IMG/VR virus record: IMGVR_UViG_3300021387_000688
Direction: 5' to 3' (one strand)
Length of the DNA stretch: 64,000 bases
Source of the DNA: a virus
Taxonomy: Duplodnaviria; Caudoviricetes
Part shown: positions 1-64,000 of the stretch, piece by piece
How positions within the stretch are numbered: the stretch's first letter is position 1
How the letters are laid out: the number at the start of each line of letters is the position of its first letter
The notes under the pieces: generated by a model
What the model saw: only the letters and a program-made list of their open reading frames with translations
The model's database searches: none
Told to the model about the DNA's origin: nothing
Position numbers and translations under genes: made by a program

Positions 1-65
1 GCGGGTGCCTGCTAAGCATCTGGTTGTCGTAAGACGCCGCGCGAGTTCGAATCTCGCCTCCTCCG
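1..65 (+). tRNA. tRNA-Ser(GCT), 5' truncated by window edge
   Basis: GGTGC-CTGCTAA-GCATC anticodon arm, long variable arm, GCGAG-TTCGAAT-CTCGC T arm, CTCCTCC-G acceptor 3' strand. Confidence 0.9.
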
Positions 66-114
66 TGGAATATAATTTTTTAATGTTTTGAACATGACTA
101 ACTAAATAAATAAT

Positions 115-173
115 GTAGCATAGCAATGTTCCTATTTTTTCTATTTTAAGCAAAGATTTATACATTCCGCTAC
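115..173 (+). ncRNA. Bulged-stem scaffold RNA copy 1
   Basis: GTAGC-ATA-GCAATGT-TCCTATT...TAT-ACATTC-C-GCTAC; divergent member of a six-copy family. Confidence 0.6.
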
Positions 174-195
174 TTTTTATATTAGGAGTTAGAAA

Positions 196-672
196 ATGCC
201 AAGATTGTTAAAAGAAAGTGATAGAGCTTTAGCAATGAGAAGAGCTCAATCGATGATGGGTTCTAGAGCACCTATGGGTGGAAGTCCAATGGGATTTGGT
301 TTTGATGCAAACGATCCTCAATCTTTGAAAAGAGGATTGATGTTAATGCAGCAACAACTTAAAGATATGGAAGCCCATCCAAATAGATACATTCAAGCCA
401 TGAAAAATGGAGTATGTGTCGCAGGTTTTGGCGGAGACCTGTTCGGAATCGAGGTTCCAGAAACTTTGATGTATGGTGAAGTTCCTCCAGGAGTAACTCC
501 AGCTCAGGCTTTCCAGCAGGTTATTGATTACATGAGGCAAGTAATTGAAGCCGCTAGAAACAAGTTAGGTGGACCAGCTTCTAATAGAACTGCACTCAAA
601 GCACCTCCAAAAATGTTGGAGAGCATTGATAGATTGATTATTAGTACAGGATCTTGGGGATCTGTAAAGTAA
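196..672 (+). CDS. Hypothetical protein with N-terminal LKES motif (possible head-internal protein)
   Basis: AGGAG RBS, 158 aa, ACTAAATA motif upstream. Confidence 0.7.
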   Translation: MPRLLKESDRALAMRRAQSMMGSRAPMGGSPMGFGFDANDPQSLKRGLMLMQQQLKDMEAHPNRYIQAMKNGVCVAGFGGDLFGIEVPETLMYGEVPPGVTPAQAFQQVIDYMRQVIEAARNKLGGPASNRTALKAPPKMLESIDRLIISTGSWGSVK

Positions 673-681
673 AAAAATAAC

Positions 682-809
682 ACTGCATAAGTTGTTCCTA
701 TTTAAAAGTATAATTTGCAGAGTAGCTTAATCGGTTAGAGCAACCCACTAAGTGGGAAGATAAGAGTTCGAATCTCTTCTCCGCAGCCAGGTTTTATACA
801 ACTCGCAGT
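682..809 (+). ncRNA. Scaffold RNA copy 2 enclosing a tRNA-like insert
   Basis: ACTGC-ATA-AGTTGT-TCCTATTT...TAT-ACAACT-C-GCAGT flanks a cloverleaf. Confidence 0.75.
716..789 (+). tRNA. tRNA-like RNA with collapsed anticodon loop (no assignable anticodon)
   Basis: D arm GCTT/GAGC, T arm AAGAG-TTCGAAT-CTCTT, encoded CCA; anticodon arm CCCAC-TAA-GTGGG. Confidence 0.65.
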
Positions 810-859
810 TTTTTCATATAACCTTTTTGATCCCTCCTTGCTAAATAATCCCTATAATA

Positions 860-1305
860 AAATTGATAACAACTTGACGGAGTAGAGTCAAGTTTACTAA
901 AAACCTACTCAATTGAGAAAGCAAACTCTAAACTCGTTGGAAAACTTCTAGTGTAGCGTGAATACCTAGAATCGTAACTATTGCGTTGGTATCTATAAGA
1001 CGAAGGTAGAGGAAGTTCCTCTCGCCATTAAAGTGGTACGTGGAAAGCGTATAGCGAGCAAGTTTGAAGTATACGTCGGCTAAAGAGCAAAGATACCTAT
1101 CTGGGACTCTTAGAGGTAGGTACCATAAAAGCCGCATAAGGGTTAAGATTCGATCTACCTTATTCGAATCTGTTGACAGTTTTACCAAGTTGGTCCCTCG
1201 GAAGCCTTGAGAGTGCCGCGGTAGAGTAGAATGCGAGAGCCTTAACGGGACTGCATTTCAGGCGCTGAATACTATGGCAAATAGAAAAACTGCGGGGTTA
1301 AAATT
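860..1305 (+). ncRNA. Putative large structured ncRNA
   Basis: No credible ORF, raised GC, successive hairpins (AACTTGAC/GTCAAGTT, GAGGA/TCCTC, TACCTA/TAGGTA, AGATTCGA/TCGAATCT); strand inferred from context. Confidence 0.45.
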
Positions 1306-1390
1306 ATATAAGGGAATATCCCTTTTGTTTTGTTTTGCCTCTCTACAACGGGTCATGCCGGTAGGGAGGATTATTTTTTAAAGGTGGTTT

Positions 1391-1615
1391 ATGATAGATA
1401 AATCAAAATTGCCAAATTGGATAGGAGTATGGGAAAGAAAAAGCCCGACTTCTAATGCATGGATTAACAAATCTATAATTGCATTAGTCAATGACGACAA
1501 TGTACATTTTGGAATTGCTAAACCTGCAGGAGCTTCTATAAAAAAGGTTTTTTGTTTTTCTAATGAAGACGTTATAAGAGCTATAAAAAGTTTTAGCTTA
1601 AAGAAACCTGAGTAG
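1391..1615 (+). CDS. Hypothetical protein
   Basis: AAGGTGG RBS, 74 aa. Confidence 0.55.
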   Translation: MIDKSKLPNWIGVWERKSPTSNAWINKSIIALVNDDNVHFGIAKPAGASIKKVFCFSNEDVIRAIKSFSLKKPE

Positions 1616-1642
1616 AAGCTATATTAAATTATATTGAACATT

Positions 1643-1719
1643 AGTGCATAAGTTGTTCCTATTTTTAAAGAAGGATACTGGATCCAGGGCGACCTGGATG
1701 ATTATATACAACTCGCACT
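1643..1719 (+). ncRNA. Scaffold RNA copy 3 (GNRA hairpin cargo)
   Basis: AGTGC-ATA-AGTTGT-TCCTATTT...ATCCAGG-GCGA-CCTGGAT...TAT-ACAACT-C-GCACT. Confidence 0.75.
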
Positions 1720-1728
1720 TTTATATTT

Positions 1729-1801
1729 GGTCCCTTAGGCGAGTGGCTAAGCCGTCTCCCTCTCAAGGAGAAGATCACGCGTCCGAATCGCGTAGGGACT
1801 A
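1729..1801 (+). tRNA. tRNA-Glu(CTC)
   Basis: Cloverleaf; TCTCC-CTCTCAA-GGAGA; T loop TCCGAAT. Confidence 0.9.
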
Positions 1802-1815
1802 TAGGATGGTAGGTT

Positions 1816-2226
1816 ATGGACAGAGAACATCGTTTAAAGAAATCACCTATTTACATTTTTTACGCAGATACAGAATCTGGCTACCTACCTATTACTCAAA
1901 AGGGTTTTGATGAAAACAAAACTCTCGGTATATGTTTCAATCCAGAGTACTTTTATGATAAGTACAATCACCGAATCCACACAAAGATTATGTTTTACGG
2001 TGTAAGGAAGAATGTAAGCAATTTTGGACAATATGTACAGATTCATTTGGACCACATTAAAGGGGATATCCAAAAGTATTTTGCAAAACATGGAATAGAA
2101 GGAACTATTCATTATTGCAGAGCAAACTCCAAAAGTTGCCCATTCGGAGTAAGTGCAGTCGATATTGAACGTTACAGAAATAAATCGGCGGACAGATTGA
2201 TGCACTTAAATATTTACGTAAAGTAA
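1816..2226 (+). CDS. Hypothetical protein
   Basis: 136 aa ORF with RBS-like AGG. Confidence 0.6.
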   Translation: MDREHRLKKSPIYIFYADTESGYLPITQKGFDENKTLGICFNPEYFYDKYNHRIHTKIMFYGVRKNVSNFGQYVQIHLDHIKGDIQKYFAKHGIEGTIHYCRANSKSCPFGVSAVDIERYRNKSADRLMHLNIYVK

Positions 2227-2228
2227 TA

Positions 2229-2478
2229 TACCTACAGGAGTCAGTACTTTCACCTAGAATTATACTGAAGGGTCCTTCAACTGATTTATAGTTGGGTAGT
2301 TAGGTGTATATCAAGGAATCTGTGTAGGATTGGGTCGCCCACGGAATTCGGCGCCAAACCCCTAAGAGATTTGTTTATGGTAAGTAGTCGACGTTTTAGT
2401 GGTTCCGCACAAACTAGACGCCCATAATGGAACGGTGCATCTAAACTACATTGCCGGTTCGATACCGGTAGTAGGTAA
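2229..2478 (+). ncRNA. About 250-nt structured RNA with tRNA-like acceptor stem and T arm
   Basis: TACCTAC/GTAGGTA closing stem, GCCGG-TTCGATA-CCGGT T arm, long internal helix and possible pseudoknot. Confidence 0.55.
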
Positions 2479-2492
2479 TTACATATATTTCA

Positions 2493-2522
2493 ACCCCTCT
2501 CGTGAAAGAGGGGTTTCTTTTT
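2493..2522. terminator. Intrinsic terminator between convergent units
   Basis: AACCCCTCT/AGAGGGGTT hairpin followed by T tract. Confidence 0.7.
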
Positions 2523-3537
2523 ACTCTTGAATGTAAGTTGTGTTTCTTCCTGCGTGTTTAGCAGCGTATAGATATGAGTCTAATGTTTTTATATTATCTT
2601 CTAATGAAACTCCATCCTTCCAAAAACAACCTCCTACGGAAATAGTGAATGGAGCTTTTATACTATCTTCTACTCTTGAAAGAGTTAGTATTTTAACTCT
2701 TATATCTTCTGCAATTACTTTTAATTTGTTAAAGTTGGACATTCCTTTTAATACAATAATGAATTCTTCCCCACCGTATCGTATAATTAAATCACCATAC
2801 CTTATACAACTCTTTACAGTTTTAACTAAGAATCTTAAACTTTCATCCCCATTTAAGTGACCATGTTCGTCATTAATTTTTTTGAAGAAATCAATATCAA
2901 TCATTAAAAGACCAGAATCTTTTAAGTTATCTTTACTTAATGCACATCTGTTTTTACAACCGGTTAAAGGATCTATACAAGCTTGATTTTCCAATTTGTT
3001 GTTTATAGTTATCAACGCCTGGGTTGCAAAAGTAACTGAGAATAAAGTAAATACATAAGAAGAAGAGACACCGCCTAATATGAACATTAAGTTTCTTTCC
3101 ATATAATCACTTGGCATGTTAATATGGAAATGCACTTTAATTATTAGAATAACCATTGCAAAGAATAAAGGAAAGATTCCCATCACTGAAAGTATTACGT
3201 TCTTATATCCTACTAATCCAAAAGCCGAACCTAAGATAATCCAATATGTTATGAAAACTGCATCTCTACTTGTAAATAACATTGCTGGAAAAGATATAAA
3301 TGCAGTTACTAAAACTACTAAACAACTATATGCATAATACTTTTTAAGTTTAATCATAATTGCACCTGAAAGTACTATGAAAGTCCAACTAGTTACGTTA
3401 GCAATAAAGTTAACTAATGTAAGTAAGTCTAAATTAAACCCTCTCTGCATAATAATCGGAATCGCGAATCCGTTGGATACTGCACCACAAATTAAGAGAG
3501 TAATAGCTATTAGTTTATCAATATTTTTGTTTCCCAT
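2521..3537 (-). CDS. Membrane-bound diguanylate cyclase (GGDEF domain)
   Basis: Multiple N-terminal TM segments; DPLTG..NR, DIDFFKKINDEHGHLNGD, RYGGEEF, RxxD I-site. Confidence 0.92.
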   Translation of the reverse strand: MGNKNIDKLIAITLLICGAVSNGFAIPIIMQRGFNLDLLTLVNFIANVTSWTFIVLSGAIMIKLKKYYAYSCLVVLVTAFISFPAMLFTSRDAVFITYWIILGSAFGLVGYKNVILSVMGIFPLFFAMVILIIKVHFHINMPSDYMERNLMFILGGVSSSYVFTLFSVTFATQALITINNKLENQACIDPLTGCKNRCALSKDNLKDSGLLMIDIDFFKKINDEHGHLNGDESLRFLVKTVKSCIRYGDLIIRYGGEEFIIVLKGMSNFNKLKVIAEDIRVKILTLSRVEDSIKAPFTISVGGCFWKDGVSLEDNIKTLDSYLYAAKHAGRNTTYIQE

Positions 3538-3605
3538 TTTAGTAATTTTTATTCCTCTGATTCTCTATATTGTAATATACAATATAATAAGTGGAGGTAT
3601 TATCG

Positions 3606-4271
3606 ATGGCACACAACTTTCAAAAAATCTATGCACCGTTTGGTCGTAAGAATCCAAACGATCGTCTTGTAGACACATCAATTTATTCTCGGGGCTGGGT
3701 TCAGATGTTTTACGAAAACAATGTAAAGATGAAGGCATCTGAAAAGATTGACGGAACTTCTGTAGGTATTGTTTGGGATGGAGAAAGAATCTCCTTCATT
3801 GGACATACAGAAAAGTCTCAGTTTGCTCCTCGTTATCTTGAATATCTTAACAGCCGTTTTGGTACTCCTGAATTCGAATCTGTAGTAGAAGAGATTGCAG
3901 GTGACAAAAAGGTTACAATCTACGGTGAAGGTATCTCAAAGGATTACAATGTTCACTACGGTTTCCCAGATGGTGAATTTATCCTTTACGATATCCAGAA
4001 AGAAGATGGTACATTCTGGTGCCGCGAAGCTGTTGCAAGTGTAGCTACAAAACTTGGCATGATTATGCCTTGGGAAACAGATATGACTATTCAGGAAGCA
4101 ATCGACTTCGTAAAGACTCGTCCAGCATCTAAGCTTAATCCTGAAAACAAAATGGAAGGTTTGGTACTTCGTTCACCAATTGAACTTTACAGCGCTAATC
4201 ATTTTGAGCGCATTATTTGTAAAGTTAAGGTAAAGGATTTCGTAGACCTTAAGGATTACAGGACTGAGTAA
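3606..4271 (+). CDS. RNA ligase (Rnl2-like nucleotidyltransferase)
   Basis: Motif I EKIDGT, YGE, EGLVLR, C-terminal CKVK. Confidence 0.8.
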   Translation: MAHNFQKIYAPFGRKNPNDRLVDTSIYSRGWVQMFYENNVKMKASEKIDGTSVGIVWDGERISFIGHTEKSQFAPRYLEYLNSRFGTPEFESVVEEIAGDKKVTIYGEGISKDYNVHYGFPDGEFILYDIQKEDGTFWCREAVASVATKLGMIMPWETDMTIQEAIDFVKTRPASKLNPENKMEGLVLRSPIELYSANHFERIICKVKVKDFVDLKDYRTE

Positions 4272-4369
4272 TGAACATTACTGAAATCTTAATCTATACA
4301 GGGCTTAACATTAAGCCCTTAGTAAATATTTTTGATAAGAAAATCTTAAATTGGTAGGAGAAAAAAAAT

Positions 4370-4648
4370 ATGAAAACTTTTGTTAAAGAATTTAATTATC
4401 CAGATTCAAAGACAGGAGAAGCAAAGGCTCGCCGCCTTTTGGTATTGAATGAAGATGCAACTCGCTTTGGTGGAATCGACCTTTCTACTGTAACTCCAGA
4501 AGAAGAAGCAACTCTTGTAAAGAATTTTGCAGAAAGAGATATTACAGATTTTTCTCGCAAGCCAAAAACAGAAGGACTTGAAGAAAAACCTACCCCAAAA
4601 ATTGGAATGTATAAAGCGTTCTCTAAATCTAAGATCTTGGAGTCATAA
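4370..4648 (+). CDS. Hypothetical protein
   Basis: AGGAG RBS, 92 aa. Confidence 0.7.
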   Translation: MKTFVKEFNYPDSKTGEAKARRLLVLNEDATRFGGIDLSTVTPEEEATLVKNFAERDITDFSRKPKTEGLEEKPTPKIGMYKAFSKSKILES

Positions 4649-4649
4649 G

Positions 4650-5015
4650 ATGGATGAAGAAATTTCTAATGCAAAAATCGTTGGCACCAAATTAGGATTC
4701 GATGACCATGGCTTCTTCACATTTAGTATTGCAGTAGAAGGAGATGGCTTTGGATGTAACCTAGGAGGATATGCATTATCCTGTTATGATAAAGCCACAC
4801 TTAAACGTAAAGGTTCTGAATACGGATTGAATGTTATTATGCGCATACTTGAAGTCGTTGGAGTAGAACATTGGGAAGATCTTAAAGGCAAATATGTAAG
4901 AGTAACCCATAGTGGTCCAGGTTCAACTATGCATACCATTGGTAATATCATTAAAGATGAATGGATTGATTTCAGAACCTATAGAGAAGGATTAGAAGAT
5001 GGCGACGAGGGTTGA
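4650..5015 (+). CDS. Conserved phage hypothetical protein
   Basis: GGAG RBS; tightly packed operon. Confidence 0.7.
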   Translation: MDEEISNAKIVGTKLGFDDHGFFTFSIAVEGDGFGCNLGGYALSCYDKATLKRKGSEYGLNVIMRILEVVGVEHWEDLKGKYVRVTHSGPGSTMHTIGNIIKDEWIDFRTYREGLEDGDEG

Positions 5016-5298
5016 AAAGGATCAATATACAAGATGGTGGGTTGAAGGAGATGAACTACATGCTAGTTTTGCAGATTATGTAGTTTTCATAAAACCAGAT
5101 ACTCGTATGAAGTTTCCTCACGATGCCGGAATCGTATATTTTATCACTTTTAGTAAAGGATCTGGTTATCCATGGATAAAGCCTATTAAAAAAGATACTT
5201 TGGAAGAAGCCATTCAATTCGTACACGAATATGAAGATCAGAAAAAATATGATCAATTAATGGACGCTTTAATTAAAGATGGTTATTTAGAAAAGTAA
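4999..5298 (+). CDS. Hypothetical protein
   Basis: Overlapping start/stop, 99 aa. Confidence 0.65.
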   Translation: MATRVEKDQYTRWWVEGDELHASFADYVVFIKPDTRMKFPHDAGIVYFITFSKGSGYPWIKPIKKDTLEEAIQFVHEYEDQKKYDQLMDALIKDGYLEK

Positions 5299-5358
5299 TC
5301 ATTCTCTATATTACTTAAACCTATTACTGATAGCTAGTACTATCATAAGGAGTTGAAT

Positions 5359-6081
5359 ATGTCTAGACATACAGGTAAATGCGATTTTGAAGATTGGTGC
5401 GAAATGCATAATTCTCCTTCAGAAATCGTAGAAAAAGCAACAATCTACCTTGGGGACGCCAAAGTAGATATTAAAAATGAAAAGGATTTAATTCCTTATT
5501 ACACTCACCTTATTGCTTCAATGTGTTGCATTAAAGATGAAGGCCAAACTATAAACCTTTCAAGTCATTCTTTTATTGACGGTGAAGAAGAAGAATTTAT
5601 GACTTGGAGAATCAGAGATGTCATTGCAGCCGCCAGAAAAGCAAAGAAAGAAAAGAAACCCTTCACTTTTGAATATTTCAAAAATTGGAAATACTATGAT
5701 CCTTTTGGATCTACCCCTCAGTTTGTTTGGGAAGAGTTGATTAAAATAGTTAACGATAATCCTGATATTATTAAGATGCATCTCCCTTCTGATTACAGAG
5801 ATTGTGAGTATTTTATGCACAGGTGGGTTATTCCTAAATACTTTTACAAAGTTCACGATCCAATGCACAATAGATACCGCGAAGAGTTTATCAAGTTTGC
5901 AAAAGAAAATGGCTATTCTGTACTCGAACCTAGAGACAAAGGTATCCAGAATGCCGAAAGAACTGAAGGAATTGCACATCCAGTAATTACTCATATGTGC
6001 ATTGCTGTAATTGATTTTTATGAAATGCAGAATCGTTTTGATTACAAATCAAGTGAAGAAGCTTACAATATAGGTGGGTAA
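5359..6081 (+). CDS. Hypothetical protein
   Basis: AAGGAG RBS, about 240 aa. Confidence 0.75.
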   Translation: MSRHTGKCDFEDWCEMHNSPSEIVEKATIYLGDAKVDIKNEKDLIPYYTHLIASMCCIKDEGQTINLSSHSFIDGEEEEFMTWRIRDVIAAARKAKKEKKPFTFEYFKNWKYYDPFGSTPQFVWEELIKIVNDNPDIIKMHLPSDYRDCEYFMHRWVIPKYFYKVHDPMHNRYREEFIKFAKENGYSVLEPRDKGIQNAERTEGIAHPVITHMCIAVIDFYEMQNRFDYKSSEEAYNIGG

Positions 6082-6082
6082 A

Positions 6083-6298
6083 ATGGAAGTAACAGAAGAG
6101 CAGTTGAACCAGCTTTATAAAAATGTAAGTATTGCAATGAAAAACTTTCCTCAATTAAGATATGGCCAGGCTATGTTCAATGAAGCGCATTCTTTGTGGC
6201 CAGAGGAAGTAAATAAGATTAGGGGAACTAATGATGACTGTTTTTACAACGATGATTTAGTTTCTAAGTTTTTATCTCATTTTGAATTAAAGAGGTAG
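6083..6298 (+). CDS. Hypothetical protein (LRYGQ motif)
   Basis: Operon packing. Confidence 0.65.
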   Translation: MEVTEEQLNQLYKNVSIAMKNFPQLRYGQAMFNEAHSLWPEEVNKIRGTNDDCFYNDDLVSKFLSHFELKR

Positions 6299-6301
6299 TG
6301 T

Positions 6302-6595
6302 ATGCCAAAACATAATGATCTTGAAGAAGTACAGAATCTAGAAATTAATGGATTCGAATTTACAAAAGATGTGCAGACCGATGTAAACACTCAAACTTAT
6401 GCAAGAGGTGGAGATGCTTATGCAGATGATTGGATTGAAATTATTCCAGATATGTCAGGTACTCCTCACCGTTATGTTGTAAGGTTTATTAAAGACTGTT
6501 CCGATATTGGGGTATATGTTTACGATTGGGCTCCAGATAAAAGTATTAAAGAATGGCTCAATGAAAAAATTGGAATGTATTACAAGGAGGATTAA
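6302..6595 (+). CDS. Hypothetical protein
   Basis: GAGGT RBS. Confidence 0.65.
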   Translation: MPKHNDLEEVQNLEINGFEFTKDVQTDVNTQTYARGGDAYADDWIEIIPDMSGTPHRYVVRFIKDCSDIGVYVYDWAPDKSIKEWLNEKIGMYYKED

Positions 6596-7189
6596 ATGTT
6601 TTATCCTAATGGCAGTTATAGACTTGATCAGTTGATTAGAGATTTCGAAAGCGGGGACTTCGATATCTATCTTGAAAAGAATATAGAGACTCCAAAAGAT
6701 TGGGACCCATCTAAGGGATTTCCTAGAGGACCAAGAACCCTTATCAAAACAATGGATGAATTAAAAGACGCCGTTATAAAAGATATGGGAAAAGAATATA
6801 CAATTTGTATCGATACTCGCCCTTCTTATTTTGAAAAACATCCATATGAAGGAGAAGAGAAATCTTATATTAAAGAAATCTTCAAATGGGAATATTCTTC
6901 ACCTTGGGGAGAAAAGAGATGTTATGCAATTAGAGATAGTTCTTATCTTCCAGGATATGAACCTAAACATAAATCTCTTAGTCTTGATTGTTACGAAGAT
7001 GGATTCCAGGGAACTTGTTTCTCAATTGGTACTTGGGAAAGAGATAGTGAAGGTTATGAATTTAGGTCTGTAGGTAACAGACTTTTCAAATATGTAGATC
7101 TTAGGGACATTGTCATTCTTTGGAAGGCAATTCATGCAGCTAATAATTACTTGGAAGAAAGATTCAAGGAAGAAAAGGACGAAGACTAA
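6596..7189 (+). CDS. Hypothetical protein
   Basis: GGAGG RBS, 197 aa. Confidence 0.7.
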   Translation: MFYPNGSYRLDQLIRDFESGDFDIYLEKNIETPKDWDPSKGFPRGPRTLIKTMDELKDAVIKDMGKEYTICIDTRPSYFEKHPYEGEEKSYIKEIFKWEYSSPWGEKRCYAIRDSSYLPGYEPKHKSLSLDCYEDGFQGTCFSIGTWERDSEGYEFRSVGNRLFKYVDLRDIVILWKAIHAANNYLEERFKEEKDED

Positions 7190-7617
7190 TGAAAGTTTAC
7201 CTTAGTGGACCTATCTCGACTGATAAGGAACATTACAAAGAACATTTTGCAGCCGCAGAAAAGTATTTAACTGAAAAAGGTTATGAAGTAACAAACCCTG
7301 CCAAAGATGAATACGATGATGAAATCTATGAAAAAGGTCATACAGATAAATGGACTTTAGATGCCTGGCTCGATTATATGAAAAGAGATATCGAACTTAC
7401 TTCTAAACATGACGCCATTTGCCTTTTAGTAGGTTGGCGTGATAGTCCAGGTGCTATTATCGAACTCATGACTGCAAAGAAGTTTGGGCTTGAATTGATA
7501 GAAGAGTCCAAGTTTACTCCTTCTATAAAAAGAGAATACGAATACTATTCTAGAGGTAAGGAATGGGAAGTAATTGATATGCCTATAAAATCAAAAGGAA
7601 GAAAAAAGGAGATTTAA
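7189..7617 (+). CDS. DUF4406 / nucleoside 2-deoxyribosyltransferase-like protein
   Basis: KVYLSGPIS, NPA, DAICLL.GW..SPGA..E motifs. Confidence 0.75.
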   Translation: MKVYLSGPISTDKEHYKEHFAAAEKYLTEKGYEVTNPAKDEYDDEIYEKGHTDKWTLDAWLDYMKRDIELTSKHDAICLLVGWRDSPGAIIELMTAKKFGLELIEESKFTPSIKREYEYYSRGKEWEVIDMPIKSKGRKKEI

Positions 7618-7618
7618 G

Positions 7619-7897
7619 ATGCAGGATGCAACAAAAGAACCTAAAATGTTTAAGAAGAAACCGGTATCGATTCGGGCAATGAAATGGACCGGAAAGAACA
7701 TTGATGAGATTACAGTTTTTTCAAAAGGCGATGCTTTTTTGGACGGAGATGAACTTGTAATTAAAACATTGGAAGATGGTAAAACAGGAAAAGCAAAGCA
7801 TGTGGCTTCGGTAGGGGATTATATTATTGAAGGTGTACATGGAGAGTTTTATTTCTGTAAACCAGACATCTTTGAAGAAACTTACGAAGATGCATAA
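7619..7897 (+). CDS. Conserved phage protein (KKPV..GDYII.G..GEFY.CKPDIF family)
   Basis: Recognisable family motif. Confidence 0.7.
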   Translation: MQDATKEPKMFKKKPVSIRAMKWTGKNIDEITVFSKGDAFLDGDELVIKTLEDGKTGKAKHVASVGDYIIEGVHGEFYFCKPDIFEETYEDA

Positions 7898-7900
7898 AAA

Positions 7901-7946
7901 GAAAACATTTTAGAAAACTTAACCGTTTGCACTAACTATATTAAGA
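7901..7946 (+). promoter_or_regulatory. Conserved promoter box of tRNA array 1
   Basis: 42/46 nt identical to 10146-10191. Confidence 0.75.
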
Positions 7947-7968
7947 TATGTTAAAAGGAGACAGAAAT

Positions 7969-8088
7969 ATGATGTTTATATCAAACGAAACATTTGAAAC
8001 ACTGATTGTAACACAGAATCATATGTCTGGCCTTTTTTCAGGCTCGAAAGGGTTCCGTTCCCTTACACAGGGAGGAAAATCCGATTAG
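7969..8088 (+). CDS. Leader peptide 1 (39 aa; Gly/Ser/Leu/Gln/Arg-codon rich)
   Basis: AAGGAG RBS; MMFISNETFETLIVTQNHMSGLFSGSKGFRSLTQGGKSD; stop abuts antiterminator. Confidence 0.8.
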   Translation: MMFISNETFETLIVTQNHMSGLFSGSKGFRSLTQGGKSD

Positions 8089-8140
8089 GGGTTTCTTACA
8101 GTTAAGGAATTGTAAGGAACTCGAAAGAGTTCCTTTTTTT
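8089..8140 (+). terminator. Attenuator 1: antiterminator 8089-8122 versus terminator 8114-8140
   Basis: GGGTTTCTTACAGTT/AATTGTAAGGAACTC overlaps AAGGAACTC-GAAA-GAGTTCCTT-T tract. Confidence 0.85.
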
Positions 8141-8156
8141 ATTCCTTTTTAATTTT

Positions 8157-8230
8157 GCGGGTGTAACTCAGATGGCTAGAGTGTCGTCCTTCCAAGTCGA
8201 ATGTCAAGGGTTCGAATCCCTCCACCCGCT
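8157..8230 (+). tRNA. tRNA-Gly(TCC)
   Basis: Cloverleaf, loop CTTCCAA. Confidence 0.92.
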
Positions 8231-8236
8231 CTTTAT

Positions 8237-8308
8237 CGCGTAGTCATTCAGTGGCTAGGATCTCTGTCTTCCAAACAGGTGACGAGGGTTCGATTCCCTC
8301 CTGCGCGA
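8237..8308 (+). tRNA. tRNA-Gly(TCC)
   Basis: Cloverleaf, TCTGT-CTTCCAA-ACAGG. Confidence 0.88.
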
Positions 8309-8316
8309 CTATATAT

Positions 8317-8390
8317 GTCTCATTAGTGTTAGCGGCTTAGCACCCTAGTCCTCCAAACTGGGAGCATCGGTTCGAATCCGATATGGGGCT
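8317..8390 (+). tRNA. tRNA-Gly(TCC), C33
   Basis: Cloverleaf, loop CCTCCAA. Confidence 0.85.
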
Positions 8391-8393
8391 TGG

Positions 8394-8476
8394 TACATAA
8401 AGGTTTCGTTTAGAAGATTGCTGCACCTTTAAGCAGGCTGAAACGAATAGAAACTGAATCGAAAGATTCTAATGTA
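8394..8476 (+). ncRNA. Pseudoknotted spacer RNA
   Basis: TACAT/ATGTA, TTCGTTT/AAACGAA, loop ACCTTTA complementary to TAAAGGT, GAATC-GAAA-GATTC. Confidence 0.45.
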
Positions 8477-8502
8477 GGAGTAAGCATAAGAATCTTATGA
8501 AT

Positions 8503-8576
8503 GCCTCGGTACTCCAACTGGCAGAGAGGACGGACTTAGAATCCGTAAAGTGAGAGTTCGAATCTCTCTCGGGGCA
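8503..8576 (+). tRNA. tRNA-Leu(TAG), short variable loop
   Basis: ACGGA-CTTAGAA-TCCGT; 5-nt variable region. Confidence 0.88.
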
Positions 8577-8582
8577 AATTAT

Positions 8583-8667
8583 GGAGCCTGGCTAGGACGG
8601 TAATAGGTATGCCTGGAAAGCATATGGTCGCGAAAGCGCCTAAAGGGTTCGACCCCCTTAGACTCCG
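8583..8667 (+). tRNA. tRNA-Ser(GGA)
   Basis: TATGC-CTGGAAA-GCATA, long variable arm, G73. Confidence 0.88.
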
Positions 8668-8682
8668 TAGGAGGGAAATTAT

Positions 8683-8778
8683 ATGAAAGGTAAACTTCAC
8701 AAACTGTGGGTTAAGTTTGTAATAGGGATTGTTTATATTTATATAAAAATCACTAATATCTTTCATAAGAAAAAATAG
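8683..8778 (+). CDS. Small cationic/hydrophobic peptide (31 aa)
   Basis: AGGAGG RBS; MKGKLHKLWVKFVIGIVYIYIKITNIFHKKK. Confidence 0.5.
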   Translation: MKGKLHKLWVKFVIGIVYIYIKITNIFHKKK

Positions 8779-8785
8779 AATTTAT

Positions 8786-8870
8786 GGATCGTTAAGTTAG
8801 CGGCTATACAGGGTGACTTGAAATCACTTTACGTGGCAACACGGCGCAAGTTCGAGTCTTGCACGATCCG
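8786..8870 (+). tRNA. tRNA-Ser(TGA)
   Basis: GGTGA-CTTGAAA-TCACT, long variable arm, G73. Confidence 0.88.
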
Positions 8871-8885
8871 CTCTAATTAAAAAAG

Positions 8886-9069
8886 TTGGGTAAACCTCGA
8901 CCCAGTTGGATTCCTTCCTGAATAGGATTCAATGTTAAGGACTAGAGGAATTTACAGAAACTGCTTTAAGTAGCAAGTTCTCGAAAGATCGTTTATTCCC
9001 CCTCCCTAAAACGATTGAGTAGCTTTACGAGTGAATATAAGGGGTAGCTCTAAGTGGGTCAGGCCACTC
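8886..9069 (+). ncRNA. Putative multi-pseudoknot ncRNA
   Basis: Hairpins TTGGGT/ACCCAG, GATCGTTT/AAACGATT, AGTGG/CCACT with loop segments complementary to downstream GAGG, AAGGA and AGGGG. Confidence 0.4.
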
Positions 9070-9077
9070 CCTGTTAT

Positions 9078-9148
9078 GTACCTGTAGTATAACGGTAATA
9101 CGCGACCTTGCCAAGGTCGAGTCGAGGGTTCAACTCCCTTCAGGTGCT
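9078..9148 (+). tRNA. tRNA-Gly(GCC)
   Basis: CGACC-TTGCCAA-GGTCG. Confidence 0.92.
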
Positions 9149-9150
9149 CT

Positions 9151-9230
9151 AAATCAAAATGGCCAGGGAGCCCTAACGGATGCTGGGCGGCTTAATGATG
9201 TTACTGAATGGTGGTAACCCATTTTGATTT
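9151..9230 (+). ncRNA. Structured spacer RNA
   Basis: 12-bp closing stem AAATCAAAATGG/CCATTTTGATTT around CCAG/CTGG with GAGCC:GGCTT pseudoknot potential. Confidence 0.5.
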
Positions 9231-9238
9231 AATTTTAC

Positions 9239-9310
9239 TCCTCCGTGGTGTAATTGGTAACACGCGAGATTCTGGTTCTTGAATTCTGGGTTCGAGTCCT
9301 AGCGGAGGAA
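9239..9310 (+). tRNA. tRNA-Gln(CTG)
   Basis: CGAGA-TTCTGGT-TCTTG. Confidence 0.9.
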
Positions 9311-9358
9311 AGCACATTTGCCGAGGCCTACTAGCGAAACGAAGAGACGGCAATCTTG

Positions 9359-9440
9359 GAGGAGTAGTGAAAAATGGTTGTAGGGATAAGGAACTTCTGT
9401 TGCCGCGGAAAAACAAGAGTGGGTTCGATTCGCCACCCTC
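9359..9440 (+). pseudogene. Degenerate tRNA-like sequence
   Basis: T-arm-like GTGGGTTCGATTCGCCAC and TTCTG/CGGAA arm; D arm and acceptor defective. Confidence 0.35.
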
Positions 9441-9448
9441 GGAATTAT

Positions 9449-9522
9449 GGGATCGTAGCATAACTGGATAATGCACATGTCTACGAAACATGCGATTGGG
9501 AATTCGAATTTCCCCGATCCCA
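9449..9522 (+). tRNA. tRNA-Arg(ACG)
   Basis: CATGT-CTACGAA-ACATG. Confidence 0.9.
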
Positions 9523-9558
9523 CTATAAGGAGATTTGCTTATGAAGTTTCATTAGGAT

Positions 9559-9804
9559 ATGTATAGAAGATATCCTAAAAAACAAGATCACGGTACACGT
9601 GGATCAAAAAGCGAGTCATTGCTCTATTGGGGCAATTATAAGAAGGGTCTAAGATTATCTGCAAAGGAATATTTTAGACAATATAAGCATAGAGTTAAAC
9701 AAGCTCTAAAAGTAATTACTATTGAATGTACTGACGAAGAAGTTGAAGAATTCTATTTAAGGAGTCAGCATCGGGTTCAGGATCAATGGTATGAATTTGA
9801 TTAA
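9559..9804 (+). CDS. Small basic protein preceded by in-frame mini-ORF MKFH-TAG (9541-9555)
   Basis: 81 aa; the strong RBS sits in front of ATG 9541. Confidence 0.6.
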   Translation: MYRRYPKKQDHGTRGSKSESLLYWGNYKKGLRLSAKEYFRQYKHRVKQALKVITIECTDEEVEEFYLRSQHRVQDQWYEFD

Positions 9805-9807
9805 AGC

Positions 9808-9930
9808 ACTTGCGACCTAGTCAAGTATAAAAGTACATTAGGCGGCACTAATCGATCTGCCATAGAAATGATCGAGAGACCTTTGACAGTTAAAACGGAG
9901 AAGTCAATAGTAATATTGTTAAACTGTCAA
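9808..9930 (+). ncRNA. Pseudoknotted spacer RNA
   Basis: ACTTG/CAAGT hairpin with loop CCTAGT complementary to ATTAGG; TCGATC/GATCGA; TTGACAGTT/AACTGTCAA. Confidence 0.4.
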
Positions 9931-9936
9931 TATTAT

Positions 9937-10018
9937 GCTTCAGTGGTGGAATTGGTATGCACACCTGTTTAAGGGGCAGGCGCCGAAAGGATTGAGAGTT
10001 CGAATCTCTCCTGGAGCA
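9937..10018 (+). tRNA. tRNA-Leu(AAG)
   Basis: CCTGT-TTAAGGG-GCAGG, long variable arm, A73. Confidence 0.85.
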
Positions 10019-10028
10019 CTAATTTATA

Positions 10029-10156
10029 AAAATGTTTTCAAAGTGCCTAACGCAACACCGACGCGCTATGCGGGAGCGAGGAGTAAAATAAAGCAGTCCT
10101 ATGTAAGTAGGAAACAGGCAACGGTAACGATCCTGGTGGAATGTTGAAAACATTTT
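10029..10156 (+). ncRNA. Structured spacer RNA
   Basis: 13-bp closing stem AAAATGTTTTCAA/TTGAAAACATTTT, TGCCT/AGGCA, GTAA tetraloops. Confidence 0.5.
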
Positions 10157-10191
10157 AGAAAAATTAACAAGTTGCACTAACTATATTAAGA
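10146..10191 (+). promoter_or_regulatory. Conserved promoter box of tRNA array 2
   Basis: 42/46 nt identical to 7901-7946. Confidence 0.75.
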
Positions 10192-10247
10192 ATATAAGTT
10201 TTAAGTAACTTGTAAACAAAGACTTGATATAAAGGAGTATGTATATT

Positions 10248-10364
10248 ATGATGAACGTATTTAACACTACAACTAAAACAACTACAAAGCATAATCATAT
10301 GAATATGCATACATTCACAAACACAAATAAATTTTTCTTTAATAAGAAAAATGGAGTGAGTTAA
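10248..10364 (+). CDS. Leader peptide 2 (38 aa; Thr/Asn/Lys/Phe/Met/His rich)
   Basis: AAGGAG RBS; MMNVFNTTTKTTTKHNHMNMHTFTNTNKFFFNKKNGVS; stop lies inside the antiterminator. Confidence 0.85.
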   Translation: MMNVFNTTTKTTTKHNHMNMHTFTNTNKFFFNKKNGVS

Positions 10365-10423
10365 GTCTTTTAATTTTATCCGAATTTTAGAAGGCTTAAC
10401 TCGAAAGGGTTAAGCCTTTTTTT
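10358..10423 (+). terminator. Attenuator 2: antiterminator 10358-10402 versus terminator 10391-10423
   Basis: GAGTTAAGTCTTTTAA/TTAGAAGGCTTAACTC overlaps AAGGCTTAACTC-GAAA-GGGTTAAGCCTT-T tract. Confidence 0.85.
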
Positions 10424-10437
10424 ATTGGATTTTTTAT

Positions 10438-10523
10438 GCTACAGTCGCATAGTGGTTGATTGCACCGGATTTGTAATCCGGTAGGTTTATAGCCTCGCGG
10501 GGGTTCGAATCCCTCCTGTAGCT
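10438..10523 (+). tRNA. tRNA-Thr(TGT) with long variable arm
   Basis: CCGGA-TTTGTAA-TCCGG, GCU/AGC acceptor, AGGT/GCCT variable stem. Confidence 0.82.
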
Positions 10524-10526
10524 TAT

Positions 10527-10596
10527 AAAAGCACAAGTTGTTCCTATTTGCTGATGAAGCAATACACTGTTAATGTATTTGATACAACTCGCTTTT
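10527..10596 (+). ncRNA. Scaffold RNA copy 4 carrying an Asn(GTT) anticodon stem-loop
   Basis: AAAAGC-ACA-AGTTGT-TCCTATTT...AATACA-CTGTTAA-TGTATT...AT-ACAACT-C-GCTTTT. Confidence 0.75.
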
Positions 10597-10604
10597 AATT
10601 TTAT

Positions 10605-10679
10605 GGTGCCTATGGTGGAGTGGTCTAACACGCTTGACTGTGGATCAAGATTTCGTCGGTTCGAACCCGACTAGGTACC
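10605..10679 (+). tRNA. tRNA-His(GTG)
   Basis: G-1:C73, CTTGA-CTGTGGA-TCAAG. Confidence 0.92.
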
Positions 10680-10693
10680 CTCAAATGTAATTT

Positions 10694-10767
10694 GGTCCGT
10701 TAGCTCTAATGGTCAGAGCGGATGCCCGTTAAGCATATGGTTGCAGGTTCGAGTCCTGCACGGACCG
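10694..10767 (+). tRNA. tRNA-Asn(GTT), C33
   Basis: Loop CCGTTAA, G73. Confidence 0.88.
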
Positions 10768-10777
10768 TATATTTTAT

Positions 10778-10852
10778 GCTACGTTAGCTCTTAACGGCTA
10801 GAGCGCCTGACCTGTAATCAGGATGTTGGGGGTTCGAATCCCTCACGTAGCT
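10778..10852 (+). tRNA. tRNA-Thr(TGT), C33
   Basis: CCTGA-CCTGTAA-TCAGG. Confidence 0.88.
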
Positions 10853-10859
10853 TATTTAT

Positions 10860-10930
10860 CCGCAGGTCGCCTAATGGTAAGGCCTCTGACTGAAGATCAG
10901 AAGTTTGGGGTTCGATTCCCTGTCTGCGGG
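10860..10930 (+). tRNA. tRNA-Phe(GAA), G37/G73 variant
   Basis: TCTGA-CTGAAGA-TCAGA. Confidence 0.8.
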
Positions 10931-10935
10931 CTTAT

Positions 10936-11009
10936 GTTGAGGTAGCAAAGTTGGTCAATTGCGATGGACTGAAAATCCATTGATGTGAGTTCGATTCTCA
11001 CCCTCAACA
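10936..11009 (+). tRNA. tRNA-Phe(GAA)
   Basis: ATGGA-CTGAAAA-TCCAT. Confidence 0.9.
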
Positions 11010-11015
11010 ACGCAT

Positions 11016-11090
11016 GCTACTTTAGCTCAAATTGGTTAGAGCACGAGTTTCGTAAACTTGGGGTTACAAGTTCGAATCTTGTAAGTAGCT
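11016..11090 (+). tRNA. tRNA-Thr(CGT)
   Basis: CGAGT-TTCGTAA-ACTTG. Confidence 0.9.
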
Positions 11091-11108
11091 TGATAAGGAG
11101 ATTTTTTT

Positions 11109-11276
11109 ATGGATTGTGGAGCTCCAAGAATTGAAGGTCCAATGGCTAAAAAGGTTTATGAATACATGATTAATGAATCTGAAAAAGCCAAAGCCAATAA
11201 AGAATCTAGAGAGGAAAAACGAAAGAAACGTTTAAAGGAATTTGAAGAACTTATGAAGAAGAAACAGAGGGCTTAA
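11109..11276 (+). CDS. Small charged hypothetical protein (55 aa)
   Basis: AAGGAG RBS; MDCGAPRIEGPMAKK...KKKQRA. Confidence 0.6.
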   Translation: MDCGAPRIEGPMAKKVYEYMINESEKAKANKESREEKRKKRLKEFEELMKKKQRA

Positions 11277-11344
11277 CCTTCTATTCAGCCCATTGGAATT
11301 GAAGGTGCCCAGATTAGATGGAAAAGACATTTTCAATTTTTAAT

Positions 11345-11419
11345 GGACTACTAGCGCAACTTGGTTAGAGCACGTGCCTTTTAAGCATGGGGTTCTGGGT
11401 TCAAATCCCAGGTAGTTCA
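11345..11419 (+). tRNA. tRNA-Lys(TTT)
   Basis: CGTGC-CTTTTAA-GCATG. Confidence 0.9.
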
Positions 11420-11434
11420 CTTCCGATTTATTTC

Positions 11435-11507
11435 GGGCCCGTAGCTCAATTGGCAGAGCAATACACTTTTAATGTATGGGTCGACAGTTCGAATCTGTCC
11501 GGGCTCA
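11435..11507 (+). tRNA. tRNA-Lys(TTT)
   Basis: ATACA-CTTTTAA-TGTAT. Confidence 0.92.
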
Positions 11508-11521
11508 CTTCGATTTTATAT

Positions 11522-11596
11522 CGGCCTGTAGCGCAACTTGGTTAGAGCGAGTGCCTCTTAAGCATTAGGTTCTGGGTTCAAATCCCAGCAGGCTGA
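11522..11596 (+). tRNA. tRNA-Lys(CTT)
   Basis: AGTGC-CTCTTAA-GCATT. Confidence 0.9.
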
Positions 11597-11603
11597 CTTA
11601 TTT

Positions 11604-11682
11604 GGGCCTTTGTCAGAATGGGATTGGAACACACTTTTAATGTGTCGCGAAAGCAGAGCGGGTTCGATTCCCGCAGGGCTCA
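11604..11682 (+). tRNA. tRNA-Lys(TTT) with extended variable arm
   Basis: ACACA-CTTTTAA-TGTGT followed by GC-GAAA-GC arm. Confidence 0.8.
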
Positions 11683-11684
11683 AC

Positions 11685-11766
11685 GGGCCATTGATCGCAG
11701 AATGGGATTGCAACAGACTCTTAATCTGTTTCTTCGGAAGACTAGGTTCGATTCCTAGATGGCTCA
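11685..11766 (+). tRNA. tRNA-Lys(CTT) with extended variable arm
   Basis: ACAGA-CTCTTAA-TCTGT followed by TC-TTCG-GA arm; extra nt before D stem. Confidence 0.75.
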
Positions 11767-11827
11767 TCAAAAGTAAGTAGAGTTCTCGAGACAACGCTTA
11801 CTATATTTAATTTGAATTTGATATATG

Positions 11828-11900
11828 CAGCTTATAGCTCAACTTGGTAGAGCCGTGGCCACTTAATTACGGGTTGGAGGTTCAAATCCTTCTAAGCTGC
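11828..11900 (+). tRNA. tRNA-like RNA with aberrant anticodon arm (CTT-containing 8-nt loop)
   Basis: Good acceptor, D and T arms; CGTGG-CCACTTAA-TTACG. Confidence 0.6.
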
Positions 11901-11920
11901 CTTATACAAATATGATATAT

Positions 11921-11992
11921 GGGTCCTTCGTATATCGGTTAGTACTGCAGACTGTTAATCTGCGTGGGTAGGTTCGACTCCTACAGGACCCG
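11921..11992 (+). tRNA. tRNA-Asn(GTT)
   Basis: GCAGA-CTGTTAA-TCTGC, G73. Confidence 0.9.
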
Positions 11993-11999
11993 CTAAAAT

Positions 12000-12127
12000 A
12001 AAATTGCACAAGTTGTTCCTATTTTTTAGGCTCATAACCCGAAAGCGGTGGTTCGATTCCATCTCCCCTTGTCTTCGTAAGGGGATAGTGTAGTGGTAGC
12101 ACGGCGTATTATACAACTCGCAATTTT
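12000..12127 (+). ncRNA. Scaffold RNA copy 5 carrying a circularly permuted tRNA (Y RNA/YrlA-like topology)
   Basis: Order: CAT anticodon loop, T arm, acceptor TCCCCTT-loop-AAGGGGA, D arm, all inside the scaffold stem. Confidence 0.75.
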
Positions 12128-12131
12128 TTAT

Positions 12132-12204
12132 GCTGGGTAAGTTCATATGGTTGAACGCCGCCCTCATAAGGCGGATGTACGTGGTTCGAGTCCACGACTC
12201 AGTA
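12132..12204 (+). tRNA. tRNA-CAT (Met or Ile2)
   Basis: CCGCC-CTCATAA-GGCGG. Confidence 0.85.
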
Positions 12205-12210
12205 AATTAT

Positions 12211-12281
12211 GCTAGCTTCGTACAGTGGTAGTACACATGCATGGTAAGCATGTAATGAGGGTTCGATTCCCCCAGTTAGCT
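12211..12281 (+). tRNA. tRNA-Thr(GGT)
   Basis: CATGC-ATGGTAA-GCATG. Confidence 0.85.
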
Positions 12282-12283
12282 CT

Positions 12284-12343
12284 AATGCATAAAGTGTTCC
12301 TATTAAAAACTTGACTGAAAATCAATTGTATACACTTCGCATT
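12284..12343 (+). ncRNA. Scaffold RNA copy 6 carrying a Phe(GAA) anticodon stem-loop
   Basis: AATGC-ATA-AAGTGT-TCCTATT...TTGA-CTGAAAA-TCAA...TAT-ACACTT-C-GCATT (compensatory changes). Confidence 0.75.
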
Positions 12344-12382
12344 TTTCTATTCTTTTAAGGGGCCGGCGGCCCCTATTTTTAT

Positions 12383-12457
12383 GGTTGCGTAGCTCAACTG
12401 GATAGTAGCAATGGACTTCGAATCCATAGGTTGTAGGTTCAAATCCTATCGCAATCA
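12383..12457 (+). tRNA. tRNA-Arg(TCG)
   Basis: ATGGA-CTTCGAA-TCCAT. Confidence 0.88.
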
Positions 12458-12515
12458 AAACCTTTTCGAAAATCTGATTCCCGGATTCCGCTATATTATT
12501 ACTGAGGTACTTAAT

Positions 12516-13352
12516 ATGGCAAAAGAGAAATATTTCCGTTCACTTCCAGATCAGCTTTATCTTTACAAGAGATTTGATTCAGTTGGAAAAAAGGAAGGTT
12601 GTGAGTGCGATGAATGCGGGGCTTGGTTACAGAATATTGTAACTGTAGTAGGTTCTGTTGATCACTTGGAATATCATCTCGGCCTTACATGTTGTGAAAA
12701 ATCATCAAAGGGTATGAAGAATATCAACTTGGATGATAAAACAACTCAATATGTTAAGTACTGGAAGAAAAGATTAAATCAGCTTAAAAACTTCCGCAAG
12801 GATTTCGATAAGAAAATGGCTTACGGAAAGGTAATTGCAATTCTTGGTAGCTTCTATTATAACGTTCAAAAGAAAACCACTTCAATCGATTTTACTTTCC
12901 TCTATGAAGGGGGAGATTGGTGGCGCATGAATAACGACGTTTCAATCACAGGTTATTACAATAAAGTAAAAGAAACTTTTGCAGATGTTTGGGATGCGAT
13001 TGATTGGAAAGGATATGAAGGTTGTGCAGCCGCTGCAACTTCAAAAGAAGTTTGGGATATCCTCCATGACAATTCTCGTAACGTTCGTTTAAGAGATTTC
13101 AATAAAAGAACAGAAGAAGACTATCCCGAATGGGAACGTTATAACATAGTTAGAAATGCAATCCGCCAGTCTTTTGATTACAATAGCGGTTGGGGCGAAG
13201 GTAAAACTATTAAGCTTCCCGTTTGGTTCAACAAAGATGAATATGACGACATCTTTGATAAAGTACTTGCAAGTTATAATGGATATCAGAATCTGGATAA
13301 AACAACTTTCATCAATGGATACGATGCAGAAAAAATGTCCCGATACAACTAA
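12516..13352 (+). CDS. Hypothetical protein with CxxC..CC zinc-finger-like N-terminus
   Basis: GAGGT RBS at MAKEK; CDECG and CC motifs. Confidence 0.7.
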   Translation: MAKEKYFRSLPDQLYLYKRFDSVGKKEGCECDECGAWLQNIVTVVGSVDHLEYHLGLTCCEKSSKGMKNINLDDKTTQYVKYWKKRLNQLKNFRKDFDKKMAYGKVIAILGSFYYNVQKKTTSIDFTFLYEGGDWWRMNNDVSITGYYNKVKETFADVWDAIDWKGYEGCAAAATSKEVWDILHDNSRNVRLRDFNKRTEEDYPEWERYNIVRNAIRQSFDYNSGWGEGKTIKLPVWFNKDEYDDIFDKVLASYNGYQNLDKTTFINGYDAEKMSRYN

Positions 13353-13369
13353 TACCTACTAAATAATTT

Positions 13370-14452
13370 ATGGGTATTACGTACACTATAAATAAGAAAA
13401 GATCCCAAGTTGTGCATGGAGTTAGAGATTGGAATCAAATGTTCCGAATGGAGCCTAATAATGATACTACTCAACTTGCAGTCATAAGGGCTCGTAAAGA
13501 TAGAAAAATAGTAGGCCAAGCAGTTGTAACAGATGACTGGATTGTTTTCTTAGCTGTTGATCCTAAATGTAGAGGAAATGGTATAGGAACAAAACTAGTA
13601 AGCGAAGCCGAAAAAGAAATATTTAACAATGGTTATGAGGAGGCAAAATTACACCCTCAAAAAGAATTCCAAGATAGGTTAATACCATGGTATGAAAGCC
13701 TTGGATATGAAATTGTTGGATTCGATTCAGAGTGCCAAGAATATAATATGGTCAAAACAAATCCTGAAATCTATAAACAACATTCTTTAGATGAATCTAA
13801 AGATTATAAGTATAAAGCAAAAGTTGGGGACTTCTGGTTGCAAAAAGATGTAAACAACGAATGGAGTGTTTGCGATGATAAAGCGGAAGCCGATGAATTT
13901 GAATCTGAAACTGAACCGACTCAAATCATTAATCAAATGAAAAAAGATGGTAAAGTTAAAAAAGATACAAAGTACAAAATAGTTAAAATAAAGGAGAATA
14001 GAAATATGGCTAAGAAAGCATTGAAGGAATCTAAAGAATTTGTAGATGTCCTAGAAGGAGACACAGGTCGCGATTATAACGGAGAATCTGTAGTTATTTT
14101 GGATAAAGGCCCTGCAAGCAAGTTTGAAGGGGTTCAGGGTTATGAAACTTTAGAAGAAATGGCAGAAGATGAAGGCGAAAGTGTTGACGAAGCTTTCCCA
14201 GAATGTGTTTTGGTAGAAGTTGATGGAGAACAAATACTTTATTCTTATGGAGGAGATGGTGTTTTAGTAGAAGACGATTTTGATCTAATAAGACAAATAT
14301 CTTTTGACTTCATTGATAATGAAAGGTATGAAGATCAACAAATACTTAATCAAGTAAAACGTGCACTTCAGGATATGGGAATTGAAATTGTAGGTGGTCC
14401 AAGTTTTGGGGACACTTCTTGGACAAAAGAAGAGTACGGAATTAAGAACTAA
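13370..14452 (+). CDS. GNAT acetyltransferase fused to acidic LxES-delimited modules
   Basis: LAVDPKCRGNGIGTKL acetyl-CoA motif, WYESLGY. Confidence 0.75.
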   Translation: MGITYTINKKRSQVVHGVRDWNQMFRMEPNNDTTQLAVIRARKDRKIVGQAVVTDDWIVFLAVDPKCRGNGIGTKLVSEAEKEIFNNGYEEAKLHPQKEFQDRLIPWYESLGYEIVGFDSECQEYNMVKTNPEIYKQHSLDESKDYKYKAKVGDFWLQKDVNNEWSVCDDKAEADEFESETEPTQIINQMKKDGKVKKDTKYKIVKIKENRNMAKKALKESKEFVDVLEGDTGRDYNGESVVILDKGPASKFEGVQGYETLEEMAEDEGESVDEAFPECVLVEVDGEQILYSYGGDGVLVEDDFDLIRQISFDFIDNERYEDQQILNQVKRALQDMGIEIVGGPSFGDTSWTKEEYGIKN

Positions 14453-14481
14453 TAACCTTCTAGAAATGCTATATTGTAAAC

Positions 14482-14691
14482 ATGGAAGAAGTAATTAAAA
14501 TCTTGATGCAGAGAGATAAGTTAAGTTATAAAGAAGCTTATGCTGAAGTATCTGCATTTATGGTAGAAGCTCAAGAGTATATTGCATCAGGTGATTCTGA
14601 TGAGGTAGAAGAGCTTATAATGGAAGACCTGGGACTTGAACCAGATTATCTGGAAATGCTGCTCCCAGGTTATTCTTTTCAATTGTTTTAA
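14482..14691 (+). CDS. Small acidic phage protein (GLEPDY motif), probably leaderless
   Basis: CTATATT box 6 nt before ATG. Confidence 0.7.
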   Translation: MEEVIKILMQRDKLSYKEAYAEVSAFMVEAQEYIASGDSDEVEELIMEDLGLEPDYLEMLLPGYSFQLF

Positions 14692-14768
14692 TAAAGGAGA
14701 TTAAATGTTTAACATTTTTGCAAAGGGCCAACGTTAGGTTTACGTAAGTAGACTAAGGAGGCTCTTAA

Positions 14769-15833
14769 ATGAGTAGAAGTTACAAAAAAGGATATTCTTC
14801 TTGGCACCACACAAGTGAAGACAAGTGGGCCCGTAAAGTTTACAACAGATGTAGAAGAGCAAAAGATAAACACATTTTAAGAGAATGCGAAATCTTCTAC
14901 AGAGATTGCAACACTTTTAGACCTTATGAAAGCTGTTGCGGCTTGAACGGTGAAGTTTGTGATATTGACATAGACTGGTATTATCTTGAATTAGATGATC
15001 CCCACGACGCAGAAATCTATCATAACTGTATTATCAACCCTGAAGAAATTCTTTGCGATGTAAAAAGCAAAAGAATGAATAAATGCATAGGTTGCTGTTA
15101 TTCTGAAAACTGTTGGGAGAATGCTGAATTCCATTACGTATGGGATGAAGCCCCAGATGAACAGTTTTGTAACAACAGAGTAGATTATTCTGTAAAGTTT
15201 AGCGACAAGTGGAGTTGGCCAAGTGATGGAGGTTCTTATTACAGAGAAGATCTTCTCACAGTAAGAAAGGATATCGACGAAGAACTTTTTGCAGCAAAAT
15301 CTCCATCTCGTTGGAGTGATGCTACTATTTGGGAAGAGTATTGTGATTATAGAGATGCCAGAAACATTTCTAAATACCCTCACTCTTGGAGATTGCAGTA
15401 TGAGATTCCTACAGGAATCGAACTTGTAAGAGACTATTGGGGCTCTTCTTATGAACCTTATAAAAAGGGAATGTATATTCCTCCAGAGGATAAAAAGTAC
15501 TGCTATCGTGTAGACCCAAGCCCATGGGACAAAAACATTTCATATCTTAACAGATATGAAAAGAGACCTGTCACAGAAAAGTTCGATATTACTTTGGATC
15601 ACTCTCCTCGTAAAGGAAGTGACATACCAAAAAACGCAATTAACATTCGTTCTTATAGAAAGGATAAATGGAGACATTGTCAGGCCCATAGCGATTGGGG
15701 TTTAATGTCTTTCTTGTTTTATAGAAGCATTATTCCTACAACTTTCAAATCTAGAGAAGAAATGACTTCTTGGATTATGGAACACAACGAAGAGATTGCT
15801 AAAAAATGGTATAAAATCAAAAACCGTAAGTAA
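14769..15833 (+). CDS. Hypothetical protein with basic MSRSYKK N-terminus, Cys-rich
   Basis: 354 aa, AAGGAGG RBS; uORF at 14705-14737. Confidence 0.75.
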   Translation: MSRSYKKGYSSWHHTSEDKWARKVYNRCRRAKDKHILRECEIFYRDCNTFRPYESCCGLNGEVCDIDIDWYYLELDDPHDAEIYHNCIINPEEILCDVKSKRMNKCIGCCYSENCWENAEFHYVWDEAPDEQFCNNRVDYSVKFSDKWSWPSDGGSYYREDLLTVRKDIDEELFAAKSPSRWSDATIWEEYCDYRDARNISKYPHSWRLQYEIPTGIELVRDYWGSSYEPYKKGMYIPPEDKKYCYRVDPSPWDKNISYLNRYEKRPVTEKFDITLDHSPRKGSDIPKNAINIRSYRKDKWRHCQAHSDWGLMSFLFYRSIIPTTFKSREEMTSWIMEHNEEIAKKWYKIKNRK

Positions 15834-15837
15834 AAAG

Positions 15838-15868
15838 AAAGGCTTCTCAAAAAGAGAAGCCTTTTTTA
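15838..15868. terminator. Bidirectional terminator
   Basis: AAAGGCTTCTC/GAGAAGCCTTT with A and T tracts. Confidence 0.75.
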
Positions 15869-15883
15869 TTAAAGTTTTCCATT

Positions 15884-16261
15884 TTAGAACAGTTTATCAC
15901 AAGATCCAAATAAAGGTTTGTTGCTTGGTTCTGCAAAGTATTCTCTTACCGAATTTCCGTCGGATGTTAAGGCCCCCGCATTTTTAAGAAGGCTTCTTAT
16001 TTCTCTAGGGGAAATATCGGAATTTGTTAAAATGTAAACTTTTGCAAGATCTGCATGTACTTCTACAACTTGCCCAATTGCAGCAGCTATTACTTCAAAT
16101 ACTGTTTGTATAAGAGAAATTTCTTGATTGATATCCGCAAAAGCATGACTATCGCTCCAATCGCAGAAATTGTCTACATCTCTTGGATCGTAAGGGTTAG
16201 TACCAGGATCATTGTAAATTTCGAAATCTTCTGACAACTTAGTAAATCTTAAACAGTGCAT
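15884..16261 (-). CDS. Hypothetical protein
   Basis: AGGAG RBS, 125 aa. Confidence 0.65.
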   Translation of the reverse strand: MHCLRFTKLSEDFEIYNDPGTNPYDPRDVDNFCDWSDSHAFADINQEISLIQTVFEVIAAAIGQVVEVHADLAKVYILTNSDISPREIRSLLKNAGALTSDGNSVREYFAEPSNKPLFGSCDKLF

Positions 16262-16308
16262 TTTTATACTCCTATATTGTATATATATAGTGTATTACTT
16301 CAGAGACT

Positions 16309-16803
16309 TTATTCTAACCAGAATTGATCATCTTCAAAATCAATATATTTTATACAAGGTAGGTCCGGATCTGTCCCAAACTTCCTTGCAATTGCCCTTG
16401 CAATATCTCTCCAAGTTTGGTTGTGTCCTTTAGCTTTCATTACATCATCTAATTGGTCGTTAAATTGATCTGCAGTTATTTGACCTGTTTCTAATTGAGT
16501 AAGTAAATGACTTGCACATTGTACATGAGCCAATTCATGAATTAATGTACTGATTTGATATTCTGTTTTCAAAGAATAGAAAGAAGGGTCAATATAAATT
16601 GCATACTCTCTTTTATAAAAATCTTGAATATCGGTTACGGCTACAAGATTCATATTATCCCAATCATTAGCTTCAAGTTCCATTTCAACTACAGGTACCG
16701 TCATTACTTCTGGGTCTAATATTCCTTTTGCAGCTTGTAGAATCATAACGTAAAGATCATCTACTTCTTCTTCGGAATCGCATCCGGTTTCTTTTACACT
16801 CAT
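16309..16803 (-). CDS. SprT-like zinc metalloprotease
   Basis: TLIHELAH...GH...W motif. Confidence 0.7.
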   Translation of the reverse strand: MSVKETGCDSEEEVDDLYVMILQAAKGILDPEVMTVPVVEMELEANDWDNMNLVAVTDIQDFYKREYAIYIDPSFYSLKTEYQISTLIHELAHVQCASHLLTQLETGQITADQFNDQLDDVMKAKGHNQTWRDIARAIARKFGTDPDLPCIKYIDFEDDQFWLE

Positions 16804-16826
16804 TTTTAATCCTCTAATAAAGTTAG

Positions 16827-17126
16827 TTAACGATCCTCAACTTTAGCTTCTTCAGTTTTTACTTCTTCTTCGTGAGGTTTATCTTTCTTTGGTTCAAATC
16901 CTTGTAACGCTTTTGGAGCGGCTACTAATGTAGTAACAACTCCTAATAAAGTTGCGGCACTTGCATAGAAAGAACTGTCAAAAGGTTTATTAGTAAAGTG
17001 CCCTACTACGCCAGCAATTAAGATTCCTACTATACACCAAATATCTACTTTAACAACTGAAGCGAAAGCCCATCTAGTAGAAGAAATTGTAGTTTTATCA
17101 TCTGCTATTTCTCTTATTGTAATCAT
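16827..17126 (-). CDS. Two-TM membrane protein (holin-like)
   Basis: Two hydrophobic helices, charged C-terminus. Confidence 0.5.
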   Translation of the reverse strand: MITIREIADDKTTISSTRWAFASVVKVDIWCIVGILIAGVVGHFTNKPFDSSFYASAATLLGVVTTLVAAPKALQGFEPKKDKPHEEEVKTEEAKVEDR

Positions 17127-17189
17127 AATAGTTCTCCTATTATTTATTTAGTTGACAAAAATGTGCCAGTATTCTCCTATATTATAATC

Positions 17190-17708
17190 ATGATTTCACT
17201 ATTACAATACGCAGAAAGCGTACCTAGAAAAGAAGAATTTATTGAATATTTGAGATGTTTTACAGGCTATGATGAACACGCTGCAAAACGAACTGAAAAA
17301 GAATGTAAAGAAATTTATACAGACTTTGAAAATAAGTACAGTGAGAAAATGGAGTACGATGAGTTTGTAGACATTTACTTTTGGGAGTTTGTAAGACAGC
17401 GGCAGAATAGTCAAATCACAGATGAAGAGTGTAACAAGAATGAACATCTTTTGAGATATTCTATAAGAAAAAGAGTTGAAGATTCTCATCAAACCCCAAT
17501 GACTTTTACAGAATGGAAAAACTTTTTTGAATACGAAAAAGGGTCTGTAGAAGGTTGGGAAACAAATAACTCGGCTGCATTTTTTGAAAATGAAATCTGG
17601 CCGATTGTAGTAGACTTTAGTAAAAACGACATTGCTACTATTTCAAAACAGGTTTTAGCAGATCTTATTGAAATGGCTTACGAAGAAGGAAAACGTTATG
17701 GAAGATAA
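17190..17708 (+). CDS. Hypothetical protein, probably leaderless
   Basis: CTATATT box 6 nt before ATG. Confidence 0.7.
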   Translation: MISLLQYAESVPRKEEFIEYLRCFTGYDEHAAKRTEKECKEIYTDFENKYSEKMEYDEFVDIYFWEFVRQRQNSQITDEECNKNEHLLRYSIRKRVEDSHQTPMTFTEWKNFFEYEKGSVEGWETNNSAAFFENEIWPIVVDFSKNDIATISKQVLADLIEMAYEEGKRYGR

Positions 17709-18135
17709 AGATATTCATATTGCAATTCAGAAAATGTCAGATTATTTTATCCGCTATTATGTGGAGAAAGATATTGAAAGAGGAAACTCTATTGAAAATT
17801 GTAATGCAACTGCAATCTTTAATTATGTACATCATGTATTGGCCCAGATTGGATTTGTAACTGCAGAAGAGGAAAATGGAAGACTTTTCCTTTATGCTTT
17901 GTACCCAATGAACTTTATAGGTATTATTGATACAAACGGCCATGCAATTGTTTGGGATTATGTACAGAAGTTGATGAAAGAAAAAGTTGGAGTTGAAATT
18001 GCAATGGGTCAATTTAAGATTGACGACATCCACGGAATCGATGTACATGAAGATACTTTAGGGTATTTGGAGTCAACCTGGCAGATGTATAAAGATGGTG
18101 TAATGACTTTTGAGCAAGCTTTTACGGAGGATTAA
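17698..18135 (+). CDS. Hypothetical protein
   Basis: Operon packing. Confidence 0.7.
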   Translation: MEDKDIHIAIQKMSDYFIRYYVEKDIERGNSIENCNATAIFNYVHHVLAQIGFVTAEEENGRLFLYALYPMNFIGIIDTNGHAIVWDYVQKLMKEKVGVEIAMGQFKIDDIHGIDVHEDTLGYLESTWQMYKDGVMTFEQAFTED

Positions 18136-18138
18136 AAA

Positions 18139-18765
18139 ATGAAAGTATATGAAGTTTGGACCGGTCAGTATGAAGATTGTGAAAGAGTTTATACTTCAAC
18201 CAATGAAGCTGCTGCGAATTTGCAATTATCAAAATATTTAATTTTTGATGAATCTGCCAGATTATATACTAAAGAAATTTCTGAAGAAGAAGCTTGTGAA
18301 CCTGAATTCATTTGGGTTTATATTTCTACTTTTGTGGACAGTTGGGAATTTGCAAAAGAGAAAGGAATTGATCATTACTACGGAAGTAACCATGTAATGT
18401 TCGATGAGTGGGAAACCAAGTGCAGAGAATATCATTTAGAAGGAGCTGCTTTCCCAAATGAAATTAAAGCAGACGTTGAATCTAGACTAGGCAAACCAGT
18501 TGATATAGATTTTGATTCTGCAGATGCAGTTCTTATAAAAGATGGGTGCGGAGTTGGAGACTTCGGAATCTATGTAAAACTGGATTACAAAAAACTTTTG
18601 ACCCGCCAGAAAAATACTCCTTCTTTTTGGAAGCCTGATATCTTAAACAATGTACAGTATTGGTTTGAAGCTTTAGCATCTCAAAACAAAGGGCTTATGC
18701 AAGAAGATTACAAAGCATATAAAGAAGGGGATGTTAAAGTATTGACGGAGGGCGAAAATGATTAA
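18139..18765 (+). CDS. Hypothetical protein
   Basis: GGAGG RBS, 208 aa. Confidence 0.7.
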   Translation: MKVYEVWTGQYEDCERVYTSTNEAAANLQLSKYLIFDESARLYTKEISEEEACEPEFIWVYISTFVDSWEFAKEKGIDHYYGSNHVMFDEWETKCREYHLEGAAFPNEIKADVESRLGKPVDIDFDSADAVLIKDGCGVGDFGIYVKLDYKKLLTRQKNTPSFWKPDILNNVQYWFEALASQNKGLMQEDYKAYKEGDVKVLTEGEND

Positions 18766-19120
18766 AGAAAAAGAAGATTTTATGAAAGACCCCGATATTC
18801 AAAAACTTTTTACTTATGCTGCAAACTGGTCTGCAACTGCAAAATTGGAAATAGAGTTTTTGAATACAATAGATTTGATTCCTTATCTTAAAGATGATTC
18901 AAATGAAGTTTACGAAATTCGTAGCAATCTTGAAGATGATTACGAAGAGGCTTATGCAGATTTCTTGAAATCAAAGGAATTAGATCCGGAAGAATATGGG
19001 GGATTGTTTAATGTATTGGATGATGATGATTTTATCCATTACGTTTTAGCAAGATATGACGGGCTCGGGGTCCATGAAATATTCCACGATCCTGAATATT
19101 ATTTTTATGAGAAGAAATAA
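18758..19120 (+). CDS. Hypothetical acidic protein
   Basis: GGAGG RBS. Confidence 0.7.
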   Translation: MIKEKEDFMKDPDIQKLFTYAANWSATAKLEIEFLNTIDLIPYLKDDSNEVYEIRSNLEDDYEEAYADFLKSKELDPEEYGGLFNVLDDDDFIHYVLARYDGLGVHEIFHDPEYYFYEKK

Positions 19121-19426
19121 ATGCAATATACCCTTTATTTAAAGTCACATTTCAAGAAATATAAAAAAGAAAGAATTCCTCTTATTGCTTTTGATATAAA
19201 TGATCCAAAAAATATCTATTGGTATTTTCTTTCCGATACTCAAATTGATTGCGAAAAGCATCAAGGCTTTTGGGATGTAGATTGGGAAAGAATTAAACTG
19301 TTAAGAGATGCCATCGCAGAAGAAATAAAAAATTGGGACAAGTGGAGTCTATGTGATTCTTTTGAAGAATGGTTTGAAAAACAAACTCTTTTAAGAAATG
19401 ATTTTGAATGGGAGAAAGGTATATGA
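19121..19426 (+). CDS. Hypothetical protein
   Basis: Operon packing. Confidence 0.65.
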   Translation: MQYTLYLKSHFKKYKKERIPLIAFDINDPKNIYWYFLSDTQIDCEKHQGFWDVDWERIKLLRDAIAEEIKNWDKWSLCDSFEEWFEKQTLLRNDFEWEKGI

Positions 19427-20046
19427 AAGAAAGAATAATCTTTCTCGACATCGATGGTGTAGTGGATAGTTTAAAATATTTCAAATCTAAAAAATATAAA
19501 TCTGAAAAGGCTGACCACGAGTATGACATGTCAAATATGATAAACCGTCAGAATCTTTTTTGGGTTGGACTTCTTTGCAGAATAACAAAAGCAAAAGTTG
19601 TTTTATCCTCTACTTGGAAATATGGCTTTAACGAAGATGGTACTCCAAAAGAAATGGAGAAAGGTCACAATATGTTTAAGACAAACGACCTCTTCAAAAA
19701 ATATGGAGTTAACATTATTTCTATTACAAGAAAAGGAGAATTGGTTCCTCCAGATTGGGAATTAGATTTAGATAATTTATCTAAGTGGTGCGATGGAAGA
19801 AAATTCTCAGGTTTAGAAGATTGCAAAGAAAAAGAGTTCATTTTAAAGTATTGCCGAGGCACCCAAATTGCAGAATGGATTGAAAGAAACAATTACAAGG
19901 GAAACTATATTGTAATTGACGATGATGTAGGAGACATCATTTTCTATAAAGATTTGAAAAAGAGATTAGTTCAAACTTCGTATTATAGTAGATATGATGG
20001 TTTTAGATTTTTACATTTTTTAAAAGGATTGTGGTTGCTAAAATGA
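19423..20046 (+). CDS. HAD-family phosphatase (RNA-repair-type HAD domain)
   Basis: IIFLDIDGV, VVLSSTW, RG..I..W, IDDD motifs. Confidence 0.75.
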   Translation: MKERIIFLDIDGVVDSLKYFKSKKYKSEKADHEYDMSNMINRQNLFWVGLLCRITKAKVVLSSTWKYGFNEDGTPKEMEKGHNMFKTNDLFKKYGVNIISITRKGELVPPDWELDLDNLSKWCDGRKFSGLEDCKEKEFILKYCRGTQIAEWIERNNYKGNYIVIDDDVGDIIFYKDLKKRLVQTSYYSRYDGFRFLHFLKGLWLLK

Positions 20047-21762
20047 AAAGAAGTGCAATACTTGATCATATTAAAGAACCTACTTTAATTGATAAAACAA
20101 CTGGGGGTGTTTTATATGCACCATATTTTCCTATGACTGCAATTTATAAGAACGCAGAAGATTATAAACGATTATTGGATGAACATACAAAGGCCGAACT
20201 TTACATTGTGGAAAACGGTGTAAATCAAAAAGACTATGATGAATTTGTAAGGTGGAAAAATAAGTTGAGTGAAGTTTTCTTATCTAATGCAAATTCAGTT
20301 TGTAGAGTAAAAGGTATTTGTTTGTATGACCTTTATCAAATAATCAAGCACGAAGATTTAAATTGCAATTCTTTTGTGGATTACAATGAATGGAGTTGGT
20401 AGTTATGAACGTAACAGAAATACAACGTCAAGCTCCTCTTCTTCAAAAAGAAGCGATCGGTTATTTGAAGTCTATTAATGAAGGTCAAATTGTTTTAGAT
20501 GAATACACCCGTGGTTTTATTAATGGATGGATTGCAAAAGGATTAAAAGAAAAAGGATTGGACTCAGAAATTGAACTTGAATGGCCCCCAAAAATAAATC
20601 TTCCAGAAGGTAGTGAAGAAAAGCTTGATGCCACTTTTGAAAAGATTTATAAAAAACTTCAGGATGAGGGTCAAATAAGATGAGTGATGTAAAAGAACAT
20701 AAAAGTGCAGAATTTATAGATGACCAAACTGAATGGGAAATGGCTATGGCTCAAAGAGAGCAAGAAGAAAGAGAATGGCAAGAAGCTTTAGATAGACTTC
20801 AAGCTATGAATTATGATTTCGAAAGAGGGGATTATAGATACTAGGAGGTACGATGATGAATTATTATGTAATAGGTTTTATTGTTTTTGCTATTTATTCT
20901 GTGGCTATGTTTTTATTTGGAAAGGGCTATGGGGTGGAATGTACGTATTCTTTTATTAAGAAAAGCTACCCTGAAGTCTTTCGTGAAATATTTTCCGGTG
21001 CCCGCAGTAACAAAAACAAAGATATTTGGTATGTAATTTGGAGTACAAACCCAGATGCAGAATTTGATATGATTCCTTACAAGAATGCAACTTCTAAAGA
21101 AATCAAAGAATCTTTACATCAAGGTACCTATGAAGAATGCGATAAATGGTGTGAAGAAAAAGCAGATCTTGTAGATACAAAGCACCATTGTTGGAAGGAT
21201 AAATAAATGGTAATTTTTAAAGGTATAGTTATACTTTGCACATTAGGGTATGTAGTTGCTATAGTAATGATAATATTATATTGCCTGGGGGCTTGGATTA
21301 ATCAATATTTCTCTCATAAGTTCAGAAAAGGTAAAAAGGATGATGGACAAAAATGTTAAGAGATTCCTTAAGGAATGGAAAAATGAATTAAAAATGATAG
21401 AGTTTCTAAATGAAAGGTTTAGAAGCACTATGAGAATCGCTCCTTTCGATGACGGTGATGCTATAGCATGTCCTTGGCCAGTAGGAACTATATTCGATGA
21501 GAATACTCCTAAAGAAGATTTAGATTTGTTAAGTGAATACTGTAAGAATGAAGAACTTGCAGTATTTGGAATGCCTTCAGATGTATTTGGTAAATGGGAT
21601 CATCAAAGTGTTCTATATTCTATAGGTAACATTACTGATGTTAACCAAGGTACAGTTGATTTTGGATTTTGGCCGGCAGGTCCTTGCCAAGCAGGTCATT
21701 TACCTAAATTGCTCCTATATAAAATATACAAAGTAAAAAGTAAAAGGAAAGGAATATACTAA
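20043..21762 (+). other. Run of small hypothetical CDSs (20043-20402, 20405-20683, 20680-20844, 20853-21206, 21340-21762)
   Basis: Co-oriented, abutting ORFs with RBSs. Confidence 0.6.
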
Positions 21763-23210
21763 TGTCTAAAAAAGTTAAAACACTATCCCATTATATTTGC
21801 GAAAGCTGGTTTGACTATAGTTTTACTTGTAATCAAACTTTAAAAGAAATCCCCAGCTTTACAGAAATGGAATATGAGGGAAAGAAAGTTGTAGTACAAG
21901 TAGTTGAACTTACAAACGAAAATGTAGTAGCTTGTAACGCTTGGCTTAATAGTGTTTTAATTTATGCAGTTAAAGTACCTTATATTAAAAACCACCGTTA
22001 TAATCTTTACTATTCCTTTAAAGCAAAAAACTCTGGTATTTTCACAAACGAAGAAATCTCTGAAAAATATAAAGTTGCAGATATGAAAACTTTATTCAAT
22101 GATCCTACAAAACCTATAGAATTGGAATATGAAGGTTTAAGGATAACTAAGAAAATGGACCCAATTGAAGCTAAAAAACTTTTCAAAAGATTGCAGAAAG
22201 CTAAATTGATTGGTAAAGTATTCTGGGATCATATTGATGGATATTGGGATGTAACTTGCCGCGCTTGTAGGCATCCAGATTCCAAAGTTTCCCAAGCCCT
22301 TTCTTGCCCAGGTGTAGGTTATGTTTATAGAGTAGGAAAATACGAACATTACAATAAAAGAGATGAATTAAATCACAACCCATTGGGTACAGAATTCTTA
22401 TTTGATAAAACAGTTTATGTAAAAATTCCAATTGAGCAGCAGGATTTAGTTTCTTATTATAACAAAGATGAATATGCAGAAAAGATTAAAATATACGAAC
22501 CCCTTGAATCAAACATAGAGTATTTCAATAAAGAGGCTTATGAAAAGTGGTGCAGTAAAAGAACCGGTTCTACTGCATGGAACTTGTTAGTAGGAAAAGC
22601 ATTAGAAGATTCTGAATATCCAAAGTTTGAAGACCTTTGGGATAAATGTTGTTTAATTGATAAAATTGACTATTTGTATTTCGATAAAAAGTTTAATAGA
22701 TATGCATCCATTATTGATGAAGGTAGGGCTGAGAGTGATTACGAAAAAGTAATTTGCTTAGAGTGGTTGGAATATAATGTAGCATATCCTCCTTTTGATA
22801 AGTTCTGGGATGAAACAACTTTGACCCAAAAAGAAATAGATTCGAATGGAAATATCAGAGGCGGAGCTTATAGATTATTTGAAACTCATTTAAATGATAC
22901 GCACTATAAACTTTGGGATGAAGGTATTTTTGCTAAAGGTCAAAAGGTAGAAGAAAAAGATTGGGATGAATTGATTCGTTTAGGTGCAGCTGAAAAAGTA
23001 GTCACATTTGGTTGGCATTCTTCTCATCCTAAAGATTCTATAGAGTGCCCTGTATGTAGAGCTATGTATGATAGTGCAATGGCTCACAACTGGATTGGTT
23101 GGAGAAAAGCTTTATCCCCTATTATCTTTTCGAAGCCTGGAATGTGGTTTACAGATGCAATGAGTAAAAGATACATCAAGAAATGTACAAAAAGGAAGGG
23201 TAAGAAGTAA
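21762..23210 (+). CDS. Hypothetical protein with two CxxC motifs
   Basis: 482 aa; CRAC and CPVC. Confidence 0.75.
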   Translation: MSKKVKTLSHYICESWFDYSFTCNQTLKEIPSFTEMEYEGKKVVVQVVELTNENVVACNAWLNSVLIYAVKVPYIKNHRYNLYYSFKAKNSGIFTNEEISEKYKVADMKTLFNDPTKPIELEYEGLRITKKMDPIEAKKLFKRLQKAKLIGKVFWDHIDGYWDVTCRACRHPDSKVSQALSCPGVGYVYRVGKYEHYNKRDELNHNPLGTEFLFDKTVYVKIPIEQQDLVSYYNKDEYAEKIKIYEPLESNIEYFNKEAYEKWCSKRTGSTAWNLLVGKALEDSEYPKFEDLWDKCCLIDKIDYLYFDKKFNRYASIIDEGRAESDYEKVICLEWLEYNVAYPPFDKFWDETTLTQKEIDSNGNIRGGAYRLFETHLNDTHYKLWDEGIFAKGQKVEEKDWDELIRLGAAEKVVTFGWHSSHPKDSIECPVCRAMYDSAMAHNWIGWRKALSPIIFSKPGMWFTDAMSKRYIKKCTKRKGKK

Positions 23211-25404
23211 TGAGCGAATTATGGGATATGATGGAATGGGAGAAGTTAAATAAATTGAAACCAGAAGTTACTACAAATGCAAAAGAAGGCGAGTACACTA
23301 CAATGGAATTGGAAAAAGATCCTTTCCATGATTGCCGTTGGGGACAGATTAATGCAATACCTGAACATAATGTTTATCAGAGTTATTGCAAATTAAAAAA
23401 TAAGCCAGCTGAATGTAAAGGTTGTAAAGACTTTTGTCAAAAACCAAAGCTTGAGGCCCCAACAACTACATACAAGCTTAGAGTAAGTTGGTTTGATGAA
23501 TCCTTTAGTCCTAGTGGGGACGGGGGCGAATTCGAAAGAATTTTCCTTTCAGAACAGGATGCAAGAGAAGAACTAGCTCTTTATATTGAAAACCACAAAG
23601 AGTGGGAAATATGGTGGGACCTTTGTAAAGTAGAAAAATTAGCTTCTGGCCATTTAGAAAGGAGAGATAAGTAATGGCGCCATACGATCCTCTTTCATTT
23701 TTAGAAAAAGAACAAGAAAGAGATAAAGAATATAAGGCACTGAAAGCATCTATTATATTTGATGCAGTTATATTTGCAGCTGTTTTATTTATTTCTTTAG
23801 CTTGTAAAAGAATGGGCTTGAATTAAGGAGAAATATAAATGGAACTTAAAGAATTAAAGAAATTCGGATATACAGAAAAAATCGTATACGATACTGCACA
23901 GGAAACATTACCAGATGGTAGAAGGGTAACTACAGAAACCCCTACAGATTCCTACTTTATGAAAATCTACAGTTTTGAAAATGGCTGGATTAGATGGAAG
24001 GTTTGTATAGGTAATACAGATGTTGAGGGGGTTTGGTGGGTAAGATTAACTCTTGAAACTCGAGATGGTTACGACGAAGAGGAATTCGAAAGCACTGACA
24101 ACTTTGACGATTTACTTCTTTTGTTGGAAGAACATACCGAGAAGTGTTGTCAGATTAAGGAGTTGTAACTTCCTAAAAAAGCTATAATATTATCATTAAG
24201 AGGGGTGGCCTTAATGAAAAGAATTACTATTAAAGCTTATAAATCTTTCTTCAAAAAGGAAGATCCTATTGCAATTGTAACTATTGTTTCTGGTCGAAAA
24301 GGTTTTCTAAGATGGCTTGAACATTACAACTGCCATTCTTTTGAAATCTTTGATGAAGATGGAAATAAATTAACTCCTATAACTGTTTTGAAAAAAGGTG
24401 GGGAATATGATTCTTAGTGAATACTTATCCGTAACAGATATTCAAGGCTTTGAATTTGTAAATATTATAAACTCGCAGGGTGAACTTATAGAAGAAGTTA
24501 AAGAAGAAACTTATGGTTTATACCCTGCAGTTCTCTATAATTATCTTGCACATACAGAGTTGGGCAACTTTAGAGTAATTGAAGCAAAACCGCTTGGAAG
24601 TGAATTAACTATTACAGTAGATGAACCTTCTCCTAATGAAGTAGTTTATGAAACTTGTAAAGAGTTTGCAGATCGTATTTGGGGTAAGAAAAACGATAAA
24701 CTCAAAAAAGAATTCCTCAAAAAAGCAAAAGCCGATTTCCTTTATCAAGATGATTATATAATGGATAATGTTTTGAAAAGAGACCCTCTTTTTTGGAAAA
24801 AGTTTGTATAATTATTAACATTTTTGAAAATACCAGTATCCCCGTTTAGCTATATTATTAACGTACGGAGGTGCAAGTTATGGTTTCAAACTGCCTGATC
24901 GAAGCAATCAAAGCAAAGATTAAAGACCCGAAGAATGTACGAATCATTTGTCTAAAGAAAGAATGGAACCATGGGGACCTTCACTTCTACTGGATTTGTA
25001 AAGGAGAAGTTTATCATTATGAAGCTCTCTCAAGAAACGCCCCTTTCCTTTTCAAAGGTACTCTTAAACATTTACCGTTAGAAAGTTTTGAAGCTTTTAT
25101 TCTTCGTAGCCTTGCAAGAACTAAGCCAAATTTAGATAAAACAATTGTTGCAAAGAAATTAAACTTCCCTTCTTTGAATCAGCCAGGCATGTTGAAATGG
25201 GAAACATATTGCCCAGAATTTGAATTATTTAAAGTTCCAAAAAAGACAAAACTTGCAAAACTTTTAATGGTAAAGTCTAGTAATGAAGAAATCAAAATTA
25301 TGAAAGTAGAGGACTTTAAAAAAGAAGATTATGAATATGTGGATTGGAAATACATAAGTCCTTATTGTCAAGAGTTTAGATTATTTGGTGTAAAAGAATC
25401 GTAA
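23210..25404 (+). other. Run of hypothetical CDSs (23210-23674, 23839-24168, 24214-24417, 24407-24811, 24880-25404)
   Basis: Co-oriented ORFs; GCTATA(A/T)TAT boxes near 24181 and 24849. Confidence 0.6.
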
Positions 25405-25438
25405 AAAAAAAGGTGCCTATTAGGCACCTTTTTCTATT

Positions 25439-27637
25439 TTAGAATTGAACAATTTCTACTTTATCTGCTCCGTATTTTTTAACTAAGGCTTTATATATTT
25501 TCGAATTCCTTACTTCGGCCTCTGTATCCATTTCAAAAGGTTCCCCATCATCTGAAAGTTCTCCTTTTTCATTAACCCCTCTTGTACCGTATTTTAAGTT
25601 ACCGAATTTTACTTCAATTCCAAAATGACCTCTTGCCCCATTTTTTTCTTTTAATGTATTTGACCTTTTGTTTTTACTTTCAAAGATATCAGATAAGTTG
25701 AAAGCAATCTCTGCCGCTTTTTCACCCATATCCATTTGTTCAAAAGATTCATCTGCCCCAACATCTGTTTCTGATAACCATTCGTCTAAATCTTCAATAT
25801 AAGGGGAATCTCCTACAATTGTAATTACATTTGGAGGATAAGGCAATTCTTGTAATTCAGCAAGAGTAGAAGTTTCTAATCCTGCAGGAGCAGTCCCATT
25901 GTCTAATGGGAAGTATCCGCCAATCAATGAAGGATCAAAAGTGATTAATGATTCGGATTCTGAATAACCTAAAGTCTCTAACAATGCAATCCAGTCATCG
26001 TTTCCTCTAATATGTGCAAATACTTGTGTATCTACTTCATCAGGTTCTTCTACAAAGTCTGCTTCGGCTTCTGTCAATTTATTGTTTTTAGCAATAATCT
26101 TTTTAGCTTCTGCAACTCTCTTTTTACTCAACTTAACAGCTTCGCCCATATCGAATGTGTTTGCAATTCTTACTTTACCGTCTTTGGTAACATTGAATTT
26201 GGCACCCTGTTCTCTTCCGGCTTTGTCAGTAGGGCGTTTATTGTTCATTGGTTTTACTCCACTTCTATCAAACCCGTCTTTATCCCTGCCATCTCTATCA
26301 AATCCTGATCTGTCATACCCGTCTTTGTTGAAGCCTGAAGCATTATAACCTTCCTTATCAAAGCCTTTCCTATCTCTACCGTATTTGTTGTATCCTTCTT
26401 TATCGTAACCTTCAGCGTCGTATCCATCAGCGTCCCTACCATCTATAAGATATTTTACGAATGTACCATAACTATGATCGTAGAATGAGCAATATGCTTT
26501 TACATTTACTTCACACCATGTCCAAGTAACAGGGTCTTCATAATCGTCGTTATCTGGATCGTCATCTTCTGGTTCGTAAGTATTATTTTCTGCAGCATTT
26601 TCTGCATCTCTTTCATATGCATAAAACTCGCATTCAGATTCATCATCTTCATTGTAAGCGCAGTATACTTTTGCAGAATCCATTTCCTGTTGTTCAAATC
26701 CTTCACCCCAACCATCTGAAAGTTGACCATCAATGTAATCTTTAAGAGCATCTACCAAAGATTCTGTTCTTTCATTTACATAAGTAATTGGCTGATGTGG
26801 ATCTGCACCATCCACCAATTCACATTTTATAAACAATTGTTCCTTATCTGGATCGAAAGAAGCTATGATAGATTTTACATAGTTTTTCAAATCACCATCA
26901 TAGTCGCTGATGTATTGTGCCAAACCTGTTGGGCCCATTTCTTCGAAATCAGTTTCTACTGCATCTGCAACTTCTTTAAAAGGATTGAAACTATAGTTAG
27001 AATTATAAATTACATAATCGTCAAAATTGCCATCAAATGCACGATCACTAATATCATATTGCTGATAACTTATTCTACAATTGTAAATATAAGTAATTGA
27101 ATGTGCCCCTACATCTTCTCTTATTCTTTTCATATTACGTCTCCTTTCTTCCGCTACTTTGAAAGTAGTTGGGTCTTTAGTTTTCTTAAAGAAAGGAAAT
27201 ACTTTTTTCTTGTCCCCTTCTTTAGGCATATATTTTTTAACTAAATTCATTGGGATTGTGTAAGAGTCCGAACCGTCATCTGGGTTTACAGAAACTGCAC
27301 TTGAGTCTGCAGAAATGGTAACATCTGCCTTAGGATTGGTGTTGTACTTTTTTGTAATATCCTTTGTTTTATTTCTGGCTTTCAAATAATTGTAAACACC
27401 TTTAGCAACGGCAGGATTTCTTTGAGTTAAATGACTATTAGGTTCTGCAGCTACATAATCATCTTTTGCACCTTTATGTATGCCGTCAAAAGCTTTGTCA
27501 TCTTTTTCCCCGGCTAAACCAGTGTGCGAAACTCTAATACCATCTTTCTGAGCGGCCCTTGAAAGAATTTTACAATTAACATCTCCGGTCTTTGGATCTG
27601 TATAATATTCAAAATCCTCTTTAATATATTTTCTCAT
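25439..27637 (-). CDS. Large acidic modular protein with G[YF]Dxx repeats and (I/L)xE motifs
   Basis: 732 aa; MRKYIKED, MKRIRED, KLTEA, TLKEK. Confidence 0.8.
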   Translation of the reverse strand: MRKYIKEDFEYYTDPKTGDVNCKILSRAAQKDGIRVSHTGLAGEKDDKAFDGIHKGAKDDYVAAEPNSHLTQRNPAVAKGVYNYLKARNKTKDITKKYNTNPKADVTISADSSAVSVNPDDGSDSYTIPMNLVKKYMPKEGDKKKVFPFFKKTKDPTTFKVAEERRRNMKRIREDVGAHSITYIYNCRISYQQYDISDRAFDGNFDDYVIYNSNYSFNPFKEVADAVETDFEEMGPTGLAQYISDYDGDLKNYVKSIIASFDPDKEQLFIKCELVDGADPHQPITYVNERTESLVDALKDYIDGQLSDGWGEGFEQQEMDSAKVYCAYNEDDESECEFYAYERDAENAAENNTYEPEDDDPDNDDYEDPVTWTWCEVNVKAYCSFYDHSYGTFVKYLIDGRDADGYDAEGYDKEGYNKYGRDRKGFDKEGYNASGFNKDGYDRSGFDRDGRDKDGFDRSGVKPMNNKRPTDKAGREQGAKFNVTKDGKVRIANTFDMGEAVKLSKKRVAEAKKIIAKNNKLTEAEADFVEEPDEVDTQVFAHIRGNDDWIALLETLGYSESESLITFDPSLIGGYFPLDNGTAPAGLETSTLAELQELPYPPNVITIVGDSPYIEDLDEWLSETDVGADESFEQMDMGEKAAEIAFNLSDIFESKNKRSNTLKEKNGARGHFGIEVKFGNLKYGTRGVNEKGELSDDGEPFEMDTEAEVRNSKIYKALVKKYGADKVEIVQF
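26265..26445 (-). repeat. About 12 tandem pentapeptide G[YFR][DN]xx repeats (15-nt period)
   Basis: DGRDADGYDAEGYDKEGYNKYGRDRKGFDKEGYNASGFNKDGYDRSGFDRDGRDKDGFDRSG. Confidence 0.8.
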
Positions 27638-27678
27638 GGTTACTCCTGTTAATGATATTAATTAGCATCTACTACTCG

Positions 27679-28383
27679 TTACTCCTCTTTTAATAATTCA
27701 TTTGCCATTACTTTATAAAGTCTTCTAAGAACTTTCAAATCCCTAGGGTCATCGGAACAACCAAACCAATCATAATAATCTGTAGTATTATTTAATTCAC
27801 AAATCAAATCTTGTGCTGAAGAATATTTACCTTTACCGGAAAGTATATCTAAAATATCCTTTTTGGTATAACCCATATCTAAAGCTTCTTGAACTCCTGC
27901 AATGGCATGAGCATCAATTTCATCTTTACTTGCAAGATATTTCCACATGCCTACTTCGCTAGGGTCTCCATTTTCCCACTTCTTGTTTGGATAACCTTTA
28001 GAATATTGATGTGCATGTACACATTCATGTACGATTACTTGTCCAAGTTCTTTTAAGAATTGATTAAAATCTGTATCTTCTTCATAAGGATAATTATTTT
28101 CTCTATCCCAAATTAAATCTTGTAATAAAGCATCTGCCCCTATTTCTACAGAAATACAACCAGCTGCATTCATACTAGCAAATGCAATGTTTTGGGTAAT
28201 CCATTTATAACCAGATCTTCCAAACGCGTCTGTTACTTCTACATTTAAAGGTTCAAGATATTCATTCAGCCCTTCTAAAAACTCTGACACATCTTCGTAA
28301 TCTTTTACGTGCTTTATAAAATTCTTAACATAAGATGCAATAGTTTGAGCATCAAAATCGTTATAAGATTCTTTCAATTCCAT
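27679..28383 (-). CDS. Zincin-like metallopeptidase
   Basis: VHECVHAHQ and Y....E.DA motifs; N-terminal MELKES. Confidence 0.65.
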   Translation of the reverse strand: MELKESYNDFDAQTIASYVKNFIKHVKDYEDVSEFLEGLNEYLEPLNVEVTDAFGRSGYKWITQNIAFASMNAAGCISVEIGADALLQDLIWDRENNYPYEEDTDFNQFLKELGQVIVHECVHAHQYSKGYPNKKWENGDPSEVGMWKYLASKDEIDAHAIAGVQEALDMGYTKKDILDILSGKGKYSSAQDLICELNNTTDYYDWFGCSDDPRDLKVLRRLYKVMANELLKEE

Positions 28384-28394
28384 AGGTTCAATTC

Positions 28395-29180
28395 CTAAAA
28401 TGGTAGTGTAATTACAAAACTAACTCCGCCGCAAGCTGTTAAAGAAACTCCAGTTATGAATAAAGTTCTTTTCCACTCTTCTTCTATTCCTGGAATATAA
28501 GAAGTTAAGATTAAAGGTACTCCAACCCCTATCTCTACGTAAGAAGCGATTCTGGCTCTCTTTTTAATTCCTTGCAATACGGCTACTTCTTCTTGTAACT
28601 TTCTCGCCAATTTTTCATTTATTTCAAGTTGAGTTTGCAAGAGTTTTGTATCTGCTATAGCCTTATTCCATTCTTCTAAAGCCAGTGCCAAATCTTCACT
28701 TTGACTCTTTATTATCTTCTCCGTTATTCGACTTAGCCTGTTCATATGATCGAATAATTGACTCATATAATTCAGCATGGTTAATTGATATGTCGAGTGC
28801 GTAGTCTGCTGCATCGAAATATCCTGATACATTTCGGCGAAGCTCCTCATTGAATTTTTCATCGCTCTTAATTGATTGCTCAATGGCATCTGTGCATATT
28901 CTTCCGACTTCACTAGACTTTCGTAATGTTCCAACTCCTTCCAATAAGGCTTGTTCGTATCCAACTCCGGATTTGAGCGACACTCCTCCAAGATTAAGTT
29001 CATTAGCGAGTTTATCTGTTGTTTCTCTGCTGAGAACGACTCCATCGACAAGTTGTTGGCTAGTTCCTGAAATTCCTCTAAATCTGAAGAATATTCCTCC
29101 TGCGAGAAAACAGGCGACCCCAAACACAATAAGACAACCAAGCTTAATAAAAAACTTTTTATCGATTTTAATTTCCACAT
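28395..29180 (-). CDS. Exported coiled-coil protein with C-terminal TM helices (spanin-like?)
   Basis: Signal-like N-terminus, coiled coil, two C-terminal hydrophobic segments. Confidence 0.6.
   Translation of the reverse strand: MWKLKSIKSFLLSLVVLLCLGSPVFSQEEYSSDLEEFQELANNLSMESFSAEKQQINSLMNLILEECRSNPELDTNKPYWKELEHYESLVKSEEYAQMPLSNQLRAMKNSMRSFAEMYQDISMQQTTHSTYQLTMLNYMSQLFDHMNRLSRITEKIIKSQSEDLALALEEWNKAIADTKLLQTQLEINEKLARKLQEEVAVLQGIKKRARIASYVEIGVGVPLILTSYIPGIEEEWKRTLFITGVSLTACGGVSFVITLPF
28696..29178 (-). CDS. Embedded out-of-frame membrane-anchored helical protein (i-spanin-like?)
   Basis: GTG start overlapping the partner ATG; N-terminal TM; about 160 open codons. Confidence 0.45.
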   Translation of the reverse strand: MEIKIDKKFFIKLGCLIVFGVACFLAGGIFFRFRGISGTSQQLVDGVVLSRETTDKLANELNLGGVSLKSGVGYEQALLEGVGTLRKSSEVGRICTDAIEQSIKSDEKFNEELRRNVSGYFDAADYALDISINHAELYESIIRSYEQAKSNNGEDNKESK

Positions 29181-31462
29181 TAATACTCCTCGTCTTCGTC
29201 ATCGAAGTTAACTTCAAAATTATTTTTCTGACCTGCTTGGAAAATTTCCTGCACAGGACAATCTGAGAATGAATCGCTATCCCATTCTACATCCAAATAT
29301 ATTTCATACTCTGGGTCACTAGCTTGATCATATACTTCAAATTCTGTTAAAGATTTGCAACCATAGAAAGCCTCATCTTCTATCTTTGTAAGATTTACAG
29401 ATACTTCTACCTTGGATAAGTTTTCATTACGCTTAAAAGCGTCTTCAGGTATGCAAGCAACTCTCTTAGGAATTTTTATATACCTAAGATCGCAACCGTT
29501 AAATACGTCTATTCCCAGATTAGTCAATCTAGGTGGCAATTCTATTTTAGTTAAAGACCCGCATTGATTAAAGGCATTTGCTCTTATCTTTCTTAAAGAT
29601 GTAGGTAATTTAACTTCTGTTAATGAGGTGCATTCCTGAAAACATTCAGTAGGTAAAGATGTTATACCTTCTGAGATTGTTACTTTGGTTAAGTGCTCAC
29701 AATTTGCAAAAATCTTTCTTTCCAAAATGGCATTACCTGGAATAATTATTTCTTCAAGCCCTGTATTTTTAAAAGCACTTTCTTGAATTACAAAAGGGCC
29801 TTCTACTTTTGAGAAGTCTAAAACTTTAAGGTTTTCACAATCTTTAAAAGCACATTCTCCTATCGCTTTAAGATTTTTACCAAAAACTACTTTAACTATA
29901 TTTTGATTACCCTGAAAACAAGATGGTGCAAACTTTTCTACAGTCTCTTCATCAAAAACTTCTCCACTATAATTTTCTTGATCCTTTAAAACTTTAGTTA
30001 CTGTTTTTATACCCTTTACTTTAGTTGATCTTAAAGCTCCAGGCCGCTGAGCTAATAAGAATTGATTGTTTTCCACTTCTTCCAAAGATGTACAATCTTC
30101 GAAGATGTTTGTACCATATTTAGTATCTGGGTTGTTTGGTAATTTAATAGATTTGAGAGTAGATTTGTGGTAATGAGCAGAGAAAGCCTCATCCCCTACG
30201 TAAGTAACACTGTCTGGTAAGTCAAGGGCTTCTAAATCTGTACCCATGAAAGCACCAGGACCGATATACTCTAATCCGTCCGGAAGTTCAATTGTACCGC
30301 CTCCAAATGCTGTACTACAGAATGCCTTCGCCTCAATTCTTTTCAAATTACTTGGCAATTCCTGGAAAGGAGGCAACTCGGCATATCTAAAAGCTTCTTC
30401 CTCTATAACTTTACATTGTCTAGGCCAAACAATTTTTTTAGTAACTGTTATTCCTCCAAATGCTTCTTTAGATATAGTTTCCAAATCTTTTGCAAACTTT
30501 AAGATACCGATATTATTATCTGTAAGCGCACCTGAATCTATAAACTTTACAGTAGAAGGAATATACAAACTAGGAATAGTACTTGAACGTAAAGCCTCAT
30601 ATCCTAAAACTTCCAAACCTTCTGGTAATTCAATTCCCTCTTCAAGGTCCATCTGGTTAAAACAATAACCCCCTAATATTTTCAAAGTGCTAGGGAATAC
30701 GATTTTACGTGTAACTGCTTTTACACCCCTCATTGCACCTGAATCCAATCCCCTTATGAAAGTAACCCCTTCAGGGAATTCCAGAACACCATTATTCTTT
30801 TCTACAATGTCTTTAAGATCCGCAGTGATTCCATATATTTTAGAACCCCTCATCTGGAAACCATTTTCTTCTGTCAATAAATTTTCTTTTACCCATTGAG
30901 TTGCAAAACTATTAGAATCCACTCTCTTTTTTAACCAATCTGTAATCTCATGGATATTACATGTACTAAGAGACATAAGGGCCACTAATGTAGTTGTTTT
31001 AGTAGTATGTTCTAGAACAGGTTGCAATGAATCTAAAACTTCACCTAAAGACTCCCCATAGAATGCAGATGCCATATTATCTACTTTTATTGAATCAAGT
31101 AAACCAGAGGGAGCTTTCAACAACTTTGCCTTTCCAGAGCTACCGGATTTGTCTATACAAACAAAGTCTGAGTGGAAAACCAATTTGATTAATTGTTTTC
31201 TTTGACCATTTTTATCCAACTCTTCTATTAGGTAAATGGATCTCCAACCCCCTTTACCTAATTCTCTTTCAAAGCGGGATCTGTAAGTTTCATCGTAGGA
31301 CTTTTCATAATCAACAAGCCAACCACTCCATGTAGAAACTTTAAACCCGTCTTTAGTAATAAACTTTTGATAGGCGTCGTAATCCTGGGTTTTATATAAT
31401 TTCCATAAACCTTCTTCGTATATAGGTTGCAACAATTCTTCGTCTTCTCTTAAATGTCTCAT
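29180..31462 (-). CDS. BspA/TpLRR-type leucine-rich repeat protein
   Basis: Many LPxxLxxIxxxAFxxCxxL repeats. Confidence 0.9.
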   Translation of the reverse strand: MRHLREDEELLQPIYEEGLWKLYKTQDYDAYQKFITKDGFKVSTWSGWLVDYEKSYDETYRSRFERELGKGGWRSIYLIEELDKNGQRKQLIKLVFHSDFVCIDKSGSSGKAKLLKAPSGLLDSIKVDNMASAFYGESLGEVLDSLQPVLEHTTKTTTLVALMSLSTCNIHEITDWLKKRVDSNSFATQWVKENLLTEENGFQMRGSKIYGITADLKDIVEKNNGVLEFPEGVTFIRGLDSGAMRGVKAVTRKIVFPSTLKILGGYCFNQMDLEEGIELPEGLEVLGYEALRSSTIPSLYIPSTVKFIDSGALTDNNIGILKFAKDLETISKEAFGGITVTKKIVWPRQCKVIEEEAFRYAELPPFQELPSNLKRIEAKAFCSTAFGGGTIELPDGLEYIGPGAFMGTDLEALDLPDSVTYVGDEAFSAHYHKSTLKSIKLPNNPDTKYGTNIFEDCTSLEEVENNQFLLAQRPGALRSTKVKGIKTVTKVLKDQENYSGEVFDEETVEKFAPSCFQGNQNIVKVVFGKNLKAIGECAFKDCENLKVLDFSKVEGPFVIQESAFKNTGLEEIIIPGNAILERKIFANCEHLTKVTISEGITSLPTECFQECTSLTEVKLPTSLRKIRANAFNQCGSLTKIELPPRLTNLGIDVFNGCDLRYIKIPKRVACIPEDAFKRNENLSKVEVSVNLTKIEDEAFYGCKSLTEFEVYDQASDPEYEIYLDVEWDSDSFSDCPVQEIFQAGQKNNFEVNFDDEDEEY

Positions 31463-31479
31463 AATTTATTCCTTATATA

Positions 31480-33729
31480 TTAATAGTCTGCATCATCATT
31501 TTCATCATCTTCATCCCAATTAGGTTCATCTTTAAGGGCGGCTTTGAATATCTCATCTACAGGGGCTTGATAGAAAGCATCAGATTCCCAATCTACATCA
31601 ATGTATATTTCATATTCTGGATCTCTTTCTTGATCATAAACTTCAAAGTTTGTTAATGAAGTACAATAACTAAATGCATTAGCTTCTATTTTTATCAAGT
31701 TTACAGAAGATTGTACAGTAGTCAAACTCTTACAATTGTAGAATGCGCTACCCGGTATGACAGCTACTCTTTTTGGCAATTTTATTTCTTTGAGAGTTAT
31801 ACAATCTGCAAAACAACGATCTTTTAATGAACCCAATTTAGGAGGAAGATTTATATGTTGTAAGCATGTACAGTTTTGAAATGCACGTTCTCCTATAGAT
31901 CTTAAAGATTCTGGTAACTCTACATGGCTCAAACTTGTACATTCTTTAAAAATACCTGAAGGAAGTTTTTTAGTAACATTACCCCCTATAACAACTTCTC
32001 TTAAGTTACTACACCATTCGAATGCATTGTATTCGAATACTGCCCCTTGAGGTAAAATTACTTTTGTTATGTTTGTACTAGAGAAGGCATCGGCCCCTAT
32101 GAAAATAGGGTTTTTTACTCTAGAGAAATCTACCTCTTCTAAGGAGCTATCTCGGAAAGCATTTTCACCTATAACTTTAAGATTTTCTCCGAATATTACT
32201 TTTTTTAATTTTTTATTACCATTGAAGCAACTTGCACTAAATTTTTCTGCAGAAGGTTCATCAAACACTTCAATGTCTGCATTTTTCATATCTTTTATGA
32301 GTCTACTAACACTCTTAACTTTTACCTGAGTGTTTCTAAAAGCGGCAGATCTTTGACTTAATAAAGTTTCATAATGTTCTGCAGTTTTTAGATTAGGACA
32401 TTCTTGTACTATAGCTTTTCCATATTTGGTTTCAGGGTTGTTAGGTAATGTAATACTTTCAAGTTTTGAAGACTCAGAGAATGCTTCATTCCCAATAAAG
32501 GTTACGTTATCTTTTATTGTAAGATGCCCTACCTCTGCATATTTAAATGCTTCGTTTCCAATGTATTCCAAGTCTTCCGGAAGTTCAAACACTGGACCCA
32601 ATTCTGCAAATTCAAATGCTCTATCTTCTATACGTTTTACACTATCTGGTAATTCTGAGAAGTTTTCGAATTGGGCAGCTGTAAATGCTTGCTGAGATAT
32701 TGTATTGCATTGTCTAGGCCAATGTATTTTATGTAACTCGCAAGATTCAAAACACCCTGAAGGTATAGTTTCTAAAACTTTTGGAAATCTTAAAATATCA
32801 ATCTTTGTCTGATAAAAAGAAGCATCTTTCAAAGTAGAAGGTATTATTAATTTCTTAATATTGTCCCCTTCAAAAGCTGCTTTTGAAACTTTTTCTAATC
32901 CTTCGTTAAGTACAATTTCATTGAAATCTATTTCTTTAAAAGAATTGCCCAATATTCTTTTTAAAGTGCTTGGACAAATCAAGTCCACTGGTGCTTTACG
33001 ATTGATATAATATTTCCACCAGTATTCGCTACTTGAAAAAGTAACTATATCTGTAATACCTTCCGGTATTTCCAATACATATTTGTCCTCAGTAAAACAT
33101 TCTTCTGGAGATGTCGCAGTGCCAATTACTTTAGTACCTCTACATAAGAATATTCCTTTCTTCTCGCAATAATTCCTTTTAATGAAGTTTTCAGGTAAAG
33201 CTAATACTTGTCGAATGTAAACGTCTATATCCGAAGGATATGAAGATGCAATGTTTCTTACAATATTGACTATGTTAGTTTTCTTAGGGGTAGCTTCAAG
33301 TAAACTATTTGCAACCTCCATTACGTCGCATATAGATTCCCCTAAGAATAATGATTTTCCATTATTTACTTTAATCAACTCCAATAATTCTTTTGGAGCT
33401 TTCAAAAGTTTTCCCAAGGATTTTGCATTATATTTATCCTCGCAAACAAATTCACCTAAATCAAATTTTACAAGGTAGCCGTCCGTACATTCTGAACCTT
33501 TAAAAATTTCTACTACGTAATACTTAGCGTCTACGGTATGTCTTAATGAAGTCTTAAAATCTTTTTCCCTGGAATGATAAGATATCTCATACCATTTGCA
33601 GTCTGGGATATCTTGGCCTACAGATTGTATATCCTGCCAGCTTTTTATTTCAAATAATTTATACTTTCCGTTATCATATATTGGTTTTGGATGCGCAAAT
33701 TGTTTTTCAGATTCTCTAAACTTTTTCAT
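31480..33729 (-). CDS. BspA/TpLRR-type leucine-rich repeat protein
   Basis: Paralogue of the adjacent gene; shared DPEYEIY.DV.W tail. Confidence 0.9.
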   Translation of the reverse strand: MKKFRESEKQFAHPKPIYDNGKYKLFEIKSWQDIQSVGQDIPDCKWYEISYHSREKDFKTSLRHTVDAKYYVVEIFKGSECTDGYLVKFDLGEFVCEDKYNAKSLGKLLKAPKELLELIKVNNGKSLFLGESICDVMEVANSLLEATPKKTNIVNIVRNIASSYPSDIDVYIRQVLALPENFIKRNYCEKKGIFLCRGTKVIGTATSPEECFTEDKYVLEIPEGITDIVTFSSSEYWWKYYINRKAPVDLICPSTLKRILGNSFKEIDFNEIVLNEGLEKVSKAAFEGDNIKKLIIPSTLKDASFYQTKIDILRFPKVLETIPSGCFESCELHKIHWPRQCNTISQQAFTAAQFENFSELPDSVKRIEDRAFEFAELGPVFELPEDLEYIGNEAFKYAEVGHLTIKDNVTFIGNEAFSESSKLESITLPNNPETKYGKAIVQECPNLKTAEHYETLLSQRSAAFRNTQVKVKSVSRLIKDMKNADIEVFDEPSAEKFSASCFNGNKKLKKVIFGENLKVIGENAFRDSSLEEVDFSRVKNPIFIGADAFSSTNITKVILPQGAVFEYNAFEWCSNLREVVIGGNVTKKLPSGIFKECTSLSHVELPESLRSIGERAFQNCTCLQHINLPPKLGSLKDRCFADCITLKEIKLPKRVAVIPGSAFYNCKSLTTVQSSVNLIKIEANAFSYCTSLTNFEVYDQERDPEYEIYIDVDWESDAFYQAPVDEIFKAALKDEPNWDEDDENDDADY

Positions 33730-35576
33730 TAAAAACTCCTATAAGCTTCTGGGAATACTTTACTCCAAGCCGTCTTTGGTAATATTTCAATATTATCTAT
33801 TTTAGTTAAATTATTATCAAATCTAAAAGCATCCCCTTTAAACTTTTTAATACCATGAGATAAGGTTATGTGATGTAAATATCTACATTCCCTAAAAGCC
33901 ATGGAACCTAATTCTAATAAAGATTCTGGGAACTTGATTTCTACTAATCCGCTTCTTGCGAATGCATTAAATCCTATAGCTAATAAACCCTCTGGCAATT
34001 CTATTTGTTTTAAAGCTGTGCATCCATCAAATGCACTTTCTTCTATAGTTTTTACACTTTCAGGTAATTTAACCCATTCCAGTCTTTCACATCTATAGAA
34101 AGCAGATTTAGGAATAGATTCTAATCCTTTACCTATTGCAATATGTGTTATAGATTTAGAACCTTCAAAAGTAAAATCCGTACAAGTACCTGGAATATAT
34201 ATTTGAGTTACTTTAGAATTGCTAAAAGCATTCCTTCCTATTTTCTTTAATCCCAAAGGTAATTTAATATCTTCCAAAGAATTGCAATAATAGAAACAGT
34301 TTGACCCTAATGTCAATTCTTCTACTTCTTTAGGGAAGATTACTTTGTTTAAGTTTTTACAATAAGAGAATGCCCCTTTTCCAATACGTGCAATGTTACC
34401 AAATACCACTTCTTCAAGATTAGTGAATTCCCTAAAGGTATTTGCATAAATGTATTTGAAGGTAGAAGGGAATGTAATTTTTCTTACATTTGCAAACATA
34501 GAAGGATCGTGTTTAGCAATGTTTAAGTTCAATGCTGTTGCACCTTCAGGTATTACCAATTCTTCATCTGCAGGTATCTTTATTACAATTCCACCGGAGG
34601 TCATTATATAATCATCAATATGGTGCAATTGTTTTTTAAAGAATGCGTTTCTGTGAGGTTCTCTATAAATTGCATCAATACCAGTATCTACTGGACCCAA
34701 TTCATCTATTATGTCTTGTAAAGATACTCCTAAGTAAATATGGTTAGGGTTGTCATCTACTATCTTTTCAAGTAATTCTCTAGGAGCCCCCGTTAACATA
34801 AAACCGTAATGAGCTTTATCGAACTTATCCATAAAGTCTATATGATCAGGGCTATAAACTAATTGCCAAGCTTCAACATATTTTCCATCTACCCAGTATT
34901 GAATTACATACATTCTAGAATGGTGAGAGGTAGTATATGAATCCCAATAACCCTTACCAGCGGCTGTACACCATTTTGTCTTGTAATGGGATGTTCCTTC
35001 ATATATAAAAGGCTCTATTCCTGAAGCTAATACAGAATCACCTTCTTGTGTTTTAGGAGAAAAGAGTTTCCAAGTTCCATCATCGTAAAGAGTATCATAT
35101 AAAAAGTTTTCTGAAATTCCCGATACTTTTCTACCTTTCTTTGCTCTACGGGCTGATAAATATTCTATTATATCGTGTTCAAGCTTGTGCCAATCATCAT
35201 AATTAAAACTATTATCTTCTATAATGTTTTCTAGGATTTCGGTCCACGAATCATCTTTAAACCATTGAGTTCCGAAAGCCTGGGATAAAGCTATTAAAGT
35301 ATCTGGAGATTTATTAATTGCTTCTTCCCATTTTTCAGGACCATTAAAGGTACATTTAACTAAAAAGATGATAGTTTCGTCACCTGCAATATTAGGATCG
35401 TCTCCTAATAGAGTTAAAGTGGCGTCTACTAAGTTTGCAAAATGATCTGGATCTTCTAACATCCAAGCAGGAATATATTTTTTACCACCGATTCTTCCTG
35501 CCAATTTTCCATTACTTAATATCTCTAAAGCGTCTTGGGAACTACGAATAGACCTTTTTTCCAATAAATGTTTCAT
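33729..35576 (-). CDS. BspA/TpLRR-type leucine-rich repeat protein with TKWCT N-terminal domain
   Basis: C-terminal LRR repeats. Confidence 0.88.
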   Translation of the reverse strand: MKHLLEKRSIRSSQDALEILSNGKLAGRIGGKKYIPAWMLEDPDHFANLVDATLTLLGDDPNIAGDETIIFLVKCTFNGPEKWEEAINKSPDTLIALSQAFGTQWFKDDSWTEILENIIEDNSFNYDDWHKLEHDIIEYLSARRAKKGRKVSGISENFLYDTLYDDGTWKLFSPKTQEGDSVLASGIEPFIYEGTSHYKTKWCTAAGKGYWDSYTTSHHSRMYVIQYWVDGKYVEAWQLVYSPDHIDFMDKFDKAHYGFMLTGAPRELLEKIVDDNPNHIYLGVSLQDIIDELGPVDTGIDAIYREPHRNAFFKKQLHHIDDYIMTSGGIVIKIPADEELVIPEGATALNLNIAKHDPSMFANVRKITFPSTFKYIYANTFREFTNLEEVVFGNIARIGKGAFSYCKNLNKVIFPKEVEELTLGSNCFYYCNSLEDIKLPLGLKKIGRNAFSNSKVTQIYIPGTCTDFTFEGSKSITHIAIGKGLESIPKSAFYRCERLEWVKLPESVKTIEESAFDGCTALKQIELPEGLLAIGFNAFARSGLVEIKFPESLLELGSMAFRECRYLHHITLSHGIKKFKGDAFRFDNNLTKIDNIEILPKTAWSKVFPEAYRSF

Positions 35577-35649
35577 AATAATTATTTAGTATAGAAAACT
35601 TCATCTTCGAAAAAAGCTATATTATAATTGTAATTAATTATTAGTTGTT

Positions 35650-36040
35650 TATTTATGGAAGGGTGTCTAGATGAGAACCATCGAACGATATCCATAAAGA
35701 AGGTTGATAATCCGCAAGGGCACTAATGGACAATCATTGATTGTACTGCGCGGCGGCCTAACAACTTAACTCATTAAGTTGAAAACGGCGTACAAGGCTG
35801 ATAGATGTCGTGGCCAGGTAACAACACTGATGAGATGCAAAAATTGCCATACTAGGTTTTTTCAGAAACTGAAAGAAAGATTTAATCTTTTGTATGCACA
35901 TTGAAATGTTGCTGAAACAACATGATTTGCGAGTGGACGTTCGCGAGGCGCACCTAACCACAATAAAAAGAAGCCCTATGGTAGCTTAGCGCGAGGTTAA
36001 GTGAGAGTAAGGAAACTTTAATAGGACGAGCCTGCTTTGT
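35650..36040 (+). ncRNA. Putative structured ncRNA(s)
   Basis: No credible ORF, raised GC, follows GCTATATTAT box near 35616, many short hairpins. Confidence 0.4.
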
Positions 36041-36101
36041 AGAAAACTATAGCTTTGAAAAAAGCTATATTAAATATACAGTAATTAATAATTACTTAAA
36101 T

Positions 36102-36185
36102 GGGCTAGTCAGTTAACGGCTAGGCTCTACGTTAAAGCCGATAGTGGAAAGCGTAGGAATGTGGGTTCGAATCCCATCTAGTCCA
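36102..36185 (+). tRNA. tRNA-like RNA with about 18-nt expanded anticodon loop
   Basis: GGGCTAG/CTAGTCC acceptor, AGTT/GGCT D arm, GTGGG-TTCGAAT-CCCAT T arm, TACGT/GCGTA stem. Confidence 0.65.
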
Positions 36186-36189
36186 TCCT

Positions 36190-36672
36190 CAAAACCGTCG
36201 TCCTAAGTTCGTACTAGGACATTTGAGAAGAGTGAGAAGCTGTTTGACGGTTAACTGAAGGCTTCCGCCAATTCGGTTCAGATGTTTTATGTGGGTTTCC
36301 GCAAGGCATTTGTTAAGAGAGTAAAGGAGTTTAAGCTTTGCGATGTTAGTATTGTAAGGTTTCCTGAACTTTAAGAATTGGTCGCTCCTGGGTTTTTATT
36401 ACCTCTTATTATAGTCATCCAGGAGTGGTTCTCAAAATCATTTTGAGATTTTTTTATCCGGTCCCGGTATTGGGATGCGAGTCCGGTTTATCCGGTATTT
36501 ATGCGGTCGGCTCACGGAGTGAAAAACTTAAGATTCGTCTTCGGAAACGGATTCGGAATCTGAGGCCCTAATAGTTAAACGTCTTTTCACCGCGAAGATT
36601 GATACTATGGGAGTCTCCGTATTTGTACCTCCTGAAGGGTCCTCTTACGTCGTAAGGGGGCCTTTCTTTTTG
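36190..36672 (+). ncRNA. Putative structured ncRNA(s) ending in a terminator
   Basis: AACCGTC/GACGGTT, CGCTCCTGG/CCAGGAGTG, AGATTC/GAATCT helices; final GC hairpin plus T tract. Confidence 0.4.
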
Positions 36673-36747
36673 GTAAAATTTTTTAACATTTTTGAAACTT
36701 TAGAATCCAAAGAAAGCTATATTATAAGTGTACGTAGGAGGTACGAA

Positions 36748-36990
36748 ATGGCAAAAGCAAAGGAATATACAATCATTAAATATCACCGTGGCCGCGAATC
36801 TGAAGTAACTGGTACTCTTGAATATCTTAAGAAATATTTCGGCTATACGCTTGAATGTGGTCATAGCTGGAATCGTAGAATCAATCCAGATCCAAAAACA
36901 TTTAAGTCGCTTGTAAATGCATTGAATGCAAGTGTAAGAGAAACACAGGGCTCTTGTTGGGATCCTGATCACTACAGTATTCCAGAGTAA
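36748..36990 (+). CDS. Conserved phage hypothetical protein (YF.YTLE.G.SW motif)
   Basis: AGGAGG RBS, promoter box upstream. Confidence 0.75.
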   Translation: MAKAKEYTIIKYHRGRESEVTGTLEYLKKYFGYTLECGHSWNRRINPDPKTFKSLVNALNASVRETQGSCWDPDHYSIPE

Positions 36991-37042
36991 GCGATTTTTC
37001 AAATCACTAATTTTTTAATATAATAGAATAAGAGGAATATAG

Positions 37043-38041
37043 ATGAACACTACAGGTTATTCAAATCAAGAAATCAGCGGAATGGTTCCAATTGAGAAAA
37101 TCATTGAACCTCAGTATAAAGCACAGGCTAAGCAGTATGCAGAATATCTCAACTCAATTACATTGACAGGTAATAAGAGCCGTACAAATCGTACACCAGA
37201 AGATATGCAGAAGGATGCAGAAGCAATTGATATCCTTCATCAGTTGCAGGAATGTAACGATCCAGCTTTGGCATATGGATTTATGCTTTACGATGAAGCC
37301 CATATCGTTAAAATCTATTGGGCAAAACGTTGTGGTAAGTTGCGCCAGAACAAAGCTGAGTTCTTCAATCAGGATGTTTACTTGCAGTGGTTAACTCAGA
37401 TCTTTGCAACTTTGAACGGGGATCATGAAAAGTTCCATGATCCACTTTACTTCTATAAATTGAATTCAACTGCTACAAGATCAGGAAAGAAAGTAGGTGA
37501 CTACGATGTTATGAACAGTTTCCGTACTCACTGGAATATGTACTTCCTTCCAATCTTGGCTCAGTATCTTTTCAAACTTGATCAGTTGGAATTTGAAGGA
37601 GGAGCAGTTTCAATTGAAGCTTCTCTTGAAAACGAAGATGGTGGACATCACTTGGATGCTGAACTTGCTAAGAATGCAAAAACAGTTTGGAGCGTTGAAC
37701 AGCAGGATACTTTTGATGAAGTAGAAGCTTTCCTCAAAACATTCCTTAAAGCTCCTTTGAATCAGCCAATTCCTGTAAAAGCAGGTTCACGTAGCGCCGG
37801 TGTAACATATACAGATGTAATGAAAGCTATCGTACATGCTTCAGTTTCATCTGCAGCAGGTTTGCGTTCTGAATTAGGATTGTCAATGTCTATCCTTAAC
37901 AGAACAACTGAATATATTTACCGTTTGATTGAAAAACGCGGATTGACAATTCAAGATTTTGCTGATTATCTTTCAAGTTACTCAACAGTAGCTATTGATA
38001 TCTTGGATGGTAAACCAAACTCATTCCGCATGGTAGAATAG
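37043..38041 (+). CDS. Possible divergent sigma-factor-like protein
   Basis: SIEASLENEDG (region 3.2-like) followed by HTH-like ELGLS segment. Confidence 0.35.
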   Translation: MNTTGYSNQEISGMVPIEKIIEPQYKAQAKQYAEYLNSITLTGNKSRTNRTPEDMQKDAEAIDILHQLQECNDPALAYGFMLYDEAHIVKIYWAKRCGKLRQNKAEFFNQDVYLQWLTQIFATLNGDHEKFHDPLYFYKLNSTATRSGKKVGDYDVMNSFRTHWNMYFLPILAQYLFKLDQLEFEGGAVSIEASLENEDGGHHLDAELAKNAKTVWSVEQQDTFDEVEAFLKTFLKAPLNQPIPVKAGSRSAGVTYTDVMKAIVHASVSSAAGLRSELGLSMSILNRTTEYIYRLIEKRGLTIQDFADYLSSYSTVAIDILDGKPNSFRMVE

Positions 38042-38139
38042 TTAAAACAAAGTTTCATAATAAGGTAGATACAAAAGTATCTACCTTTTTTATTGCCCTT
38101 TTCTATATTATAAATAAAATATTGAAGAGGTATAATGCC

Positions 38140-38721
38140 ATGTATAGTACAATACGTTTACAACCTTTCGATGAAAAACATATTACGGAAGAAATAGAAT
38201 TCTTATTAAGGGTTGCAGCAAATAACAAAAAAGTAAAAGATTGTTATGATAAGTTGGGTGGATTAGATAGGTGCCTAAACTTCTGTAAAAAGAATTACTT
38301 TGCAATTATTCCTATAAATTATGATTTGTGGGATTCTATGAATTTCATTGAGAAGAGGCAAGTTAGACAACTTAAAAACTTATATAAATACCCACAGTTG
38401 TTTGACAAATTGTTTATAATCATTTTTGTTAATGAAGCAACTTTATCTACTTTGGATAAAAACATTTCCAAGTATTTCGAAAAAGGGTATAGAGAAAATC
38501 ATTTACAGATAGTTTGTACAGAATCTGAAAGATACGGATCTTATGAATACGTAATCCAGGGTATTAGCTCTAAACAAATCGTTTGGAAAAAATATGAAGG
38601 CCCTGAAACTTTAAGTAAAGTAATTACAAACATTTTGAAAACAATCTCTAAAAAAGATAATAGTAAAGATTTGCAATCAATAATTGTGCAGTACAGTGCT
38701 GGCACATCTGCGGTATCCTAA
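38140..38721 (+). CDS. Hypothetical protein
   Basis: GAGG RBS. Confidence 0.65.
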   Translation: MYSTIRLQPFDEKHITEEIEFLLRVAANNKKVKDCYDKLGGLDRCLNFCKKNYFAIIPINYDLWDSMNFIEKRQVRQLKNLYKYPQLFDKLFIIIFVNEATLSTLDKNISKYFEKGYRENHLQIVCTESERYGSYEYVIQGISSKQIVWKKYEGPETLSKVITNILKTISKKDNSKDLQSIIVQYSAGTSAVS

Positions 38722-38748
38722 CTATAATAATTTAAAGGAAAAAATTAA

Positions 38749-39675
38749 ATGCCAACAAATATTTCAGTATCAAAAAAGAAATGTTTCGAGGGATGTAAAC
38801 TTCAGTTTAAGTATCAATATATTGATCATATTAAACCAGTAGAAGATGTTACACCTGACGTTACACAGAAAGGTCTGGTAATGCACCAGACATTCGAACA
38901 TCTGCTTCAGTTTGAAAATTATGAAGGGGATGTAGCAAAATTACCTTATCGCCAGGCGTCTACGGAAGACATTATGAAGATCTTCCAGAAAGCAGTAGAA
39001 GAAAATCACCTAACTGCAGAAGCCGCTAAGAAGTATAAACTTAAGAAAGGTATTAAAAGATGGTTATCGTTTAAGCACGATTATATGGATAAGAGAGGAC
39101 ATATCTTTTATGCAGAAAAGAAGTATGAAGAGTACTTGTTTGGAGAAACAAAAACAACAGCTATTCTCGACTTGGTAGAAGATAACGGGGACGGAACTTA
39201 CAACATCTATGACTATAAGACCCCTCAGAAAGTTAACTTGAAGTTGTACGAAGAGCAGTTGATGACTTATGCATATATGATGGCCGTAGTTAAAGGAATT
39301 ATTCCTCTCAACTCAGAAGATTATGATAAGGTTGCAGAACATTTTAAGCTTTATGTATTCTTCCCATTGTTAGATGCAGACCATGAAGATTATGGTCCAA
39401 GTCTTAAGCAAGTAAAGTTTACAGGTGCAAAAGTTAAAAACACAATTGAGCATTTGAAAGAAGTTTGTTCACAGATTGATGCATTTGACTTTACAAAACC
39501 TGCAGAAGCTTTGATGCCTCCAAAGGTTGAGTTTACTTGTAACTGGTGTAGCTTCTGCGGGGCGAAACCAAATCCTGAAATTGGATTTGAAGGTTGCCCA
39601 ATAACTTCTTTTGCAGGATTCTTACAAAAAACGGAATTCAAAAAGGAAGAGTATAAAAAAGAAGAAAAGAAATAA
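38749..39675 (+). CDS. PD-(D/E)XK RecB/Cas4-like exonuclease
   Basis: N-terminal Cys, G...H, ILD...DYKT, QL..YA, CNWC..C motifs. Confidence 0.82.
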   Translation: MPTNISVSKKKCFEGCKLQFKYQYIDHIKPVEDVTPDVTQKGLVMHQTFEHLLQFENYEGDVAKLPYRQASTEDIMKIFQKAVEENHLTAEAAKKYKLKKGIKRWLSFKHDYMDKRGHIFYAEKKYEEYLFGETKTTAILDLVEDNGDGTYNIYDYKTPQKVNLKLYEEQLMTYAYMMAVVKGIIPLNSEDYDKVAEHFKLYVFFPLLDADHEDYGPSLKQVKFTGAKVKNTIEHLKEVCSQIDAFDFTKPAEALMPPKVEFTCNWCSFCGAKPNPEIGFEGCPITSFAGFLQKTEFKKEEYKKEEKK

Positions 39676-39706
39676 TTAAAAGGCTCCTTACGGAGCCTTT
39701 TTTACT

Positions 39707-42058
39707 TTATTGTAAAATTGTTGCAGTTATATTGTTGTAATACATTACTGTATCCCAATCAGAAGTTACTGTAAAGTCTGCAGGTTCAATTGAGAAAGAA
39801 GCGTTACAGGTTCTATAATCAATTGCAGATTGCAAACTTGCATAAGCTTTAGACCTTATGGTTTCCCAACCCGTGGATTTCATATTTCCTTTATAACCTA
39901 ACAATGCAACTACTTCTTCTGCAGGAATGAATAAGTAAGCTTCACAACCCTGAGATGTAGGATTGAAGTAGTAGTAAGGGGTTGTAAATAATCCAAATGA
40001 ACCTTTCAAGTTAGAAGAGAAGTCTTGCAAATCAGCTCTGGTGAAAGTGTGCTTTTCTTTTAAAGTTTCTGCCAATGTATACCTGTTACTAGAAGATGTT
40101 GCTCCCCATACCTTATACATCTGCGTACTACCCATATTGGATTTTACAGAGTCTCCTGGCAATGCAGTCTTATCATTACTAACATCGTCTGTAATTACAT
40201 AAGTAACTTTATTACCTGCAATTGACAAATTGTATACACCTACTACTTGGTTACCATCTTTGCTGTTTTTACAGCATAAACCATCTTTACCAGTTACATC
40301 CAATTTCAATTTAGGGAATTCGAATTTGAATCCGAAATAATCTTTATCCCCGATTTCTATAGATAACAACTCTGTAGAGTTTACTGTTAATAAACTTGTA
40401 TTCCAAATAGATGCAATATTGTCACTAAACTGTAAACTGCGTTTAATCAATTCAGATTGATTATAAGCATCAATTGTATTAGTATTTGGTTTACCTACTT
40501 CTGAATAAAGATGTGCGGCCAAATCAGATTCAAACCTTTCTGGAGAAATAATAGAGTTGTGCAACTCTACTTCTATTGCAGAATCGATTTCTACAATGTT
40601 TGGACTTACATATTTAATAATTTTGTTAGACAATACCTTATCGTTAATTACCAAATTAGAAATCTTATTGAAAAGAGAAATCTCAGTAGGTGTCAAAGGA
40701 TTCAAAGCTGTTGATAATCCTGTTACTCCGATTACGTTTCTATACATTGCTACATCATTTAACATTGTCTTTTCATAGAATGTTTTAATAATAGTTTTGA
40801 TAAGAGGAATAGGAGAAACCAAATTCAAGTTATCATTAAGCTCTGAAATTGTGTGCAGGATTTTATAGTTTTTAGAATAAGCAGTTTCTGCATTGGCTTT
40901 AAATTCTGCCAACGTTTCCAAATCTTTACCACCTATAATAGGCCATACATTTTGACAACCTATAGCGAATGGAATGTTATTTGAACTGAATTCTGGAATT
41001 GTAGGATTTTCAAAATCTACTGTTTTTGGAATAGTAATAGAATATTTGAAAGAATACAAATCATTGATGTTACCTGCTTCACCCCTTGTCTCCAAATAAT
41101 GTAAAGTAATCTTTGCACCATCAGGAGGAATAGCACCGTTTACGCCATCTCCGAATTTGATTTCGGTTCCAGATAAGTCATCTGTAATGTTTATTTCAAA
41201 TACTTTATCTGTTGCAGTAGCTACACCTAAGTGTTGAATTTCTTCCCAATGTTCGTTATCCCCTTCTACTTCAACCCAGCAGAATTGAGAAGTATAATAA
41301 CTGTCTGCTGCTTCAATATCTACAGTACCTAACATAAAAGATTGGGCTGCAGTATTATCAGAATTTCCTAAGTAAGTAGTTTTTTGAACACCTTGTACAA
41401 TTGGTACTACAAGATATTTATATCCTTCCCAACCACCGGAAGCTCTAAAGGAATTATATAAAGAAGCTTTGTTGTAAATACGAGACCATTTTTGTTCCCA
41501 AGTTTTAATAGTACAGTGTTTAGCACAAACAAATTCTGTACCATTATTTGCAGTAAAGATAGCTCCTACAGGAACCGAATATTTGGTAGTAGGAATCCAA
41601 GGTACTAAAGCAGACTTAAATGTATTTGCATCGTCTACTAAAGAATCATCAAGGTTTATAAGTTCTCCATCATCATAGTTACTTTCTGTATCAATGTTTA
41701 CAATTGATTTACCGATATTAGAGAATCTTGTATTACCTTCCAAGTCAGAATGGCTTACAATAATAGTTCCTACAGCGCTGTGTTTTCTGTTTAGTTTTTT
41801 AGAAACCAACTTAGCCATATGCTTAGTTGATGGGAAGTTTCTACTAGTATCCCATTTTAATTCCTGAAGTAAATATTCTCCGTACCTGGCAATCTCAGCA
41901 TTAGATTCTGCATGAGTTTCAATAAGTTGGTGAACGGCACCACCTACTTGTACGTTCTTCCATTTTGATTTCTTTTGTAAAACGGCTAATTCCCTTTCTG
42001 TAATTGCCTCTGGATCAAATCGTTTAATTTTGGGGCCTCCAAATATCTTATTTTTCAA
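39707..42058 (-). CDS. Baseplate wedge subunit (T4 gp6-like)
   Basis: IKFGDGVNGAIP..G..I...Y..T.G..GN and GG.D.ET motifs. Confidence 0.8.
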   Translation of the reverse strand: MKNKIFGGPKIKRFDPEAITERELAVLQKKSKWKNVQVGGAVHQLIETHAESNAEIARYGEYLLQELKWDTSRNFPSTKHMAKLVSKKLNRKHSAVGTIIVSHSDLEGNTRFSNIGKSIVNIDTESNYDDGELINLDDSLVDDANTFKSALVPWIPTTKYSVPVGAIFTANNGTEFVCAKHCTIKTWEQKWSRIYNKASLYNSFRASGGWEGYKYLVVPIVQGVQKTTYLGNSDNTAAQSFMLGTVDIEAADSYYTSQFCWVEVEGDNEHWEEIQHLGVATATDKVFEINITDDLSGTEIKFGDGVNGAIPPDGAKITLHYLETRGEAGNINDLYSFKYSITIPKTVDFENPTIPEFSSNNIPFAIGCQNVWPIIGGKDLETLAEFKANAETAYSKNYKILHTISELNDNLNLVSPIPLIKTIIKTFYEKTMLNDVAMYRNVIGVTGLSTALNPLTPTEISLFNKISNLVINDKVLSNKIIKYVSPNIVEIDSAIEVELHNSIISPERFESDLAAHLYSEVGKPNTNTIDAYNQSELIKRSLQFSDNIASIWNTSLLTVNSTELLSIEIGDKDYFGFKFEFPKLKLDVTGKDGLCCKNSKDGNQVVGVYNLSIAGNKVTYVITDDVSNDKTALPGDSVKSNMGSTQMYKVWGATSSSNRYTLAETLKEKHTFTRADLQDFSSNLKGSFGLFTTPYYYFNPTSQGCEAYLFIPAEEVVALLGYKGNMKSTGWETIRSKAYASLQSAIDYRTCNASFSIEPADFTVTSDWDTVMYYNNITATILQ

Positions 42059-42095
42059 TTAGTGAATACTTCTATAATTAAGAACTAAATATCTT

Positions 42096-44102
42096 ATGAG
42101 TGACTTTATAAATCCAGGTTTTTACGAGAAAGTAAGATTAGATCAGCATGGTAATGTTATAGATGCAGGGCATTTGGAAGCAAAAGATATTCCTGAGCAT
42201 AAACACACCTTAGCGGATTTAGATGCAGATGAAATCCAAAGAAAGGTAATAGAAACTTTATCTACTATATTTGCAAACTCTGAAAGTTCTGCAGTTATAT
42301 TTGATTGGGACCCTTACACTAACACTGTTTCTGCAGATGTTAACATTGATGATGAAACTATTACTAAAAACGAATATGGCCAATTAATTGGTTGCTCTAG
42401 TTCCATAAGTGAAGGAACTGACTTAAACTTGGATGACGTATTAGAGGCTATAAATCCTAAACTAGAAAAACTTAAGAAAGAAATGAATGAAGATATCTCC
42501 AAAATGTTTGTAGATGATATGAACGATGGAGTTAAATTCGATTTCGATAAAACAACTAATACCTTCTCCGCAGATGTTAAAATAGATGGTGTTACTATTA
42601 TTAAAAATGAATTCGGGGAATTATGCGTAGCGTTAGGAGAAGGAGGAGAAGTAAGTCCTGTTAATACTAGTTGTGCTACTCATACTCATACTCATAATGA
42701 CATTGAAGATTTTGCAGACGCCGTTAAGAATTTATTTGAACAGTGGGCTCAAGCTATTAATATTGACATTTCTAACTACATTGATAATGAAACAATTATA
42801 TTAAATGAGTATGGCCAGATTAGTTCCGTATCCAACATTGTAAAGAAACATACTCATAAGATGGAAGATATTACAGATTACGTTCCTCCAGATCCTGCTG
42901 CCCGTCAAGCTATGAAAGATTTAGGAGAAGATGTAGTTTACGATTTAGGTGTAATTGATTTTGAAGAATTAAACATCGGATATTCTATCTTAGCTTTAAG
43001 TCAATATATTAAAGATGTTGTACTTAAAAAAATTGATAGAGTTACTAATCTTCTTGCAGAGTTTGAATTAAACAACGGGGGCAACGGAATTGGATCTGTA
43101 TTGAAAATAGATCCAAATAGCCTTTCAAATGATTTATATGATAAGATAAGTAAAGTATACCGCAGGGTTTACTATACAAACGCTTTATGGTTGATATTGG
43201 ATTATTTGCCAAAAGCAACTGGTATCATGAAACTTATCATCAATGATAATGAAGTTGATAGATGTAGTTTAGATTCTTTACAATATATTGGTTCTGGAGC
43301 AGGTGGATTTGTAGTGCAAAGAACCTACGTTAAAGGTATCGGCATAGCTAAGGTTATAAGAATTAACATGGCCAACTACATTCAAAGTGAAGGTATCTTT
43401 AATATAAGAATAGAATTCGAATCCGATGGAGGGGTTAAAGATTCATTGCCTTCTTTAACTATTGCAACTTCTCCTTATAAATCCTTACCATATGAAATTG
43501 AAGACGTTACTCAAACTCATAAAATAGGTAAGAATAATTATTACGATGTACCTACAGTTTACCGTTATAGAGTTTCTATTAAAGATTATGCAAACTATAG
43601 ATTTATAAACGATGTTGCAGGCTTTAAGAATGGTTATTTTGAGCACGATTACTTTGGCGACGTTGATATTTCTGTACCAAACTTATTTGAGCCTACTCAA
43701 CTTTCTTTACAGTTTAAGTTAAATCCAGAAGTAAGTAAATCTGAATTGTACCAGCTTGTTAAAGATGTAAGAAATTCTGTTATTGTAAATGATGTCTGGG
43801 TTCCAAACAATTCAATTGCAGAAGCAATCTTTGAAATCCCTAGAAGTGAAAAATATAACTCTATTAGAATTTGGGGAATCGATAATGATTCGTTTAGTAT
43901 TACAAAAGGTGAGTTAGTAGCAGATGCTCGTGTAGAAGCAGAATATCCTAACCACGCCGGAAGAATCTTTAACGAAGCAGATTACAAGTTGTTATCTTTC
44001 TTAGATTGTTACGACAACGGTAGGACAAAAATGCAACTACACTTAAAAGGCGGCAATCAAGTAAACCTTGCAAATGTTTACTTTGAATTGGAAAATATTT
44101 AA
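42096..44102 (+). CDS. Tail fibre-like protein with HxH repeats
   Basis: HKHTLADL, HTHTHNDI, HTHKMEDI and three ID..TI..NEYGQ repeats. Confidence 0.6.
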   Translation: MSDFINPGFYEKVRLDQHGNVIDAGHLEAKDIPEHKHTLADLDADEIQRKVIETLSTIFANSESSAVIFDWDPYTNTVSADVNIDDETITKNEYGQLIGCSSSISEGTDLNLDDVLEAINPKLEKLKKEMNEDISKMFVDDMNDGVKFDFDKTTNTFSADVKIDGVTIIKNEFGELCVALGEGGEVSPVNTSCATHTHTHNDIEDFADAVKNLFEQWAQAINIDISNYIDNETIILNEYGQISSVSNIVKKHTHKMEDITDYVPPDPAARQAMKDLGEDVVYDLGVIDFEELNIGYSILALSQYIKDVVLKKIDRVTNLLAEFELNNGGNGIGSVLKIDPNSLSNDLYDKISKVYRRVYYTNALWLILDYLPKATGIMKLIINDNEVDRCSLDSLQYIGSGAGGFVVQRTYVKGIGIAKVIRINMANYIQSEGIFNIRIEFESDGGVKDSLPSLTIATSPYKSLPYEIEDVTQTHKIGKNNYYDVPTVYRYRVSIKDYANYRFINDVAGFKNGYFEHDYFGDVDISVPNLFEPTQLSLQFKLNPEVSKSELYQLVKDVRNSVIVNDVWVPNNSIAEAIFEIPRSEKYNSIRIWGIDNDSFSITKGELVADARVEAEYPNHAGRIFNEADYKLLSFLDCYDNGRTKMQLHLKGGNQVNLANVYFELENI

Positions 44103-44395
44103 CCTTTAGGTAATGTCTTTCCTTTTTCATCCATAGTTGGCCAAAGGTTTACAACATTAATGGTATCGTTATCAGCTACAAGATCGAATCCTTCTTCATC
44201 AAACTCTACCTGCCCCTCTTCATTGCGTTTAGCAAGTTCGATAGCCTCTTCTTCGGTTTTAGCCATTACAGTTACCCTATCAGAAACAGAAGCAGTATAA
44301 CTACGTTCTACTACCCACTTAACCGGCTTATCCAGGGCTTTAACGGGCTGATTTTCCAAGAATGCGTCAATATCCTTACCAGATACTTTTTCCAT
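44099..44395 (-). CDS. Hypothetical protein
   Basis: AAGGAG RBS; V.A.TEEEA motif. Confidence 0.65.
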   Translation of the reverse strand: MEKVSGKDIDAFLENQPVKALDKPVKWVVERSYTASVSDRVTVMAKTEEEAIELAKRNEEGQVEFDEEGFDLVADNDTINVVNLWPTMDEKGKTLPKG

Positions 44396-44476
44396 GGTTT
44401 TTCTCCTTAATAAACAATATAGTAGGGGTTTCGGATTTTGGCAAAATAAAAGCCCCTTATTCAAAGGGGCTTGTAA

Positions 44477-64000: not shown

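Follow-up and report, generated by a model that had tools for sequence, protein, structure and literature searches.

A structured RNA element with interchangeable, often tRNA-like inserts in giant phages and some bacteria

The handle, as we call it here, is an undescribed structured RNA with interchangeable, often tRNA-like inserts (hereafter cargo), encoded in giant phages and some bacteria. It is linked to the gene for a large protein, protein X, and neither the handle RNA nor protein X is found in Rfam 15, Pfam, PHROGs, or NCBIfam. We consider it rather probable that handles are small RNAs that are bound by X and present their cargo in a conflict over tRNA damage and repair.

Structure of the handle

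The handle consists, in order, of an outer stem, GC, ANA, N4GU, UCCUA, the cargo, U-AC-N4', C, GC, and the second strand of the outer stem. The variable outer stem closes on two invariant G-C pairs, and these are followed by a 3x1 internal loop, in which ANA faces a single C. The inner stem is of 6 bp; its first four pairs vary, and the last two are always GU/AC. The unpaired UCCUA is invariant and lies directly 3' of the 5' strand of the inner stem. With a structural scanner, about 310 distinct copies were collected from phage and bacterial DNA (the totals rose from 79 to 203 to 310).

Both stems covary in alignments far wider than the six copies from which the preliminary description had claimed this. 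For the inner stem, the nearest downstream AC-N4-CGC was fully complementary in 185 of 222 cases, compared with 23 expected with shuffled partners (maximum 39 over 1000 shuffles), and 66 distinct 4-mers were found in this stem. Pairing of the outer stem was not imposed by the scanner, and in a 62-copy alignment its cells paired in 61/62, 61/62, and 49/62 copies. The covariation score of the outer stem was 0.562 versus 0.209, and none of 500 shuffles reached 0.562. Wobble pairs were biased (34 G.U versus 4 A.C); this assigns the pairing to the tRNA-sense strand and favors RNA. In phage loci, handle copies lie on the same strand as the tRNAs, 2-10 nt from the adjacent ones. These results support a structured element in which the helices covary and certain unpaired bases are invariant.

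Six handles in the phage window

The window, the whole 64-kb stretch of phage DNA that was analyzed, contains GTTCCTATT exactly six times, always on the + strand and confined to 1-12.4 kb. To build a covariance model, R1, 62 copies from other phages and none from the window were used. R1 recovered exactly these six copies, and its other matches in the 64 kb were only weak (three, on the - strand, E 0.8-8.5). Thus, the six covarying copies of the preliminary description are real, and their sequences read as it had stated.

Copy 1 (110..178, core 115-173, + strand; R1 45.4 bits, E 1.6e-10) has the outer stem GUAGC/GCUAC, AUA, and UCCUAUU; its inner stem is degenerate, with one base inserted, and its AU-rich cargo of 32 nt is unlike tRNA. 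Copy 2 (682..809, + strand) was recognized by the structural scanner and by its fold, and the match to R1 was only partial (677-726, 17.5 bits) because its cargo is long. This cargo is a whole tRNA-like gene (716..789, + strand; Leu-UAA by ARAGORN) with CCA encoded at 787-789 and an atypical anticodon arm. It alone passed the gathering score of the Rfam tRNA model RF00005 (716-786, 50.6 bits), and the handles themselves did not score against this model. Copy 3 (1643..1719, + strand; R1 42.7 bits at 1638-1724, and fold) has a cargo in which AGGA is able to pair with UCCU and a hairpin of 7 bp is capped by a GCGA (GNRA) loop.

Copy 4 (10526..10597, + strand; R1 41.8 bits at 10523-10600) is located between tRNA-Thr and tRNA-His, and its cargo consists of a D-arm-like hairpin, one A, and a GUU anticodon stem-loop of 5 bp and 7 nt. 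This cargo is kept in four phages, including L091, L120, and L122, with a compensatory change of GCU/AGC to GCC/GGC. It shares a stem with tRNA-Lys at 11435 and was apparently copied from that neighboring gene. Copy 5 (12000..12127, + strand; R1 37.4 bits at 11998-12129), between tRNA-Asn and tRNA-Met, has a cargo composed of a mini hairpin with a CAU loop, a variable region, a T arm, a 7-bp acceptor with an 8-nt loop, and a D arm. Copy 6 (12284..12343, + strand; R1 46.2 bits at 12279-12348) follows tRNA-Thr; its inner stem is the covarying AAGUGU/ACACUU, and its cargo is a GAA anticodon-type stem-loop. A predicted RNA ligase gene (3591..4271, + strand; Pfam PF09414, E 6.9e-14), which we count as context, separates two clusters of handles.

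Many of the window copies have T-rich sequence on their 3' side; across the family, the 3' flanks are not uniformly T-rich. Handles were considered as intrinsic terminators and rejected, since a terminator scan of the window called other sites (12358-12374, 10389-10420, 8114-8135, and 1310-1324) and no handle. The canonical terminator at 12358-12374 stands separate, downstream of copy 6.

Linkage to protein X

Clustering of ORFs near the motifs revealed protein X in 11 of 29 loci. X has about 630 aa; its N-terminal part is a helical-repeat domain and its C-terminal part adopts the TerD fold, and its family comprises at least 1186 clusters at 50% identity. Six members gave no Pfam match at E ≤ 0.01, and no PHROG family was found. 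In loci fetched by X, one to seven handles directly preceded the X gene in its own orientation, both in viral loci (66 of 75, within 700 nt) and in genome loci (70 of 80). All 100 R1 matches in the genome loci lay on the strand of X. No other gene conserved beside X was found in the viral and genome loci. Two complete phages have both components, namely G001 (424 kb) with X and eight handles and G007 (225 kb) with X and two. The X gene is absent from the 64-kb window; in the closest relative, L091, the cargo of copy 4 is present directly upstream of X.

RNA-repair genes are found in the same neighborhood. In Chryseobacterium, the gene order is rtcB, handles, X, and a CCA-adding enzyme, RlaP, a phosphoesterase, and an RNA ligase recur near the module. 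A homolog of the RNA ligase of the window adjoins handles and X in one locus (L151) and is near X in another (L279). Co-occurrence with RtcB and RNA ligase genes, which the preliminary description had raised, therefore holds in that both recur beside the module, but adjacency of RtcB to X is rare (only 7 of 160 loci), and RtcB is absent from three of five X-bearing phage records.

The C-terminal domain of X is a TerD beta-sandwich according to Foldseek (2kxt, 3ibz, 2qng, and 2qz7, probability 1.0) and to comparison with TerD structures in VIA (Z 10.7 over 140 aa, rmsd 3.2, and Z 9.8), and in one related Atlas cluster 22% have PF02342. The helical N-terminal domain was modeled with a pLDDT of 90.5, and a Foldseek search of structures with this domain found nothing. 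Its only long alignments, a weak structural resemblance, were with the Ro60 ring (1yvp_A, 241 aa, Z 6.0, rmsd 6.8) and with Ro60 of phage phiLo (9l5y_B, 208 aa, Z 6.0), neither of which is above the background of helical proteins.

In the viral loci, 54 handle copies end ≤50 nt from the start codon of X, a position that fits a cis-regulatory leader. Handles might accordingly be purely cis-acting, as a leader, a riboswitch-like aptamer, or a processing site (e.g. for RNase III or E), and govern X expression and cleavage of the tRNA precursor without forming any particle that acts in trans. The co-orientation with X in every case, the T-rich sequence after many window copies, and the invariant unpaired bases, which could serve as a ligand or nuclease site, agree with such a role. 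However, one gene may be preceded by up to seven tandem copies with differing cargos, the cargos are conserved and tRNA-shaped, and several loci also have handles downstream of X. Moreover, copies lie far from X in tRNA arrays, in the window as well as in G001 (at 320 kb and 414-423 kb), and canonical terminators, e.g. 12358-12374, are elements distinct from the handles. On balance, a purely cis-acting handle seems unlikely to us.

Cargo across the family

The claim that the cargo is interchangeable was borne out in the window and in the family, and our data support a modular cargo: as a natural RNA scaffold of modular design, the handle accepts inserts of 15 to 140 nt or more. The cargo had also been called mostly tRNA-derived, which is right for the window (four of six copies) but not for the family, where most cargos are short AU-rich loops (median 31 nt) that are not recognizably tRNA-like. 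Because about two thirds of the cargos are short and featureless, display of tRNA mimics does not describe the family as a whole. The subsets that recur are anticodon stem-loops, T arms, complete tRNAs that encode their CCA, and tRNA bodies in back-to-front order whose acceptor is closed, a YrlA topology. Hairpins of the anticodon stem-loop type were present in 80 of 310 cargos, compared with 27 expected.

Permuted tRNA bodies recur as cargo in 23 cases besides copy 5, RNA ligases (PF09414, RtcB) are encoded nearby, and the helices are flanked by invariant unpaired nucleotides, as would be expected if the handle were a processing or circularization signal (a small ribozyme or a nuclease-plus-ligase site) that excises its cargo. 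Back-to-front tRNAs would then pass through circular intermediates to working tRNAs, as in Cyanidioschyzon merolae. We find this very improbable. Both bulges (ANA and UCCUA) are on the 5' strand and face a single C, which rules out a bulge-helix-bulge geometry. Nor does joining the cargo ends of copy 5 and its relatives give an anticodon stem of 5 bp, since their anticodon-type hairpin is complete as it stands and only 2-3 bp long. The cargo was rejected as a C. merolae-type permuted tRNA gene on these two grounds. In addition, tRNAs are a minority among the cargos, no match to an Rfam ribozyme was obtained, and no back-joined contigs were present at handles among the assembled RNA contigs. 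The sole joint in these contigs that goes back is a gene-order difference in a relative.

That the element acts as DNA, as a folded single-strand recombination site (like integron attC) or a palindrome-inserting miniature mobile element that would shuffle cargo cassettes, is scarcely credible: the copies are multiple and dispersed, their variable inserts are cassette-like, structure is more conserved than sequence, and cargo was apparently copied from neighboring tRNA genes (as for the stem in copy 4), but the wobble bias fits a sense-strand RNA, the orientation is strictly that of tRNAs and X, no integrase or transposase is conserved beside handles, no recombinase or nuclease fold was detected in X by structure comparison, and the outer stems form inverted repeats rather than direct duplications of a target.

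Discussion

For handles as X-bound RNAs, we infer the processing, the binding by X, and the biological role as follows. The six handle genes of the window would be transcribed together with the phage tRNA arrays, and processing of the flanking tRNAs would free each handle as a separate RNA, about 60-130 nt in length, that forms a long hairpin with swappable cargo at its distal end. Judging from synteny, the invariant core is the most likely candidate for the binding site of X. X would hold the handle, and the RNA would present the cargo, i.e. anticodon stem-loops, T arms, CCA-bearing tRNAs, and tRNA bodies with a closed acceptor. The location of the module in tRNA arrays and beside RtcB, RNA ligase, the CCA-adding enzyme, and RlaP suggests a role in a conflict over tRNA damage and repair. 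The particle could use tRNA mimicry to decoy or sense anticodon nucleases, or it could serve repair enzymes as a platform, and in this role it would correspond functionally to Ro60/Y RNA. The handle nearest the start codon of X may also let X repress its own translation.

More tentatively, X and handles may be a new, widespread class of RNP in megaphages, smaller phages, and free-living bacteria, which displays a library of tRNA parts to decoy, sense, or repair attack on tRNA and arose as an independent parallel to Ro60/Y RNA; we regard this broader reading as possible. Under it, a metal or nucleotide signal might reach the particle through the TerD-fold domain. If true, it would be a second system of a protein plus a tRNA-mimic RNA beside Ro60/Y RNA, unrelated in sequence, on a scale of at least 1186 protein clusters and hundreds of RNA copies. 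The tRNA arrays of giant phages would be tied to a dedicated RNA-protein module and RNA-repair genes, which bears on why phages carry many tRNAs and how tRNA-cleaving defenses are withstood. The hypothesis is directly testable, since the module is present in cultured bacteria (Chryseobacterium sp. ON_d1, C. rhizosphaerae KCTC 22548, and Ktedonobacter racemifer DSM 44963).

Small non-tRNA RNAs encoded among phage tRNA genes have a precedent in species 1 and 2 (rnaC and rnaD) of T4, which are stable RNAs between the T4 tRNA genes, released by tRNA-processing enzymes, and whose function is still unknown. We know of no sequence or structural relation of rnaC/rnaD to handles, and of no linked protein family or modular cargo. 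The permuted tRNAs of C. merolae and some archaea resemble some cargos in that the 3' half precedes the 5' half and a short linker joins the acceptor ends. In C. merolae-type genes, leader and trailer form a bulge-helix-bulge that is cut by the splicing endonuclease, and a normal tRNA is rebuilt. In contrast, the flanks in handles are an asymmetric motif, and joining the ends rebuilds no anticodon arm.

X shares the beta-sandwich of the TerD family (PF02342; PDB 2kxt, 3ibz, 2qz7) and keeps the acidic motifs DLDLS and SGDxTxA..A.E at positions resembling the TerD calcium sites. However, PF02342 itself does not score on X, there is no ter operon context, and the 400-aa helical N-terminal domain is unknown in Ter proteins. 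To our knowledge, TerD domains and proteins have no RNA-binding role or link to RNA.

The closest parallel is with Y RNAs. In the Salmonella rsr-yrlBA-rtcBA operon, the bacterial Y RNAs YrlA and YrlB are encoded with Ro60/Rsr (Chen et al. 2014, PMC4201824; Hughes et al. 2020, PMC7790460). In both systems, small RNAs lie at most a few hundred bases from a large protein gene on the same strand (RNA-associated in Y RNA systems, the candidate partner X for handles), a protein-binding stem (putative in the handle) is joined to a tRNA-like module, several paralogous RNAs occur per locus, and rtcB is an occasional neighbor. The order in copy 5, namely variable region, T arm, loop-closed acceptor, and D arm, is like that of YrlA; a T arm, loop-closed acceptor-like stem, and D arm are shared by copy 5 and 23 other cargos, not by the other five window copies. 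The likeness to Y RNAs seen in the preliminary description thus stands for the architecture beside a protein gene, sometimes with rtcB, but not for the partner, which for a Y RNA would be a TROVE-domain Ro60 gene on the same strand at a distance of up to about 4 kb. As that description had noted, no TROVE domain is present among the scanned large ORFs of the window, and PF05731 (TROVE) was absent from all five phage records bearing handles and X, two of them complete, whereas it was found in both controls, D. radiodurans and B. thetaiotaomicron. The Rsr-binding motif GNCGAAN0-1G (or GGUCCGA-like), which Y RNAs carry on the 5' side of the stem, was searched as a regular expression; it was in none of the six window copies, in line with the stated difference from the Y RNA motif, and in 5 of 310 cargos, a chance level. 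In Rfam, the YrlA model RF02553 (gathering score, 69 bits) did not match handles and gave only hits of 22-25 bits, on tandem tRNAs. Furthermore, X has its TerD-fold domain in place of the vWA domain of Ro60, and the cargo of handles is far more varied, mostly not tRNA-like, with copies embedded in tRNA arrays. Since neither TROVE/Ro60 nor the Y RNA motif is present, the handle/X system is a counterpart of Ro60/Y RNA, not a member of it.

Handle copies in the window and the handle family

The six-copy architecture proposed in the preliminary description was borne out on reading the sequence. Each copy of the handle, a hairpin RNA motif with a swappable distal cargo, consists of an outer stem, GC, AYA, a 6-bp stem, UCCUAUU, cargo, AU, the complementary 6-bp strand, C, GC, and the returning outer stem. 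Copies 1–6 lie on the + strand at 115–173, 682–809, 1643–1719, 10526–10597, 12000–12127, and 12284–12343. The 9-mer GTTCCTATT occurs six times in the 64-kb window, always on the + strand and inside the first 12.4 kb. The window is phage-like and holds 29 tRNA genes (ARAGORN). Rfam returned no family besides tRNA (gathering threshold and E ≤ 1; the rest was sub-threshold noise), and INPHARED megablast detected no close relative among deposited phages, a tRNA fragment apart. The sequencing runs containing the window are sheep and other ruminant gut samples.

The copies are placed as tRNA units would be. Copy 4 is separated by 2 nt from the preceding tRNA-Thr and by 8 nt from the tRNA-His that follows; copy 5 is flanked by tRNA-Asn and tRNA-Met; and a tRNA-Thr ends 1 nt before copy 6. 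Copies 1–3 are interspersed with small ORFs and one tRNA-Glu. The handles are not the operon terminators: the terminator scan called other sites and none of the handles. The tRNA gene at 11828–11901 (Rfam tRNA, 40 bits) has an 8-nt anticodon loop and was assigned the four-base anticodon ACTT by ARAGORN; it is possibly a frameshift suppressor or another non-standard decoder.

Successive scans of IMG/VR with sequence patterns and a structural scanner yielded 79, 203, and finally 310 distinct handle copies, counts that depend on the motif definition used. The contigs that hold them reach 501 kb and usually carry several copies each. Matches in a 14-mer scan of viral contigs were mostly due to chance. 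The family consensus is outer stem, GC, A-N-A (mostly AUA, AAA, or ACA), N4-GU, UCCU(A), cargo, U, AC-N4', C, GC, and outer stem', with an outer stem of typically 3–4 bp and up to 9 bp. The covariance model R1 was built from the alignment A2 of 62 short-cargo copies, all from other phages. It recovers the six window copies at 37–46 bits, with a partial match on the long-cargo copy; its three other matches in the window are weak (E 0.8–8.5) and on the - strand. The handles are a family and not a local repeat.

Linkage of handles to protein X

When all ORFs of 29 handle-bearing loci were clustered, a single family recurred, the unannotated protein X, which was present in 11 loci, always directly downstream of a handle array and on the same strand. 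As a reverse test, loci were fetched by X alone, in IMG/VR and in a set of one genome per prokaryotic species. Among the IMG/VR X loci with enough upstream sequence, 66 of 75 have 1–7 handles within 700 nt upstream, and 54 handle copies end ≤50 nt from the X start codon. The prokaryotic set contained 313 stretches encoding X, and R1 handles were present in 70 of the best 80 of these loci, nearly all just upstream. Cultured carriers include Chryseobacterium sp. ON_d1, C. rhizosphaerae KCTC 22548, and Ktedonobacter racemifer DSM 44963; other carriers are multi-megabase chromosomal contigs, and many are rumen contigs binned as Selenomonadaceae. MAG-binned contigs may be phage DNA.

In one complete phage (G001), X is accompanied by eight handles, most of which lie in the tRNA region and one immediately 5' of X; another (G007) carries X and just two handles, both upstream of X. 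X is not encoded in the 64-kb window, and a word look-up did not place it elsewhere in this genome, which is much larger; in the nearest relative found (L091), a handle with the copy-4 cargo lies directly upstream of X. A purely cis-regulatory leader or processing site would fit the position at the X start codon, but it is a misfit with tandem copies bearing distinct conserved cargos and with copies far from X.

Members of the X family are ~580–700 aa long. They have no match in Pfam, PHROG, PADLOC, or PDB sequences, and a match to the NCBIfam family RING_SCO0854 and one to PADLOC Cas11e are weak and far sub-threshold. In a profile search, the family comprised 2041 clusters at 50% identity, of which 1186 had E ≤ 1e-30, with no long fused forms; longer members carry no extra domains. 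The C-terminal domain has a TerD fold (Foldseek probability 1.0; VIA Z 10.7 and 9.8) with conserved acidic motifs. The N-terminal 400 residues gave a confident helical-repeat model (pLDDT 90.5) without a significant structural neighbour, Foldseek and Atlas returning only the protein's own family. Full-length alignments of this domain were obtained to Ro60 structures only, with a Z of 6.0 that is within background. Matches to botulinum toxin were low-probability long alignments and were discarded as meaningless.

Neighbouring genes

In phages, the handle/X module lies in or beside tRNA arrays, as in L148, which has 34 tRNAs, next three handles, and finally X. Neighbour statistics over 3–4 kb flanks revealed no other gene conserved beside X. 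The preliminary description had named co-occurrence with TROVE, RtcB, and RNA ligase genes as a check. Co-occurrence was seen for the latter two in a minority of loci, and TROVE was absent from the window ORFs scanned and from five handle-bearing phage records. RtcB is encoded within 3–4 kb of X in 7 of 160 loci, which belong to unrelated lineages, and in Chryseobacterium rtcB, the handles, and X follow one another on a single strand. A PF09414 RNA ligase gene lies between the two handle clusters of the window, and one also adjoins the module in L151. A CCA-adding enzyme recurs near X in 5 loci, RlaP in 4, and a calcineurin-like phosphoesterase in 6. These minority associations all point to tRNA and RNA repair.

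Further genes were recorded in passing. Window 2521–3537 (-), between handle clusters, encodes a 338-aa GGDEF diguanylate-cyclase protein (E 1.5e-30), and 29180–35576 (-) holds three tandem paralogous genes for proteins of 615–760 aa with BspA-type leucine-rich repeats. A 501-kb phage contig carrying handles and X has a tRNA with a CUA anticodon (amber suppressor type; L088:1739–1810, -), hinting at stop-codon recoding in that phage.

Cargo

The earlier reading of the cargo as mostly tRNA-derived holds in the window (four of six copies) and not family-wide: about two thirds of cargos are short, AU-rich, and unstructured, and the median length is 31 nt. In the short cargos of A2 and the larger scanned set, UGG, often as UUGGA, is enriched 8–11 nt 5' of the inner-stem 3' strand (65 versus 23 expected; for example, L299:3845–3907 and L287:3674–3737). 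Pairing of this element with the core's UCC, part of the invariant UCCUA, could create a possible third helix or let the RNA adopt another conformation.

A canonical hairpin with a 7-nt loop, U33, and R37 is present in 80 of 310 cargos (27 expected). About a quarter of the 7-nt-loop hairpins are T arms and the remainder have anticodon-type loops, GUU being the commonest. A T loop is present in 37 cargos. Both T- and D-loop signatures occur in 28, normally ordered in five and back to front in 23, that is, T arm, acceptor closed by a 4–10-nt loop, and D arm. The idea that the handle is a circularisation device for permuted tRNAs fails on its geometry, which lacks a bulge-helix-bulge, and on an anticodon stem that is not reconstructed.

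In all six whole-tRNA cargos inspected, a 3' CCA is encoded, a few bases 5' of the handle 3' strand (window 682–809; L120:2204–2326; L187:3608–3717; L189, - strand, scanner coordinates 1488–1598; L210:623–732; L118:2531–2648). The two array tRNAs read to their 3' end in the window (Thr, 10438–10523; His, 10606–10680) lack an encoded CCA. The copy-4 cargo is kept in L091, L120, and L122 with a compensatory change from GCU/AGC to GCC/GGC, and this conservation indicates that cargos are under constraint. Three known motifs were rejected: a k-turn, for want of tandem G.A after the bulge; a T-loop, because nothing corresponds to A58; and a hammerhead, because the CUGAUGA of cargo 4 forms a conserved hairpin loop and is not followed by GAAA.

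Covariation and strand

The structural scanner requires inner-stem pairing, and the pairing was therefore retested without that requirement. For 222 5' halves, which contain 66 different inner-stem 4-mers, the nearest downstream AC-N4-CGC was fully complementary in 185 cases; with shuffled partners the mean was 23 and the maximum 39 (1000 shuffles). The outer stem was never imposed by the scanner. Its three pairs adjoining GC are formed in 61/62, 61/62, and 49/62 copies, with AU, UA, GC, and CG all occurring, and its covariation score was 0.562 versus 0.209 when shuffled (0 of 500 shuffles as high), collapsing when partners were slid. Non-Watson-Crick cells were G.U in 34 cases versus A.C in 4, and R1 matches in 80 genome loci were on one strand in 100 of 100 cases. 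Because inner and outer pairing is selected, G.U far exceeds A.C, and orientation is confined to a single strand, an RNA made from the tRNA-sense strand is favoured, rather than a DNA site. A single genome can hold different inner stems, so the compensation is not merely two ends fitting one protein. The reading as a DNA recombination site fails, given the wobble bias, the strict orientation, and the lack of any recombinase.

Transcript data

The metatranscriptome evidence consists of assembled contigs only and gives no small-RNA ends, strand, or level for handles. A contig of one RNA run (X17; depth 139.9) has a joint with a 20-nt side onto window 1646–1665, and another run (X18) has a loose end at 1665; these hint at relatives' handles with other cargo in RNA libraries, too weakly to count. 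In a third run (X15), contigs that stem from a related phage connect position 12346 with position 1 (window 1–12346), with several tRNAs skipped or replaced; therefore, the order and content of tRNA/handle arrays differ between close relatives. Separately, an ORF-free intergenic stretch of ~500 nt at 773–1324 reached RNA contig depths of 80.6 and 27.7 in two metatranscriptomes from different studies, versus ~3–5 around it. It ends at a terminator-like hairpin (1310–1324), has no Rfam match and a folding z-score of only -0.59, and is a candidate abundant large non-coding RNA.

Proposed mechanism and known systems

The anatomy of the handles, their covariation, and their linkage to X are shown; processing, binding, and role are inferred. 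In the best-supported model, X would bind the invariant core, made up of the GC pairs, the ANA/C loop, the GU/AC pairs, and UCCUA, and the cargo would be shown at the distal end. Handle RNAs would be cut from the tRNA precursor by the enzymes that process neighbouring tRNAs, and the handle closest to the X start codon may serve in feedback control of X.

Literature searches on permuted phage tRNAs, TerD with tRNA, anticodon stem-loop decoys, and tRNA-array ncRNAs yielded no account of the handle motif or X. A survey of RNA-repair genes in jumbo phages mentions TROVE, RtcB, Rnl1/2, and stand-alone TerD, and neither X nor a handle RNA (PMC7824862). The closest known system in logic is YrlA/Y RNA with Ro60, to which the preliminary description had likened the architecture. 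Membership fails: unlike Ro60/Y RNA systems, the window ORFs scanned and five handle-bearing phage records have no TROVE gene, and the six window copies have neither the GNCGAA motif, a YrlA feature (PMC4201824), nor a match to RF02553. The handle/X particle would instead act as a Ro60/Y RNA counterpart that works on the tRNA side in phage-host conflict.

Follow-up and report, generated by a model that had tools for sequence, protein, structure and literature searches.

Two consecutive units of the same design lie from position 7901 onward in the window, that is, the whole 64,000-nucleotide stretch of DNA that was analyzed. The initial annotation had proposed that each unit consists of a conserved box, an AAGGAG ribosome-binding site (RBS), a short upstream open reading frame (uORF), an antiterminator, a GAAA-capped terminator, and then a tRNA array, and this architecture was borne out in full. 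The features, all on the plus strand, are as follows.

7901..7946, +, conserved box 1, a putative promoter (42/46 identical to box 2 in the alignment)
7955..7960, +, RBS 1, AAGGAG, 8 nt 5' of ATGATG
7969..8088, +, leader uORF 1, 39 codons plus TAG (P0001)
8089..8122, +, antiterminator 1, 8089-8103 paired with 8108-8122, 15 bp, AAGG loop, -15.9 kcal/mol
8114..8142, +, intrinsic terminator 1, stem-loop 8114-8135, 9-bp stem, GAAA loop, T7, -12.5 kcal/mol
8157..10019, +, tRNA array 1 (ARAGORN; Rfam tRNA matches)
10146..10191, +, conserved box 2, a putative promoter
10232..10237, +, RBS 2, AAGGAG, 10 nt 5' of ATGATG at 10248
10248..10364, +, leader uORF 2, 38 codons plus TAA (residues 4-41 of P0002)
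10358..10402, +, antiterminator 2, 10358-10373 paired with 10387-10402, 16 bp including 2 G-U, -18.1 kcal/mol
10389..10427, +, intrinsic terminator 2, stem-loop 10389-10420, 13-14-bp stem, GAAA loop, T7, -18.9 kcal/mol
10438..12282, +, tRNA array 2 (ARAGORN; Rfam tRNA matches)
12358..12381, +, GC-rich terminator-like hairpin plus T-run, the likely end of the unit-2 transcript

The source phage is an uncultured giant phage from the sheep gut. A megablast search of positions 7000-13000 against GenBank phages returned a single 58-nt tRNA-Gly match. A 45-nt pattern of the box occurs at only two sites within the 64 kb, with none expected, and a related core (ACTAACTAwwTwA) has a further copy at position 97 and also precedes leaders in other phages. 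An exact 20-mer of the box had no match in IMG/VR, and a 14-mer of the scaffold motif, tried as a search probe, gave mostly chance matches. Neither box resembles a recognizable sigma-70 promoter, and sites resembling such promoters were no commoner in a sigma-70 scan than in shuffled sequence. The stretch at 10224-10252 (10/12 sigma-70 match) was considered as a bypass promoter and rejected, since its transcript lacks an RBS and would still meet the terminator; unit 1 has no counterpart. Furthermore, only 21 nt (unit 1) and 17 nt (unit 2) separate the terminator stem from the first tRNA, leaving no room for a promoter between them.

Both uORFs start with MM, contain AAT-CAT-ATG, and have hairpins within them; an ATG at 10239, in frame with uORF 2 but ahead of its assigned start, is too near the RBS. 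Antiterminator 1 begins one base past the stop codon of uORF 1, while the 5' strand of antiterminator 2 contains the stop codon of uORF 2. The antiterminator helix and the terminator stem share 9 nt in unit 1 (8114-8122) and 14 nt in unit 2. Array 1 encodes Gly(tcc)x3, Leu(tag), Ser(gga), Ser(tga), Gly(gcc), Gln(ctg), Arg(acg), and Leu(aag), together with small ORFs and spacers. The tRNAs of array 2 are Thr(tgt)x2, His, Asn x2, Phe x2, Thr(cgt), Lys(ttt/ctt)x5, Met(cat), and Thr(ggt), accompanied by an odd tRNA with an 8-nt anticodon loop, a 55-amino-acid ORF, and non-tRNA elements. Past the hairpin at 12358-12381 lies an Arg(tcg) tRNA (12382-12458), arginine being the sole array-2 amino acid missing from leader 2.

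The initial annotation had also claimed that each leader matches its own array. For leader 2 this is the case almost throughout, as 34 of its 38 codons are read by array-2 anticodons and only 1/38 by those of array 1 (binomial 5e-15). Among windows of the phage's own coding sequences, none of 11,989 reached 34 array-2-read codons, and the maximum was 22. For leader 1 the claim stands for codons 20-38 but not for the first half. Array 1 reads 17/39 codons, of which 14 fall within those 19 codons (1e-8), a count reached by none of 12,749 coding-sequence windows (maximum, 10), whereas the first half is written mostly in array-2 codons; both arrays together read 33/39. The empirical P is below 1e-4 for both the 34/38 and the 14/19 matches, and a Fisher test of leaders against arrays gave P=3.6e-6. 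The array-2 codons in leader 1 make sense if unit-1 transcripts run on into unit 2, and we read them as a sign that such transcripts may continue in this way. No terminator-like site was found between the two units.

The match extends to synonymous choice. In leader 1, all 12 Leu, Ser, Arg, and Gln codons belong to array-1 codon families (joint P=2.3e-4): Leu CUN in 3/3, Ser UCN in 6/6, Arg CGU, and Gln CAG in 2/2, all fitting anticodons that are present. The phage genes themselves prefer UUR, AGA, and CAA. Thus, synonymous codons follow the anticodons and not phage usage, which argues for selection on the codons rather than on the peptide. Leader 2 is of low complexity, with Thr, Asn, Lys, Phe, His, and Met making up 34/38 residues.

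The noncoding switch is better conserved than its flanks. Between the stop codon and the start of the tRNA, one relative is identical at 71/71 nt, against 88-90% identity in the uORF and 82-95% in the tRNAs, and terminator 1 is 100% conserved in a relative with flanks that are 82-95% identical. Beside this invariant switch, the leader-1 variants differ at 8/39 residues; these residues change yet remain within the tRNA sets, and an Arg codon has shifted from position 30 to position 16. Where the stop codon of uORF 2 has changed from TAA to TGA in relatives, the antiterminator pair is retained as G-U. The copy number of the Lys tRNA differs among strains. Homologues of the upstream 92-amino-acid protein at 70% identity or less no longer adjoin tRNAs. 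A weak hint comes from a 210-nt RNA-library contig that spans positions 7962-8171 across terminator 1; such contigs carry no information on 3' ends, strand, or level, and may stem from carried-over DNA. The RNA-library runs (X6 and X8) consist of contigs, in which coverage, gaps, and contig ends are uninformative on termination.

The same design recurs outside the two units (hereafter U1 and U2). Near-identical genomes contain a third unit, U0, directly upstream of the window (L305, 6389-6508). Its leader is rich in Ile, Ala, Val, Glu, Asp, and Pro and is followed by Val, Glu, Asp, Ala, Pro, and Ile tRNAs, and its stop codon is spanned by an antiterminator strand. Leaders A, B, and C, from other giant-phage contigs, each match their own tRNA block, and the amino acid set differs by pair. 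In a 6x6 leader-by-array matrix, the true pairing was the best of 720 assignments, tied only with the swap of the homologous A and B (2 of 720). Leader composition shifts with the array in the six units, and in the units compared all array amino acids are present in their own leader, with two exceptions. Together, the units of this phage cover at least 17 amino acids. An antiterminator strand positioned at the stop codon also recurs, in U0, U1, U2, and C. A search of IMG/VR with the terminator pattern gave 33 loci, 8 of them with tRNAs downstream; in metagenome contigs the same pattern gave nothing new among the matches listed, which were mostly unrelated terminators.

Computed folding describes how the two structures might exclude each other. 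In U1 and U2, the antiterminator is the minimum free energy structure of the nascent RNA. In U1, its probability is 0.7-0.97 with the ribosomal A site at codons 3-38, and it still folds without a ribosome (0.89), while the terminator reaches 0.84-0.92 with the A site at codon 39 and at the stop. In U2, the terminator has a probability of 0.95-0.96 at the last five ribosome positions; with the ribosome masking the stop codon, the values are 0.92 (U1) and 0.96 (U2). At equilibrium, the terminator of U2 stands at about 0.7 for most stall positions, and the antiterminator prevails solely when the A site is at codons 32-34; consequently, the switch of U2 needs a kinetic argument. In the homologous units A and B, just 1-4 nt of the alternative helix are shared with the terminator. 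Under these computations, a ribosome-masked switch appears clear in U1 and C and would be kinetic in U2; in A and B it is ambiguous. Equilibrium folding alone, considered as proof of a clean switch, fails for U2, A, and B.

We consider it probable that the two units are transcription attenuators of the ribosome-mediated (leader-peptide) type, each with a block of tRNA genes as its output. All the computational tests applied favor this interpretation. Each has an RBS with a short ORF, regulatory codons, a terminator with no promoter between it and the genes, and a mutually exclusive antiterminator. The attenuation reading of the initial annotation is supported by this textbook anatomy, by the codon match at both the amino acid and the synonymous level, by the conservation of the switch, and by replication in U0 and three other pairs. 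In the computed nascent RNA the antiterminator comes first, and the terminator prevails only while a ribosome occupies the last codons. Attenuation in the style of trp and his, feeding decoding speed back to tRNA synthesis, is therefore the most likely function.

The proposed sequence of events would be the following. Transcription would start at the conserved box, and translation of the leader would begin at AAGGAG/ATGATG. Once RNA polymerase moves beyond the uORF, the antiterminator, the most stable computed nascent fold, would form first. A ribosome on the last codons or the stop would mask its 5' strand, as the computed occupancy indicates, so that the terminator would fold and transcription would presumably stop before the tRNAs. 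Scarce charged tRNAs would delay the ribosome anywhere in the leader; the antiterminator would then persist and the array would be transcribed. As the downstream tRNAs read the very codons of which the leader is composed, newly made tRNAs would hasten its translation and so turn the unit back off. Each tRNA block would thus have its own negative-feedback homeostat of decoding capacity, with any fall in decoding speed during infection as the trigger, whether through loss or cleavage of host tRNAs or through a mismatch between codon demand and supply. In Bacillus, transcription and translation are poorly coupled, and poor coupling in the host, if that is the case here, would make the timing of attenuation less favorable.

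The units resemble the enterobacterial attenuators (trpL, hisL, pheL, thrL, leuL; ilvGMEDA, thr) in having an RBS and a short ORF rich in regulatory codons, antiterminator and terminator helices with one overlapping strand, and an outcome decided by the ribosome near the stop. The ilv and thr leaders likewise sense several amino acids each. On the contrary, the phage output is tRNA genes and not biosynthetic enzymes, so that the loop closes on decoding capacity, and nearly the whole phage leader is regulatory (up to 34/38 codons, 6-10 amino acids) instead of a short run. The units are also phage borne, and the amino acids are divided among several paralogous copies. Unlike trp, they have no clear 1:2 anti-antiterminator, and on the modeled structures an untranslated leader would read through. 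The E. coli pheST operon, which encodes phenylalanyl-tRNA synthetase, is controlled by leader-peptide attenuation (pheM leader) that senses the cognate charged tRNA. There too a component of the translation apparatus is under attenuation, but the product is a protein (an aminoacyl-tRNA synthetase), a single amino acid is sensed, and the genome is cellular. T-box riboswitches also couple tRNA status to terminator read-through before translation-related genes; however, a T-box itself contacts a single uncharged tRNA by means of its specifier codon and T-box sequence, and no translation is involved. In positions 1-13000, Rfam gave no match to a T-box or other leader at an E value of 1 or less, and no known Rfam family was found in the 490-nt region after leader C. 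The tRNA arrays of T4, T5, mycobacteriophages, and vibriophages, discussed as codon-usage compensation or as counter-defense, are alike in their large clusters, some duplicates, some unusual anticodon loops, and an adjoining RNA-ligase gene.

Other readings of the locus differ in what they leave unexplained. The units could be a dedicated counter-defense switch, in which host anticodon nucleases (PrrC, RloC, PARIS, colicin-like) trigger the production of nuclease-resistant phage tRNAs, the specific trigger suggested in the initial annotation. Copies of Lys(ttt/ctt), together with Asn and Thr, predominate in array 2, and tRNAs for these amino acids are typical targets of such nucleases; the Lys copy number is strain variable, an RNA-ligase gene (3591-4271; PF09414) lies 4 kb upstream, and among the array tRNAs there are odd anticodon loops, long variable arms, and minis resembling anticodon stem-loops. 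The 17 or more amino acids covered go far beyond the known nuclease targets, however, and general supply control fits better; we consider the dedicated switch unlikely.

The two remaining readings give the leader codons no sensing role. The hairpins might be constitutive, partly leaky terminators, or processing or stability elements, that set transcript boundaries or tRNA dosage, the uORFs being untranslated or irrelevant. A hairpin with a T-run is indeed an ordinary terminator, and equilibrium folding of U2, A, and B mostly favors the terminator at any ribosome position. We regard this as quite improbable, as it leaves unexplained the strong RBS and ATGATG start, the extreme codon-anticodon match down to the synonymous level, the recurrent stop-codon position of an antiterminator strand (U0, U1, U2, and C), and six independent leader/array matches. 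The least credible reading, to which we give very little weight, is that the uORFs encode small functional peptides (e.g., membrane or regulatory microproteins) cotranscribed with the tRNAs, the composition match being a by-product. Gene callers do predict genes of 38-46 amino acids in relatives, and leaders A and B are conserved at the peptide level. Such a role is hard to reconcile with the low complexity of leader 2, the variable leader-1 residues adjacent to an invariant switch, synonymous choices that track the anticodons and not phage usage, and a composition that changes with the array across six units.

Attenuation of tRNA genes by leader peptides thus remains our preferred reading. 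A full-text literature search found no description of attenuators ahead of tRNA genes, in agreement with the earlier remark that none was known to control phage tRNA arrays. The published discussions of such arrays that were consulted ask why phages carry tRNAs and make no mention of attenuators, leaders, or terminators. If true, these units would represent a previously undescribed mode of tRNA gene regulation, and classical attenuation, a feature of amino acid and synthetase genes, would extend to the RNA genes of the translation apparatus. The leaders would also serve as compact sensors, programmable for the translation speed of particular codons.

It has long been asked why phages carry tRNA genes and what use they make of them, and there has been essentially no study of how the arrays are regulated. 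With a leader made up of the codons that its own array serves, the phage would be shown to gauge decoding speed and to provide tRNAs as they are needed, and the codon-compensation and counter-defense hypotheses would become directly testable. With somewhat less assurance than for the attenuators themselves, we favor the view that giant phages possess a modular homeostat of decoding capacity, apparently widespread in uncultured large phages. In it, paralogous units (at least three in this phage) would partition the amino acids, read the host's decoding of their own codon sets in real time, and transcribe only the matching tRNA block, by which the phage may detect and repair the depletion or cleavage of specific host tRNAs.

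The window derives from a large tailed phage encoding a baseplate wedge protein; public assemblies contain near-identical contigs of 355-397 kb, and sheep-gut runs contain this stretch. All 29 tRNA genes identified with ARAGORN lie on the plus strand within the first 12.5 kb. Two arrays of these genes stand behind short leader ORFs, and the shared layout proposed in the initial annotation (box, AAGGAG, uORF of 38 to 39 codons, antiterminator at the stop codon, GAAA-capped terminator, array) was confirmed from sequence and folding. Codon match, a folding switch, conservation and further units upstream of the window and in other phages give computational support to these units as predicted leader-peptide attenuators with tRNA arrays as output.

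Elements of units 1 and 2 and neighboring features
7901-7946 and 10146-10191, plus strand: boxes 1 and 2, 42/46 identical, with no further copy in the window
7969-8088, plus strand: uORF 1 (P0001, leader 1), 39 codons, TAG stop
10248-10364, plus strand: uORF 2 (leader 2), 38 codons, TAA stop
8089-8103 pairing with 8108-8122: antiterminator 1, 15 bp, beginning one base past the TAG
10358-10373 pairing with 10387-10402: antiterminator 2, 16 bp, with the TAA inside the helix
8114-8135 and 10389-10420: terminators 1 and 2, GAAA-capped hairpins followed by seven T
Array 1: Gly x4, Ser-gga, Ser-tga, Leu-tag, Leu-aag, Gln-ctg, Arg-acg
Array 2: Thr x4, His, Asn x2, Phe x2, Lys x5, Met, Arg-tcg
8683-8778, plus strand: small ORF between tRNAs, 31 aa, hydrophobic
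9559-9804, plus strand: small ORF between tRNAs, 81 aa
11109-11276, plus strand: small ORF between tRNAs, 55 aa, Lys/Glu-rich, with an identical product on at least 24 contigs
2521-3537, minus strand: GGDEF gene

AAGGAG lies downstream of each box, with an ATGATG start 8-10 nt beyond it. The box core (ACTAACTAAATAA) recurs a third time at 66-118, plus strand, behind the tRNA at 1-65; there it precedes a scaffold element and ORF 196-672 rather than a leader, which suggests that the box is a promoter serving the whole tRNA region. In both units, the 3' strand of the antiterminator helix is common to the terminator hairpin. Since the first tRNA begins only 21 nt (unit 1) or 17 nt (unit 2) past the terminator stem, the arrays can be transcribed only through the terminators. 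Compared with shuffled controls, the leader regions also fold more stably (z = -3.4 and -5.5, respectively).

The agreement between leader codons and array anticodons, scored by standard wobble rules against codon windows of the phage's own long ORFs, exceeds chance. Array 2 reads 34 of the 38 codons of leader 2, and array 1 reads one; the maximum for array 2 in 11,989 ORF windows of 38 codons was 22 (binomial probability of the leader 2 score, 5e-15). The only array 2 amino acid absent from leader 2 is that of Arg(tcg), whose gene comes after a GC-rich terminator-like hairpin (12358-12374). For leader 1, array 1 reads 17/39 codons; codons 20-38 account for 14 of these (P=1e-8), against a maximum of 10 in 12,749 ORF windows. 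A Fisher test of leaders versus arrays gave P=3.6e-6. Furthermore, the match in leader 1 extends to synonymous choice (Leu 3/3 CUN, Ser 6/6 UCN, Arg CGU and Gln 2/2 CAG), unlike the phage's genes, which mostly prefer UUR (66%), AGR (71%) and CAA (58%). The joint probability of these choices is 2.3e-4, and a match at this level is what selection on decoding, not on a peptide, would predict.

The claim that each leader matches its own array holds for leader 2 and for codons 20-38 of leader 1, but not for the first half of leader 1, which consists mostly of array 2 codons; the two arrays jointly read 33/39 of its codons. These codons could derive from a shared ancestry of both leaders, which have the MM start and AAT-CAT-ATG in common. 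No terminator-like site was found between array 1 and unit 2, and our reading is that unit 1 transcripts continue into unit 2, so that leader 1 would sense both tRNA sets. In two sheep-gut metatranscriptome runs, related sequence occurs as assembled contigs only: a 210-nt RNA-library contig covers 7962-8171 without differences, crossing terminator 1 into the first tRNA, and a second covers 10104-10288, across box 2. Both are compatible with read-through and with cotranscription of array 1 and unit 2, a weak hint given that contigs do not reveal transcript ends and could include DNA.

The computed folding is consistent with a switch. As isolated helices, the antiterminators equal or exceed the terminators in stability, approximately: the antiterminator reaches -15.9 versus -12.5 kcal/mol for the terminator in unit 1, and -18.1 versus -18.9 kcal/mol in unit 2. 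When the RNA is cut off at the 5' strand of the terminator, the antiterminator is the computed minimum-energy fold in both units. The ribosome was then modeled by masking a 28-nt footprint at each codon in turn and recomputing the folding. In unit 1, antiterminator probability is 0.7-0.97 with the A site at codons 3-38, and the terminator prevails (0.84-0.92) once the A site is at codon 39 or the stop. Terminator probability in unit 2 is 0.95-0.96 over the last five ribosome positions, while at equilibrium the antiterminator dominates only at codons 32-34 and the terminator stays at about 0.7 elsewhere. Because this equilibrium mostly favors the terminator, unit 2 needs the usual kinetic argument, in which the antiterminator, as the first helix to form, has to be pre-empted. 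The Escherichia coli trp attenuator is likewise kinetic, its 3:4 helix being more stable than 2:3. Under the proposed mechanism, a ribosome reaching the stop codon in time would cause termination, and a delayed one would allow read-through into the tRNA array; unlike in trp, an untranslated leader would, in this model, also read through. The trigger may be attack by anticodon nucleases, a general depletion of tRNAs or codon demand.

Four further units extend the correspondence. In near-identical genomes, unit U0 and its array lie just upstream of the window (L305 6320-9871; window position 1 is L305 9806, leaving a partial tRNA at window 1-65). U0 shares the box core and AAGGAG, and Ile, Ala, Val, Glu, Asp and Pro are abundant in its 39-codon leader. 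The antiterminator strand extends across the TGA, a terminator follows, and the array encodes Val, Glu, Asp, Ala, Pro, Ile, Met and Ser(gct). This leader matches its own array at 30/38 residues; its scores against arrays 1 and 2 are 0.18 and 0.11. Mutually homologous leaders A and B occur in other giant-phage contigs from IMG/VR and metagenomes, with the same GAAA-capped terminator 7-8 nt upstream of the tRNA blocks. They are rich in Ala, Ser, Gly, Leu, Lys, Phe, Cys and His, and their blocks contain exactly those tRNAs, the rare Cys and His among them. Because the alternative helix of A and B has only a marginal overlap with the terminator, folding does not establish their switch. Leader C, a second leader in the leader B phages, starts with MM and contains Asn, Thr, Glu, Arg, Tyr, Pro, Gln, Asp and Trp; its block encodes Glu, Asn, Pro, Asp, Tyr, Thr, Arg, Ser, Trp and Gln, and its computed folding gives a clean switch. 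About 490 nt between its terminator and the first tRNA (contig L137 2140-2676, plus strand; equivalent place on the minus strand of L016) appear structured and non-coding and gave no Rfam match. Across the six units, the permutation test of leaders against arrays ranked the true assignment best of 720, tied only with the swap of homologues A and B. Each leader contains every amino acid of its array, with two exceptions, including Arg(tcg) of array 2.

In the relative L276, whose upstream 92-aa protein is 79% identical to that of the window, the 71 nt from stop codon to tRNA start are 100% identical, compared with 88-90% for the uORF and 82-95% for the three Gly tRNAs. Leader 1 variants change up to 8/39 residues, and nearly every replacement keeps to amino acids of the tRNA sets (Ile to Lys or Thr, Ile to Phe, Val to Thr, Gly to Asn, Phe to Ser), and the lone CGY Arg codon shifts from position 30 to 16. 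Unit 2 is 97% conserved, and a TAA-to-TGA change preserves its helix as a G-U pair.

The arrays are plastic among near-identical strains (window 8390-8397 and 11345-11770; L288 6439-7083; L285/L289 3276-4079), with five, two or one Lys tRNA copies, an 868-nt insertion behind the third Gly tRNA and inserted homing-endonuclease-like ORFs (DUF559/NUMOD3); the leaders are unchanged. One tRNA (11828-11901, plus strand) has an 8-nt anticodon loop, given as 'actt' by ARAGORN and conserved in all relatives, and Thr(tgt) and two Lys tRNAs (10438-10523 and 11603-11766, plus strand) measure 82-86 nt with long variable arms. These may be nuclease-evading variants.

Additionally, a clamp-like scaffold is confined to the tRNA region.

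Scaffold copies and RNA-ligase gene
113-178, 683-812, 1644-1722, 10527-10597, 12004-12130 and 12285-12352, plus strand: six scaffold copies
3591-4271: RNA-ligase domain gene

The scaffold, without a match in an Rfam search, consists of a 5' arm GCAyAAGTTGT then TCCTATT, a variable insert, a 3' arm TATACAACTCGCA and a T-run. Its arms covary (AGTTGT/ACAACT versus ATGT/ACAT; AGTAGT/ACTACT and AATGT/ACATT in other phages). Inserts comprise a tRNA-like gene (716-789), plain hairpins, anticodon-stem-loop-like minis with GTT- and GAA-type loops, and an apparently circularly permuted tRNA(CAU) (12022-12110, plus strand). The latter runs from anticodon arm, T arm and 3' acceptor strand through an 11-nt linker to the 5' acceptor strand and D arm; halves rejoined in silico gave a tRNA-Met-like cloverleaf in ARAGORN at nearly all junction choices. 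The scaffold helix would juxtapose the break ends, and the phage carries the RNA-ligase domain gene listed above.

Leader-peptide attenuation is a textbook mechanism class. The units gave no Rfam leader or T-box match, and a full-text literature search, including an opinion article and a 2026 preprint on phage tRNAs, found no account of tRNA genes under the control of attenuators, leaders or terminators, in agreement with the initial annotation. Judged from sequence, tRNA genes as the attenuated product would constitute a new variant of this known class.

What the first reader, a model, noticed from the sequence alone, without database searches (positions are those of the whole stretch)
7969..8140. 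Leader 1 codons match array 1 anticodons at the isoacceptor level
14 of the last 20 codons are TCT, GGC, CTT, TCA, GGC, TCG, GGG, CGT, TCC, CTT, CAG, GGA, GGA, TCC. The array encodes Gly(TCC)x3, Gly(GCC), Ser(GGA), Ser(TGA), Leu(TAG), Leu(AAG), Gln(CTG) and Arg(ACG). The leader has no TTR Leu, AGY Ser, CAA Gln or AGR Arg codons, although neighbouring genes use these often. A ribosome on TAG (8086-8088) would mask the antiterminator strand 8089-8103. One stalled at GGA-GGA (8071-8076) or earlier would leave it largely free.
Basis: partly seen in the sequence, partly recalled or inferred. Interest (0 to 1): 0.9.

Follow-up and report, generated by a model that had tools for sequence, protein, structure and literature searches.

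The report
Codon-matched leader gating phage tRNA genes
A roughly 390-400 kb phage from animal gut samples puts a block of ten tRNA genes behind a tiny translated "test" gene whose codons are the ones those tRNAs read, followed by a switchable transcription stop, so it probably makes these tRNAs only when those codons are decoded slowly; I found no published account of such control for tRNA genes.

Summary
Leader 1 (7969-8088) is a 39-codon ORF behind a duplicated promoter box and a Shine-Dalgarno site. It is followed by a 15-bp antiterminator (8089-8122) that overlaps a terminator (8114-8135), and then by ten tRNA genes.

- **Codon match:** 14 of its last 20 codons are read by those tRNAs. 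No 20-codon window in 61 genes of the window exceeds 10, and the maximum in 20,000 dinucleotide shuffles is 13.
- **Isoacceptor level:** all 17 Gly/Ser/Leu/Gln/Arg codons are covered by the array's anticodons (11.3 expected, P about 2e-4). Thirteen of the 17 are exact Watson-Crick cognates (6.0 expected).
- **Switch geometry:** a ribosome at TAG masks the antiterminator strand. One stalled at CAG-GGA-GGA leaves it free.

Refinements:
- The first 19 codons match array 2, not array 1.
- Only about five codons lie where a stall is clearly productive.
- The two folds of leader 1 are nearly isoenergetic.
- In related phages the amino-acid match is strong, but the isoacceptor match is weaker.

Leader 2 of this phage and four leader types in related phages show the same design. 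This scan has already reported leader-gated tRNA arrays on other phage DNA. I found no publication. It is a new variant of classical attenuation.

The parts
7901..7946 (+). Promoter box 1: a 46-nt box repeated upstream of leader 2, with -35-like TTAACC at 7919-7924 and -10-like TAAGAT at 7942-7947
   Evidence: The 20-mer at 7927-7946 occurs only at 7927 and 10172 in the window; none of 100 shuffles gave two matches. By eye, 42 of 46 positions are identical to 10146-10191. It is present in all ten strain loci.
7955..7960 (+). Shine-Dalgarno AAGGAG, 8 nt before the ATG
   Evidence: Read directly from the sequence.
7969..8088 (+). Leader 1 ORF, 39 codons plus TAG
   Evidence: Identical or nearly identical in ten strain loci. 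Gene callers of some public assemblies also called it.
7969..8025 (+). First 19 codons: array-2-type composition (Met, Phe, Asn, Thr, His); paralogous to the start of leader 2
   Evidence: 11/19 codons are read by array 2 and 3/19 by array 1. The divergent strain changes five residues here to Lys, Thr, Phe, Thr and His.
8026..8085 (+). Last 20 codons: 14 are read by array-1 tRNAs, 5 by array-2 tRNAs, 1 (GAT) by neither array
8065..8079 (+). Inferred productive stall window: ACA CAG GGA GGA AAA. A ribosome here covers 8077-8082 but not 8089 onwards.
   Evidence: In the footprint model, terminator-pair probability is 0.01-0.07 at CAG-GGA-GGA against 0.89 at TAG.
8054..8076 (+). Hairpin B inside the ORF (-7.6 kcal/mol)
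8077..8094 (+). Hairpin C, a candidate anti-antiterminator that sequesters 8089-8094 (-4.5 kcal/mol)
8089..8122 (+). Antiterminator: 8089-8103 pairs with 8108-8122, 15 bp, starting directly after the TAG stop
   Evidence: -15.9 kcal/mol for the hairpin alone, -17.6 in the context 8089-8135.
8114..8140 (+). Intrinsic terminator: a 9-bp stem with GAAA loop (8114-8135), then a U run to 8140
   Evidence: Nearly the same terminator precedes tRNA arrays in related phages.
8157..9523 (+). Array 1: Gly-TCC x3, Leu-TAG, Ser-GGA, Ser-TGA, Gly-GCC, Gln-CTG, Arg-ACG
9937..10019 (+). tRNA-Leu(AAG). It is counted with array 1 but lies behind ORF 9559-9804 and a promoter-like site at 9883-9911.
   Evidence: No + strand terminator was found between 8135 and 10389.
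10146..10191 (+). Promoter box 2
10248..10364 (+). Leader 2 ORF, 38 codons, 34 of them Thr/Asn/Lys/Phe/Met/His
10358..10420 (+). Leader 2 switch: antiterminator 10358-10371 pairs with 10389-10402; terminator 10389-10420
   Evidence: antiterminator state -24.9 against terminator state -19.8 kcal/mol when the strand is free.
10438..12282 (+). Array 2: Thr x4, His, Asn x2, Phe x2, Lys x5, Met and one tRNA with an odd anticodon loop; it ends at terminator 12358-12374

Best explanation
Leader 1 is a ribosome-mediated (leader-peptide) transcription attenuator that gates array 1.

Proposed sequence of events. Transcription starts at the promoter box and the 39-codon ORF is translated while RNA polymerase moves on.
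- If the ribosome reads through quickly and reaches TAG, it covers 8089 to about 8100. The antiterminator cannot form, the terminator 8114-8135 forms, and the tRNA genes are not transcribed.
- If decoding of the last part of the ORF is slow, above all at CAG-GGA-GGA, the ribosome lags. It covers 8077-8082 and leaves 8089-8103 free. That strand pairs with 8108-8122 before the 3' arm of the terminator is made, and polymerase runs on into the tRNA genes.
- With no ribosome nearby, hairpin 8077-8094 plus the terminator is the favoured fold, so the default state is off.

Because the sensing half uses only codons read by the array's own anticodons (mostly their exact Watson-Crick partners), the quantity sensed would be the supply of those particular charged tRNA species. 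Their shortage switches on their own genes, and their accumulation switches them off again (product feedback).

Shown here: the ORF, Shine-Dalgarno site, promoter duplication, terminator, mutually exclusive folds, codon statistics, conservation across strains and the same design in relatives. Inferred: translation of the ORF, stalling, and regulation.
For: **Anatomy**
- establish the parts listed above.
- One search excludes chance and base composition for the 14/20 match.
- Isoacceptor level: 17/17 covered, P about 2e-4; 13/17 Watson-Crick cognates, P about 4.5e-4.
- The most redundant tRNA of the array (Gly-TCC x3) matches GGA-GGA at the modelled productive stall site.

**Second unit in the same phage**
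- Leader 2 has 34/38 codons read by array 2 and 1/38 by array 1.
- It has a cleaner switch: antiterminator state -24.9 against terminator state -19.8 kcal/mol when the strand is free, and -24.7 against -26.0 with no ribosome.

**Relatives**
- A complete 300,878-bp IMG/VR phage has two leaders of complementary composition. Leader A has 39/48 codons read by its own array and 10/48 by the other. Leader D has 31/41 own and 10/41 other.
- Leader D uses AGA, CAA and TTR with Arg-TCT, Gln-TTG and Leu-CAA/TAA, the opposite synonymous choice to leader 1.
- Variant C gained a Gln-CTG tRNA together with four CAG codons, which variants A and B both lack.
- Antiterminator pairs differ between variants by changes on both strands that keep pairing: GCUUGGGU/ACCCAAGC, GCUUGGGA/UCCCAAGC, GCUUGAGGGU/ACCUUCAAGC.

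**Evolution**
- In a strain about 6% diverged, the neighbouring 92-codon gene has 12 synonymous and 0 replacement changes, while leader 1 has 7 replacements.
- Its C-terminal half stays 14/20 cognate, and the new Ser codon is TCA/TCT, not AGY.
- No difference is listed in 8068-8171.
- The N-terminal half of leader 2 varies by indels but stays Thr/Asn/Met/Lys/His.
Against: - There is no experimental evidence. The RNA-library data are assembled contigs only and cannot show 3' ends or expression levels.
- For leader 1 the antiterminator and terminator states are isoenergetic (-17.6 against -17.5 kcal/mol), with a modelled barrier of about 9 kcal/mol. When only RNA 3' of the ribosome is folded, terminator-pair probability is still 0.73-0.79 at the stall site against 0.95 at TAG. 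The switch therefore depends on folding order.
- Only about 5 of the 20 'sensing' codons are at a clearly productive stall position, and two of those (ACA, AAA) belong to array 2.
- Over the whole leader, array 1 (17/39) is matched no better than array 2 (16/39).
- The codons also sit in hairpins, so part of the synonymous choice may serve RNA structure.
- In relatives the isoacceptor test is weak: D P=0.18, B 0.32, C 0.08 under strict wobble, with uncovered TCT, GCT, ACT, CGT and CTC codons.
- Leu-AAG may have its own promoter.
Confidence: 0.68

Rival explanations
1. The unit is an attenuator, but it is tuned only at the amino-acid level. The isoacceptor-level match of leader 1 is a by-product of the G+C-rich codons needed to build hairpins A-C and the antiterminator, and of the fact that array 1 happens to hold the tRNAs of G+C-rich codon boxes.
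For: - The sensing half has 50% G+C against 35% for the window, and its codons lie in predicted hairpins.
- In relatives, isoacceptor matching is not significant for D, B and C under strict wobble.
- For Leu, Gln and Arg the cognate codons are also the G+C-richer synonyms.
Against: - Dinucleotide shuffles of the same 60 nt never reach 14 cognate codons, and the other frames give 5 and 3.
- The Ser choice (6 TCN, 0 AGY) is G+C-neutral.
- GGT, the commonest Gly codon, is absent, while the exact cognates GGC and GGA are used. Overall 13/17 are exact Watson-Crick cognates.
- The new Ser codon in the divergent strain is again TCN.
- Leader D uses the opposite synonyms with the opposite anticodons.
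Confidence: 0.2
2. The small ORFs encode functional micro-proteins, or are not translated at all, and the hairpin is an ordinary terminator or processing signal. The tRNAs would then be transcribed from other promoters and the resemblance to attenuators would be coincidental.
For: - Leaders A, B and C share a conserved peptide frame and an Ala/Gly/Ser/Leu/Phe-rich, membrane-like composition.
- The same GAAA-loop terminator also follows ordinary protein genes in other phages.
- A promoter-like site lies inside array 1.
Against: - A duplicated promoter box lies between the upstream gene and each leader, so the terminator cannot simply end the upstream operon.
- The leader 1 and leader 2 peptides change freely between strains while a neighbouring gene does not, yet their composition is kept.
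- The leader/own-array match holds in four units of two phages and fails on swapping.
- In every unit the antiterminator strand abuts or overlaps the stop codon.
Confidence: 0.07
3. The leader works through another coupling than classical stalling-relieved termination. Examples are Rho-dependent or RNase-dependent control, or a peptide-specific nascent-chain arrest that responds to a small molecule.
For: - The equilibrium contrast for leader 1 is modest.
- GGA-GGA is also a Shine-Dalgarno-like motif that could slow ribosomes irrespective of tRNA supply.
Against: - A canonical intrinsic terminator with a U run and an exactly overlapping antiterminator is present in all units.
- The peptide sequence is not conserved.
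Confidence: 0.05

Closest known systems
Multivalent leader-peptide attenuators of enterobacterial amino-acid operons (ilvGMEDA leader with Ile/Leu/Val codons, thr leader with Thr/Ile; also trpL, hisL, leuL, pheL) (established knowledge)
   Same: A promoter, a short translated ORF enriched in regulatory codons, an intrinsic terminator, an overlapping antiterminator that a ribosome at the stop codon masks, an upstream anti-antiterminator hairpin, and several amino acids sensed by one leader.
   Different: - The controlled genes are tRNA genes of a phage, not biosynthetic enzymes.
- The regulatory codons correspond to the anticodons of the products, giving product feedback on tRNA supply.
- There is no Rfam match to any curated leader family.
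- Five amino acids and about ten isoacceptors are sensed in 20 codons.
leu operon leader with four rare CUA codons (established knowledge: codon identity, not only amino acid, sets sensitivity)
   Same: Synonymous codon choice in a leader is functionally tuned to a particular isoacceptor.
   Different: There the output is Leu biosynthesis. Here codon choice matches the tRNA genes that are the output.
pheM leader controlling pheST (phenylalanyl-tRNA synthetase) (established knowledge)
   Same: Leader-peptide attenuation applied to a component of the translation apparatus.
   Different: The target there is a synthetase and the input is a single amino acid. Here the targets are the tRNAs themselves.
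T-box riboswitches
   Same: Transcription attenuation that responds to the state of a specific tRNA species, read through its anticodon.
   Different: A T-box binds uncharged tRNA directly and needs no translation. No T-box or specifier architecture is present here, and Rfam finds none.
Phage tRNAs as replacements for host tRNAs depleted by defence nucleases (PMC10264068, PMC11555353, PMC11464382)
   Same: This gives a rationale for why a phage would need particular isoacceptors on demand.
   Different: A term search of PMC10264068 found no mention of attenuators, leaders, terminators or promoters. I saw only the abstracts of the other two papers.

Membership tests
Ribosome-mediated leader-peptide transcription attenuator | A promoter directly upstream of the leader, separate from the upstream gene | tested here: met
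   A 46-nt box is repeated before both leaders; its 20-mer core occurs only twice in 64 kb. It has -35/-10-like hexamers with a 17-nt spacer. Promoter activity was not tested.
Ribosome-mediated leader-peptide transcription attenuator | A short ORF with a ribosome-binding site | tested here: met
   AAGGAG lies 8 nt before ATG 7969, and the ORF has 39 codons. The same holds in leader 2 and in leaders A-D.
Ribosome-mediated leader-peptide transcription attenuator | Enrichment of regulatory codons related to the controlled genes | tested here: met
   14/20 codons are cognate, and no gene window exceeds 10. 17/17 informative codons are covered, P about 2e-4.
Ribosome-mediated leader-peptide transcription attenuator | An intrinsic terminator between the leader and the structural genes | tested here: met
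   8114-8135 plus a U run, 16 nt before the first tRNA.
Ribosome-mediated leader-peptide transcription attenuator | A mutually exclusive antiterminator whose 5' strand is masked by a ribosome at the stop codon | tested here: met
   The hairpin 8089-8103/8108-8122 shares 8114-8122 with the terminator and starts 1 nt after TAG. Terminator-pair probability is 0.89-0.95 with the ribosome at TAG.
Ribosome-mediated leader-peptide transcription attenuator | A stalled ribosome shifts the fold to the antiterminator | tested here: inconclusive
   The full-transcript footprint model gives 0.01-0.07 at CAG-GGA-GGA. The model that folds only downstream RNA gives 0.73-0.79. The two states are isoenergetic with a barrier of about 9 kcal/mol. 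Leader 2 is clear-cut.
Ribosome-mediated leader-peptide transcription attenuator | Read-through responds to the supply of charged cognate tRNA | not testable with these tools
   This needs an in vitro or in vivo assay. The RNA-library contigs bridge the terminator but cannot show transcript ends or levels.
Curated Rfam leader families (Trp, His, Leu, Thr, Phe leaders) and T-box | A covariance-model match at the gathering score | tested here: not met
   Only tRNAs reach gathering scores. The best leader hit is Phe_leader at 17.8 bits against a gathering score of 55, E = 1.4. Nothing was found for leader 2.

The most novel reading that the evidence does not exclude
Leader 1 is a two-input, isoacceptor-resolved sensor.

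Its last codons report the supply of individual phage-replaceable tRNA species (Gly-UCC, Gln-CUG, Ser-GGA/UGA, Leu-UAG/AAG, Arg-ACG) rather than amino-acid supply. This would let the phage detect host tRNA depletion, for example cleavage by anticodon nucleases, and answer with exactly the matching replacement genes.

Its first half, written in array-2 codons, imposes a hierarchy. If array-2 tRNAs are short, the ribosome stalls early, the default terminator forms, and array 1 stays off until array 2 has been restored.
Probability: 0.2. Interest if true: 0.9.

Novelty: new variant of a known kind. Interest (0 to 1): 0.8.

Why it matters
Phage tRNA genes are usually discussed as constitutive codon-usage supplements or as replacements for host tRNAs destroyed by defence nucleases. 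How their expression is controlled is rarely addressed.

A translated sensor written in the codons of the very tRNAs it gates would be a self-tuning loop: make a tRNA set only while its codons are read slowly. The isoacceptor-level match is the feature that separates "senses tRNA species" from "senses amino acids". It therefore makes the idea directly testable by synonymous recoding and by defined tRNA pools.

The design recurs with different codon sets in at least two phage lineages from animal gut samples examined here. According to earlier notes of this scan, it also recurs in many other large phages. That points to a general principle of large-phage biology and a ready-made, programmable tRNA-responsive switch.

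Tried and rejected
- **Near-DNA search** of 7000-13000 against GenBank phages found only a 58-nt tRNA-Gly match. A tblastn of a 482-aa window protein found nothing.
- **The 20-mer promoter core** has no exact match in IMG/VR or in the metagenome collection. No whole genome is held for the window.
- **Synteny route.** Relatives of the upstream 92-aa protein were found, but none has tRNA genes beside it. A second neighbour protein gave no relatives.
- **Broad terminator-core pattern.** 62 further hits, none followed by a tRNA, so they are ordinary terminators. Many exact terminator matches in metagenomes also follow ordinary genes.
- **Leader D** was sought in four other phage records and by its terminator. 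Only an identical copy was found.
- **The second large relative** (247,923 bp) has one ORF-plus-terminator candidate before an array that covers nearly all amino acids, so it has no discriminating power.
- **RNA libraries.** Only assembled contigs were available. They bridge the terminator and start near 7962-7969, but they cannot show transcript ends or levels, and DNA carry-over is possible. I do not count them as evidence of regulation.
- **The apparent 1.8-kb 'skip' joint** at 8139 to 9942 is a co-occurring A-type phage, not a deletion.
- **Equilibrium folding of whole transcripts** is distorted by the U run pairing with the A-rich 5' end. I therefore also folded only the RNA 3' of the ribosome and compared explicit states.
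- **Literature.** Five full-text searches and a term search of one key paper found no description of leader-peptide attenuation of tRNA genes.

Full report
**What is there**

The window is part of a large phage genome (35% G+C). Public assemblies that carry the same region are 389-398 kb long, and the DNA occurs in sheep and other animal gut metagenomes. Twenty-nine tRNA genes lie on the + strand.

Leader 1 is exactly as described. AAGGAG (7955-7960) is followed 8 nt later by ATG 7969. The ORF has 39 codons and ends at TAG 8086-8088. Upstream lies a 46-nt box (7901-7946). It recurs with 42/46 identities before leader 2, and its 20-mer core occurs nowhere else in the window.

Downstream lie a 9-bp GAAA-loop terminator with a U run (8114-8140) and, 16 nt later, the first of three tRNA-Gly(TCC) genes. 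These are followed by Leu-TAG, Ser-GGA, Ser-TGA, Gly-GCC, Gln-CTG, Arg-ACG and, further on, Leu-AAG. No + strand terminator was found between 8135 and 10389.

**Is the codon match more than chance?**

The 14 listed codons are present in the last 20.

- Using wobble rules (G34 reads C/U, C34 reads G, U34 reads A/G, A34 reads U/C, plus A for ACG), 14.5% of codons in 61 long ORFs are cognate to array 1.
- None of 14,813 gene windows of 20 codons exceeds 10 cognate codons.
- In all six frames of the window only three windows reach 14. I take these to be the leader's own overlapping windows; their positions were not printed.
- The other two frames of 8026-8085 give 5 and 3.
- 20,000 dinucleotide-preserving shuffles of these 60 nt give a mean of 6.6 and never reach 14.

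The higher G+C content (50%) of this stretch is therefore not the explanation.

At the synonymous level, all 17 Gly/Ser/Leu/Gln/Arg codons of the leader are covered by the array's anticodons, against 11.3 expected from the phage's own usage (P about 2e-4). Thirteen of the 17 are the exact Watson-Crick partners of the anticodons, against 6.0 expected (P about 4.5e-4). The phage otherwise prefers TTR (64% of Leu), CAA (58%) and AGR (70%), and uses AGY for 31.5% of Ser.

If Leu-AAG is left out, 15/17 remain covered (P about 0.0014). It lies behind an 81-codon ORF and a promoter-like site.

**The switch**

8089-8103 pairs with 8108-8122 as a perfect 15-bp hairpin (-15.9 kcal/mol). It shares 8114-8122 with the terminator (-12.5 kcal/mol). 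Explicit comparison of states:

| RNA free to fold | Antiterminator state (kcal/mol) | Terminator state (kcal/mol) |
|---|---|---|
| 8089-8135 | -17.6 | -17.5 |
| 8077-8135 | -17.5 | -19.7 (overall minimum -20.8) |
| 8101-8135 (8089-8100 masked) | cannot form | -12.7 |

- With 8089-8135 free, the modelled barrier between the two states is about 9 kcal/mol, and the antiterminator is transcribed first.
- With 8077-8088 also free, hairpin 8077-8094 forms and the terminator state wins.
- With 8089-8100 masked, as by a ribosome with TAG in the A site (established footprint geometry, about 12-13 nt 3' of the A-site codon), only the terminator remains.

This is the three-state logic of the trp attenuator.

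The footprint scan on the whole transcript gives mean terminator-pair probabilities of 0.89 at TAG and 0.01-0.07 at CAG-GGA-GGA. Folding only the RNA 3' of the ribosome gives a weaker contrast, 0.95 against 0.73-0.79. The reason is that the lower nine pairs of the antiterminator can coexist with a six-pair core of the terminator.

For leader 1, however, the outcome would rest on folding order, and "or earlier" holds only within a window of about five codons (8065-8079).

**Refinement of the reading**

Leader 1 is a hybrid. Its first 19 codons are read by array 2 (11/19) rather than array 1 (3/19). Its last 20 are read by array 1 (14), array 2 (5) or neither (GAT). Over the whole ORF, array 1 is matched no better than array 2 (17/39 against 16/39).

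The start (Met-Met, and the Asn-His-Met motif in the middle) resembles leader 2. This suggests duplication followed by rewriting of the half that lies next to the switch.

The modelled productive stall site holds CAG-GGA-GGA. This corresponds to Gln-CTG and to Gly-TCC, the most redundant tRNA of the array. In leader 2 the equivalent site is AAT-AAG, before an array with five Lys and two Asn genes.

**Independent support from the same phage and its strains**

Leader 2 (10248-10364) has 34/38 codons read by array 2 and 1/38 by array 1. No 38-codon gene window exceeds 22. Its switch is clear-cut.

Ten strain loci keep leader 1 and its switch unchanged, apart from Ile4Thr (plus Met19Ile in one locus) and two synonymous changes. 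The N-terminal half of leader 2 differs by insertions and deletions (35-39 codons) yet stays Thr/Asn/Met/Lys/His. Its stop change TAA to TGA turns an A-U pair of the antiterminator into G-U.

A strain about 6% diverged was seen as a contig of an RNA library.
- The neighbouring 92-codon gene has 12 synonymous and no replacement changes.
- Leader 1 has seven replacements. Five in the N-terminal half go to Lys, Thr, Phe, Thr and His. In the C-terminal half, Gly to Asn and Phe to Ser (TCA or TCT) keep the count at 14/20.
- No difference is listed in 8068-8171, where about 6 are expected (P about 0.002). The table of differences was truncated, so this is provisional.

The peptide sequence is thus free to change. 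Composition and the switch are not.

**Relatives**

The terminator motif led to a family of units in IMG/VR and metagenome contigs. These comprise three leader variants (A, B, C; 46-52 codons), each directly before a tRNA array. A fourth type (D) lies before the second array of the same complete 300,878-bp phage that carries A.

| Leader | Codons read by own array | Codons read by the other array of the same phage |
|---|---|---|
| A | 39/48 | 10/48 |
| D | 31/41 (35/41 with extended U34 wobble) | 10/41 |

(All counts.)

- Leader D uses AGA x3, CAA x3 and TTR x4 together with Arg-TCT, Gln-TTG and Leu-CAA/TAA. This is the opposite synonymous choice to leader 1.
- Variant C has a Gln-CTG tRNA and four CAG codons. 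Variants A and B have neither.
- In every unit the antiterminator strand lies in the last codons of the ORF, at or a few codons before the stop. Its pairs differ between variants by changes on both strands that keep pairing.

The isoacceptor test itself is weaker in these relatives: A P=0.0055, D 0.18, B 0.32, C 0.08 under strict wobble. Uncovered TCT, GCT, ACT, CGT and CTC codons occur. Part of the reason is that those arrays already cover most synonyms.

**Comparison with what is known**

The design is that of classical, multivalent leader-peptide attenuators (ilv, thr, his, leu, phe leaders; pheM for pheST). All sequence-level defining features are met. The stall-induced shift is inconclusive for leader 1 by energy alone, and the physiological response is untested.

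It is not a member of any curated Rfam leader family, nor a T-box.

What differs is the target (phage tRNA genes) and the correspondence between sensor codons and product anticodons.

Five full-text searches and a term search of a key paper on phage tRNAs found no description of this. Earlier notes of this scan report the same kind of unit in many other large-phage genomes, with follow-ups that also found no publication. I did not test those notes.

**Verdict**

The most likely mechanism is product-feedback attenuation that senses the supply of specific charged tRNA species (confidence about 0.68). The isoacceptor-level tuning of leader 1 is statistically solid but remains confounded with RNA-structure constraints until it is tested by recoding.

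Noticed in passing
window 8086-8115: Nine codons after the TAG stop of leader 1 there is an in-frame TAA at 8113-8115, at the foot of the terminator stem. If TAG were suppressed or reassigned, the ribosome would unwind the antiterminator and stop on the 5' arm of the terminator. No tRNA with anticodon CTA was found in the window.
   Followed up: no
window 11109-11276: A 55-codon Lys/Glu-rich ORF lies directly before the five tRNA-Lys genes, with no terminator after it. Gene callers of the strain assemblies also call it as a gene.
   Followed up: partly
window 12358-12458: A strong G+C-rich terminator (12358-12374) separates tRNA-Thr(GGT) from tRNA-Arg(TCG). The Arg tRNA therefore lies behind the end of array 2 and is matched by no codon of leader 2.
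   Followed up: no
window 11828-11901: A tRNA-like gene with a four-letter anticodon call (ACTT) by ARAGORN. It is absent from the second haplotype of the phage (L180, L184).
   Followed up: partly
L049:7690-7762 and L051 (reverse strand): Both large relatives carry a tRNA with anticodon TTA (reads TAA). In the first of them, leader A ends with tandem TAA-TAG and leader D with TGA-TAA.
   Followed up: no
L058:2905-3119, L056, L062 and other B-type loci: B-type leaders start about 30 nt after the end of another tRNA gene, with no promoter box in between. There the attenuator sits inside a tRNA transcription unit.
   Followed up: no
L180:12589-12708, L183:11508-11615: In the second haplotype the N-terminal half of leader 2 is built of repeated AAC-ACA-ACA-ATG units whose copy number differs between strains (35, 38 or 39 codons).
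   Followed up: partly
window 2521-3537 (-) and 3606-4271 (+): A GGDEF-domain protein on the opposite strand and an RNA-ligase-family protein lie just upstream of the tRNA island (Pfam labels from the strain loci).
   Followed up: no
window 36102-36185: Rfam, but not ARAGORN, reports a weak tRNA match (33.6 bits) far from the arrays.
   Followed up: no
window 8404-9150 compared with the RNA-library contig: In the 6%-diverged strain the stretch holding Leu-TAG is replaced by a longer one, about 860 nt are inserted near Ser-TGA, and Gly-GCC is replaced by another 72 nt. Array content therefore varies between strains while leader 1's sensing half is kept.
   Followed up: partly

Follow-up and report, generated by a model that had tools for sequence, protein, structure and literature searches.

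The window, by which we mean the whole 64,000-nt stretch of DNA that was analyzed, has a GC content of 35% and looks phage-like, with a baseplate-wedge match, many ORFs without known families and a high density of coding ORFs under the standard code. The stretch belongs to an uncultured giant phage; the sequencing runs containing it derive from sheep and cattle gut samples, and the cultured-phage collection gave no match to the window by megablast, blastn or tblastn. The window carries 29 tRNA genes, called with ARAGORN and Rfam. Two arrays of the tRNA genes are each preceded by a promoter box, a short ORF, which we call a leader, and a terminator. The features of the second of these units, with helices and energies from RNAfold, are as follows.

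10148–10191, + strand: unit 2 promoter box, TTAGAAAA, an 18-nt spacer and CTATATT (10181–10187)
10194–10213, + strand: 5'-terminal hairpin of the leader transcript, stem ATAAGTT/AACTTGT
10218–10228, + strand: candidate anti-antiterminator (region 1), complementary to 10361–10371
10231–10237, + strand: Shine-Dalgarno sequence AAAGGAG, 10 nt before the ATG, invariant in all relatives
10248–10364, + strand: leader 2 ORF, 38 sense codons plus TAA (10362–10364)
10357–10373, + strand: antiterminator 5' strand, spanning the end of the ORF (~1.7–2 sense codons and the stop codon) and a further in-frame TAA
10387–10403, + strand: antiterminator 3' strand, at the same time the 5' arm of the terminator (RNAfold, shuffle test)
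10389–10426, + strand: intrinsic terminator, 14-bp GC-containing stem with GAAA loop (hairpin 10389–10420) and a run of seven T (10417–10423)
10438–12282, + strand: tRNA array 2 (ARAGORN and Rfam)
12358–12380, + strand: GC-rich hairpin (12358–12374) followed by the T-rich tail ATTTTTAT, the predicted end of the gated unit
12382–12458, + strand: tRNA-Arg(TCG), outside the leader 2 codon set

Array 2 holds tRNA genes for Thr (TGT twice, CGT, GGT), His (GTG), Asn (GTT twice), Phe (GAA twice) and Lys (TTT three times, CTT twice) together with one CAT tRNA. An earlier note on this DNA, made by inspection of the letters, had listed these same tRNAs, and both ARAGORN and Rfam bear the list out, the single addition being a tRNA-like gene with an 8-nt anticodon loop (11828–11901); the array also contains a 55-aa ORF (11109–11276) and short cassettes. 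That note had further placed the one tRNA without a counterpart in the leader, Arg(TCG), behind a separate GC hairpin, and such a hairpin is present at 12358–12374.

Leader 2 starts with ATG ATG (10248–10253). Thr, Asn, Lys, Phe, Met and His account for 34 of its 38 residues, the exceptions being V4, G36, V37 and S38, and the three commonest residues, Thr, Asn and Lys, together make up 22 of the 38. When the anticodons of the array tRNAs are converted to the codons they read, 33 of the 37 codons following the start codon are found to be read by array-2 tRNAs, the background fraction, taken from 45 long window ORFs, being 0.284 (binomial P = 1.7e-14). Among 165 ATG-started ORFs of 30–60 codons in the six frames of the window, leader 2 is an extreme outlier (0.85 versus a mean of 0.31, sd 0.10). 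AT-richness fails to explain the match, because the Thr, His and Met codons are not AT-driven. The count of 34 out of 38 that had first drawn attention to this ORF is therefore correct in the sequence, and the codon statistics exclude chance as its origin. Only one of the 37 codons belongs to the array-1 set, and there are no Arg codons. Gene callers predict the ORF in many assemblies. Its length is 38 or 39 codons depending on the lineage, and the frame is kept, all indels being in-frame ones. The codon-matched part ends at 10352, far upstream, so that a ribosome stalled within it would leave most of the antiterminator strand free; for the same reason the last three codons (Gly, Val, Ser) need no match in the array.

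Downstream of these codons, 10357–10373 can pair with 10387–10403 in a helix of 17 bp (−19.8 kcal/mol in a fold of 10350–10404), roughly isoenergetic with the terminator alone (−19.3 kcal/mol), and since both structures use 10389–10403 they exclude each other. A 16-bp version of this antiterminator, 10358–10373 with 10387–10402, had been proposed in the earlier note; the helix is real and does exclude the terminator, and only its extent needs revision by one base pair. When the upstream 50 nt were shuffled 2000 times, no shuffled sequence equaled this pairing with the terminator 5' arm; the outcome was 0/2000 in each of four units tested. The antiterminator is transcribed before the terminator, and in each of the six units examined the stop codon of the leader falls on the switch strand. 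From the sequence, the geometry is that of an attenuator: a ribosome finishing the ORF would mask the antiterminator strand, and one stalled at the regulatory codons would leave it free. An additional 8–11-nt conserved element at 10218–10228, upstream of the ribosome-binding site, pairs with 10361–10371 in the full-length minimum free energy fold; the duplex (−11.7 kcal/mol) is reached by 4 of 1000 shuffles, and the core of the element, AAAGACTT, is kept in five lineages. This element may act as an anti-antiterminator in unit 2. It has no counterpart in unit 1. A hairpin that would sequester the ribosome-binding site by pairing the start region with codons 16–23 was also considered; it is only partly conserved, and we do not rely on it.

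The promoter boxes of the two units are ~90% identical over 46 nt, and a 20-mer at their core has exactly two copies in the window, at 7927 and 10172. The wider motif, GAAA-N16-22-CTATATT, occurs 13 times in the window versus 0.9 expected, mostly preceding genes; within the arrays it stands only in front of the two leaders, and one more copy just after tRNA-Arg(TCG) serves the next gene. The 14–15 nt between the T-run and the first tRNA leave no room for a promoter behind the terminator in either unit. For unit 2, with a gap of 14 nt from the T-run (10417–10423) to the first tRNA at 10438, the earlier note had considered constitutive synthesis of the tRNAs from a promoter in this place; the gap is too short for one, and at the level of sequence the motif is confined, within the arrays, to the positions before the leaders. 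Searches of IMG/VR found neither the promoter box nor relatives of the downstream 279-aa protein.

Upstream of unit 2 lies a sister unit of the same design.

7903–7946, + strand: unit 1 promoter box, ~90% identical to the unit 2 box
7969–8088, + strand: leader 1 ORF, 39 codons plus TAG, with an ATG ATG start and the same ribosome-binding site as leader 2
8089–8142, + strand: unit 1 switch, antiterminator 8089–8103:8108–8122 overlapping the terminator 8114–8135 with its T-run
8157–10019, + strand: tRNA array 1 (ARAGORN and Rfam), beginning 15 nt after the terminator

The unit 1 antiterminator (−17.5 kcal/mol) begins one base after the TAG stop codon. Array 1 contains Gly (TCC three times, GCC), Leu (TAG, AAG), Ser (GGA, TGA), Gln (CTG) and Arg (ACG) tRNA genes, and the tRNAs they encode read 14 of the final 20 codons of leader 1 (background 0.147, P = 3e-8); no other ORF among the 165 small ones has 14 array-1 codons. 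The match extends to the isoacceptor level: the Leu codons of leader 1 are CTN (3/3), its Ser codons TCN (6/6), its Arg codon CGT and its Gln codons CAG (2/2). In the phage genes, by contrast, TTA/TTG are the preferred Leu codons, and AGY makes up 31% of the Ser codons, AGA/AGG 70% of the Arg codons and CAA 58% of the Gln codons; the joint probability of the isoacceptor match, given the amino acids, is 2.5e-4. Leader 1 is bipartite. Its N-terminal half has, in each of the three lineages, an excess of array-2 amino acids (P = 0.03, 3e-4 and 7e-4), and its C-terminal half still contains Lys, Phe and Thr codons. There is no terminator between array 1 and unit 2, so that transcription would run from array 1 into unit 2 and the two attenuators would act in series. 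Together with the enrichment in array-2 amino acids, this arrangement suggests that leader 1 may sense both sets; the N-terminal half may otherwise be the trace of a leader-2-like ancestor.

Relatives of the two units were collected from metagenomes by three routes, namely the neighboring protein (which gave locus L001), an 18-mer of the switch (L002 and L006–L008) and the leader peptides (P0001–P0023, loci L028–L044). Matches to the 18-mer GTGAGTTAAGTCTTTTAA in the metagenomes numbered 25, of which 22 are chance matches and only L006–L008 are real. A profile made from the leader-2 alignment, run against 1.8 billion representative proteins, yielded one new lineage only (P0023). That peptide homology should miss distant leaders is expected if only their composition is selected.

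Loci L028–L042 are strains of the window's lineage with the same arrays. Their leader-2 variants show synonymous changes and replacements that fall mostly inside the amino-acid set. In the same lineage the antiterminator loop varies freely, both strands of the helix are fixed, and a change of the stop codon from TAA to TGA turns an A-U pair of the antiterminator into a G-U pair. The more informative comparison is with lineages in which the arrays themselves differ. In L001 and L002 array 2 carries a tRNA-Cys(GCA) gene and leader 2 has three Cys codons, neither of which is found in the window; array 1 of these loci carries tRNA-Tyr and tRNA-Trp genes and leader 1 has three Tyr codons and one Trp codon, where array 1 and leader 1 of the window have no Tyr or Trp tRNAs and no Tyr or Trp codons. 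The diverged locus L043 has two Cys codons in leader 2 and three Tyr codons and one Trp codon in leader 1, again with the cognate tRNA genes in the arrays. Measured against its own array, leader 2 matches in 32 of 37 amino acids in L001 and 30 of 38 in L043, and the C-terminal part of leader 1 in 16 of 19 in L002 and 22 of 25 in L043. The leader-2 peptides of the window and L001 differ at 23 aligned positions, and still 30–34 of 38 residues stay within the set (33 in L001 with Cys counted). Such drift within the set is the signature of selection on codon composition and not on the peptide.

The switch helices are conserved in a manner that fits their proposed function. In the leader 2 antiterminator, five one-sided substitutions across lineages, the TAA to TGA change among them, all keep the pairing and none breaks a pair, and in L043 a shortening of the 5' strand by one base is mirrored on the 3' strand, leaving a helix of 15–16 bp (−20.5 kcal/mol). 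The distal stems of leader 1 differ in sequence between L002 and L043 and are still complementary, with at least three double changes.

A few observations fit less well. In L028 a tRNA-Cys gene is found in array 1, behind an inserted gene, and leader 1 has no Cys codon; L033 has two substitutions out of the set, T to V and H to D; and leader 1 of L002 uses TTA, CTT and CTC codons, which no detected tRNA serves, the Leu species found being CAA and TAG. In the leader-1 variants P0016 and P0020 the TAG stop codon is changed to CAG, and the ORF runs nine codons further into the switch. Recoding of TAG or TGA was considered for the leader variants with changed stop codons and set aside, as standard-code reading frames fill the window densely. 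The leader-array match is therefore strong and not absolute, as one would expect of a drifting regulatory ORF placed before arrays that gain and lose genes.

Taken together, what the attenuator reading of the earlier note demands of the sequence is found at this locus, in the sister unit and in three further lineages, and we consider it quite probable that leader 2 works by ribosome-mediated (leader-peptide) transcription attenuation and turns on the array-2 genes when the codons they serve are decoded slowly. The sequence shows the ORF with its ribosome-binding site, the codon match, the mutually exclusive and covarying helices and the co-variation of leader and array, whereas translation of this ORF, its coupling to transcription, the efficiency of termination and the physiological trigger are inferred. 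Attenuation of this kind requires tight transcription-translation coupling, which is weak in some Firmicutes. Transcription would start at the phage promoter with its −10 element CTATATT (10181–10187), and a ribosome would load at AAAGGAG and enter an ORF in which 33 of 38 codons need Thr, Asn, Lys, Phe, His or Met tRNA species encoded downstream. If decoding is fast, the ribosome would arrive at GTG-AGT-TAA and cover or unwind 10357–10373; with this strand masked, 10387–10403 would be free to form the terminator hairpin, and the polymerase would stop 14 nt before the first tRNA. Let us assume, on the other hand, that any one of the matching charged tRNAs is scarce. Then the corresponding codon would be read slowly and the ribosome would stay upstream, 10357–10373 would pair with 10387–10403, the terminator would be blocked and array 2 transcribed. 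The newly made tRNAs would speed up decoding and thereby close a negative-feedback loop. Leader 1 would gate array 1 likewise, the two attenuators being arranged in series.

One could argue that a switch of this type depends on the ribosome and yet reports only the general capacity for translation, such as ribosome availability or a global shut-off, with the codon bias as a secondary tuning. When no ribosome occupies the stop codon, the local fold is the antiterminator, so that any failure of translation would open the switch too, and unit 1 lacks an upstream anti-antiterminator. Such a switch, however, would have no need for a pair of leaders whose codon sets hardly overlap and fit the respective arrays, for the isoacceptor-level match of leader 1, or for the gains of Cys, Tyr and Trp codons alongside the cognate tRNA genes, and we regard this explanation as improbable. 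We hold it to be very improbable that leader 2 and the terminator behind it are no more than a usual small phage gene and its end, the tRNAs being made by leak-through or from other promoters and the match being an AT-rich coincidence. Small ORFs are common, and a genome of 35% GC makes Asn, Lys and Phe codons cheap, but this does not account for the Thr, His and Met codons, for the P value of 1.7e-14 and the empirical outlier position, or for the recurrence of the design in a Gly/Ser/Leu/Gln/Arg-rich leader before array 1; nor would a plain gene be expected to conserve its composition and not its peptide sequence, or to have any role for an antiterminator laid over its stop codon and terminator. 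Equally hard to believe is a choice between terminator and antiterminator made without translation, through direct binding of tRNA as in a T-box or through a protein, with the ORF incidental: T-box leaders likewise sense tRNA via such a pair of structures, but an Rfam scan of 7800–12600 (E ≤ 1) brought only tRNA families above threshold, the rest being sub-threshold noise and no T-box, and the leader is short, has a strong conserved ribosome-binding site, and keeps its frame open through in-frame indels, with a stop codon that falls exactly on the strand of the switch in each of the six units examined.

The ribosome-mediated attenuation that we favor has well-known precedents in the multivalent enterobacterial leaders of thr (Thr and Ile codons) and ilvGMEDA (Ile, Leu and Val codons), and in hisL and trpL. 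As in these, a short translated ORF would be rich in the regulatory codons, one leader would sense several amino acids, and the position of the ribosome would decide which of two structures with a common strand forms, the antiterminator or the intrinsic terminator. One trait of the classical attenuators, control of genes for amino-acid biosynthesis or aminoacyl-tRNA synthetases, is absent here, as the genes under the proposed control are tRNAs, and the output would directly restore the quantity that is sensed. The regulatory codons occupy ~90% of the phage ORF and stand for six amino acids, and the leaders are phage-encoded and present in several codon-partitioned copies. A counterpart of the 1:2 pause or anti-antiterminator hairpin of the enterobacterial leaders exists as a candidate in unit 2 only and is absent from unit 1. 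Another close precedent is the pheST attenuator of Escherichia coli with its pheM leader, which likewise controls a component of translation and responds to charged tRNA; pheM controls the synthetase for one amino acid, whereas here the tRNA genes themselves would be under control, and for many amino acids simultaneously. T-box riboswitches share the sensing of the tRNA pool and the competition of terminator and antiterminator upstream of translation-related genes, but in them uncharged tRNA itself is the ligand, recognized by a specifier codon and the T-box bulge with no ribosome involved, whereas the sensor here would be an ORF. A full-text literature search turned up no account of tRNA genes controlled by a leader peptide, whether in phages or elsewhere. 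What we propose is thus a known mechanism, ribosome-mediated attenuation, on a new class of target, the tRNA genes.

The role of phage tRNA arrays has been argued about for fifty years, between codon compensation and the replacement of tRNAs lost to host defenses, and to our knowledge the expression of these arrays has hardly been addressed so far. If the proposed mechanism is true, the phage measures the speed of decoding for each codon block and makes tRNAs on demand. The leader would then state which shortages the phage expects, so that the question of what the arrays are for becomes testable. The logic of trp and his attenuation would extend from the supply of amino acids to the supply of tRNAs, and the leaders would be a source of compact, programmable reporters of how available chosen tRNAs are.

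As to what might cause the shortage, tRNA-Lys, tRNA-Thr and tRNA-Asn of phage T5 counter the PARIS effector AriB, which targets those tRNAs (PMC12409363), and anticodon-loop variants of phage tRNAs have been described as counter-defense (PMC10264068), as has the evasion of a retron (PMC11555353). Like these counter-defense tRNAs, the arrays considered here would replace host tRNAs. The papers in question (PMC12409363, PMC10264068, PMC11555353) describe no sensing or regulated expression of the phage tRNAs, and one of them (PMC10264068) does not mention promoters and terminators. We suspect, tentatively, that the leaders might serve as sensors of an attack on the tRNA pool, by a host anticodon nuclease, for example a PARIS-like one, or through tRNA loss induced by the phage itself; on balance this extension is doubtful. 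The most numerous species of array 2, Lys(UUU) with three copies and Thr(UGU) and Asn(GUU) with two each, Lys(CUU) and Phe(GAA) being as numerous with two copies each, include the three tRNAs reported as AriB targets (PMC12409363), and an RNA ligase gene is located 4 kb upstream; the link to AriB is speculative. In such a scenario, a nuclease cutting Lys-UUU, Thr-UGU and Asn-GUU tRNAs would open the matching attenuator, and replacement tRNAs would be made for that block only. The leaders and arrays would then form a modular, self-limiting sensor-effector circuit of counter-defense, and the separately gated arrays would mirror the target sets of host tRNases.

Lastly, we note two minor observations on the leader transcripts. 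Among assembled metatranscriptome contigs, an identical contig from an RNA run spans 7962–8171, from leader 1 through the terminator into tRNA-Gly, and a second spans 10104–10288, across the unit 2 promoter; the run with those contigs has no cover at 10372–10538, which carries no conclusion, and because assembled contigs show neither ends, strand nor level, and carry-over of DNA is possible, we draw no conclusion from any of them. The hairpin at the predicted 5' terminus of the leader 2 transcript (10194–10213) has the stem GTAAGTT/AACTTAC in L028 and L033, a difference from the window that includes a G-C to A-T double change.

Leader 1, the 39-codon ORF ahead of tRNA array 1, is bipartite in the window (7969-8025) and in two related phages of separate lineages, L002 (563-613) and L043 (64-110); array-2 amino acids (Phe, Asn, Thr, Lys, His and Met, plus a Cys in L043) are over-represented in its N-terminal half, as array-1 amino acids are in its C-terminal half. 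In two leader-1 variants predicted as proteins in metagenomic assemblies, P0016 and P0020, whose sequence backgrounds differ, the TAG stop is replaced by Gln (CAG), and the frame runs nine codons on, into the leader-1 antiterminator and terminator. These could be natural constitutive variants or assembly errors, or could hint at TAG/CAG interchange.

A stem cassette is repeated around variable cargo in the window and in the related phage locus L001, and its motifs number 4-6 against about 0-0.5 expected:

Window 685-808, cassette copy
Window 1646-1720, cassette copy
Window 10531-10596, cassette copy
Window 12006-12125, cassette copy
Window 12286-12345, cassette copy
L001 about 375-520, cassette copy
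L001 about 1350-1490, cassette copy
L001 about 2686-2760, cassette copy
L001 about 3015-3145, cassette copy

The 5-bp outer stem covaries among copies (AGUGC/GCACU, AUUGC/GCAAU, ACUGC/GCAGU, AAAGC/GCUUU, AAUGC/GCAUU) and encloses a 3x1 internal loop followed by a 6-bp inner stem, AGUUGU/ACAACU, which reads AGUGUU/ACACUU in one copy. The cargo ranges from a normal tRNA-Leu(TAA) to plain hairpins and minihelices that resemble anticodon stem-loops, with CUGUUAA and CUGAAAA as their loops. Such an arrangement could serve as a signal for processing or ligation, or could be a small mobile unit.

Within one cassette lies a candidate circularly permuted tRNA(CAT) (12027-12106), in which a T-arm and 3' acceptor strand would precede the 5' acceptor strand and D-arm; the segment must be circularised for ARAGORN to recognise a tRNA in it, and L001 3040-3128 behaves in the same way. 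The window also holds an RNA ligase gene (PF09414) at 3591-4271.

Among the Lys and Asn tRNAs of array 2 is a tRNA-like gene at 11828-11901 whose anticodon loop has 8 nt; ARAGORN gives its anticodon as 'actt', the Rfam tRNA model scores it at 40 bits, and an odd anticodon is also called in its counterpart in the related locus L035. The gene could decode quadruplets, act as a decoy or be a copy in decay. The arrays also carry small ORFs, retained as called genes in the relatives L035, L036 and L040:

9559-9804, 81 aa
11109-11276, 55 aa, Lys/Glu-rich

Larger genes are inserted inside or between the arrays of relatives (365 aa in L028-L033, 286 aa in L035).

Many window genes are preceded by a promoter-like phage motif, TTNGAAAA with CTATATT about 18 nt downstream, which occurs in 13 copies window-wide versus 0.9 expected; example sites are:

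12468-12497
24826-24856
35594-35623
36694-36723
45621-45650, minus strand
48512-48541, minus strand

Among the other genes, one adjoins the tRNA region and one lies farther from it:

2521-3537, minus strand, GGDEF diguanylate-cyclase-domain protein, adjoining
60176-61462, minus strand, nicotinamide phosphoribosyltransferase-like, farther away

What the first reader, a model, noticed from the sequence alone, without database searches (positions are those of the whole stretch)
10527..12343. Isolated anticodon stem-loops (Asn GTT, Phe GAA) as possible nuclease decoys or sensors
Copy 4 carries AATACA-CTGTTAA-TGTATT, with the same stem as tRNA-Lys at 11435 but the anticodon changed to GTT. Copy 6 carries TTGA-CTGAAAA-TCAA. 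Both have canonical U33/A37 seven-nt loops and match amino acids of array 2, whereas several real tRNAs here have altered loops. Inference: canonical loops are displayed as bait or as cleavage sensors for host anticodon nucleases.
Basis: inference. Interest (0 to 1): 0.7.

Follow-up and report, generated by a model that had tools for sequence, protein, structure and literature searches.

The report
Anticodon hairpins on phage handle RNAs
The two "loose" anticodon hairpins are real: each is the variable insert of a small structured RNA whose conserved "handle" recurs in giant phages and bacteria next to one unnamed protein gene, so they look like tRNA-part mimics carried by an undescribed RNA-protein particle, while their proposed role as nuclease bait is still untested.

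Summary
Observation confirmed. Copy 4 (10530-10593) and copy 6 (12286-12341) are two of exactly six copies in the window of one RNA module. The module is a covarying clamp helix plus an invariant UCCUAUU strand, and it encloses a variable cargo.

- **Copy 4:** the cargo is a short hairpin plus a 5-6 bp stem with loop CUGUUAA. It is conserved base for base in three other phages whose clamp and hairpin covary.
- **Copy 6:** the hairpin (4 bp, loop CUGAAAA) is weak and no orthologue was found.
- **Class:** anticodon-like hairpins are a recurrent cargo class, 12 of 43 mini cargos against 2.0 in shuffles. Other cargos are permuted tRNAs, anticodon-less tRNA bodies, T-arm minihelices, or about 23 nt of A/U-rich sequence.
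- **Partner protein:** the handle lies directly upstream of an unannotated 600-690 aa protein (new helical domain plus TerD-like domain) in 56 of 80 viral loci and 34 of 79 genome loci.

Best reading: a handle-bound particle that displays tRNA parts, working like Ro60/Y RNA but not a member of that family. The decoy or sensor role for anticodon nucleases is possible (about 0.2) and untested. The same handle also occurs as an intron-like insert in tRNA genes, so a processing role is a live rival.

This scan had already noted the handle family elsewhere in this genome and other "handle" families in other genomes.

The parts
10530..10593 (+). Copy 4: complete handle RNA (clamp + UCCUAUU + cargo + clamp)
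   Evidence: Model R1 74.4 bits, E 4e-19; clamp fold; orthologues in three other phage contigs
10530..10548 (+). Copy 4, 5' half of the handle: outer AGC, internal-loop ACA, inner stem AGUUGU, invariant UCCUAUU
   Evidence: Sequence; covariation of both helices
10549..10561 (+). Copy 4 cargo, small hairpin (4-bp stem, GAUGA loop) in the position of a D arm
   Evidence: Fold; compensatory GCU/AGC to GCC/GGC change in L141
10562..10578 (+). Copy 4 cargo, anticodon-like stem-loop; loop CUGUUAA at 10567-10573 (GUU, Asn-like)
   Evidence: these 17 nt are identical in four phages; all five stem pairs covary across the class
10584..10593 (+). Copy 4, 3' half of the handle (ACAACU-C-GCU)
12286..12341 (+). 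Copy 6: complete handle RNA with a 27-nt cargo
   Evidence: Model R1 41.1 bits, E 2e-9; inner stem AAGUGU/ACACUU is compensatory relative to copy 4
12311..12325 (+). Copy 6 cargo, weak anticodon-like hairpin (4 bp); loop CUGAAAA at 12315-12321 (GAA, Phe-like)
   Evidence: Sequence; aligned to the anticodon-arm positions of R1; not in the minimum-energy fold
117..171 (+). Copy 1: handle RNA with a 25-nt A/U-rich cargo
   Evidence: 30.5 bits
684..807 (+). Copy 2: handle RNA whose cargo is a normal-order tRNA-like body with a capped anticodon arm and an encoded GCCA
   Evidence: orthologue L133:2203-2327
1645..1717 (+). Copy 3: handle RNA with a 7-bp hairpin capped by a GNRA tetraloop
12005..12122 (+). 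Copy 5: handle RNA whose cargo is a circularly permuted, loop-capped tRNA-Met-like body (CAU loop kept)
   Evidence: similar permuted cargos in L159, L164, L133, L129 and L091
10248..10364 (+). Context: 38-codon leader ORF rich in Thr/Asn/Lys/Phe/His/Met, followed by a terminator-like hairpin, ahead of the array that holds copies 4-6
   Evidence: Read from the sequence; its regulatory role comes from earlier scan notes and was not tested here

Best explanation
Copies 4 and 6 are small non-coding RNAs of a widespread, uncatalogued family.

Anatomy and release:
- Each is transcribed inside the phage tRNA array. It is presumably freed when the flanking tRNAs are processed (inferred).
- Each folds into a conserved handle: a 3-bp outer helix, an AYA/C internal loop, a 6-bp covarying helix and a single-stranded UCCUAUU.

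Partner:
- The handle is most likely the binding site of one dedicated protein of 600-690 aa, with a helical N-domain of unknown fold and a TerD-like beta-sandwich.
- This is inferred because the gene travels with handle arrays in phages and bacteria.

Cargo:
- The handle exposes a variable cargo built from tRNA parts.
- In copy 4 this is a mini D-like hairpin plus a canonical anticodon arm. In copy 6 it is a bare, weak anticodon-like hairpin.
- The particle would therefore present tRNA look-alikes to factors that read tRNA parts. For these two copies that means factors reading an anticodon loop: a nuclease, a modification enzyme or another binder.

It works like Ro60 with tRNA-like Y RNAs but is not a member of that family.

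Shown: the structure, its conservation, the cargo classes and the gene linkage. Inferred: protein binding, RNA release and any decoy action.
For: Specificity and structure:
- Six copies and nothing else in 64 kb match the model.
- The clamp covaries. Of 244 non-identical 5' motifs, 160 have a perfect partner, against 12 +/- 3 when stems are swapped between elements; there are 66 stem variants.
- In the 15-member hairpin-plus-anticodon-arm class, 95.4% of cells pair against 71.2% in shuffles. 11 of 16 pairs show double changes, and 0 of 500 shuffles reach the observed covariation score.

Conservation of the cargo:
- The copy 4 cargo is kept in contigs whose partner proteins are only 42-46% identical to the G001 one.
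- Anticodon-like hairpins are enriched: 12 of 43 cargos against 2.0 +/- 1.4 in shuffles.

Gene linkage:
- One homologue of the protein is found in each of five huge-phage records.
- Handle copies abut its start codon in G002, G003, G004, L091 and L057 and in G005.
- The handle motif lies on the same strand within 1.2 kb upstream in 56 of 80 viral loci, in arrays of up to 10, against 0.04 per kb on the opposite strand. No other gene is a conserved neighbour.
- The same holds in 34 of 79 genome contigs, including the isolate Marinicella meishanensis.

Cargos that cannot decode:
- Capped anticodon arms, T-arm/acceptor minihelices and bare anticodon arms are all conserved, which argues for mimicry rather than tRNA supply.
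Against:
- The partner gene is not in this window, and the window's genome is not held. Its presence in this phage is inferred from the nearest relative, G001.
- The handle also occurs as a hairpin inserted in the anticodon stem of normal-order tRNA genes, and the phage encodes an RNA ligase and a HAD RNA-repair domain. Both fit a processing role.
- A handle sitting just upstream of the protein gene could instead be an autoregulatory leader.
- The copy 6 hairpin is marginal.
Confidence: 0.68

Rival explanations
1. First reader's reading. The canonical anticodon hairpins are bait (competitive decoys) or tripwires for host anticodon nucleases. They are mounted on the handle and made together with replacement tRNAs.
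For: - The loops follow the anticodon-loop consensus and are under strong constraint.
- The array holds canonical and loop-variant (C33, G37, 8-nt) tRNAs for the same amino acids. Loop variation in phage tRNAs has been proposed as an escape from anticodon nucleases (PMC10264068, found).
- A leader ORF rich in Asn/Phe/Thr/Lys/His/Met precedes the array.
- Among robust mini anticodon arms, Asn, Tyr and Lys anticodons are frequent. These are classical nuclease targets (own knowledge), but they are also the common codon types of A+T-rich genomes.
Against: - No nuclease, cleavage product or competition has been observed.
- Most cargos have no anticodon loop (114 of 186 distinct cargos are short inserts without an anticodon-like hairpin).
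- The handle-protein pair also exists in bacterial genomes.
- The copy 4 stem copies the phage's own tRNA-Lys, not a known host tRNA.
Confidence: 0.2
2. The handle is a processing signal, functionally analogous to the archaeal bulge-helix-bulge motif. A phage or host endonuclease and a ligase remove it from intron-bearing tRNAs and circularise permuted ones. Mini-cargo copies such as 4 and 6 would be by-products, regulators or competitors of that pathway.
For: - The same hairpin sits between tRNA positions about 28-32 in normal-order tRNA genes of related phages.
- The inside-out form encloses permuted tRNAs, which is the layout expected from tandem duplication of an intron-bearing gene.
- RNA ligase PF09414 and HAD_SAK_2 are encoded in the window.
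- Unexplained tRNA introns have been reported in Lak megaphages (PMC6784885).
Against: - No tRNA-splicing endonuclease in five huge-phage records, three of them complete.
- The distance from UCCUAUU to the first tRNA base varies from 0 to about 11 nt, and no bulge-helix-bulge geometry is seen (my parsing).
- Many conserved cargos could never become tRNAs.
- The partner protein has no recognisable nuclease or ligase domain.
Confidence: 0.12
3. Copies 4 and 6 are decayed remnants of tRNA cargo or spacers with no function of their own. Only the handle, or nothing at all, is selected.
For: - The copy 6 hairpin is weak and has no detectable orthologue.
- The commonest cargo is a short unstructured A/U-rich insert.
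Against: - The copy 4 cargo is identical over 17 nt in four phages while flanking helices change by compensation.
- The class has independent anticodons with covarying stems.
Confidence: 0.05

Closest known systems
YrlA-type Y RNAs with Ro60/Rsr in bacteria and phages (Rfam RF02553; Chen et al. 2014, PMC4201824)
   Same: - A small RNA whose paired 5' and 3' ends form a conserved stem.
- A variable module that mimics tRNA (copy 5 and other permuted cargos have the closed-acceptor topology).
- Genes lie next to one protein gene.
- Found in both bacteria and phages.
   Different: - No RF02553 match at any copy; the only weak hits, 22-25 bits against a threshold of 69, lie at junctions of tandem tRNAs.
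- No TROVE protein in five related records.
- The partner has a TerD-like domain and a helical domain with no detected Ro60 likeness.
- The handle sequence is different.
- Cargos include bare anticodon arms, which are not described for Y RNAs.
Bulge-helix-bulge tRNA introns, and split and permuted tRNA genes of archaea and Cyanidioschyzon (own knowledge; review PMC3400036 listed)
   Same: One short RNA motif is found as an insert in tRNA genes, around permuted tRNAs, and around other small RNAs.
   Different: - No splicing endonuclease gene.
- No bulge-helix-bulge geometry, and spacing to the tRNA body is variable.
- A sequence-conserved single strand (UCCUAUU) and a dedicated non-nuclease-like protein.
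Phage tRNAs with anticodon-loop changes that escape tRNA-targeting defences (van den Berg et al. 2023, PMC10264068)
   Same: Large phage tRNA arrays hold loop-variant tRNAs beside canonical ones.
   Different: Those are complete decoding tRNAs. Copies 4 and 6 are not tRNAs and sit on a protein-linked handle.
'Enigmatic' tRNA introns of Lak megaphages (Devoto et al. 2019, PMC6784885)
   Same: Huge gut phages with interrupted tRNA genes, among them Gly(TCC) and Thr(TGT), the same isoacceptors that carry the handle insert in relatives here.
   Different: - The conserved word of this handle is absent from that paper's stored supplementary intron table.
- The paper describes no shared motif and no protein partner.

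Membership tests
GUUCCUAUU-handle RNA family (uncatalogued; defined here) | Outer helix N-GC / GC-N' and a 6-bp inner helix ending G-C, U-A, both covarying between copies | tested here: met
   Copies 4 and 6 fold this way. The copy 6 stem is compensatory relative to copy 4. Family-wide covariation is shown.
GUUCCUAUU-handle RNA family (uncatalogued; defined here) | Invariant single strand UCCUAUU after the 5' stem, an AYA/C internal loop, and (U)AU before the 3' stem | tested here: met
   Sequence of both copies; model R1 alignments.
GUUCCUAUU-handle RNA family (uncatalogued; defined here) | Genome encodes the 600-690 aa partner protein, usually directly downstream of a handle array | tested here: inconclusive
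   The gene is not in the window and the genome is not held. It is present once in each of five related records, including the nearest relative G001.
Hairpin-plus-anticodon-arm cargo class of that family | Short capped hairpin followed by a 5-bp stem with a 7-nt loop Y-U-NNN-A-A | tested here: met
   Copy 4: fully met, 74.4 bits. Copy 6: anticodon arm only, 4 bp, no first hairpin, 41.1 bits.
YrlA / Y RNA (RF02553) | Match to the Rfam covariance model at its gathering score | tested here: not met
   No hit at copies 1-6 even at E up to 5.
YrlA / Y RNA (RF02553) | Ro60 (TROVE) gene in the genome or nearby | tested here: not met
   PF05731 is absent from five related huge-phage records, three of them complete; the controls rang. 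The window's own genome could not be searched.
YrlA / Y RNA (RF02553) | tRNA-like domain with T arm, D arm and closed acceptor | tested here: not met
   Copies 4 and 6 have neither a T arm nor an acceptor. Copy 5 has this domain.
tRNA (RF00005) | Cloverleaf recognised by ARAGORN or Rfam | tested here: not met
   Neither program calls copy 4 or copy 6.
Bulge-helix-bulge spliced elements | tRNA-splicing endonuclease (PF01974) available | tested here: not met
   Absent from five related records; four archaeal controls were positive.
Ro60-like fold for the partner protein | Helical-repeat ring similar to TROVE | tested here: inconclusive
   The N-domain model (pLDDT 83) has no match above Z 7.9, and that best match covers only 68 residues. 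Ro60 is not among the listed rows. The C-domain matches TerD at Z 9.6 and 8.1.

The most novel reading that the evidence does not exclude
The handle particle is a programmable display rack for tRNA parts. Phages load it with canonical anticodon arms (here Asn- and Phe-like). These soak up, or report the activity of, host enzymes that attack anticodon loops. The arms are made from the same codon-sensing transcription unit that supplies nuclease-resistant replacement tRNAs.
Probability: 0.2. Interest if true: 0.9.

Novelty: new variant of a known kind. Interest (0 to 1): 0.7.

Why it matters
**Scale of the gap.** Neither the RNA nor the protein is annotated:
- The RNA is absent from Rfam 15.
- The protein has no Pfam, PHROG, NCBIfam or PADLOC family.
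- The protein forms at least 1,194 clusters at E <= 1e-10, all unnamed or 'hypothetical'.
- The pair is conserved from giant rumen phages to cultured bacteria.

**What it would show.** tRNA mimicry on a protein-bound handle would have arisen more than once (Ro60/Y RNA being the known case). Phages would have diversified the mimic into single tRNA parts, including bare anticodon arms.

**What it opens.** It gives a concrete handle on two open questions:
- What tRNA-like Y-RNA modules are for.
- How giant phages manage the conflict over tRNAs.

It also warns annotators that 'tRNA with intron', 'permuted tRNA' and 'pseudo-tRNA' calls in large phages may be members of this family.

Tried and rejected
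**Searches that found nothing**
- Rfam at gathering and at E up to 5: no family at any copy. A sub-threshold sX4 row (32.8 bits against 70) merely spans tRNA-Thr plus copy 4.
- blastn of 9800-12600 against cultured-phage records: only single-tRNA matches.
- A first 14-mer scan of viral contigs was dominated by chance hits. A longer degenerate pattern worked.
- Hammerhead idea: copy 4 contains CUGAUGA, but there is no GAAA core and the word is not shared by other copies. Rejected from the sequence.
- Promoter/terminator pair idea: rejected, because the two flanks covary as a helix.

**Protein comparisons**
- tRNA-splicing endonuclease and TROVE searches were negative in relatives.
- Partner protein: no Pfam, PHROG, PADLOC or PDB sequence match.
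- NCBIfam gave only a local 26-28 bit similarity to a SCO0854-family model, far below its cut-off.
- Foldseek found nothing at E <= 0.001.
- No Ro60 row appeared in the structure searches, which is not evidence that the folds differ.

**Literature**
- The Lak megaphage intron table does not contain the handle word.
- Searches for permuted tRNAs or tRNA introns in phages found no description of this motif.

**Orthologues of copy 6**
- The neighbouring gene has no relative in viral contigs.
- Its six metagenome relatives lie in other contexts, without tRNAs or handles.

- The look-up of sequencing runs, so no reads could be laid.
- The protein-atlas search.
- The Atlas fold library.

Full report
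**What is there**

The window begins with a dense tRNA region: ARAGORN tRNAs between 716 and 12458. Scattered through it are six copies of one module, all on the + strand:

| Copy | Coordinates |
|---|---|
| 1 | 117-171 |
| 2 | 684-807 |
| 3 | 1645-1717 |
| 4 | 10530-10593 |
| 5 | 12005-12122 |
| 6 | 12286-12341 |

- Each copy starts N-GC-AYA, then six bases, then UCCUAUU.
- Each copy ends (U)AU, then the complement of those six bases, then C-GC-N'.
- All fold with the same clamp: 3 bp, an internal loop, 6 bp.
- A covariance model built later from 15 relatives finds exactly these six sites in 64 kb on both strands and nothing else at E up to 10.

**The two hairpins of the finding**

Copy 4 has two elements between the clamp halves:
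- a 4-bp hairpin with a GAUGA loop (10549-10561);
- a 5-6 bp stem with loop CUGUUAA (10562-10578).

Its stem and loop equal the anticodon arm of tRNA-Lys 11435-11508 except for U34 to G.

Copy 6 has only a 4-bp stem with loop CUGAAAA (12311-12325).
- The loop equals that of tRNA-Phe 10935-11011.
- The stem is too weak to appear in the minimum-energy fold.

Neither copy is called a tRNA by ARAGORN or Rfam.

- Gly 8317, Asn 10693 and Thr 10778 have C33.
- The gene at 11828 has an 8-nt loop.
- Phe 10860 has G37.
- Each of these lies beside a canonical paralogue.

**Is it more than chance?**

A degenerate 18-mer of the 5' half found the module in about 25 viral contigs, among them records of 411-501 kb.
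- Five such records hold 6-12 copies each, against 0-3 for a reversed control pattern.
- With the model they hold 6-10 copies each.

The helix is real.
- I defined 244 non-identical 5' motifs by sequence alone.
- Of these, 160 have a perfect six-base partner followed by N-GC and a pairing outer base within 250 nt.
- Only 12 +/- 3 do so when the stem is swapped for that of another element.
- There are 66 distinct stem variants, and G-U pairs occur, so the helix is an RNA helix.

The copy 4 cargo recurs in L133:3532-3598, L141:4211-4277(-) and L091:9858-9920(-).
- The 17-nt anticodon arm is identical in all of them.
- The clamp differs by compensation, as does the small hairpin (GCU/AGC to GCC/GGC).
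- The partner proteins of two of these contigs are only 42-46% identical to that of relative G001.

Eleven further elements carry the same two-hairpin layout with other loops, for example UUGGUAA, CUUGAAA, CUGUAAA, CUGAUAA and CUUUUAA. On the 15-sequence alignment:
- 95.4% of cells pair, against 71.2% in shuffles.
- 11 of 16 pairs show changes on both sides.
- All five anticodon-stem pairs covary.
- 0 of 500 shuffles reach the covariation score.
- U33 is invariant and A37 nearly so.

In an unselected set of 43 short cargos, 12 have a strict anticodon-like hairpin, against 2.0 +/- 1.4 in shuffles (maximum 8 in 2000).

Copy 6 on its own is weak.
- About 5% of shuffled cargos give such a hairpin.
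- I found no orthologue.

**What else rides on the handle**

Census of 186 distinct cargos:

| Cargo type | Number |
|---|---|
| Short inserts without an anticodon-like hairpin (median 23 nt) | 114 |
| Mini cargos with such a hairpin (about 20 robust) | 36 |
| Permuted tRNA-like bodies | 16 |
| Normal-order tRNA-like bodies | 7 |
| T arm without a recognised D arm | 13 |

Examples in the window:
- Copy 5 is a permuted, loop-capped tRNA-Met-like body.
- Copy 2 is a tRNA-like body with a capped anticodon arm and an encoded GCCA.
- Copy 3 is a GNRA-capped hairpin.

In related phages the same hairpin also sits inside normal-order tRNA genes between about positions 28 and 32. There it runs 3' half, a small loop, then 5' half followed by UCCUAUU. 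Examples are Gly(TCC) in L182, Thr(TGT) in L166 and Lys(TTT) in L118.

**The partner gene**

- In G002 four handle copies abut a 582-aa ORF.
- Every one of five huge-phage records has exactly one homologue.
- A handle copy lies within about 20-130 nt of its start in G002, G003, G004, L091 and L057. G005 has a diverged one.
- In L091 that copy is the copy 4 type.

| Collection | Relatives of the protein | Loci examined | Handle word on the same strand within 1.2 kb upstream |
|---|---|---|---|
| Viral contigs | 152 | 80 | 56 |
| Genome contigs | 79 | 79 | 34 |

- In the viral loci the copies are mostly at -50 to -400, in arrays of up to ten. Four further loci have them just downstream.
- The opposite strand has 0.04 per kb, and no other gene is a conserved neighbour.
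- The arrays contain complete elements of all cargo classes.
- The genome-contig relatives are mostly Bacteroidales rumen genomes assembled from metagenomes, but also Planctomycetes, Desulfobacterales, cyanobacteria, Ktedonobacter and the isolate Marinicella meishanensis.
- In several bacteria, one to three tRNA-like genes of 110-130 nt with the handle hairpin in their anticodon region stand directly before the gene.

The protein family is large: at least 1,194 clusters at E <= 1e-10, none with a Pfam domain or a name.
- It has no PHROG, PADLOC or PDB sequence match.
- Its C-terminal third models as a TerD-type beta-sandwich: 2qz7 at Z 9.6, 130 residues, rmsd 3.4; 2kxt at Z 8.1.
- Its N-terminal 430 residues model confidently (pLDDT 83) as a helical domain without a convincing structural relative. 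The best match is Z 7.9 over 68 residues.
- I therefore cannot say that it is Ro60-like in fold. TROVE proteins are absent from the five records.

**How it most likely works**

Shown:
- a conserved, covarying RNA handle;
- cargos made of tRNA parts, some of them under strong constraint;
- tight linkage of handle arrays to one protein gene across phages and bacteria.

Inferred:
- The protein binds the handle.
- The RNAs are released from the tRNA transcript by the enzymes that trim the neighbouring tRNAs. Copy 4 starts 6 nt after tRNA-Thr and ends 12 nt before tRNA-His. Copy 6 starts 3 nt after tRNA-Thr.
- The particle presents its cargo to factors that recognise tRNA parts.

This is how Ro60 with tRNA-like Y RNAs is thought to be organised (PMC4201824), but none of that family's defining features is met here.

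For copies 4 and 6, the presented part is an anticodon arm. Who reads it is unknown.

In favour of the nuclease-bait idea:
- loop-variant tRNAs next to canonical ones (compare PMC10264068);
- a 38-codon leader ORF (10248-10364) made almost entirely of the amino acids of the array;
- all three anticodons carried on handles in array 2 (GUU, GAA, CAU) duplicate ordinary tRNAs of the same array.

Against it:
- Most cargos have no anticodon loop.
- The system exists in bacteria.
- No nuclease or cleavage has been seen.

I put this reading at about 0.2.

**Rivals**

A processing or splicing role for the handle fits:
- the intron-like and permuted forms;
- the RNA ligase (3591-4271) and HAD_SAK_2 (19408-20046) genes of the window.

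Against it:
- No splicing endonuclease is present.
- The spacing between handle and tRNA body is variable.
- Many conserved cargos can never become tRNAs.

I put this at about 0.12. Pure decay is excluded for copy 4 and remains possible for the hairpin of copy 6.

**Known or new**

- Rfam 15 has no such family.
- The papers I could search describe 'enigmatic' tRNA introns in Lak megaphages, without a motif or a partner, and this handle's word is absent from their stored table.
- Searches for permuted tRNAs or tRNA introns in phages gave nothing relevant.
- Earlier notes of this scan had already described this handle elsewhere in the same genome and other handle families in other genomes. My tests agree with them on the RNA-protein linkage. 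They do not confirm a Ro60-like fold for this partner.

**Limits**

- The window's genome is not held, so the partner gene in this phage is inferred from relatives.
- Part of the motif detection used the conserved word itself, so diverged handles are under-counted.

Noticed in passing
window 8317-8390, 10693-10768, 10778-10852, 11828-11901, 10860-10931: tRNAs with non-canonical anticodon loops: C33 in Gly, Asn and Thr; an 8-nt loop in a Lys-like tRNA; G37 in one Phe. Each stands next to a canonical paralogue.
   Followed up: partly
window 10438-10523, 11603-11684, 11685-11766: tRNA-Thr and two tRNA-Lys genes of 82-86 nt with long extra arms, which is unusual for these isotypes.
   Followed up: no
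window 9158-9225 and 9311-9448; L025 1574-1642 and 853-990: Two further non-coding stretches inside the tRNA array are conserved in relative G001. One has tRNA-like ends around a long insert. Other long non-coding gaps lie at 810-1390, 8391-8500, 8872-9077 and 10030-10160.
   Followed up: no
window 3591-4271 and 19408-20046: An RNA ligase (PF09414) and a HAD domain of 'Swiss Army Knife' RNA-repair proteins are encoded near the arrays.
   Followed up: partly
window 10248-10364 plus hairpin about 10386-10425: A 38-codon ORF made almost only of Thr, Asn, Lys, Phe, His and Met, followed by a terminator-like hairpin, directly ahead of the array that decodes these amino acids.
   Followed up: no
L305 2050-2461; L310 2230-2342; L297 2359-2471; L301 2286-2402: In bacteria of different phyla, tRNA-like genes of 110-130 nt with the handle hairpin in the anticodon region lie just upstream of the partner-protein gene. 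Their acceptor and T-arm sequences are nearly identical across phyla and end in GCCA.
   Followed up: partly
L088 5726-11065 (- strand): In the 501-kb phage record, the partner gene is followed by vWA, PP2C phosphatase and protein-kinase genes and a glutathionylspermidine-synthase-like gene. This set recalls Ter-associated gene clusters.
   Followed up: no
window 196-672, with copies 1 and 2 on either side; window 256-292 versus 11109-11145: A 158-aa ORF without any family is bracketed by two handle RNAs. It shares a 37-nt repeat (70% identity) with a small ORF inside array 2.
   Followed up: no
window 36102-36185 and downstream to about 36600: A weak tRNA-like hit (33.6 bits) followed by about 400 nt of non-coding sequence, far from the arrays.
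   Followed up: no

What the first reader, a model, noticed from the sequence alone, without database searches (positions are those of the whole stretch)
12000..12127. Circularly permuted tRNA inside the scaffold
The insert reads GG-CTCATAA-CCCGA (initiator-like CAT loop), T arm GGTGG-TTCGATT-CCATC, acceptor 3' strand TCCCCTT, an 8-nt loop, acceptor 5' strand AAGGGGA, TA, then D arm GTGT-AGTGGTA-GCAC. The acceptor is closed by a loop and so cannot be charged as transcribed. This is the YrlA topology, with an added retained anticodon loop. It may be a decoy, a protein tether, or a substrate for circularisation and re-opening by the phage RNA ligase.
Basis: partly seen in the sequence, partly recalled or inferred. 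Interest (0 to 1): 0.8.

Follow-up and report, generated by a model that had tools for sequence, protein, structure and literature searches.

The report
Back-to-front tRNA mimic on phage handle RNA
A giant gut phage encodes, inside its tRNA gene array, a small RNA whose core is a whole tRNA shape with a sealed amino-acid end. It is mounted on a conserved "handle" that recurs in many giant phages next to one unnamed protein gene, so it is most likely a tRNA look-alike in an undescribed RNA-protein particle and not a working tRNA.

Summary
**Observation: confirmed to the base.** Window 12000-12127 holds a two-helix stem that encloses, in this order: a CUCAUAA loop, a T arm, a 7-bp acceptor helix closed by an 8-nt cap, U8-A9 and a D arm.

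**It is not chance.**
- The same rotated order on the same stem occurs in at least 13 different IMG/VR phage contigs.
- All 7 acceptor pairs show compensatory changes.
- The tertiary 15:48 pair covaries in 11 of 13 sequences.

**New detail.** The anticodon stem is built from three strands. Pairs 28-29:41-42 come from the segment after the D arm, and pairs 30-31:39-40 are local. The break therefore lies inside the anticodon stem and the loop stays closed.

**The enclosing stem is a family.**
- My covariance model of this "handle" RNA finds exactly six copies in the window. This one scores 37.1 bits, E 6e-8.
- Related giant phages carry 5-7 copies each.
- One to five copies flank a roughly 600-aa helical plus TerD-like protein gene in 7 of 8 loci.

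**Relation to YrlA: the design matches, membership fails.**
- Rfam YrlA scores 17.3 bits here and 34-47 bits in relatives, against a threshold of 69.
- The Ro60-binding motif is absent.
- No TROVE gene was found.

**Reading.** A Y-RNA-like tRNA mimic with a different partner protein. The circular pre-tRNA route is unlikely.

This scan had already noted the same kind of RNA on other phage DNA and elsewhere in this genome. The tool for finding RNA-seq runs was closed.

The parts
12000..12007 (+). Handle outer stem, 5' strand (AAAAUUGC). The conserved G-C and C-G pairs are 12006-12007.
   Evidence: Pairs with 12120-12127 in the MFE fold. Handle model R1 aligns 12003-12007. The outer helix covaries in 37 handles.
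12008..12010 (+). Handle internal loop, 5' side (ACA), opposite the single C12119.
   Evidence: This loop reads ATA, AAA, ACA or AGA in 69 of 73 handles collected.
12011..12016 (+). Handle inner stem, 5' strand (AGUUGU).
   Evidence: Pairs with 12113-12118. 100% paired, with 4 of 6 positions showing double changes across 37 handles.
12017..12023 (+). Invariant single-stranded handle motif UCCUAUU.
   Evidence: Exact GTTCCTATT occurs six times in the window, all on the + strand. The motif reads TCCTATT in 50 of 73 handles.
12029..12042 (+). Anticodon-like arm: G12029 and G12030 pair locally with C12039 and C12038. Loop CUCAUAA is 12031-12037 (CAU 12033-12035). 3' strand CCCGA is 12038-12042.
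   Evidence: The composite-stem analysis shows local pairs 30'-31' formed in 10 of 10 family members that keep a 7-nt loop.
12043..12046 (+). Variable loop AAGC. C12046 is position 48.
   Evidence: C48 pairs with G15 (G12093). The 15:48 pair covaries in 11 of 13.
12047..12063 (+). T arm GGUGG-UUCGAUU-CCAUC.
   Evidence: aligned to the T arm of YrlA and of the tRNA model.
12064..12085 (+). Acceptor helix closed into a hairpin: UCCCCUU (12064-12070), cap GUCUUCGU (12071-12078), AAGGGGA (12079-12085). No CCA is encoded.
   Evidence: 7 of 7 pairs form here. Across the family it is 98% paired, with double changes at 7 of 7 positions.
12086..12102 (+). U8-A9 (12086-12087) and D arm GUGU-AGUGGUA-GCAC, with G18-G19 at 12095-12096.
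   Evidence: Neither the D arm nor its GG was part of the search pattern.
12103..12112 (+). G26 (12103); G12104, C12105 and G12106 are positions 27-29, which supply the upper anticodon-stem pairs (C12105-G12041, G12106-C12040). This is followed by linker UAUU and the conserved AU.
   Evidence: Long-range pairs form at position 27 in 9 of 10, position 28 in 10 of 10, position 29 in 8 of 10 and position 30 in 0 of 10 loop-bearing members.
12113..12127 (+). Handle 3' strands: inner ACAACU (12113-12118), unpaired C12119, outer GCAAUUUU (12120-12127). Further U residues follow, and the next tRNA starts at 12131.
115..173 (+). Handle copy 1, with a short unstructured cargo.
   Evidence: R1 39.4 bits, E 1.4e-8.
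682..809 (+). Handle copy 2. Its cargo is a normal-order tRNA-like with a collapsed anticodon loop and an encoded GCCA.
   Evidence: R1 46.0 bits. ARAGORN calls Leu(taa) at 716-789. Sequence.
1643..1719 (+). Handle copy 3. Its cargo is a GCGA-capped hairpin.
   Evidence: R1 50.5 bits. Sequence.
10528..10595 (+). Handle copy 4. Its cargo is a small hairpin plus an anticodon stem-loop with GUU.
   Evidence: R1 46.1 bits. The same cargo type occurs in L091, L125 and L132.
12284..12343 (+). Handle copy 6. Its cargo is an anticodon-like stem-loop with GAA. A terminator follows at 12358-12374.
   Evidence: R1 60.3 bits. Terminator scan.

Best explanation
Window 12000-12127 is a non-coding RNA gene. 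It is transcribed within the long tRNA operon that runs from 10.4 to 12.37 kb. The enzymes that trim the flanking tRNA-Asn and tRNA-Met probably release it.

**Two modules.**
1. A conserved 'handle': two covarying helices, an AYA/C internal loop and a single-stranded UCCUAUU. Its gene linkage suggests it is the binding site of a conserved phage protein of about 600 aa, with a helical N-terminal part and a TerD-like C-terminal domain.
2. A cargo, which here is a complete circularly permuted tRNA body.

**The cargo.** It has a T arm, a 7-bp acceptor helix sealed by a cap, U8-A9 and a D arm. Its anticodon stem is assembled from the segment after the D arm (positions 27-29) plus a local GG, and it closes an intact CUCAUAA loop. 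The handle leaves through the nick between positions 29 and 30.

**Proposed action.** The module should fold into the tRNA L-shape but cannot be aminoacylated as made. It most likely acts as a tRNA mimic tethered to the handle particle. It would either recruit or soak up a protein that recognises the tRNA elbow or the anticodon arm, in the way YrlA works with Ro60.

**Shown.**
- The anatomy.
- Conservation of the permuted order.
- Covariation of the helices.
- Membership in the handle family.
- The handle-gene linkage in relatives.

**Inferred.**
- Protein binding to the handle.
- Release by tRNA processing.
- The mimic, decoy or adaptor role.
For: **Anatomy and recurrence.**
- Exact anatomy.
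- The rotated order recurs on the same handle in 12 IMG/VR loci, and further CAU-type copies occur in metagenomes.
- Helix statistics and 15:48 covariation.
- The three-strand anticodon stem reaches 5 of 5 pairs in 12 of 16 sequences. Position 30 never pairs long-range, and local positions 30'-31' always pair, in 10 of 10 loop-bearing members.

**Acceptor caps.** They are often stable tetraloops (C-GAAA-G, C-UUCG-G, GUUU, UUAA) and none encodes CCA.

**Handle family.**
- Model R1 finds exactly six + strand copies in the window, including this one at 37.1 bits, E 6e-8, which was not in the training set.
- Covariation of the two helices.
- The handle motif gave 5-7 matches in each of four related giant-phage records and none in a fifth. 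The reversed control pattern gave no hits in any.
- The copies lie inside tRNA arrays on the tRNA strand.

**Linkage to a protein gene.**
- Handles flank a gene of the A2 protein family, on the same strand and within about 150 nt, in 7 of 8 loci.
- This includes 4 of 4 loci chosen by protein similarity alone.
- The protein's C-terminal domain is TerD-like: Z 10.5 and 9.9.

**Similarity to YrlA.** The Rfam model matches the permuted copies of relatives at 34-47 bits, E 1e-7 to 1e-3. It matches the T, acceptor-like and D core here at 17.3 bits.

**Transcription context.** No + strand promoter-like or terminator-like site lies between 10607 and 12358.
Against: - Transcription, RNA ends and stability are therefore inferred.
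- The A2-family gene is not in this 64-kb window. I could not search the rest of the 397,621-bp contig.
- One partial related record (G005) has handles, but none lies beside its A2 gene. Another partial record (G004) has no A2 match.
- Binding of the protein to the handle is inferred only from gene neighbourhood.
- The proposed cloverleaf is 7 kcal/mol above the MFE fold, and the local anticodon hairpin adds about 0 kcal/mol.
- The window copy and its nearest relative score poorly with the YrlA model.
Confidence: 0.6

Rival explanations
1. It is a genuine permuted tRNA gene, as in Cyanidioschyzon merolae. The handle is cut off on both strands and the ends at positions 29 and 30 are joined by the phage RNA ligase to give a circle. 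RNase P and 3' trimming plus CCA addition then open the acceptor cap. The product would be a decoding tRNA with anticodon CAU.
For: - All four tRNA arms, an intact 7-nt anticodon loop and an exactly 7-bp acceptor are kept here and in relatives.
- The rotated sequence is called tRNA-Met by ARAGORN.
- An RNA_ligase (PF09414) gene lies at 3591-4271, and a HAD_SAK_2 RNA-repair-type domain at 19408-20046.
- Wang et al. raise this possibility for YrlA (10.1101/312249).
Against: - The same handle carries cargos that could never become tRNAs: 17-22-nt loops, lone anticodon hairpins, lone T arms and a GNRA hairpin. It also carries normal-order tRNA-likes that need no circularisation.
- Some permuted members have no anticodon loop at all (L137, L141).
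- Caps are tight tetraloops without CCA, or without room for a 3' trailer.
- The handle is not a bulge-helix-bulge motif: it has a 3-nt bulge, a 6-bp helix and an asymmetric far side.
- No bacterial or phage splicing endonuclease is known (stated in 10.1101/312249).
- A normal tRNA-Met(CAT) gene sits 4 nt downstream.
Confidence: 0.08
2. The same handle-tethered mimic, but opened after transcription as in Mycobacterium smegmatis YrlA. RNase P would cut between U12078 and A12079. The cap would be nibbled back and CCA added. The result would be a two-piece, possibly chargeable tRNA-like RNA held together by the acceptor, anticodon-stem and handle helices.
For: - M. smegmatis YrlA, the YrlA with a 7-bp acceptor stem, is cut by RNase P in vitro and in vivo and receives CCA. 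Chen et al. name 7 bp as the determinant (PMC4201824).
- Every permuted member here keeps exactly 7 acceptor pairs stacked on a 5-bp T stem.
- Normal-order tRNA cargos on handles all encode N-CCA, so a CCA end seems to matter to the family.
Against: - Tetraloop caps that extend the helix (C-GAAA-G, C-UUCG-G; G71-U78 and U72-G77 wobbles here) favour a sealed hairpin.
- No discriminator-plus-trailer design is seen.
- There are no RNA data.
Confidence: 0.17
3. It is an ordinary, divergent YrlA-type Y RNA that works with a host-encoded Ro60 (Rsr).
For: - Same T, closed-acceptor, D order between terminal strands.
- Sub-threshold but significant YrlA hits in relatives.
- D. radiodurans Y RNAs are co-transcribed with a tRNA (PMC4201824).
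- TROVE is present in some gut bacteria, for example the Bacteroides thetaiotaomicron control genome.
Against: - 17.3 bits against a threshold of 69.
- The GNCGAAN0-1G motif is absent from this RNA and from the 5' 25 nt of 73 of 73 handles.
- No TROVE or DUF2828 in 5 related phage records, 2 of them complete, nor among the window ORFs scanned.
- The handle is instead linked to a different protein family.
- The host is unknown.
Confidence: 0.1
4. It is a decayed or rearranged tRNA pseudogene, or a chance arrangement, with no function of its own.
For: - Phage tRNA arrays are prone to duplication.
- The segment is not closely related to any tRNA of the window: at most 63% identity.
Against: - The order is conserved in at least 13 contigs, with fully compensated acceptor, D, T and handle helices.
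- A tertiary pair covaries.
- The handle model scores E 6e-8.
Confidence: 0.02

Closest known systems
YrlA (Y RNA-like A; Rfam RF02553), the tRNA-mimicking Y RNA bound by bacterial and phage Ro60/Rsr (Chen et al. 2014, PMC4201824; Wang et al. 2018, 10.1101/312249)
   Same: - The order is 5' strand, variable region, T arm, loop-closed acceptor-like stem, D arm, 3' strand.
- The tRNA tertiary set is kept (15:48, G18-G19, T loop).
- Several RNAs with one shared stem and different tops occur per genome.
- The RNA genes sit in tandem beside one protein gene on the same strand.
- They are co-transcribed with tRNAs.
- The YrlA model aligns the T, acceptor-like and D core here and scores 34-47 bits in relatives.
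   Different: - The score is below the gathering threshold everywhere: 17.3 bits here.
- The stem carries GC-AYA...UCCUAUU in place of GNCGAAN0-1G.
- No TROVE gene was found. The linked protein has a helical N-terminal part with no detected Ro60 match and a TerD-like C-terminal domain, where Ro60 has a vWA domain.
- The acceptor is a full 7 bp.
- An intact anticodon loop is kept on a three-strand stem.
- The handle also carries cargos that are not tRNA-like.
Circularly permuted tRNA genes of Cyanidioschyzon merolae and other algae and archaea (Soma et al. 2007, as cited in 10.1101/312249)
   Same: - The 3' half is encoded before the 5' half.
- The acceptor strands are joined by a short spacer.
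- The termini pair to form a stem next to the anticodon region.
   Different: - There is no bulge-helix-bulge motif and no known splicing endonuclease in bacteria or phages.
- The same flanking stem carries many cargos that cannot become tRNAs.
- Caps are tetraloops without a CCA or trailer design.
Phage phiLo Ro60 with its two upstream Y RNA-like genes Yrl1 and Yrl2 (PMC12135203)
   Same: Small structured RNA genes lie in tandem immediately upstream of the gene for their (proposed) binding protein in a phage.
   Different: That protein is a true TROVE plus vWA ring, and its RNAs carry the CGAA motif. Neither is the case here.
T4 stable RNAs C and D (species 1 and 2), encoded in the T4 tRNA cluster
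   Same: Small stable RNAs of unknown function that are co-transcribed with phage tRNAs.
   Different: The handle model finds nothing there: the best score in the T4 region is 9.1 bits, and that match is not on these genes.

Membership tests
YrlA / bacterial Y RNA (RF02553) | T arm, then a loop-closed acceptor-like stem, then a D arm, enclosed by a stem formed from the 5' and 3' parts of the RNA. | tested here: met
   The YrlA model aligns its positions 30-81 to 12046-12102.
YrlA / bacterial Y RNA (RF02553) | Score at or above Rfam's gathering threshold (69 bits). | tested here: not met
   17.3 bits, E 0.19, and not listed at E<=10 in a 581-nt search. Relatives reach 34-47 bits.
YrlA / bacterial Y RNA (RF02553) | GNCGAAN0-1G Ro60-binding motif near the 5' end (PMC4201824). 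| tested here: not met
   A regular-expression search finds none in 11990-12135 and none in the first 25 nt of 73 handles.
YrlA / bacterial Y RNA (RF02553) | A Ro60/TROVE gene within about 4 kb on the same strand. | tested here: not met
   No TROVE hit among 30 window ORFs scanned with Pfam. That set did not include four ORFs of 300 aa or more. PF05731 gave 0 of 5 related phage records, two of them complete. A host gene cannot be excluded.
Canonical tRNA (RF00005) | Cloverleaf in 5'-to-3' order, with a score at or above 29 bits or an ARAGORN call. | tested here: not met
   No ARAGORN call. 17.8-20.1 bits, partial match only.
Permuted tRNA gene matured through a circle (C. merolae type) | 3' half upstream of the 5' half, and rotation restores a full cloverleaf. 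| tested here: met
   The rotated 71-nt sequence is called tRNA-Met(CAT). The anticodon stem has 4 of 5 pairs.
Permuted tRNA gene matured through a circle (C. merolae type) | Bulge-helix-bulge motif (3-nt bulges separated by 4 bp) at the processing site. | tested here: not met
   The handle has a 3-nt/1-nt internal loop, then a 6-bp helix, then UCCUAUU opposite AU.
Permuted tRNA gene matured through a circle (C. merolae type) | A circular intermediate and a mature CCA-ended tRNA exist. | not testable with these tools
   R1 37.1 bits, E 6.1e-8 at 12003-12124. This copy was not in the training set.
   Absent from the 64-kb window. The rest of the 397,621-bp contig could not be searched. Present in 4 of 5 related records.
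Ro60-like fold for the handle-linked protein | HEAT-repeat ring (TROVE) plus a vWA domain. | tested here: inconclusive
   AF2 models have pLDDT 79.7 and 80.5. The C-terminal domain is TerD-like, not vWA. The N-terminal domain gave no Ro60 row; its best Z of 7.2 is to a 66-residue helical hairpin.

The most novel reading that the evidence does not exclude
The handle and its TerD-domain protein form a phage particle that displays interchangeable tRNA parts as baits: anticodon arms, T arms and whole sealed tRNAs. The baits would capture or misdirect host tRNA-targeting defence nucleases or tRNA-modifying enzymes. This copy would present a Met/Ile2-type CAU anticodon arm on a full tRNA body. That would make it a programmable RNA decoy system for counter-defence, and not a Ro60-style RNA quality-control particle.
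Probability: 0.2. Interest if true: 0.85.

Novelty: new variant of a known kind. Interest (0 to 1): 0.65.

Why it matters
- tRNA mimicry by a rotated, sealed tRNA is so far tied to Ro60 and its Y RNAs. Here the same design sits on a different conserved stem that travels with a different, unannotated protein family. That family has at least 870-940 relatives in public metagenomes.
- Giant phages carry 5-7 such RNAs each, with swappable tRNA-derived tops.
- If the particle is real, it is a second, independent RNP built around tRNA look-alikes. It would be a candidate player in the conflict over host tRNAs, through anticodon nucleases, repair and modification.
- It also shows that gene finders miss a class of tRNA-derived genes inside phage tRNA arrays.
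- The three-strand anticodon stem is a testable structural prediction.

Tried and rejected
1. **RNA evidence.** There is no evidence on expression or RNA junctions.
2. **Own genome.** No genome is held for the window. The contig was identified as ENA ERZ12302816 NODE_7, 397,621 bp, but it is not searchable. No homologue in the two protein searches lies on a contig of that length.
3. **Close phage relatives.** blastn against 50,697 phage records found only tRNA-level matches.
4. **Too-short search word.** A 14-mer scan of viral contigs gave mostly chance hits and was replaced by longer patterns.
5. **Anti-Shine-Dalgarno idea for UCCUAUU.** Its complement AATAGGA is not enriched in the window: 20 observed against 15.7 expected, and 6 of the 20 are the handles themselves.
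6. **Conserved neighbour genes by BLAST.** No family was shared by three or more genomes in 20-kb flanks of the tRNA-array handle clusters. The linkage appeared only at the A2 gene itself.
7. **Ro60 likeness of the linked protein.**
   - No PDB sequence hit.
   - No Pfam hit.
   - No Ro60 row in the Foldseek or VIA searches of the whole protein or of the N-terminal domain.
   - The question stays open; Ro60 likeness is not excluded.
8. **T4 RNAs C and D.** They are not matched by the handle model.
9. **DUF2828.** The search rang nowhere, controls included, so it is uninformative.
10. **Metagenome scan for CAU-type copies.** Most of the 103 matching stretches (71 distinct parsed sequences) were ordinary tRNAs preceded by a chance TCCTATT. 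Only L237, L248, L273 and L295 were true handle copies.
11. **Purely local anticodon hairpin.** The UUAGG/CCCGA reading was replaced by the three-strand stem after the family comparison. For the window copy alone, both readings give 4 of 5 pairs.
Full report
**1. What is there**

The window is part of an uncultured giant phage. A protein of the window is encoded on a 397,621-bp ENA metagenome contig. Between about 8.1 and 12.5 kb it carries two + strand arrays, and ARAGORN tRNA genes in the window in all.

The finding lies between tRNA-Asn (11921-11993) and tRNA-Met (12131-12205).
- an outer stem, 12000-12007 with 12120-12127
- an ACA/C internal loop
- an inner stem, 12011-12016 with 12113-12118
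- UCCUAUU
- GG, then the loop CUCAUAA, then CCCGA
- a canonical T arm (GGUGG-UUCGAUU-CCAUC)
- UCCCCUU, an 8-nt cap and AAGGGGA, which form a perfect 7-bp helix
- U8-A9
- a D arm with G18-G19

ARAGORN and Rfam do not call it a tRNA: Rfam tRNA reaches 17.8-20.1 bits against a cut-off of 29. I joined the 5' half behind the 3' half in silico. Of the 225 junction trimmings tried, ARAGORN called 103 a tRNA, and 63 of those as tRNA-Met(CAT). The simplest rotation is 71 nt long. It is at most 63% identical to any tRNA of the window, so it is not a fresh duplicate.

**2. It is not chance**

A pattern that required only the stem motifs and a T loop found the same arrangement in 12 IMG/VR loci, many from contigs of 140-500 kb. 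The features below were not in the pattern. In 13 non-redundant sequences:
- The acceptor helix is 98% paired, with double (compensatory) changes at 7 of 7 positions. With shuffled partners the mean is 47% and the maximum 70%.
- The D stem is 98% paired, with double changes at 4 of 4 positions.
- The D loop always holds GG.
- The tertiary Levitt pair 15:48 is G:C or A:U in 11 of 13. In the window it is G12093:C12046.

Covariation of a tertiary pair argues that the L-shape is under selection.

**3. The anticodon arm is a three-strand helix**

The purely local hairpin UUAGG/CCCGA has an A-C mismatch and contributes about 0 kcal/mol. I compared the family members that keep a 7-nt loop.

| Position in the anticodon-stem 5' strand | Paired by the segment after the D arm (long-range) | Paired by the local strand |
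|---|---|---|
| 27 | 9 of 10 | 8 of 10 |
| 28 | 10 of 10 | 1 of 10 |
| 29 | 8 of 10 | 5 of 10 |
| 30 | 0 of 10 | 10 of 10 |
| 31 | 5 of 10 | 10 of 10 |

The composite stem reaches 5 of 5 pairs in 12 of 16 sequences. In the window:
- C12105-G12041 and G12106-C12040 stack on G12029-C12039 and G12030-C12038.
- Pair 27:43 is G-A.

The permutation point therefore lies inside the anticodon-stem 5' strand, between positions 29 and 30. The CAU loop stays closed, and the handle leaves through the nick. Other members have lost the loop altogether and keep only a 4-5-bp long-range stem (L137, L141, L142b).

'Initiator-like' is not warranted. CUCAUAA also occurs in elongator Met and Ile2 tRNAs. Pair 1:72 is A-U, and only two G-C pairs adjoin the loop. 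This rests on established tRNA identity rules.

**4. The enclosing stem is a family of its own**

- Exact GTTCCTATT occurs six times in the window, all on the + strand.
- I aligned 37 short-cargo copies from the window and from other phages. The alignment shows two helices with 121 double-change cells, against 41.8 in shuffles, and 28-46% pairing when the partner columns are slid. I had selected these copies for pairing, so the 98% paired figure is partly by construction.
- The covariance model built from that alignment finds exactly the six copies in the 64-kb window. The best other matches score 13.9 bits or less.
- This copy scores 37.1 bits, E 6e-8, and was not in the training set.
- The handle motif gave 5-7 matches in each of four related giant-phage records and none in a fifth. 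The reversed control pattern gave no hits in any.
- The copies lie inside tRNA arrays on the tRNA strand, a few bases from their neighbours.

Cargos range widely:
- 17-22-nt A/U-rich loops
- hairpins
- lone anticodon stem-loops, very often with GUU
- lone T arms
- permuted whole tRNAs
- normal-order tRNA-likes, all of which encode N-CCA (window 682-809 has GCCA)

Rfam 15 has no family for the handle.

**5. A linked protein**

In one 501-kb phage record, four tandem handles lie directly upstream of a 582-aa ORF. That ORF belongs to a large family without any Pfam domain: at least 940 relatives at E<=1e-5 in one search and 873 at E<=1e-20 in a second.

A profile of the family hits 4 of 5 handle-bearing phage records, including both complete genomes. 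The handle model finds 1-5 handles on the gene's strand within about 150 nt of its start or stop in 7 of 8 loci. This includes all four loci chosen by protein similarity alone.

AlphaFold models have pLDDT 79.7 and 80.5:
- The C-terminal domain is a TerD-like beta-sandwich: Z 10.5 to 2qz7_B and 9.9 to 2kxt.
- The N-terminal part is helical and gave no convincing match, including no Ro60 match.

I therefore do not call the protein Ro60-like. The arrangement of RNA genes beside a protein gene parallels rsr with yrlA, and phiLo Ro60 with Yrl1/2 (PMC4201824; PMC12135203). The protein gene is not in this window, and I could not search the rest of the contig.

**6. Relation to YrlA**

Chen et al. 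define YrlA by four features (PMC4201824):
- a 5' GNCGAAN0-1G motif
- nearly invariant T and D stem-loops
- a stem-loop between them that stands for the acceptor stem
- a position within 4 kb of rsr on the same strand

[quoted passage not shown] The design is therefore known.

| Test | Result |
|---|---|
| RF02553 score, this copy | 17.3 bits, E 0.19, over model positions 30-81 (threshold 69) |
| RF02553 score, permuted copies of relatives | 34-47 bits, E 1e-7 to 1e-3 |
| RF02553 score, tandem ordinary tRNAs (background) | 26-28 bits |
| GNCGAAN0-1G in this RNA | absent |
| GNCGAAN0-1G in the 5' part of 73 handles | absent in 73 of 73 |
| TROVE among 30 window ORFs scanned with Pfam | none |
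| TROVE in five related phage records, two complete | none |

Verdict: it works like a YrlA-type tRNA mimic but is not a member of that family.

**7. How it probably works**

There is no + strand promoter-like or terminator-like site between 10607 and 12358, and a strong terminator follows handle copy 6. The RNA is therefore most likely made as part of the tRNA operon and freed by processing of its neighbours. RNase P cleavage at 12130/12131 would leave the U-rich tail.

My best reading (0.6) is a stable, non-chargeable tRNA mimic tethered to a protein-binding handle. It would act as an adaptor or as a decoy for a factor that reads the tRNA elbow or the anticodon arm.

The rivals, with my odds:
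- **RNase P-opened variant (0.17).** As in M. smegmatis YrlA, RNase P would open the cap and CCA would be added. The strict 7-bp acceptor makes this plausible. The tetraloop caps and the wobble pairs that extend the helix argue against it.
- **Circular pre-tRNA route (0.08).** It is disfavoured because the same handle carries many cargos that cannot become tRNAs, some permuted members lack an anticodon loop, there is no bulge-helix-bulge motif, and a normal tRNA-Met gene lies 4 nt downstream.
- **Ordinary Y RNA for a host Ro60 (0.1).** See section 6.
- **Pseudogene or chance (0.02).**

**8. Novelty and earlier notes**

The rotated, sealed tRNA is a known kind (YrlA). What I could not find in Rfam 15, Pfam or the searchable literature is:
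- the handle
- its linked TerD-domain protein family
- the modular tRNA-part cargos
- the three-strand anticodon stem

This scan has already noted the same kind of RNA on other phage DNA and elsewhere in this genome. I tested the handle, the protein linkage and the TerD-like fold myself. I did not reproduce the claimed Ro60 likeness.

**Limits**
- Protein binding is inferred from gene neighbourhood only.
- The partner gene is unverified in this genome.

Noticed in passing
window 682-809: A handle copy whose cargo is a normal-order tRNA-like. Its anticodon arm is collapsed (CCCAC-UAA-GUGGG) and it encodes GCCA, whereas the array tRNAs lack CCA. All five normal-order tRNA cargos seen on handles in other phages also encode N-CCA (L120 2528-2651, L125 2201-2329, L169 6856-6971, L146 1814-1933).
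   Followed up: partly
window 10528-10595 and 12284-12343; L091 9856-9922, L125 3530-3600, L132 4209-4279, L142 1234-1303: Anticodon loops displayed on handles are mostly those of ANN-codon readers: GUU many times, then GGU, CAU, UUU and GCU. GAA and CCC also occur. The hairpin-plus-GUU-loop cargo of copy 4 is conserved almost letter for letter across several phages on covarying handles.
   Followed up: partly
window 11828-11901: ARAGORN reports a tRNA with a four-base anticodon (actt) and no assigned amino acid. Rfam tRNA scores it 40.2 bits. It may be a frameshift-type or decayed tRNA.
   Followed up: no
window 36102-36185: A weak Rfam tRNA match (33.6 bits) far from the arrays that ARAGORN does not call.
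   Followed up: no
window 19408-20046 and 3591-4271: RNA-repair-type genes lie near the RNA island: a HAD_SAK_2 domain protein (PF18143, E 7.7e-16) and an RNA_ligase (PF09414, E 6.9e-14). A homologue of the HAD protein lies near the permuted handle RNA in L139.
   Followed up: no
window 2521-3537 (-), 29180-35576 (-): A GGDEF diguanylate cyclase gene lies antisense within the RNA island. There are also three large BspA-type leucine-rich-repeat proteins in a row.
   Followed up: no
L183 4005-4418 and L184 3231-3644: A PRTase-CE (PF24390) gene lies about 750 nt downstream of the handle-linked TerD-domain protein gene. Phosphoribosyltransferases and TerD proteins both belong to the Ter stress and conflict systems described by Iyer et al. 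(PMC7824862).
   Followed up: no
L185 3289-3652: Five tandem handle RNAs lie directly downstream of the TerD-domain protein gene. The first of them carries a permuted tRNA-like cargo. A tRNA-like sequence lies upstream of the same gene.
   Followed up: partly
L136 84-522: A full tmRNA gene (Rfam 84.4 bits) lies in a phage contig that also carries several handle RNAs.
   Followed up: no
L196 (T4 70908-71171): T4 rnaC ends with a T-arm-like GGGUUCGAAUCCC followed by an acceptor-like strand, but neither rnaC nor rnaD fits the handle model.
   Followed up: yes
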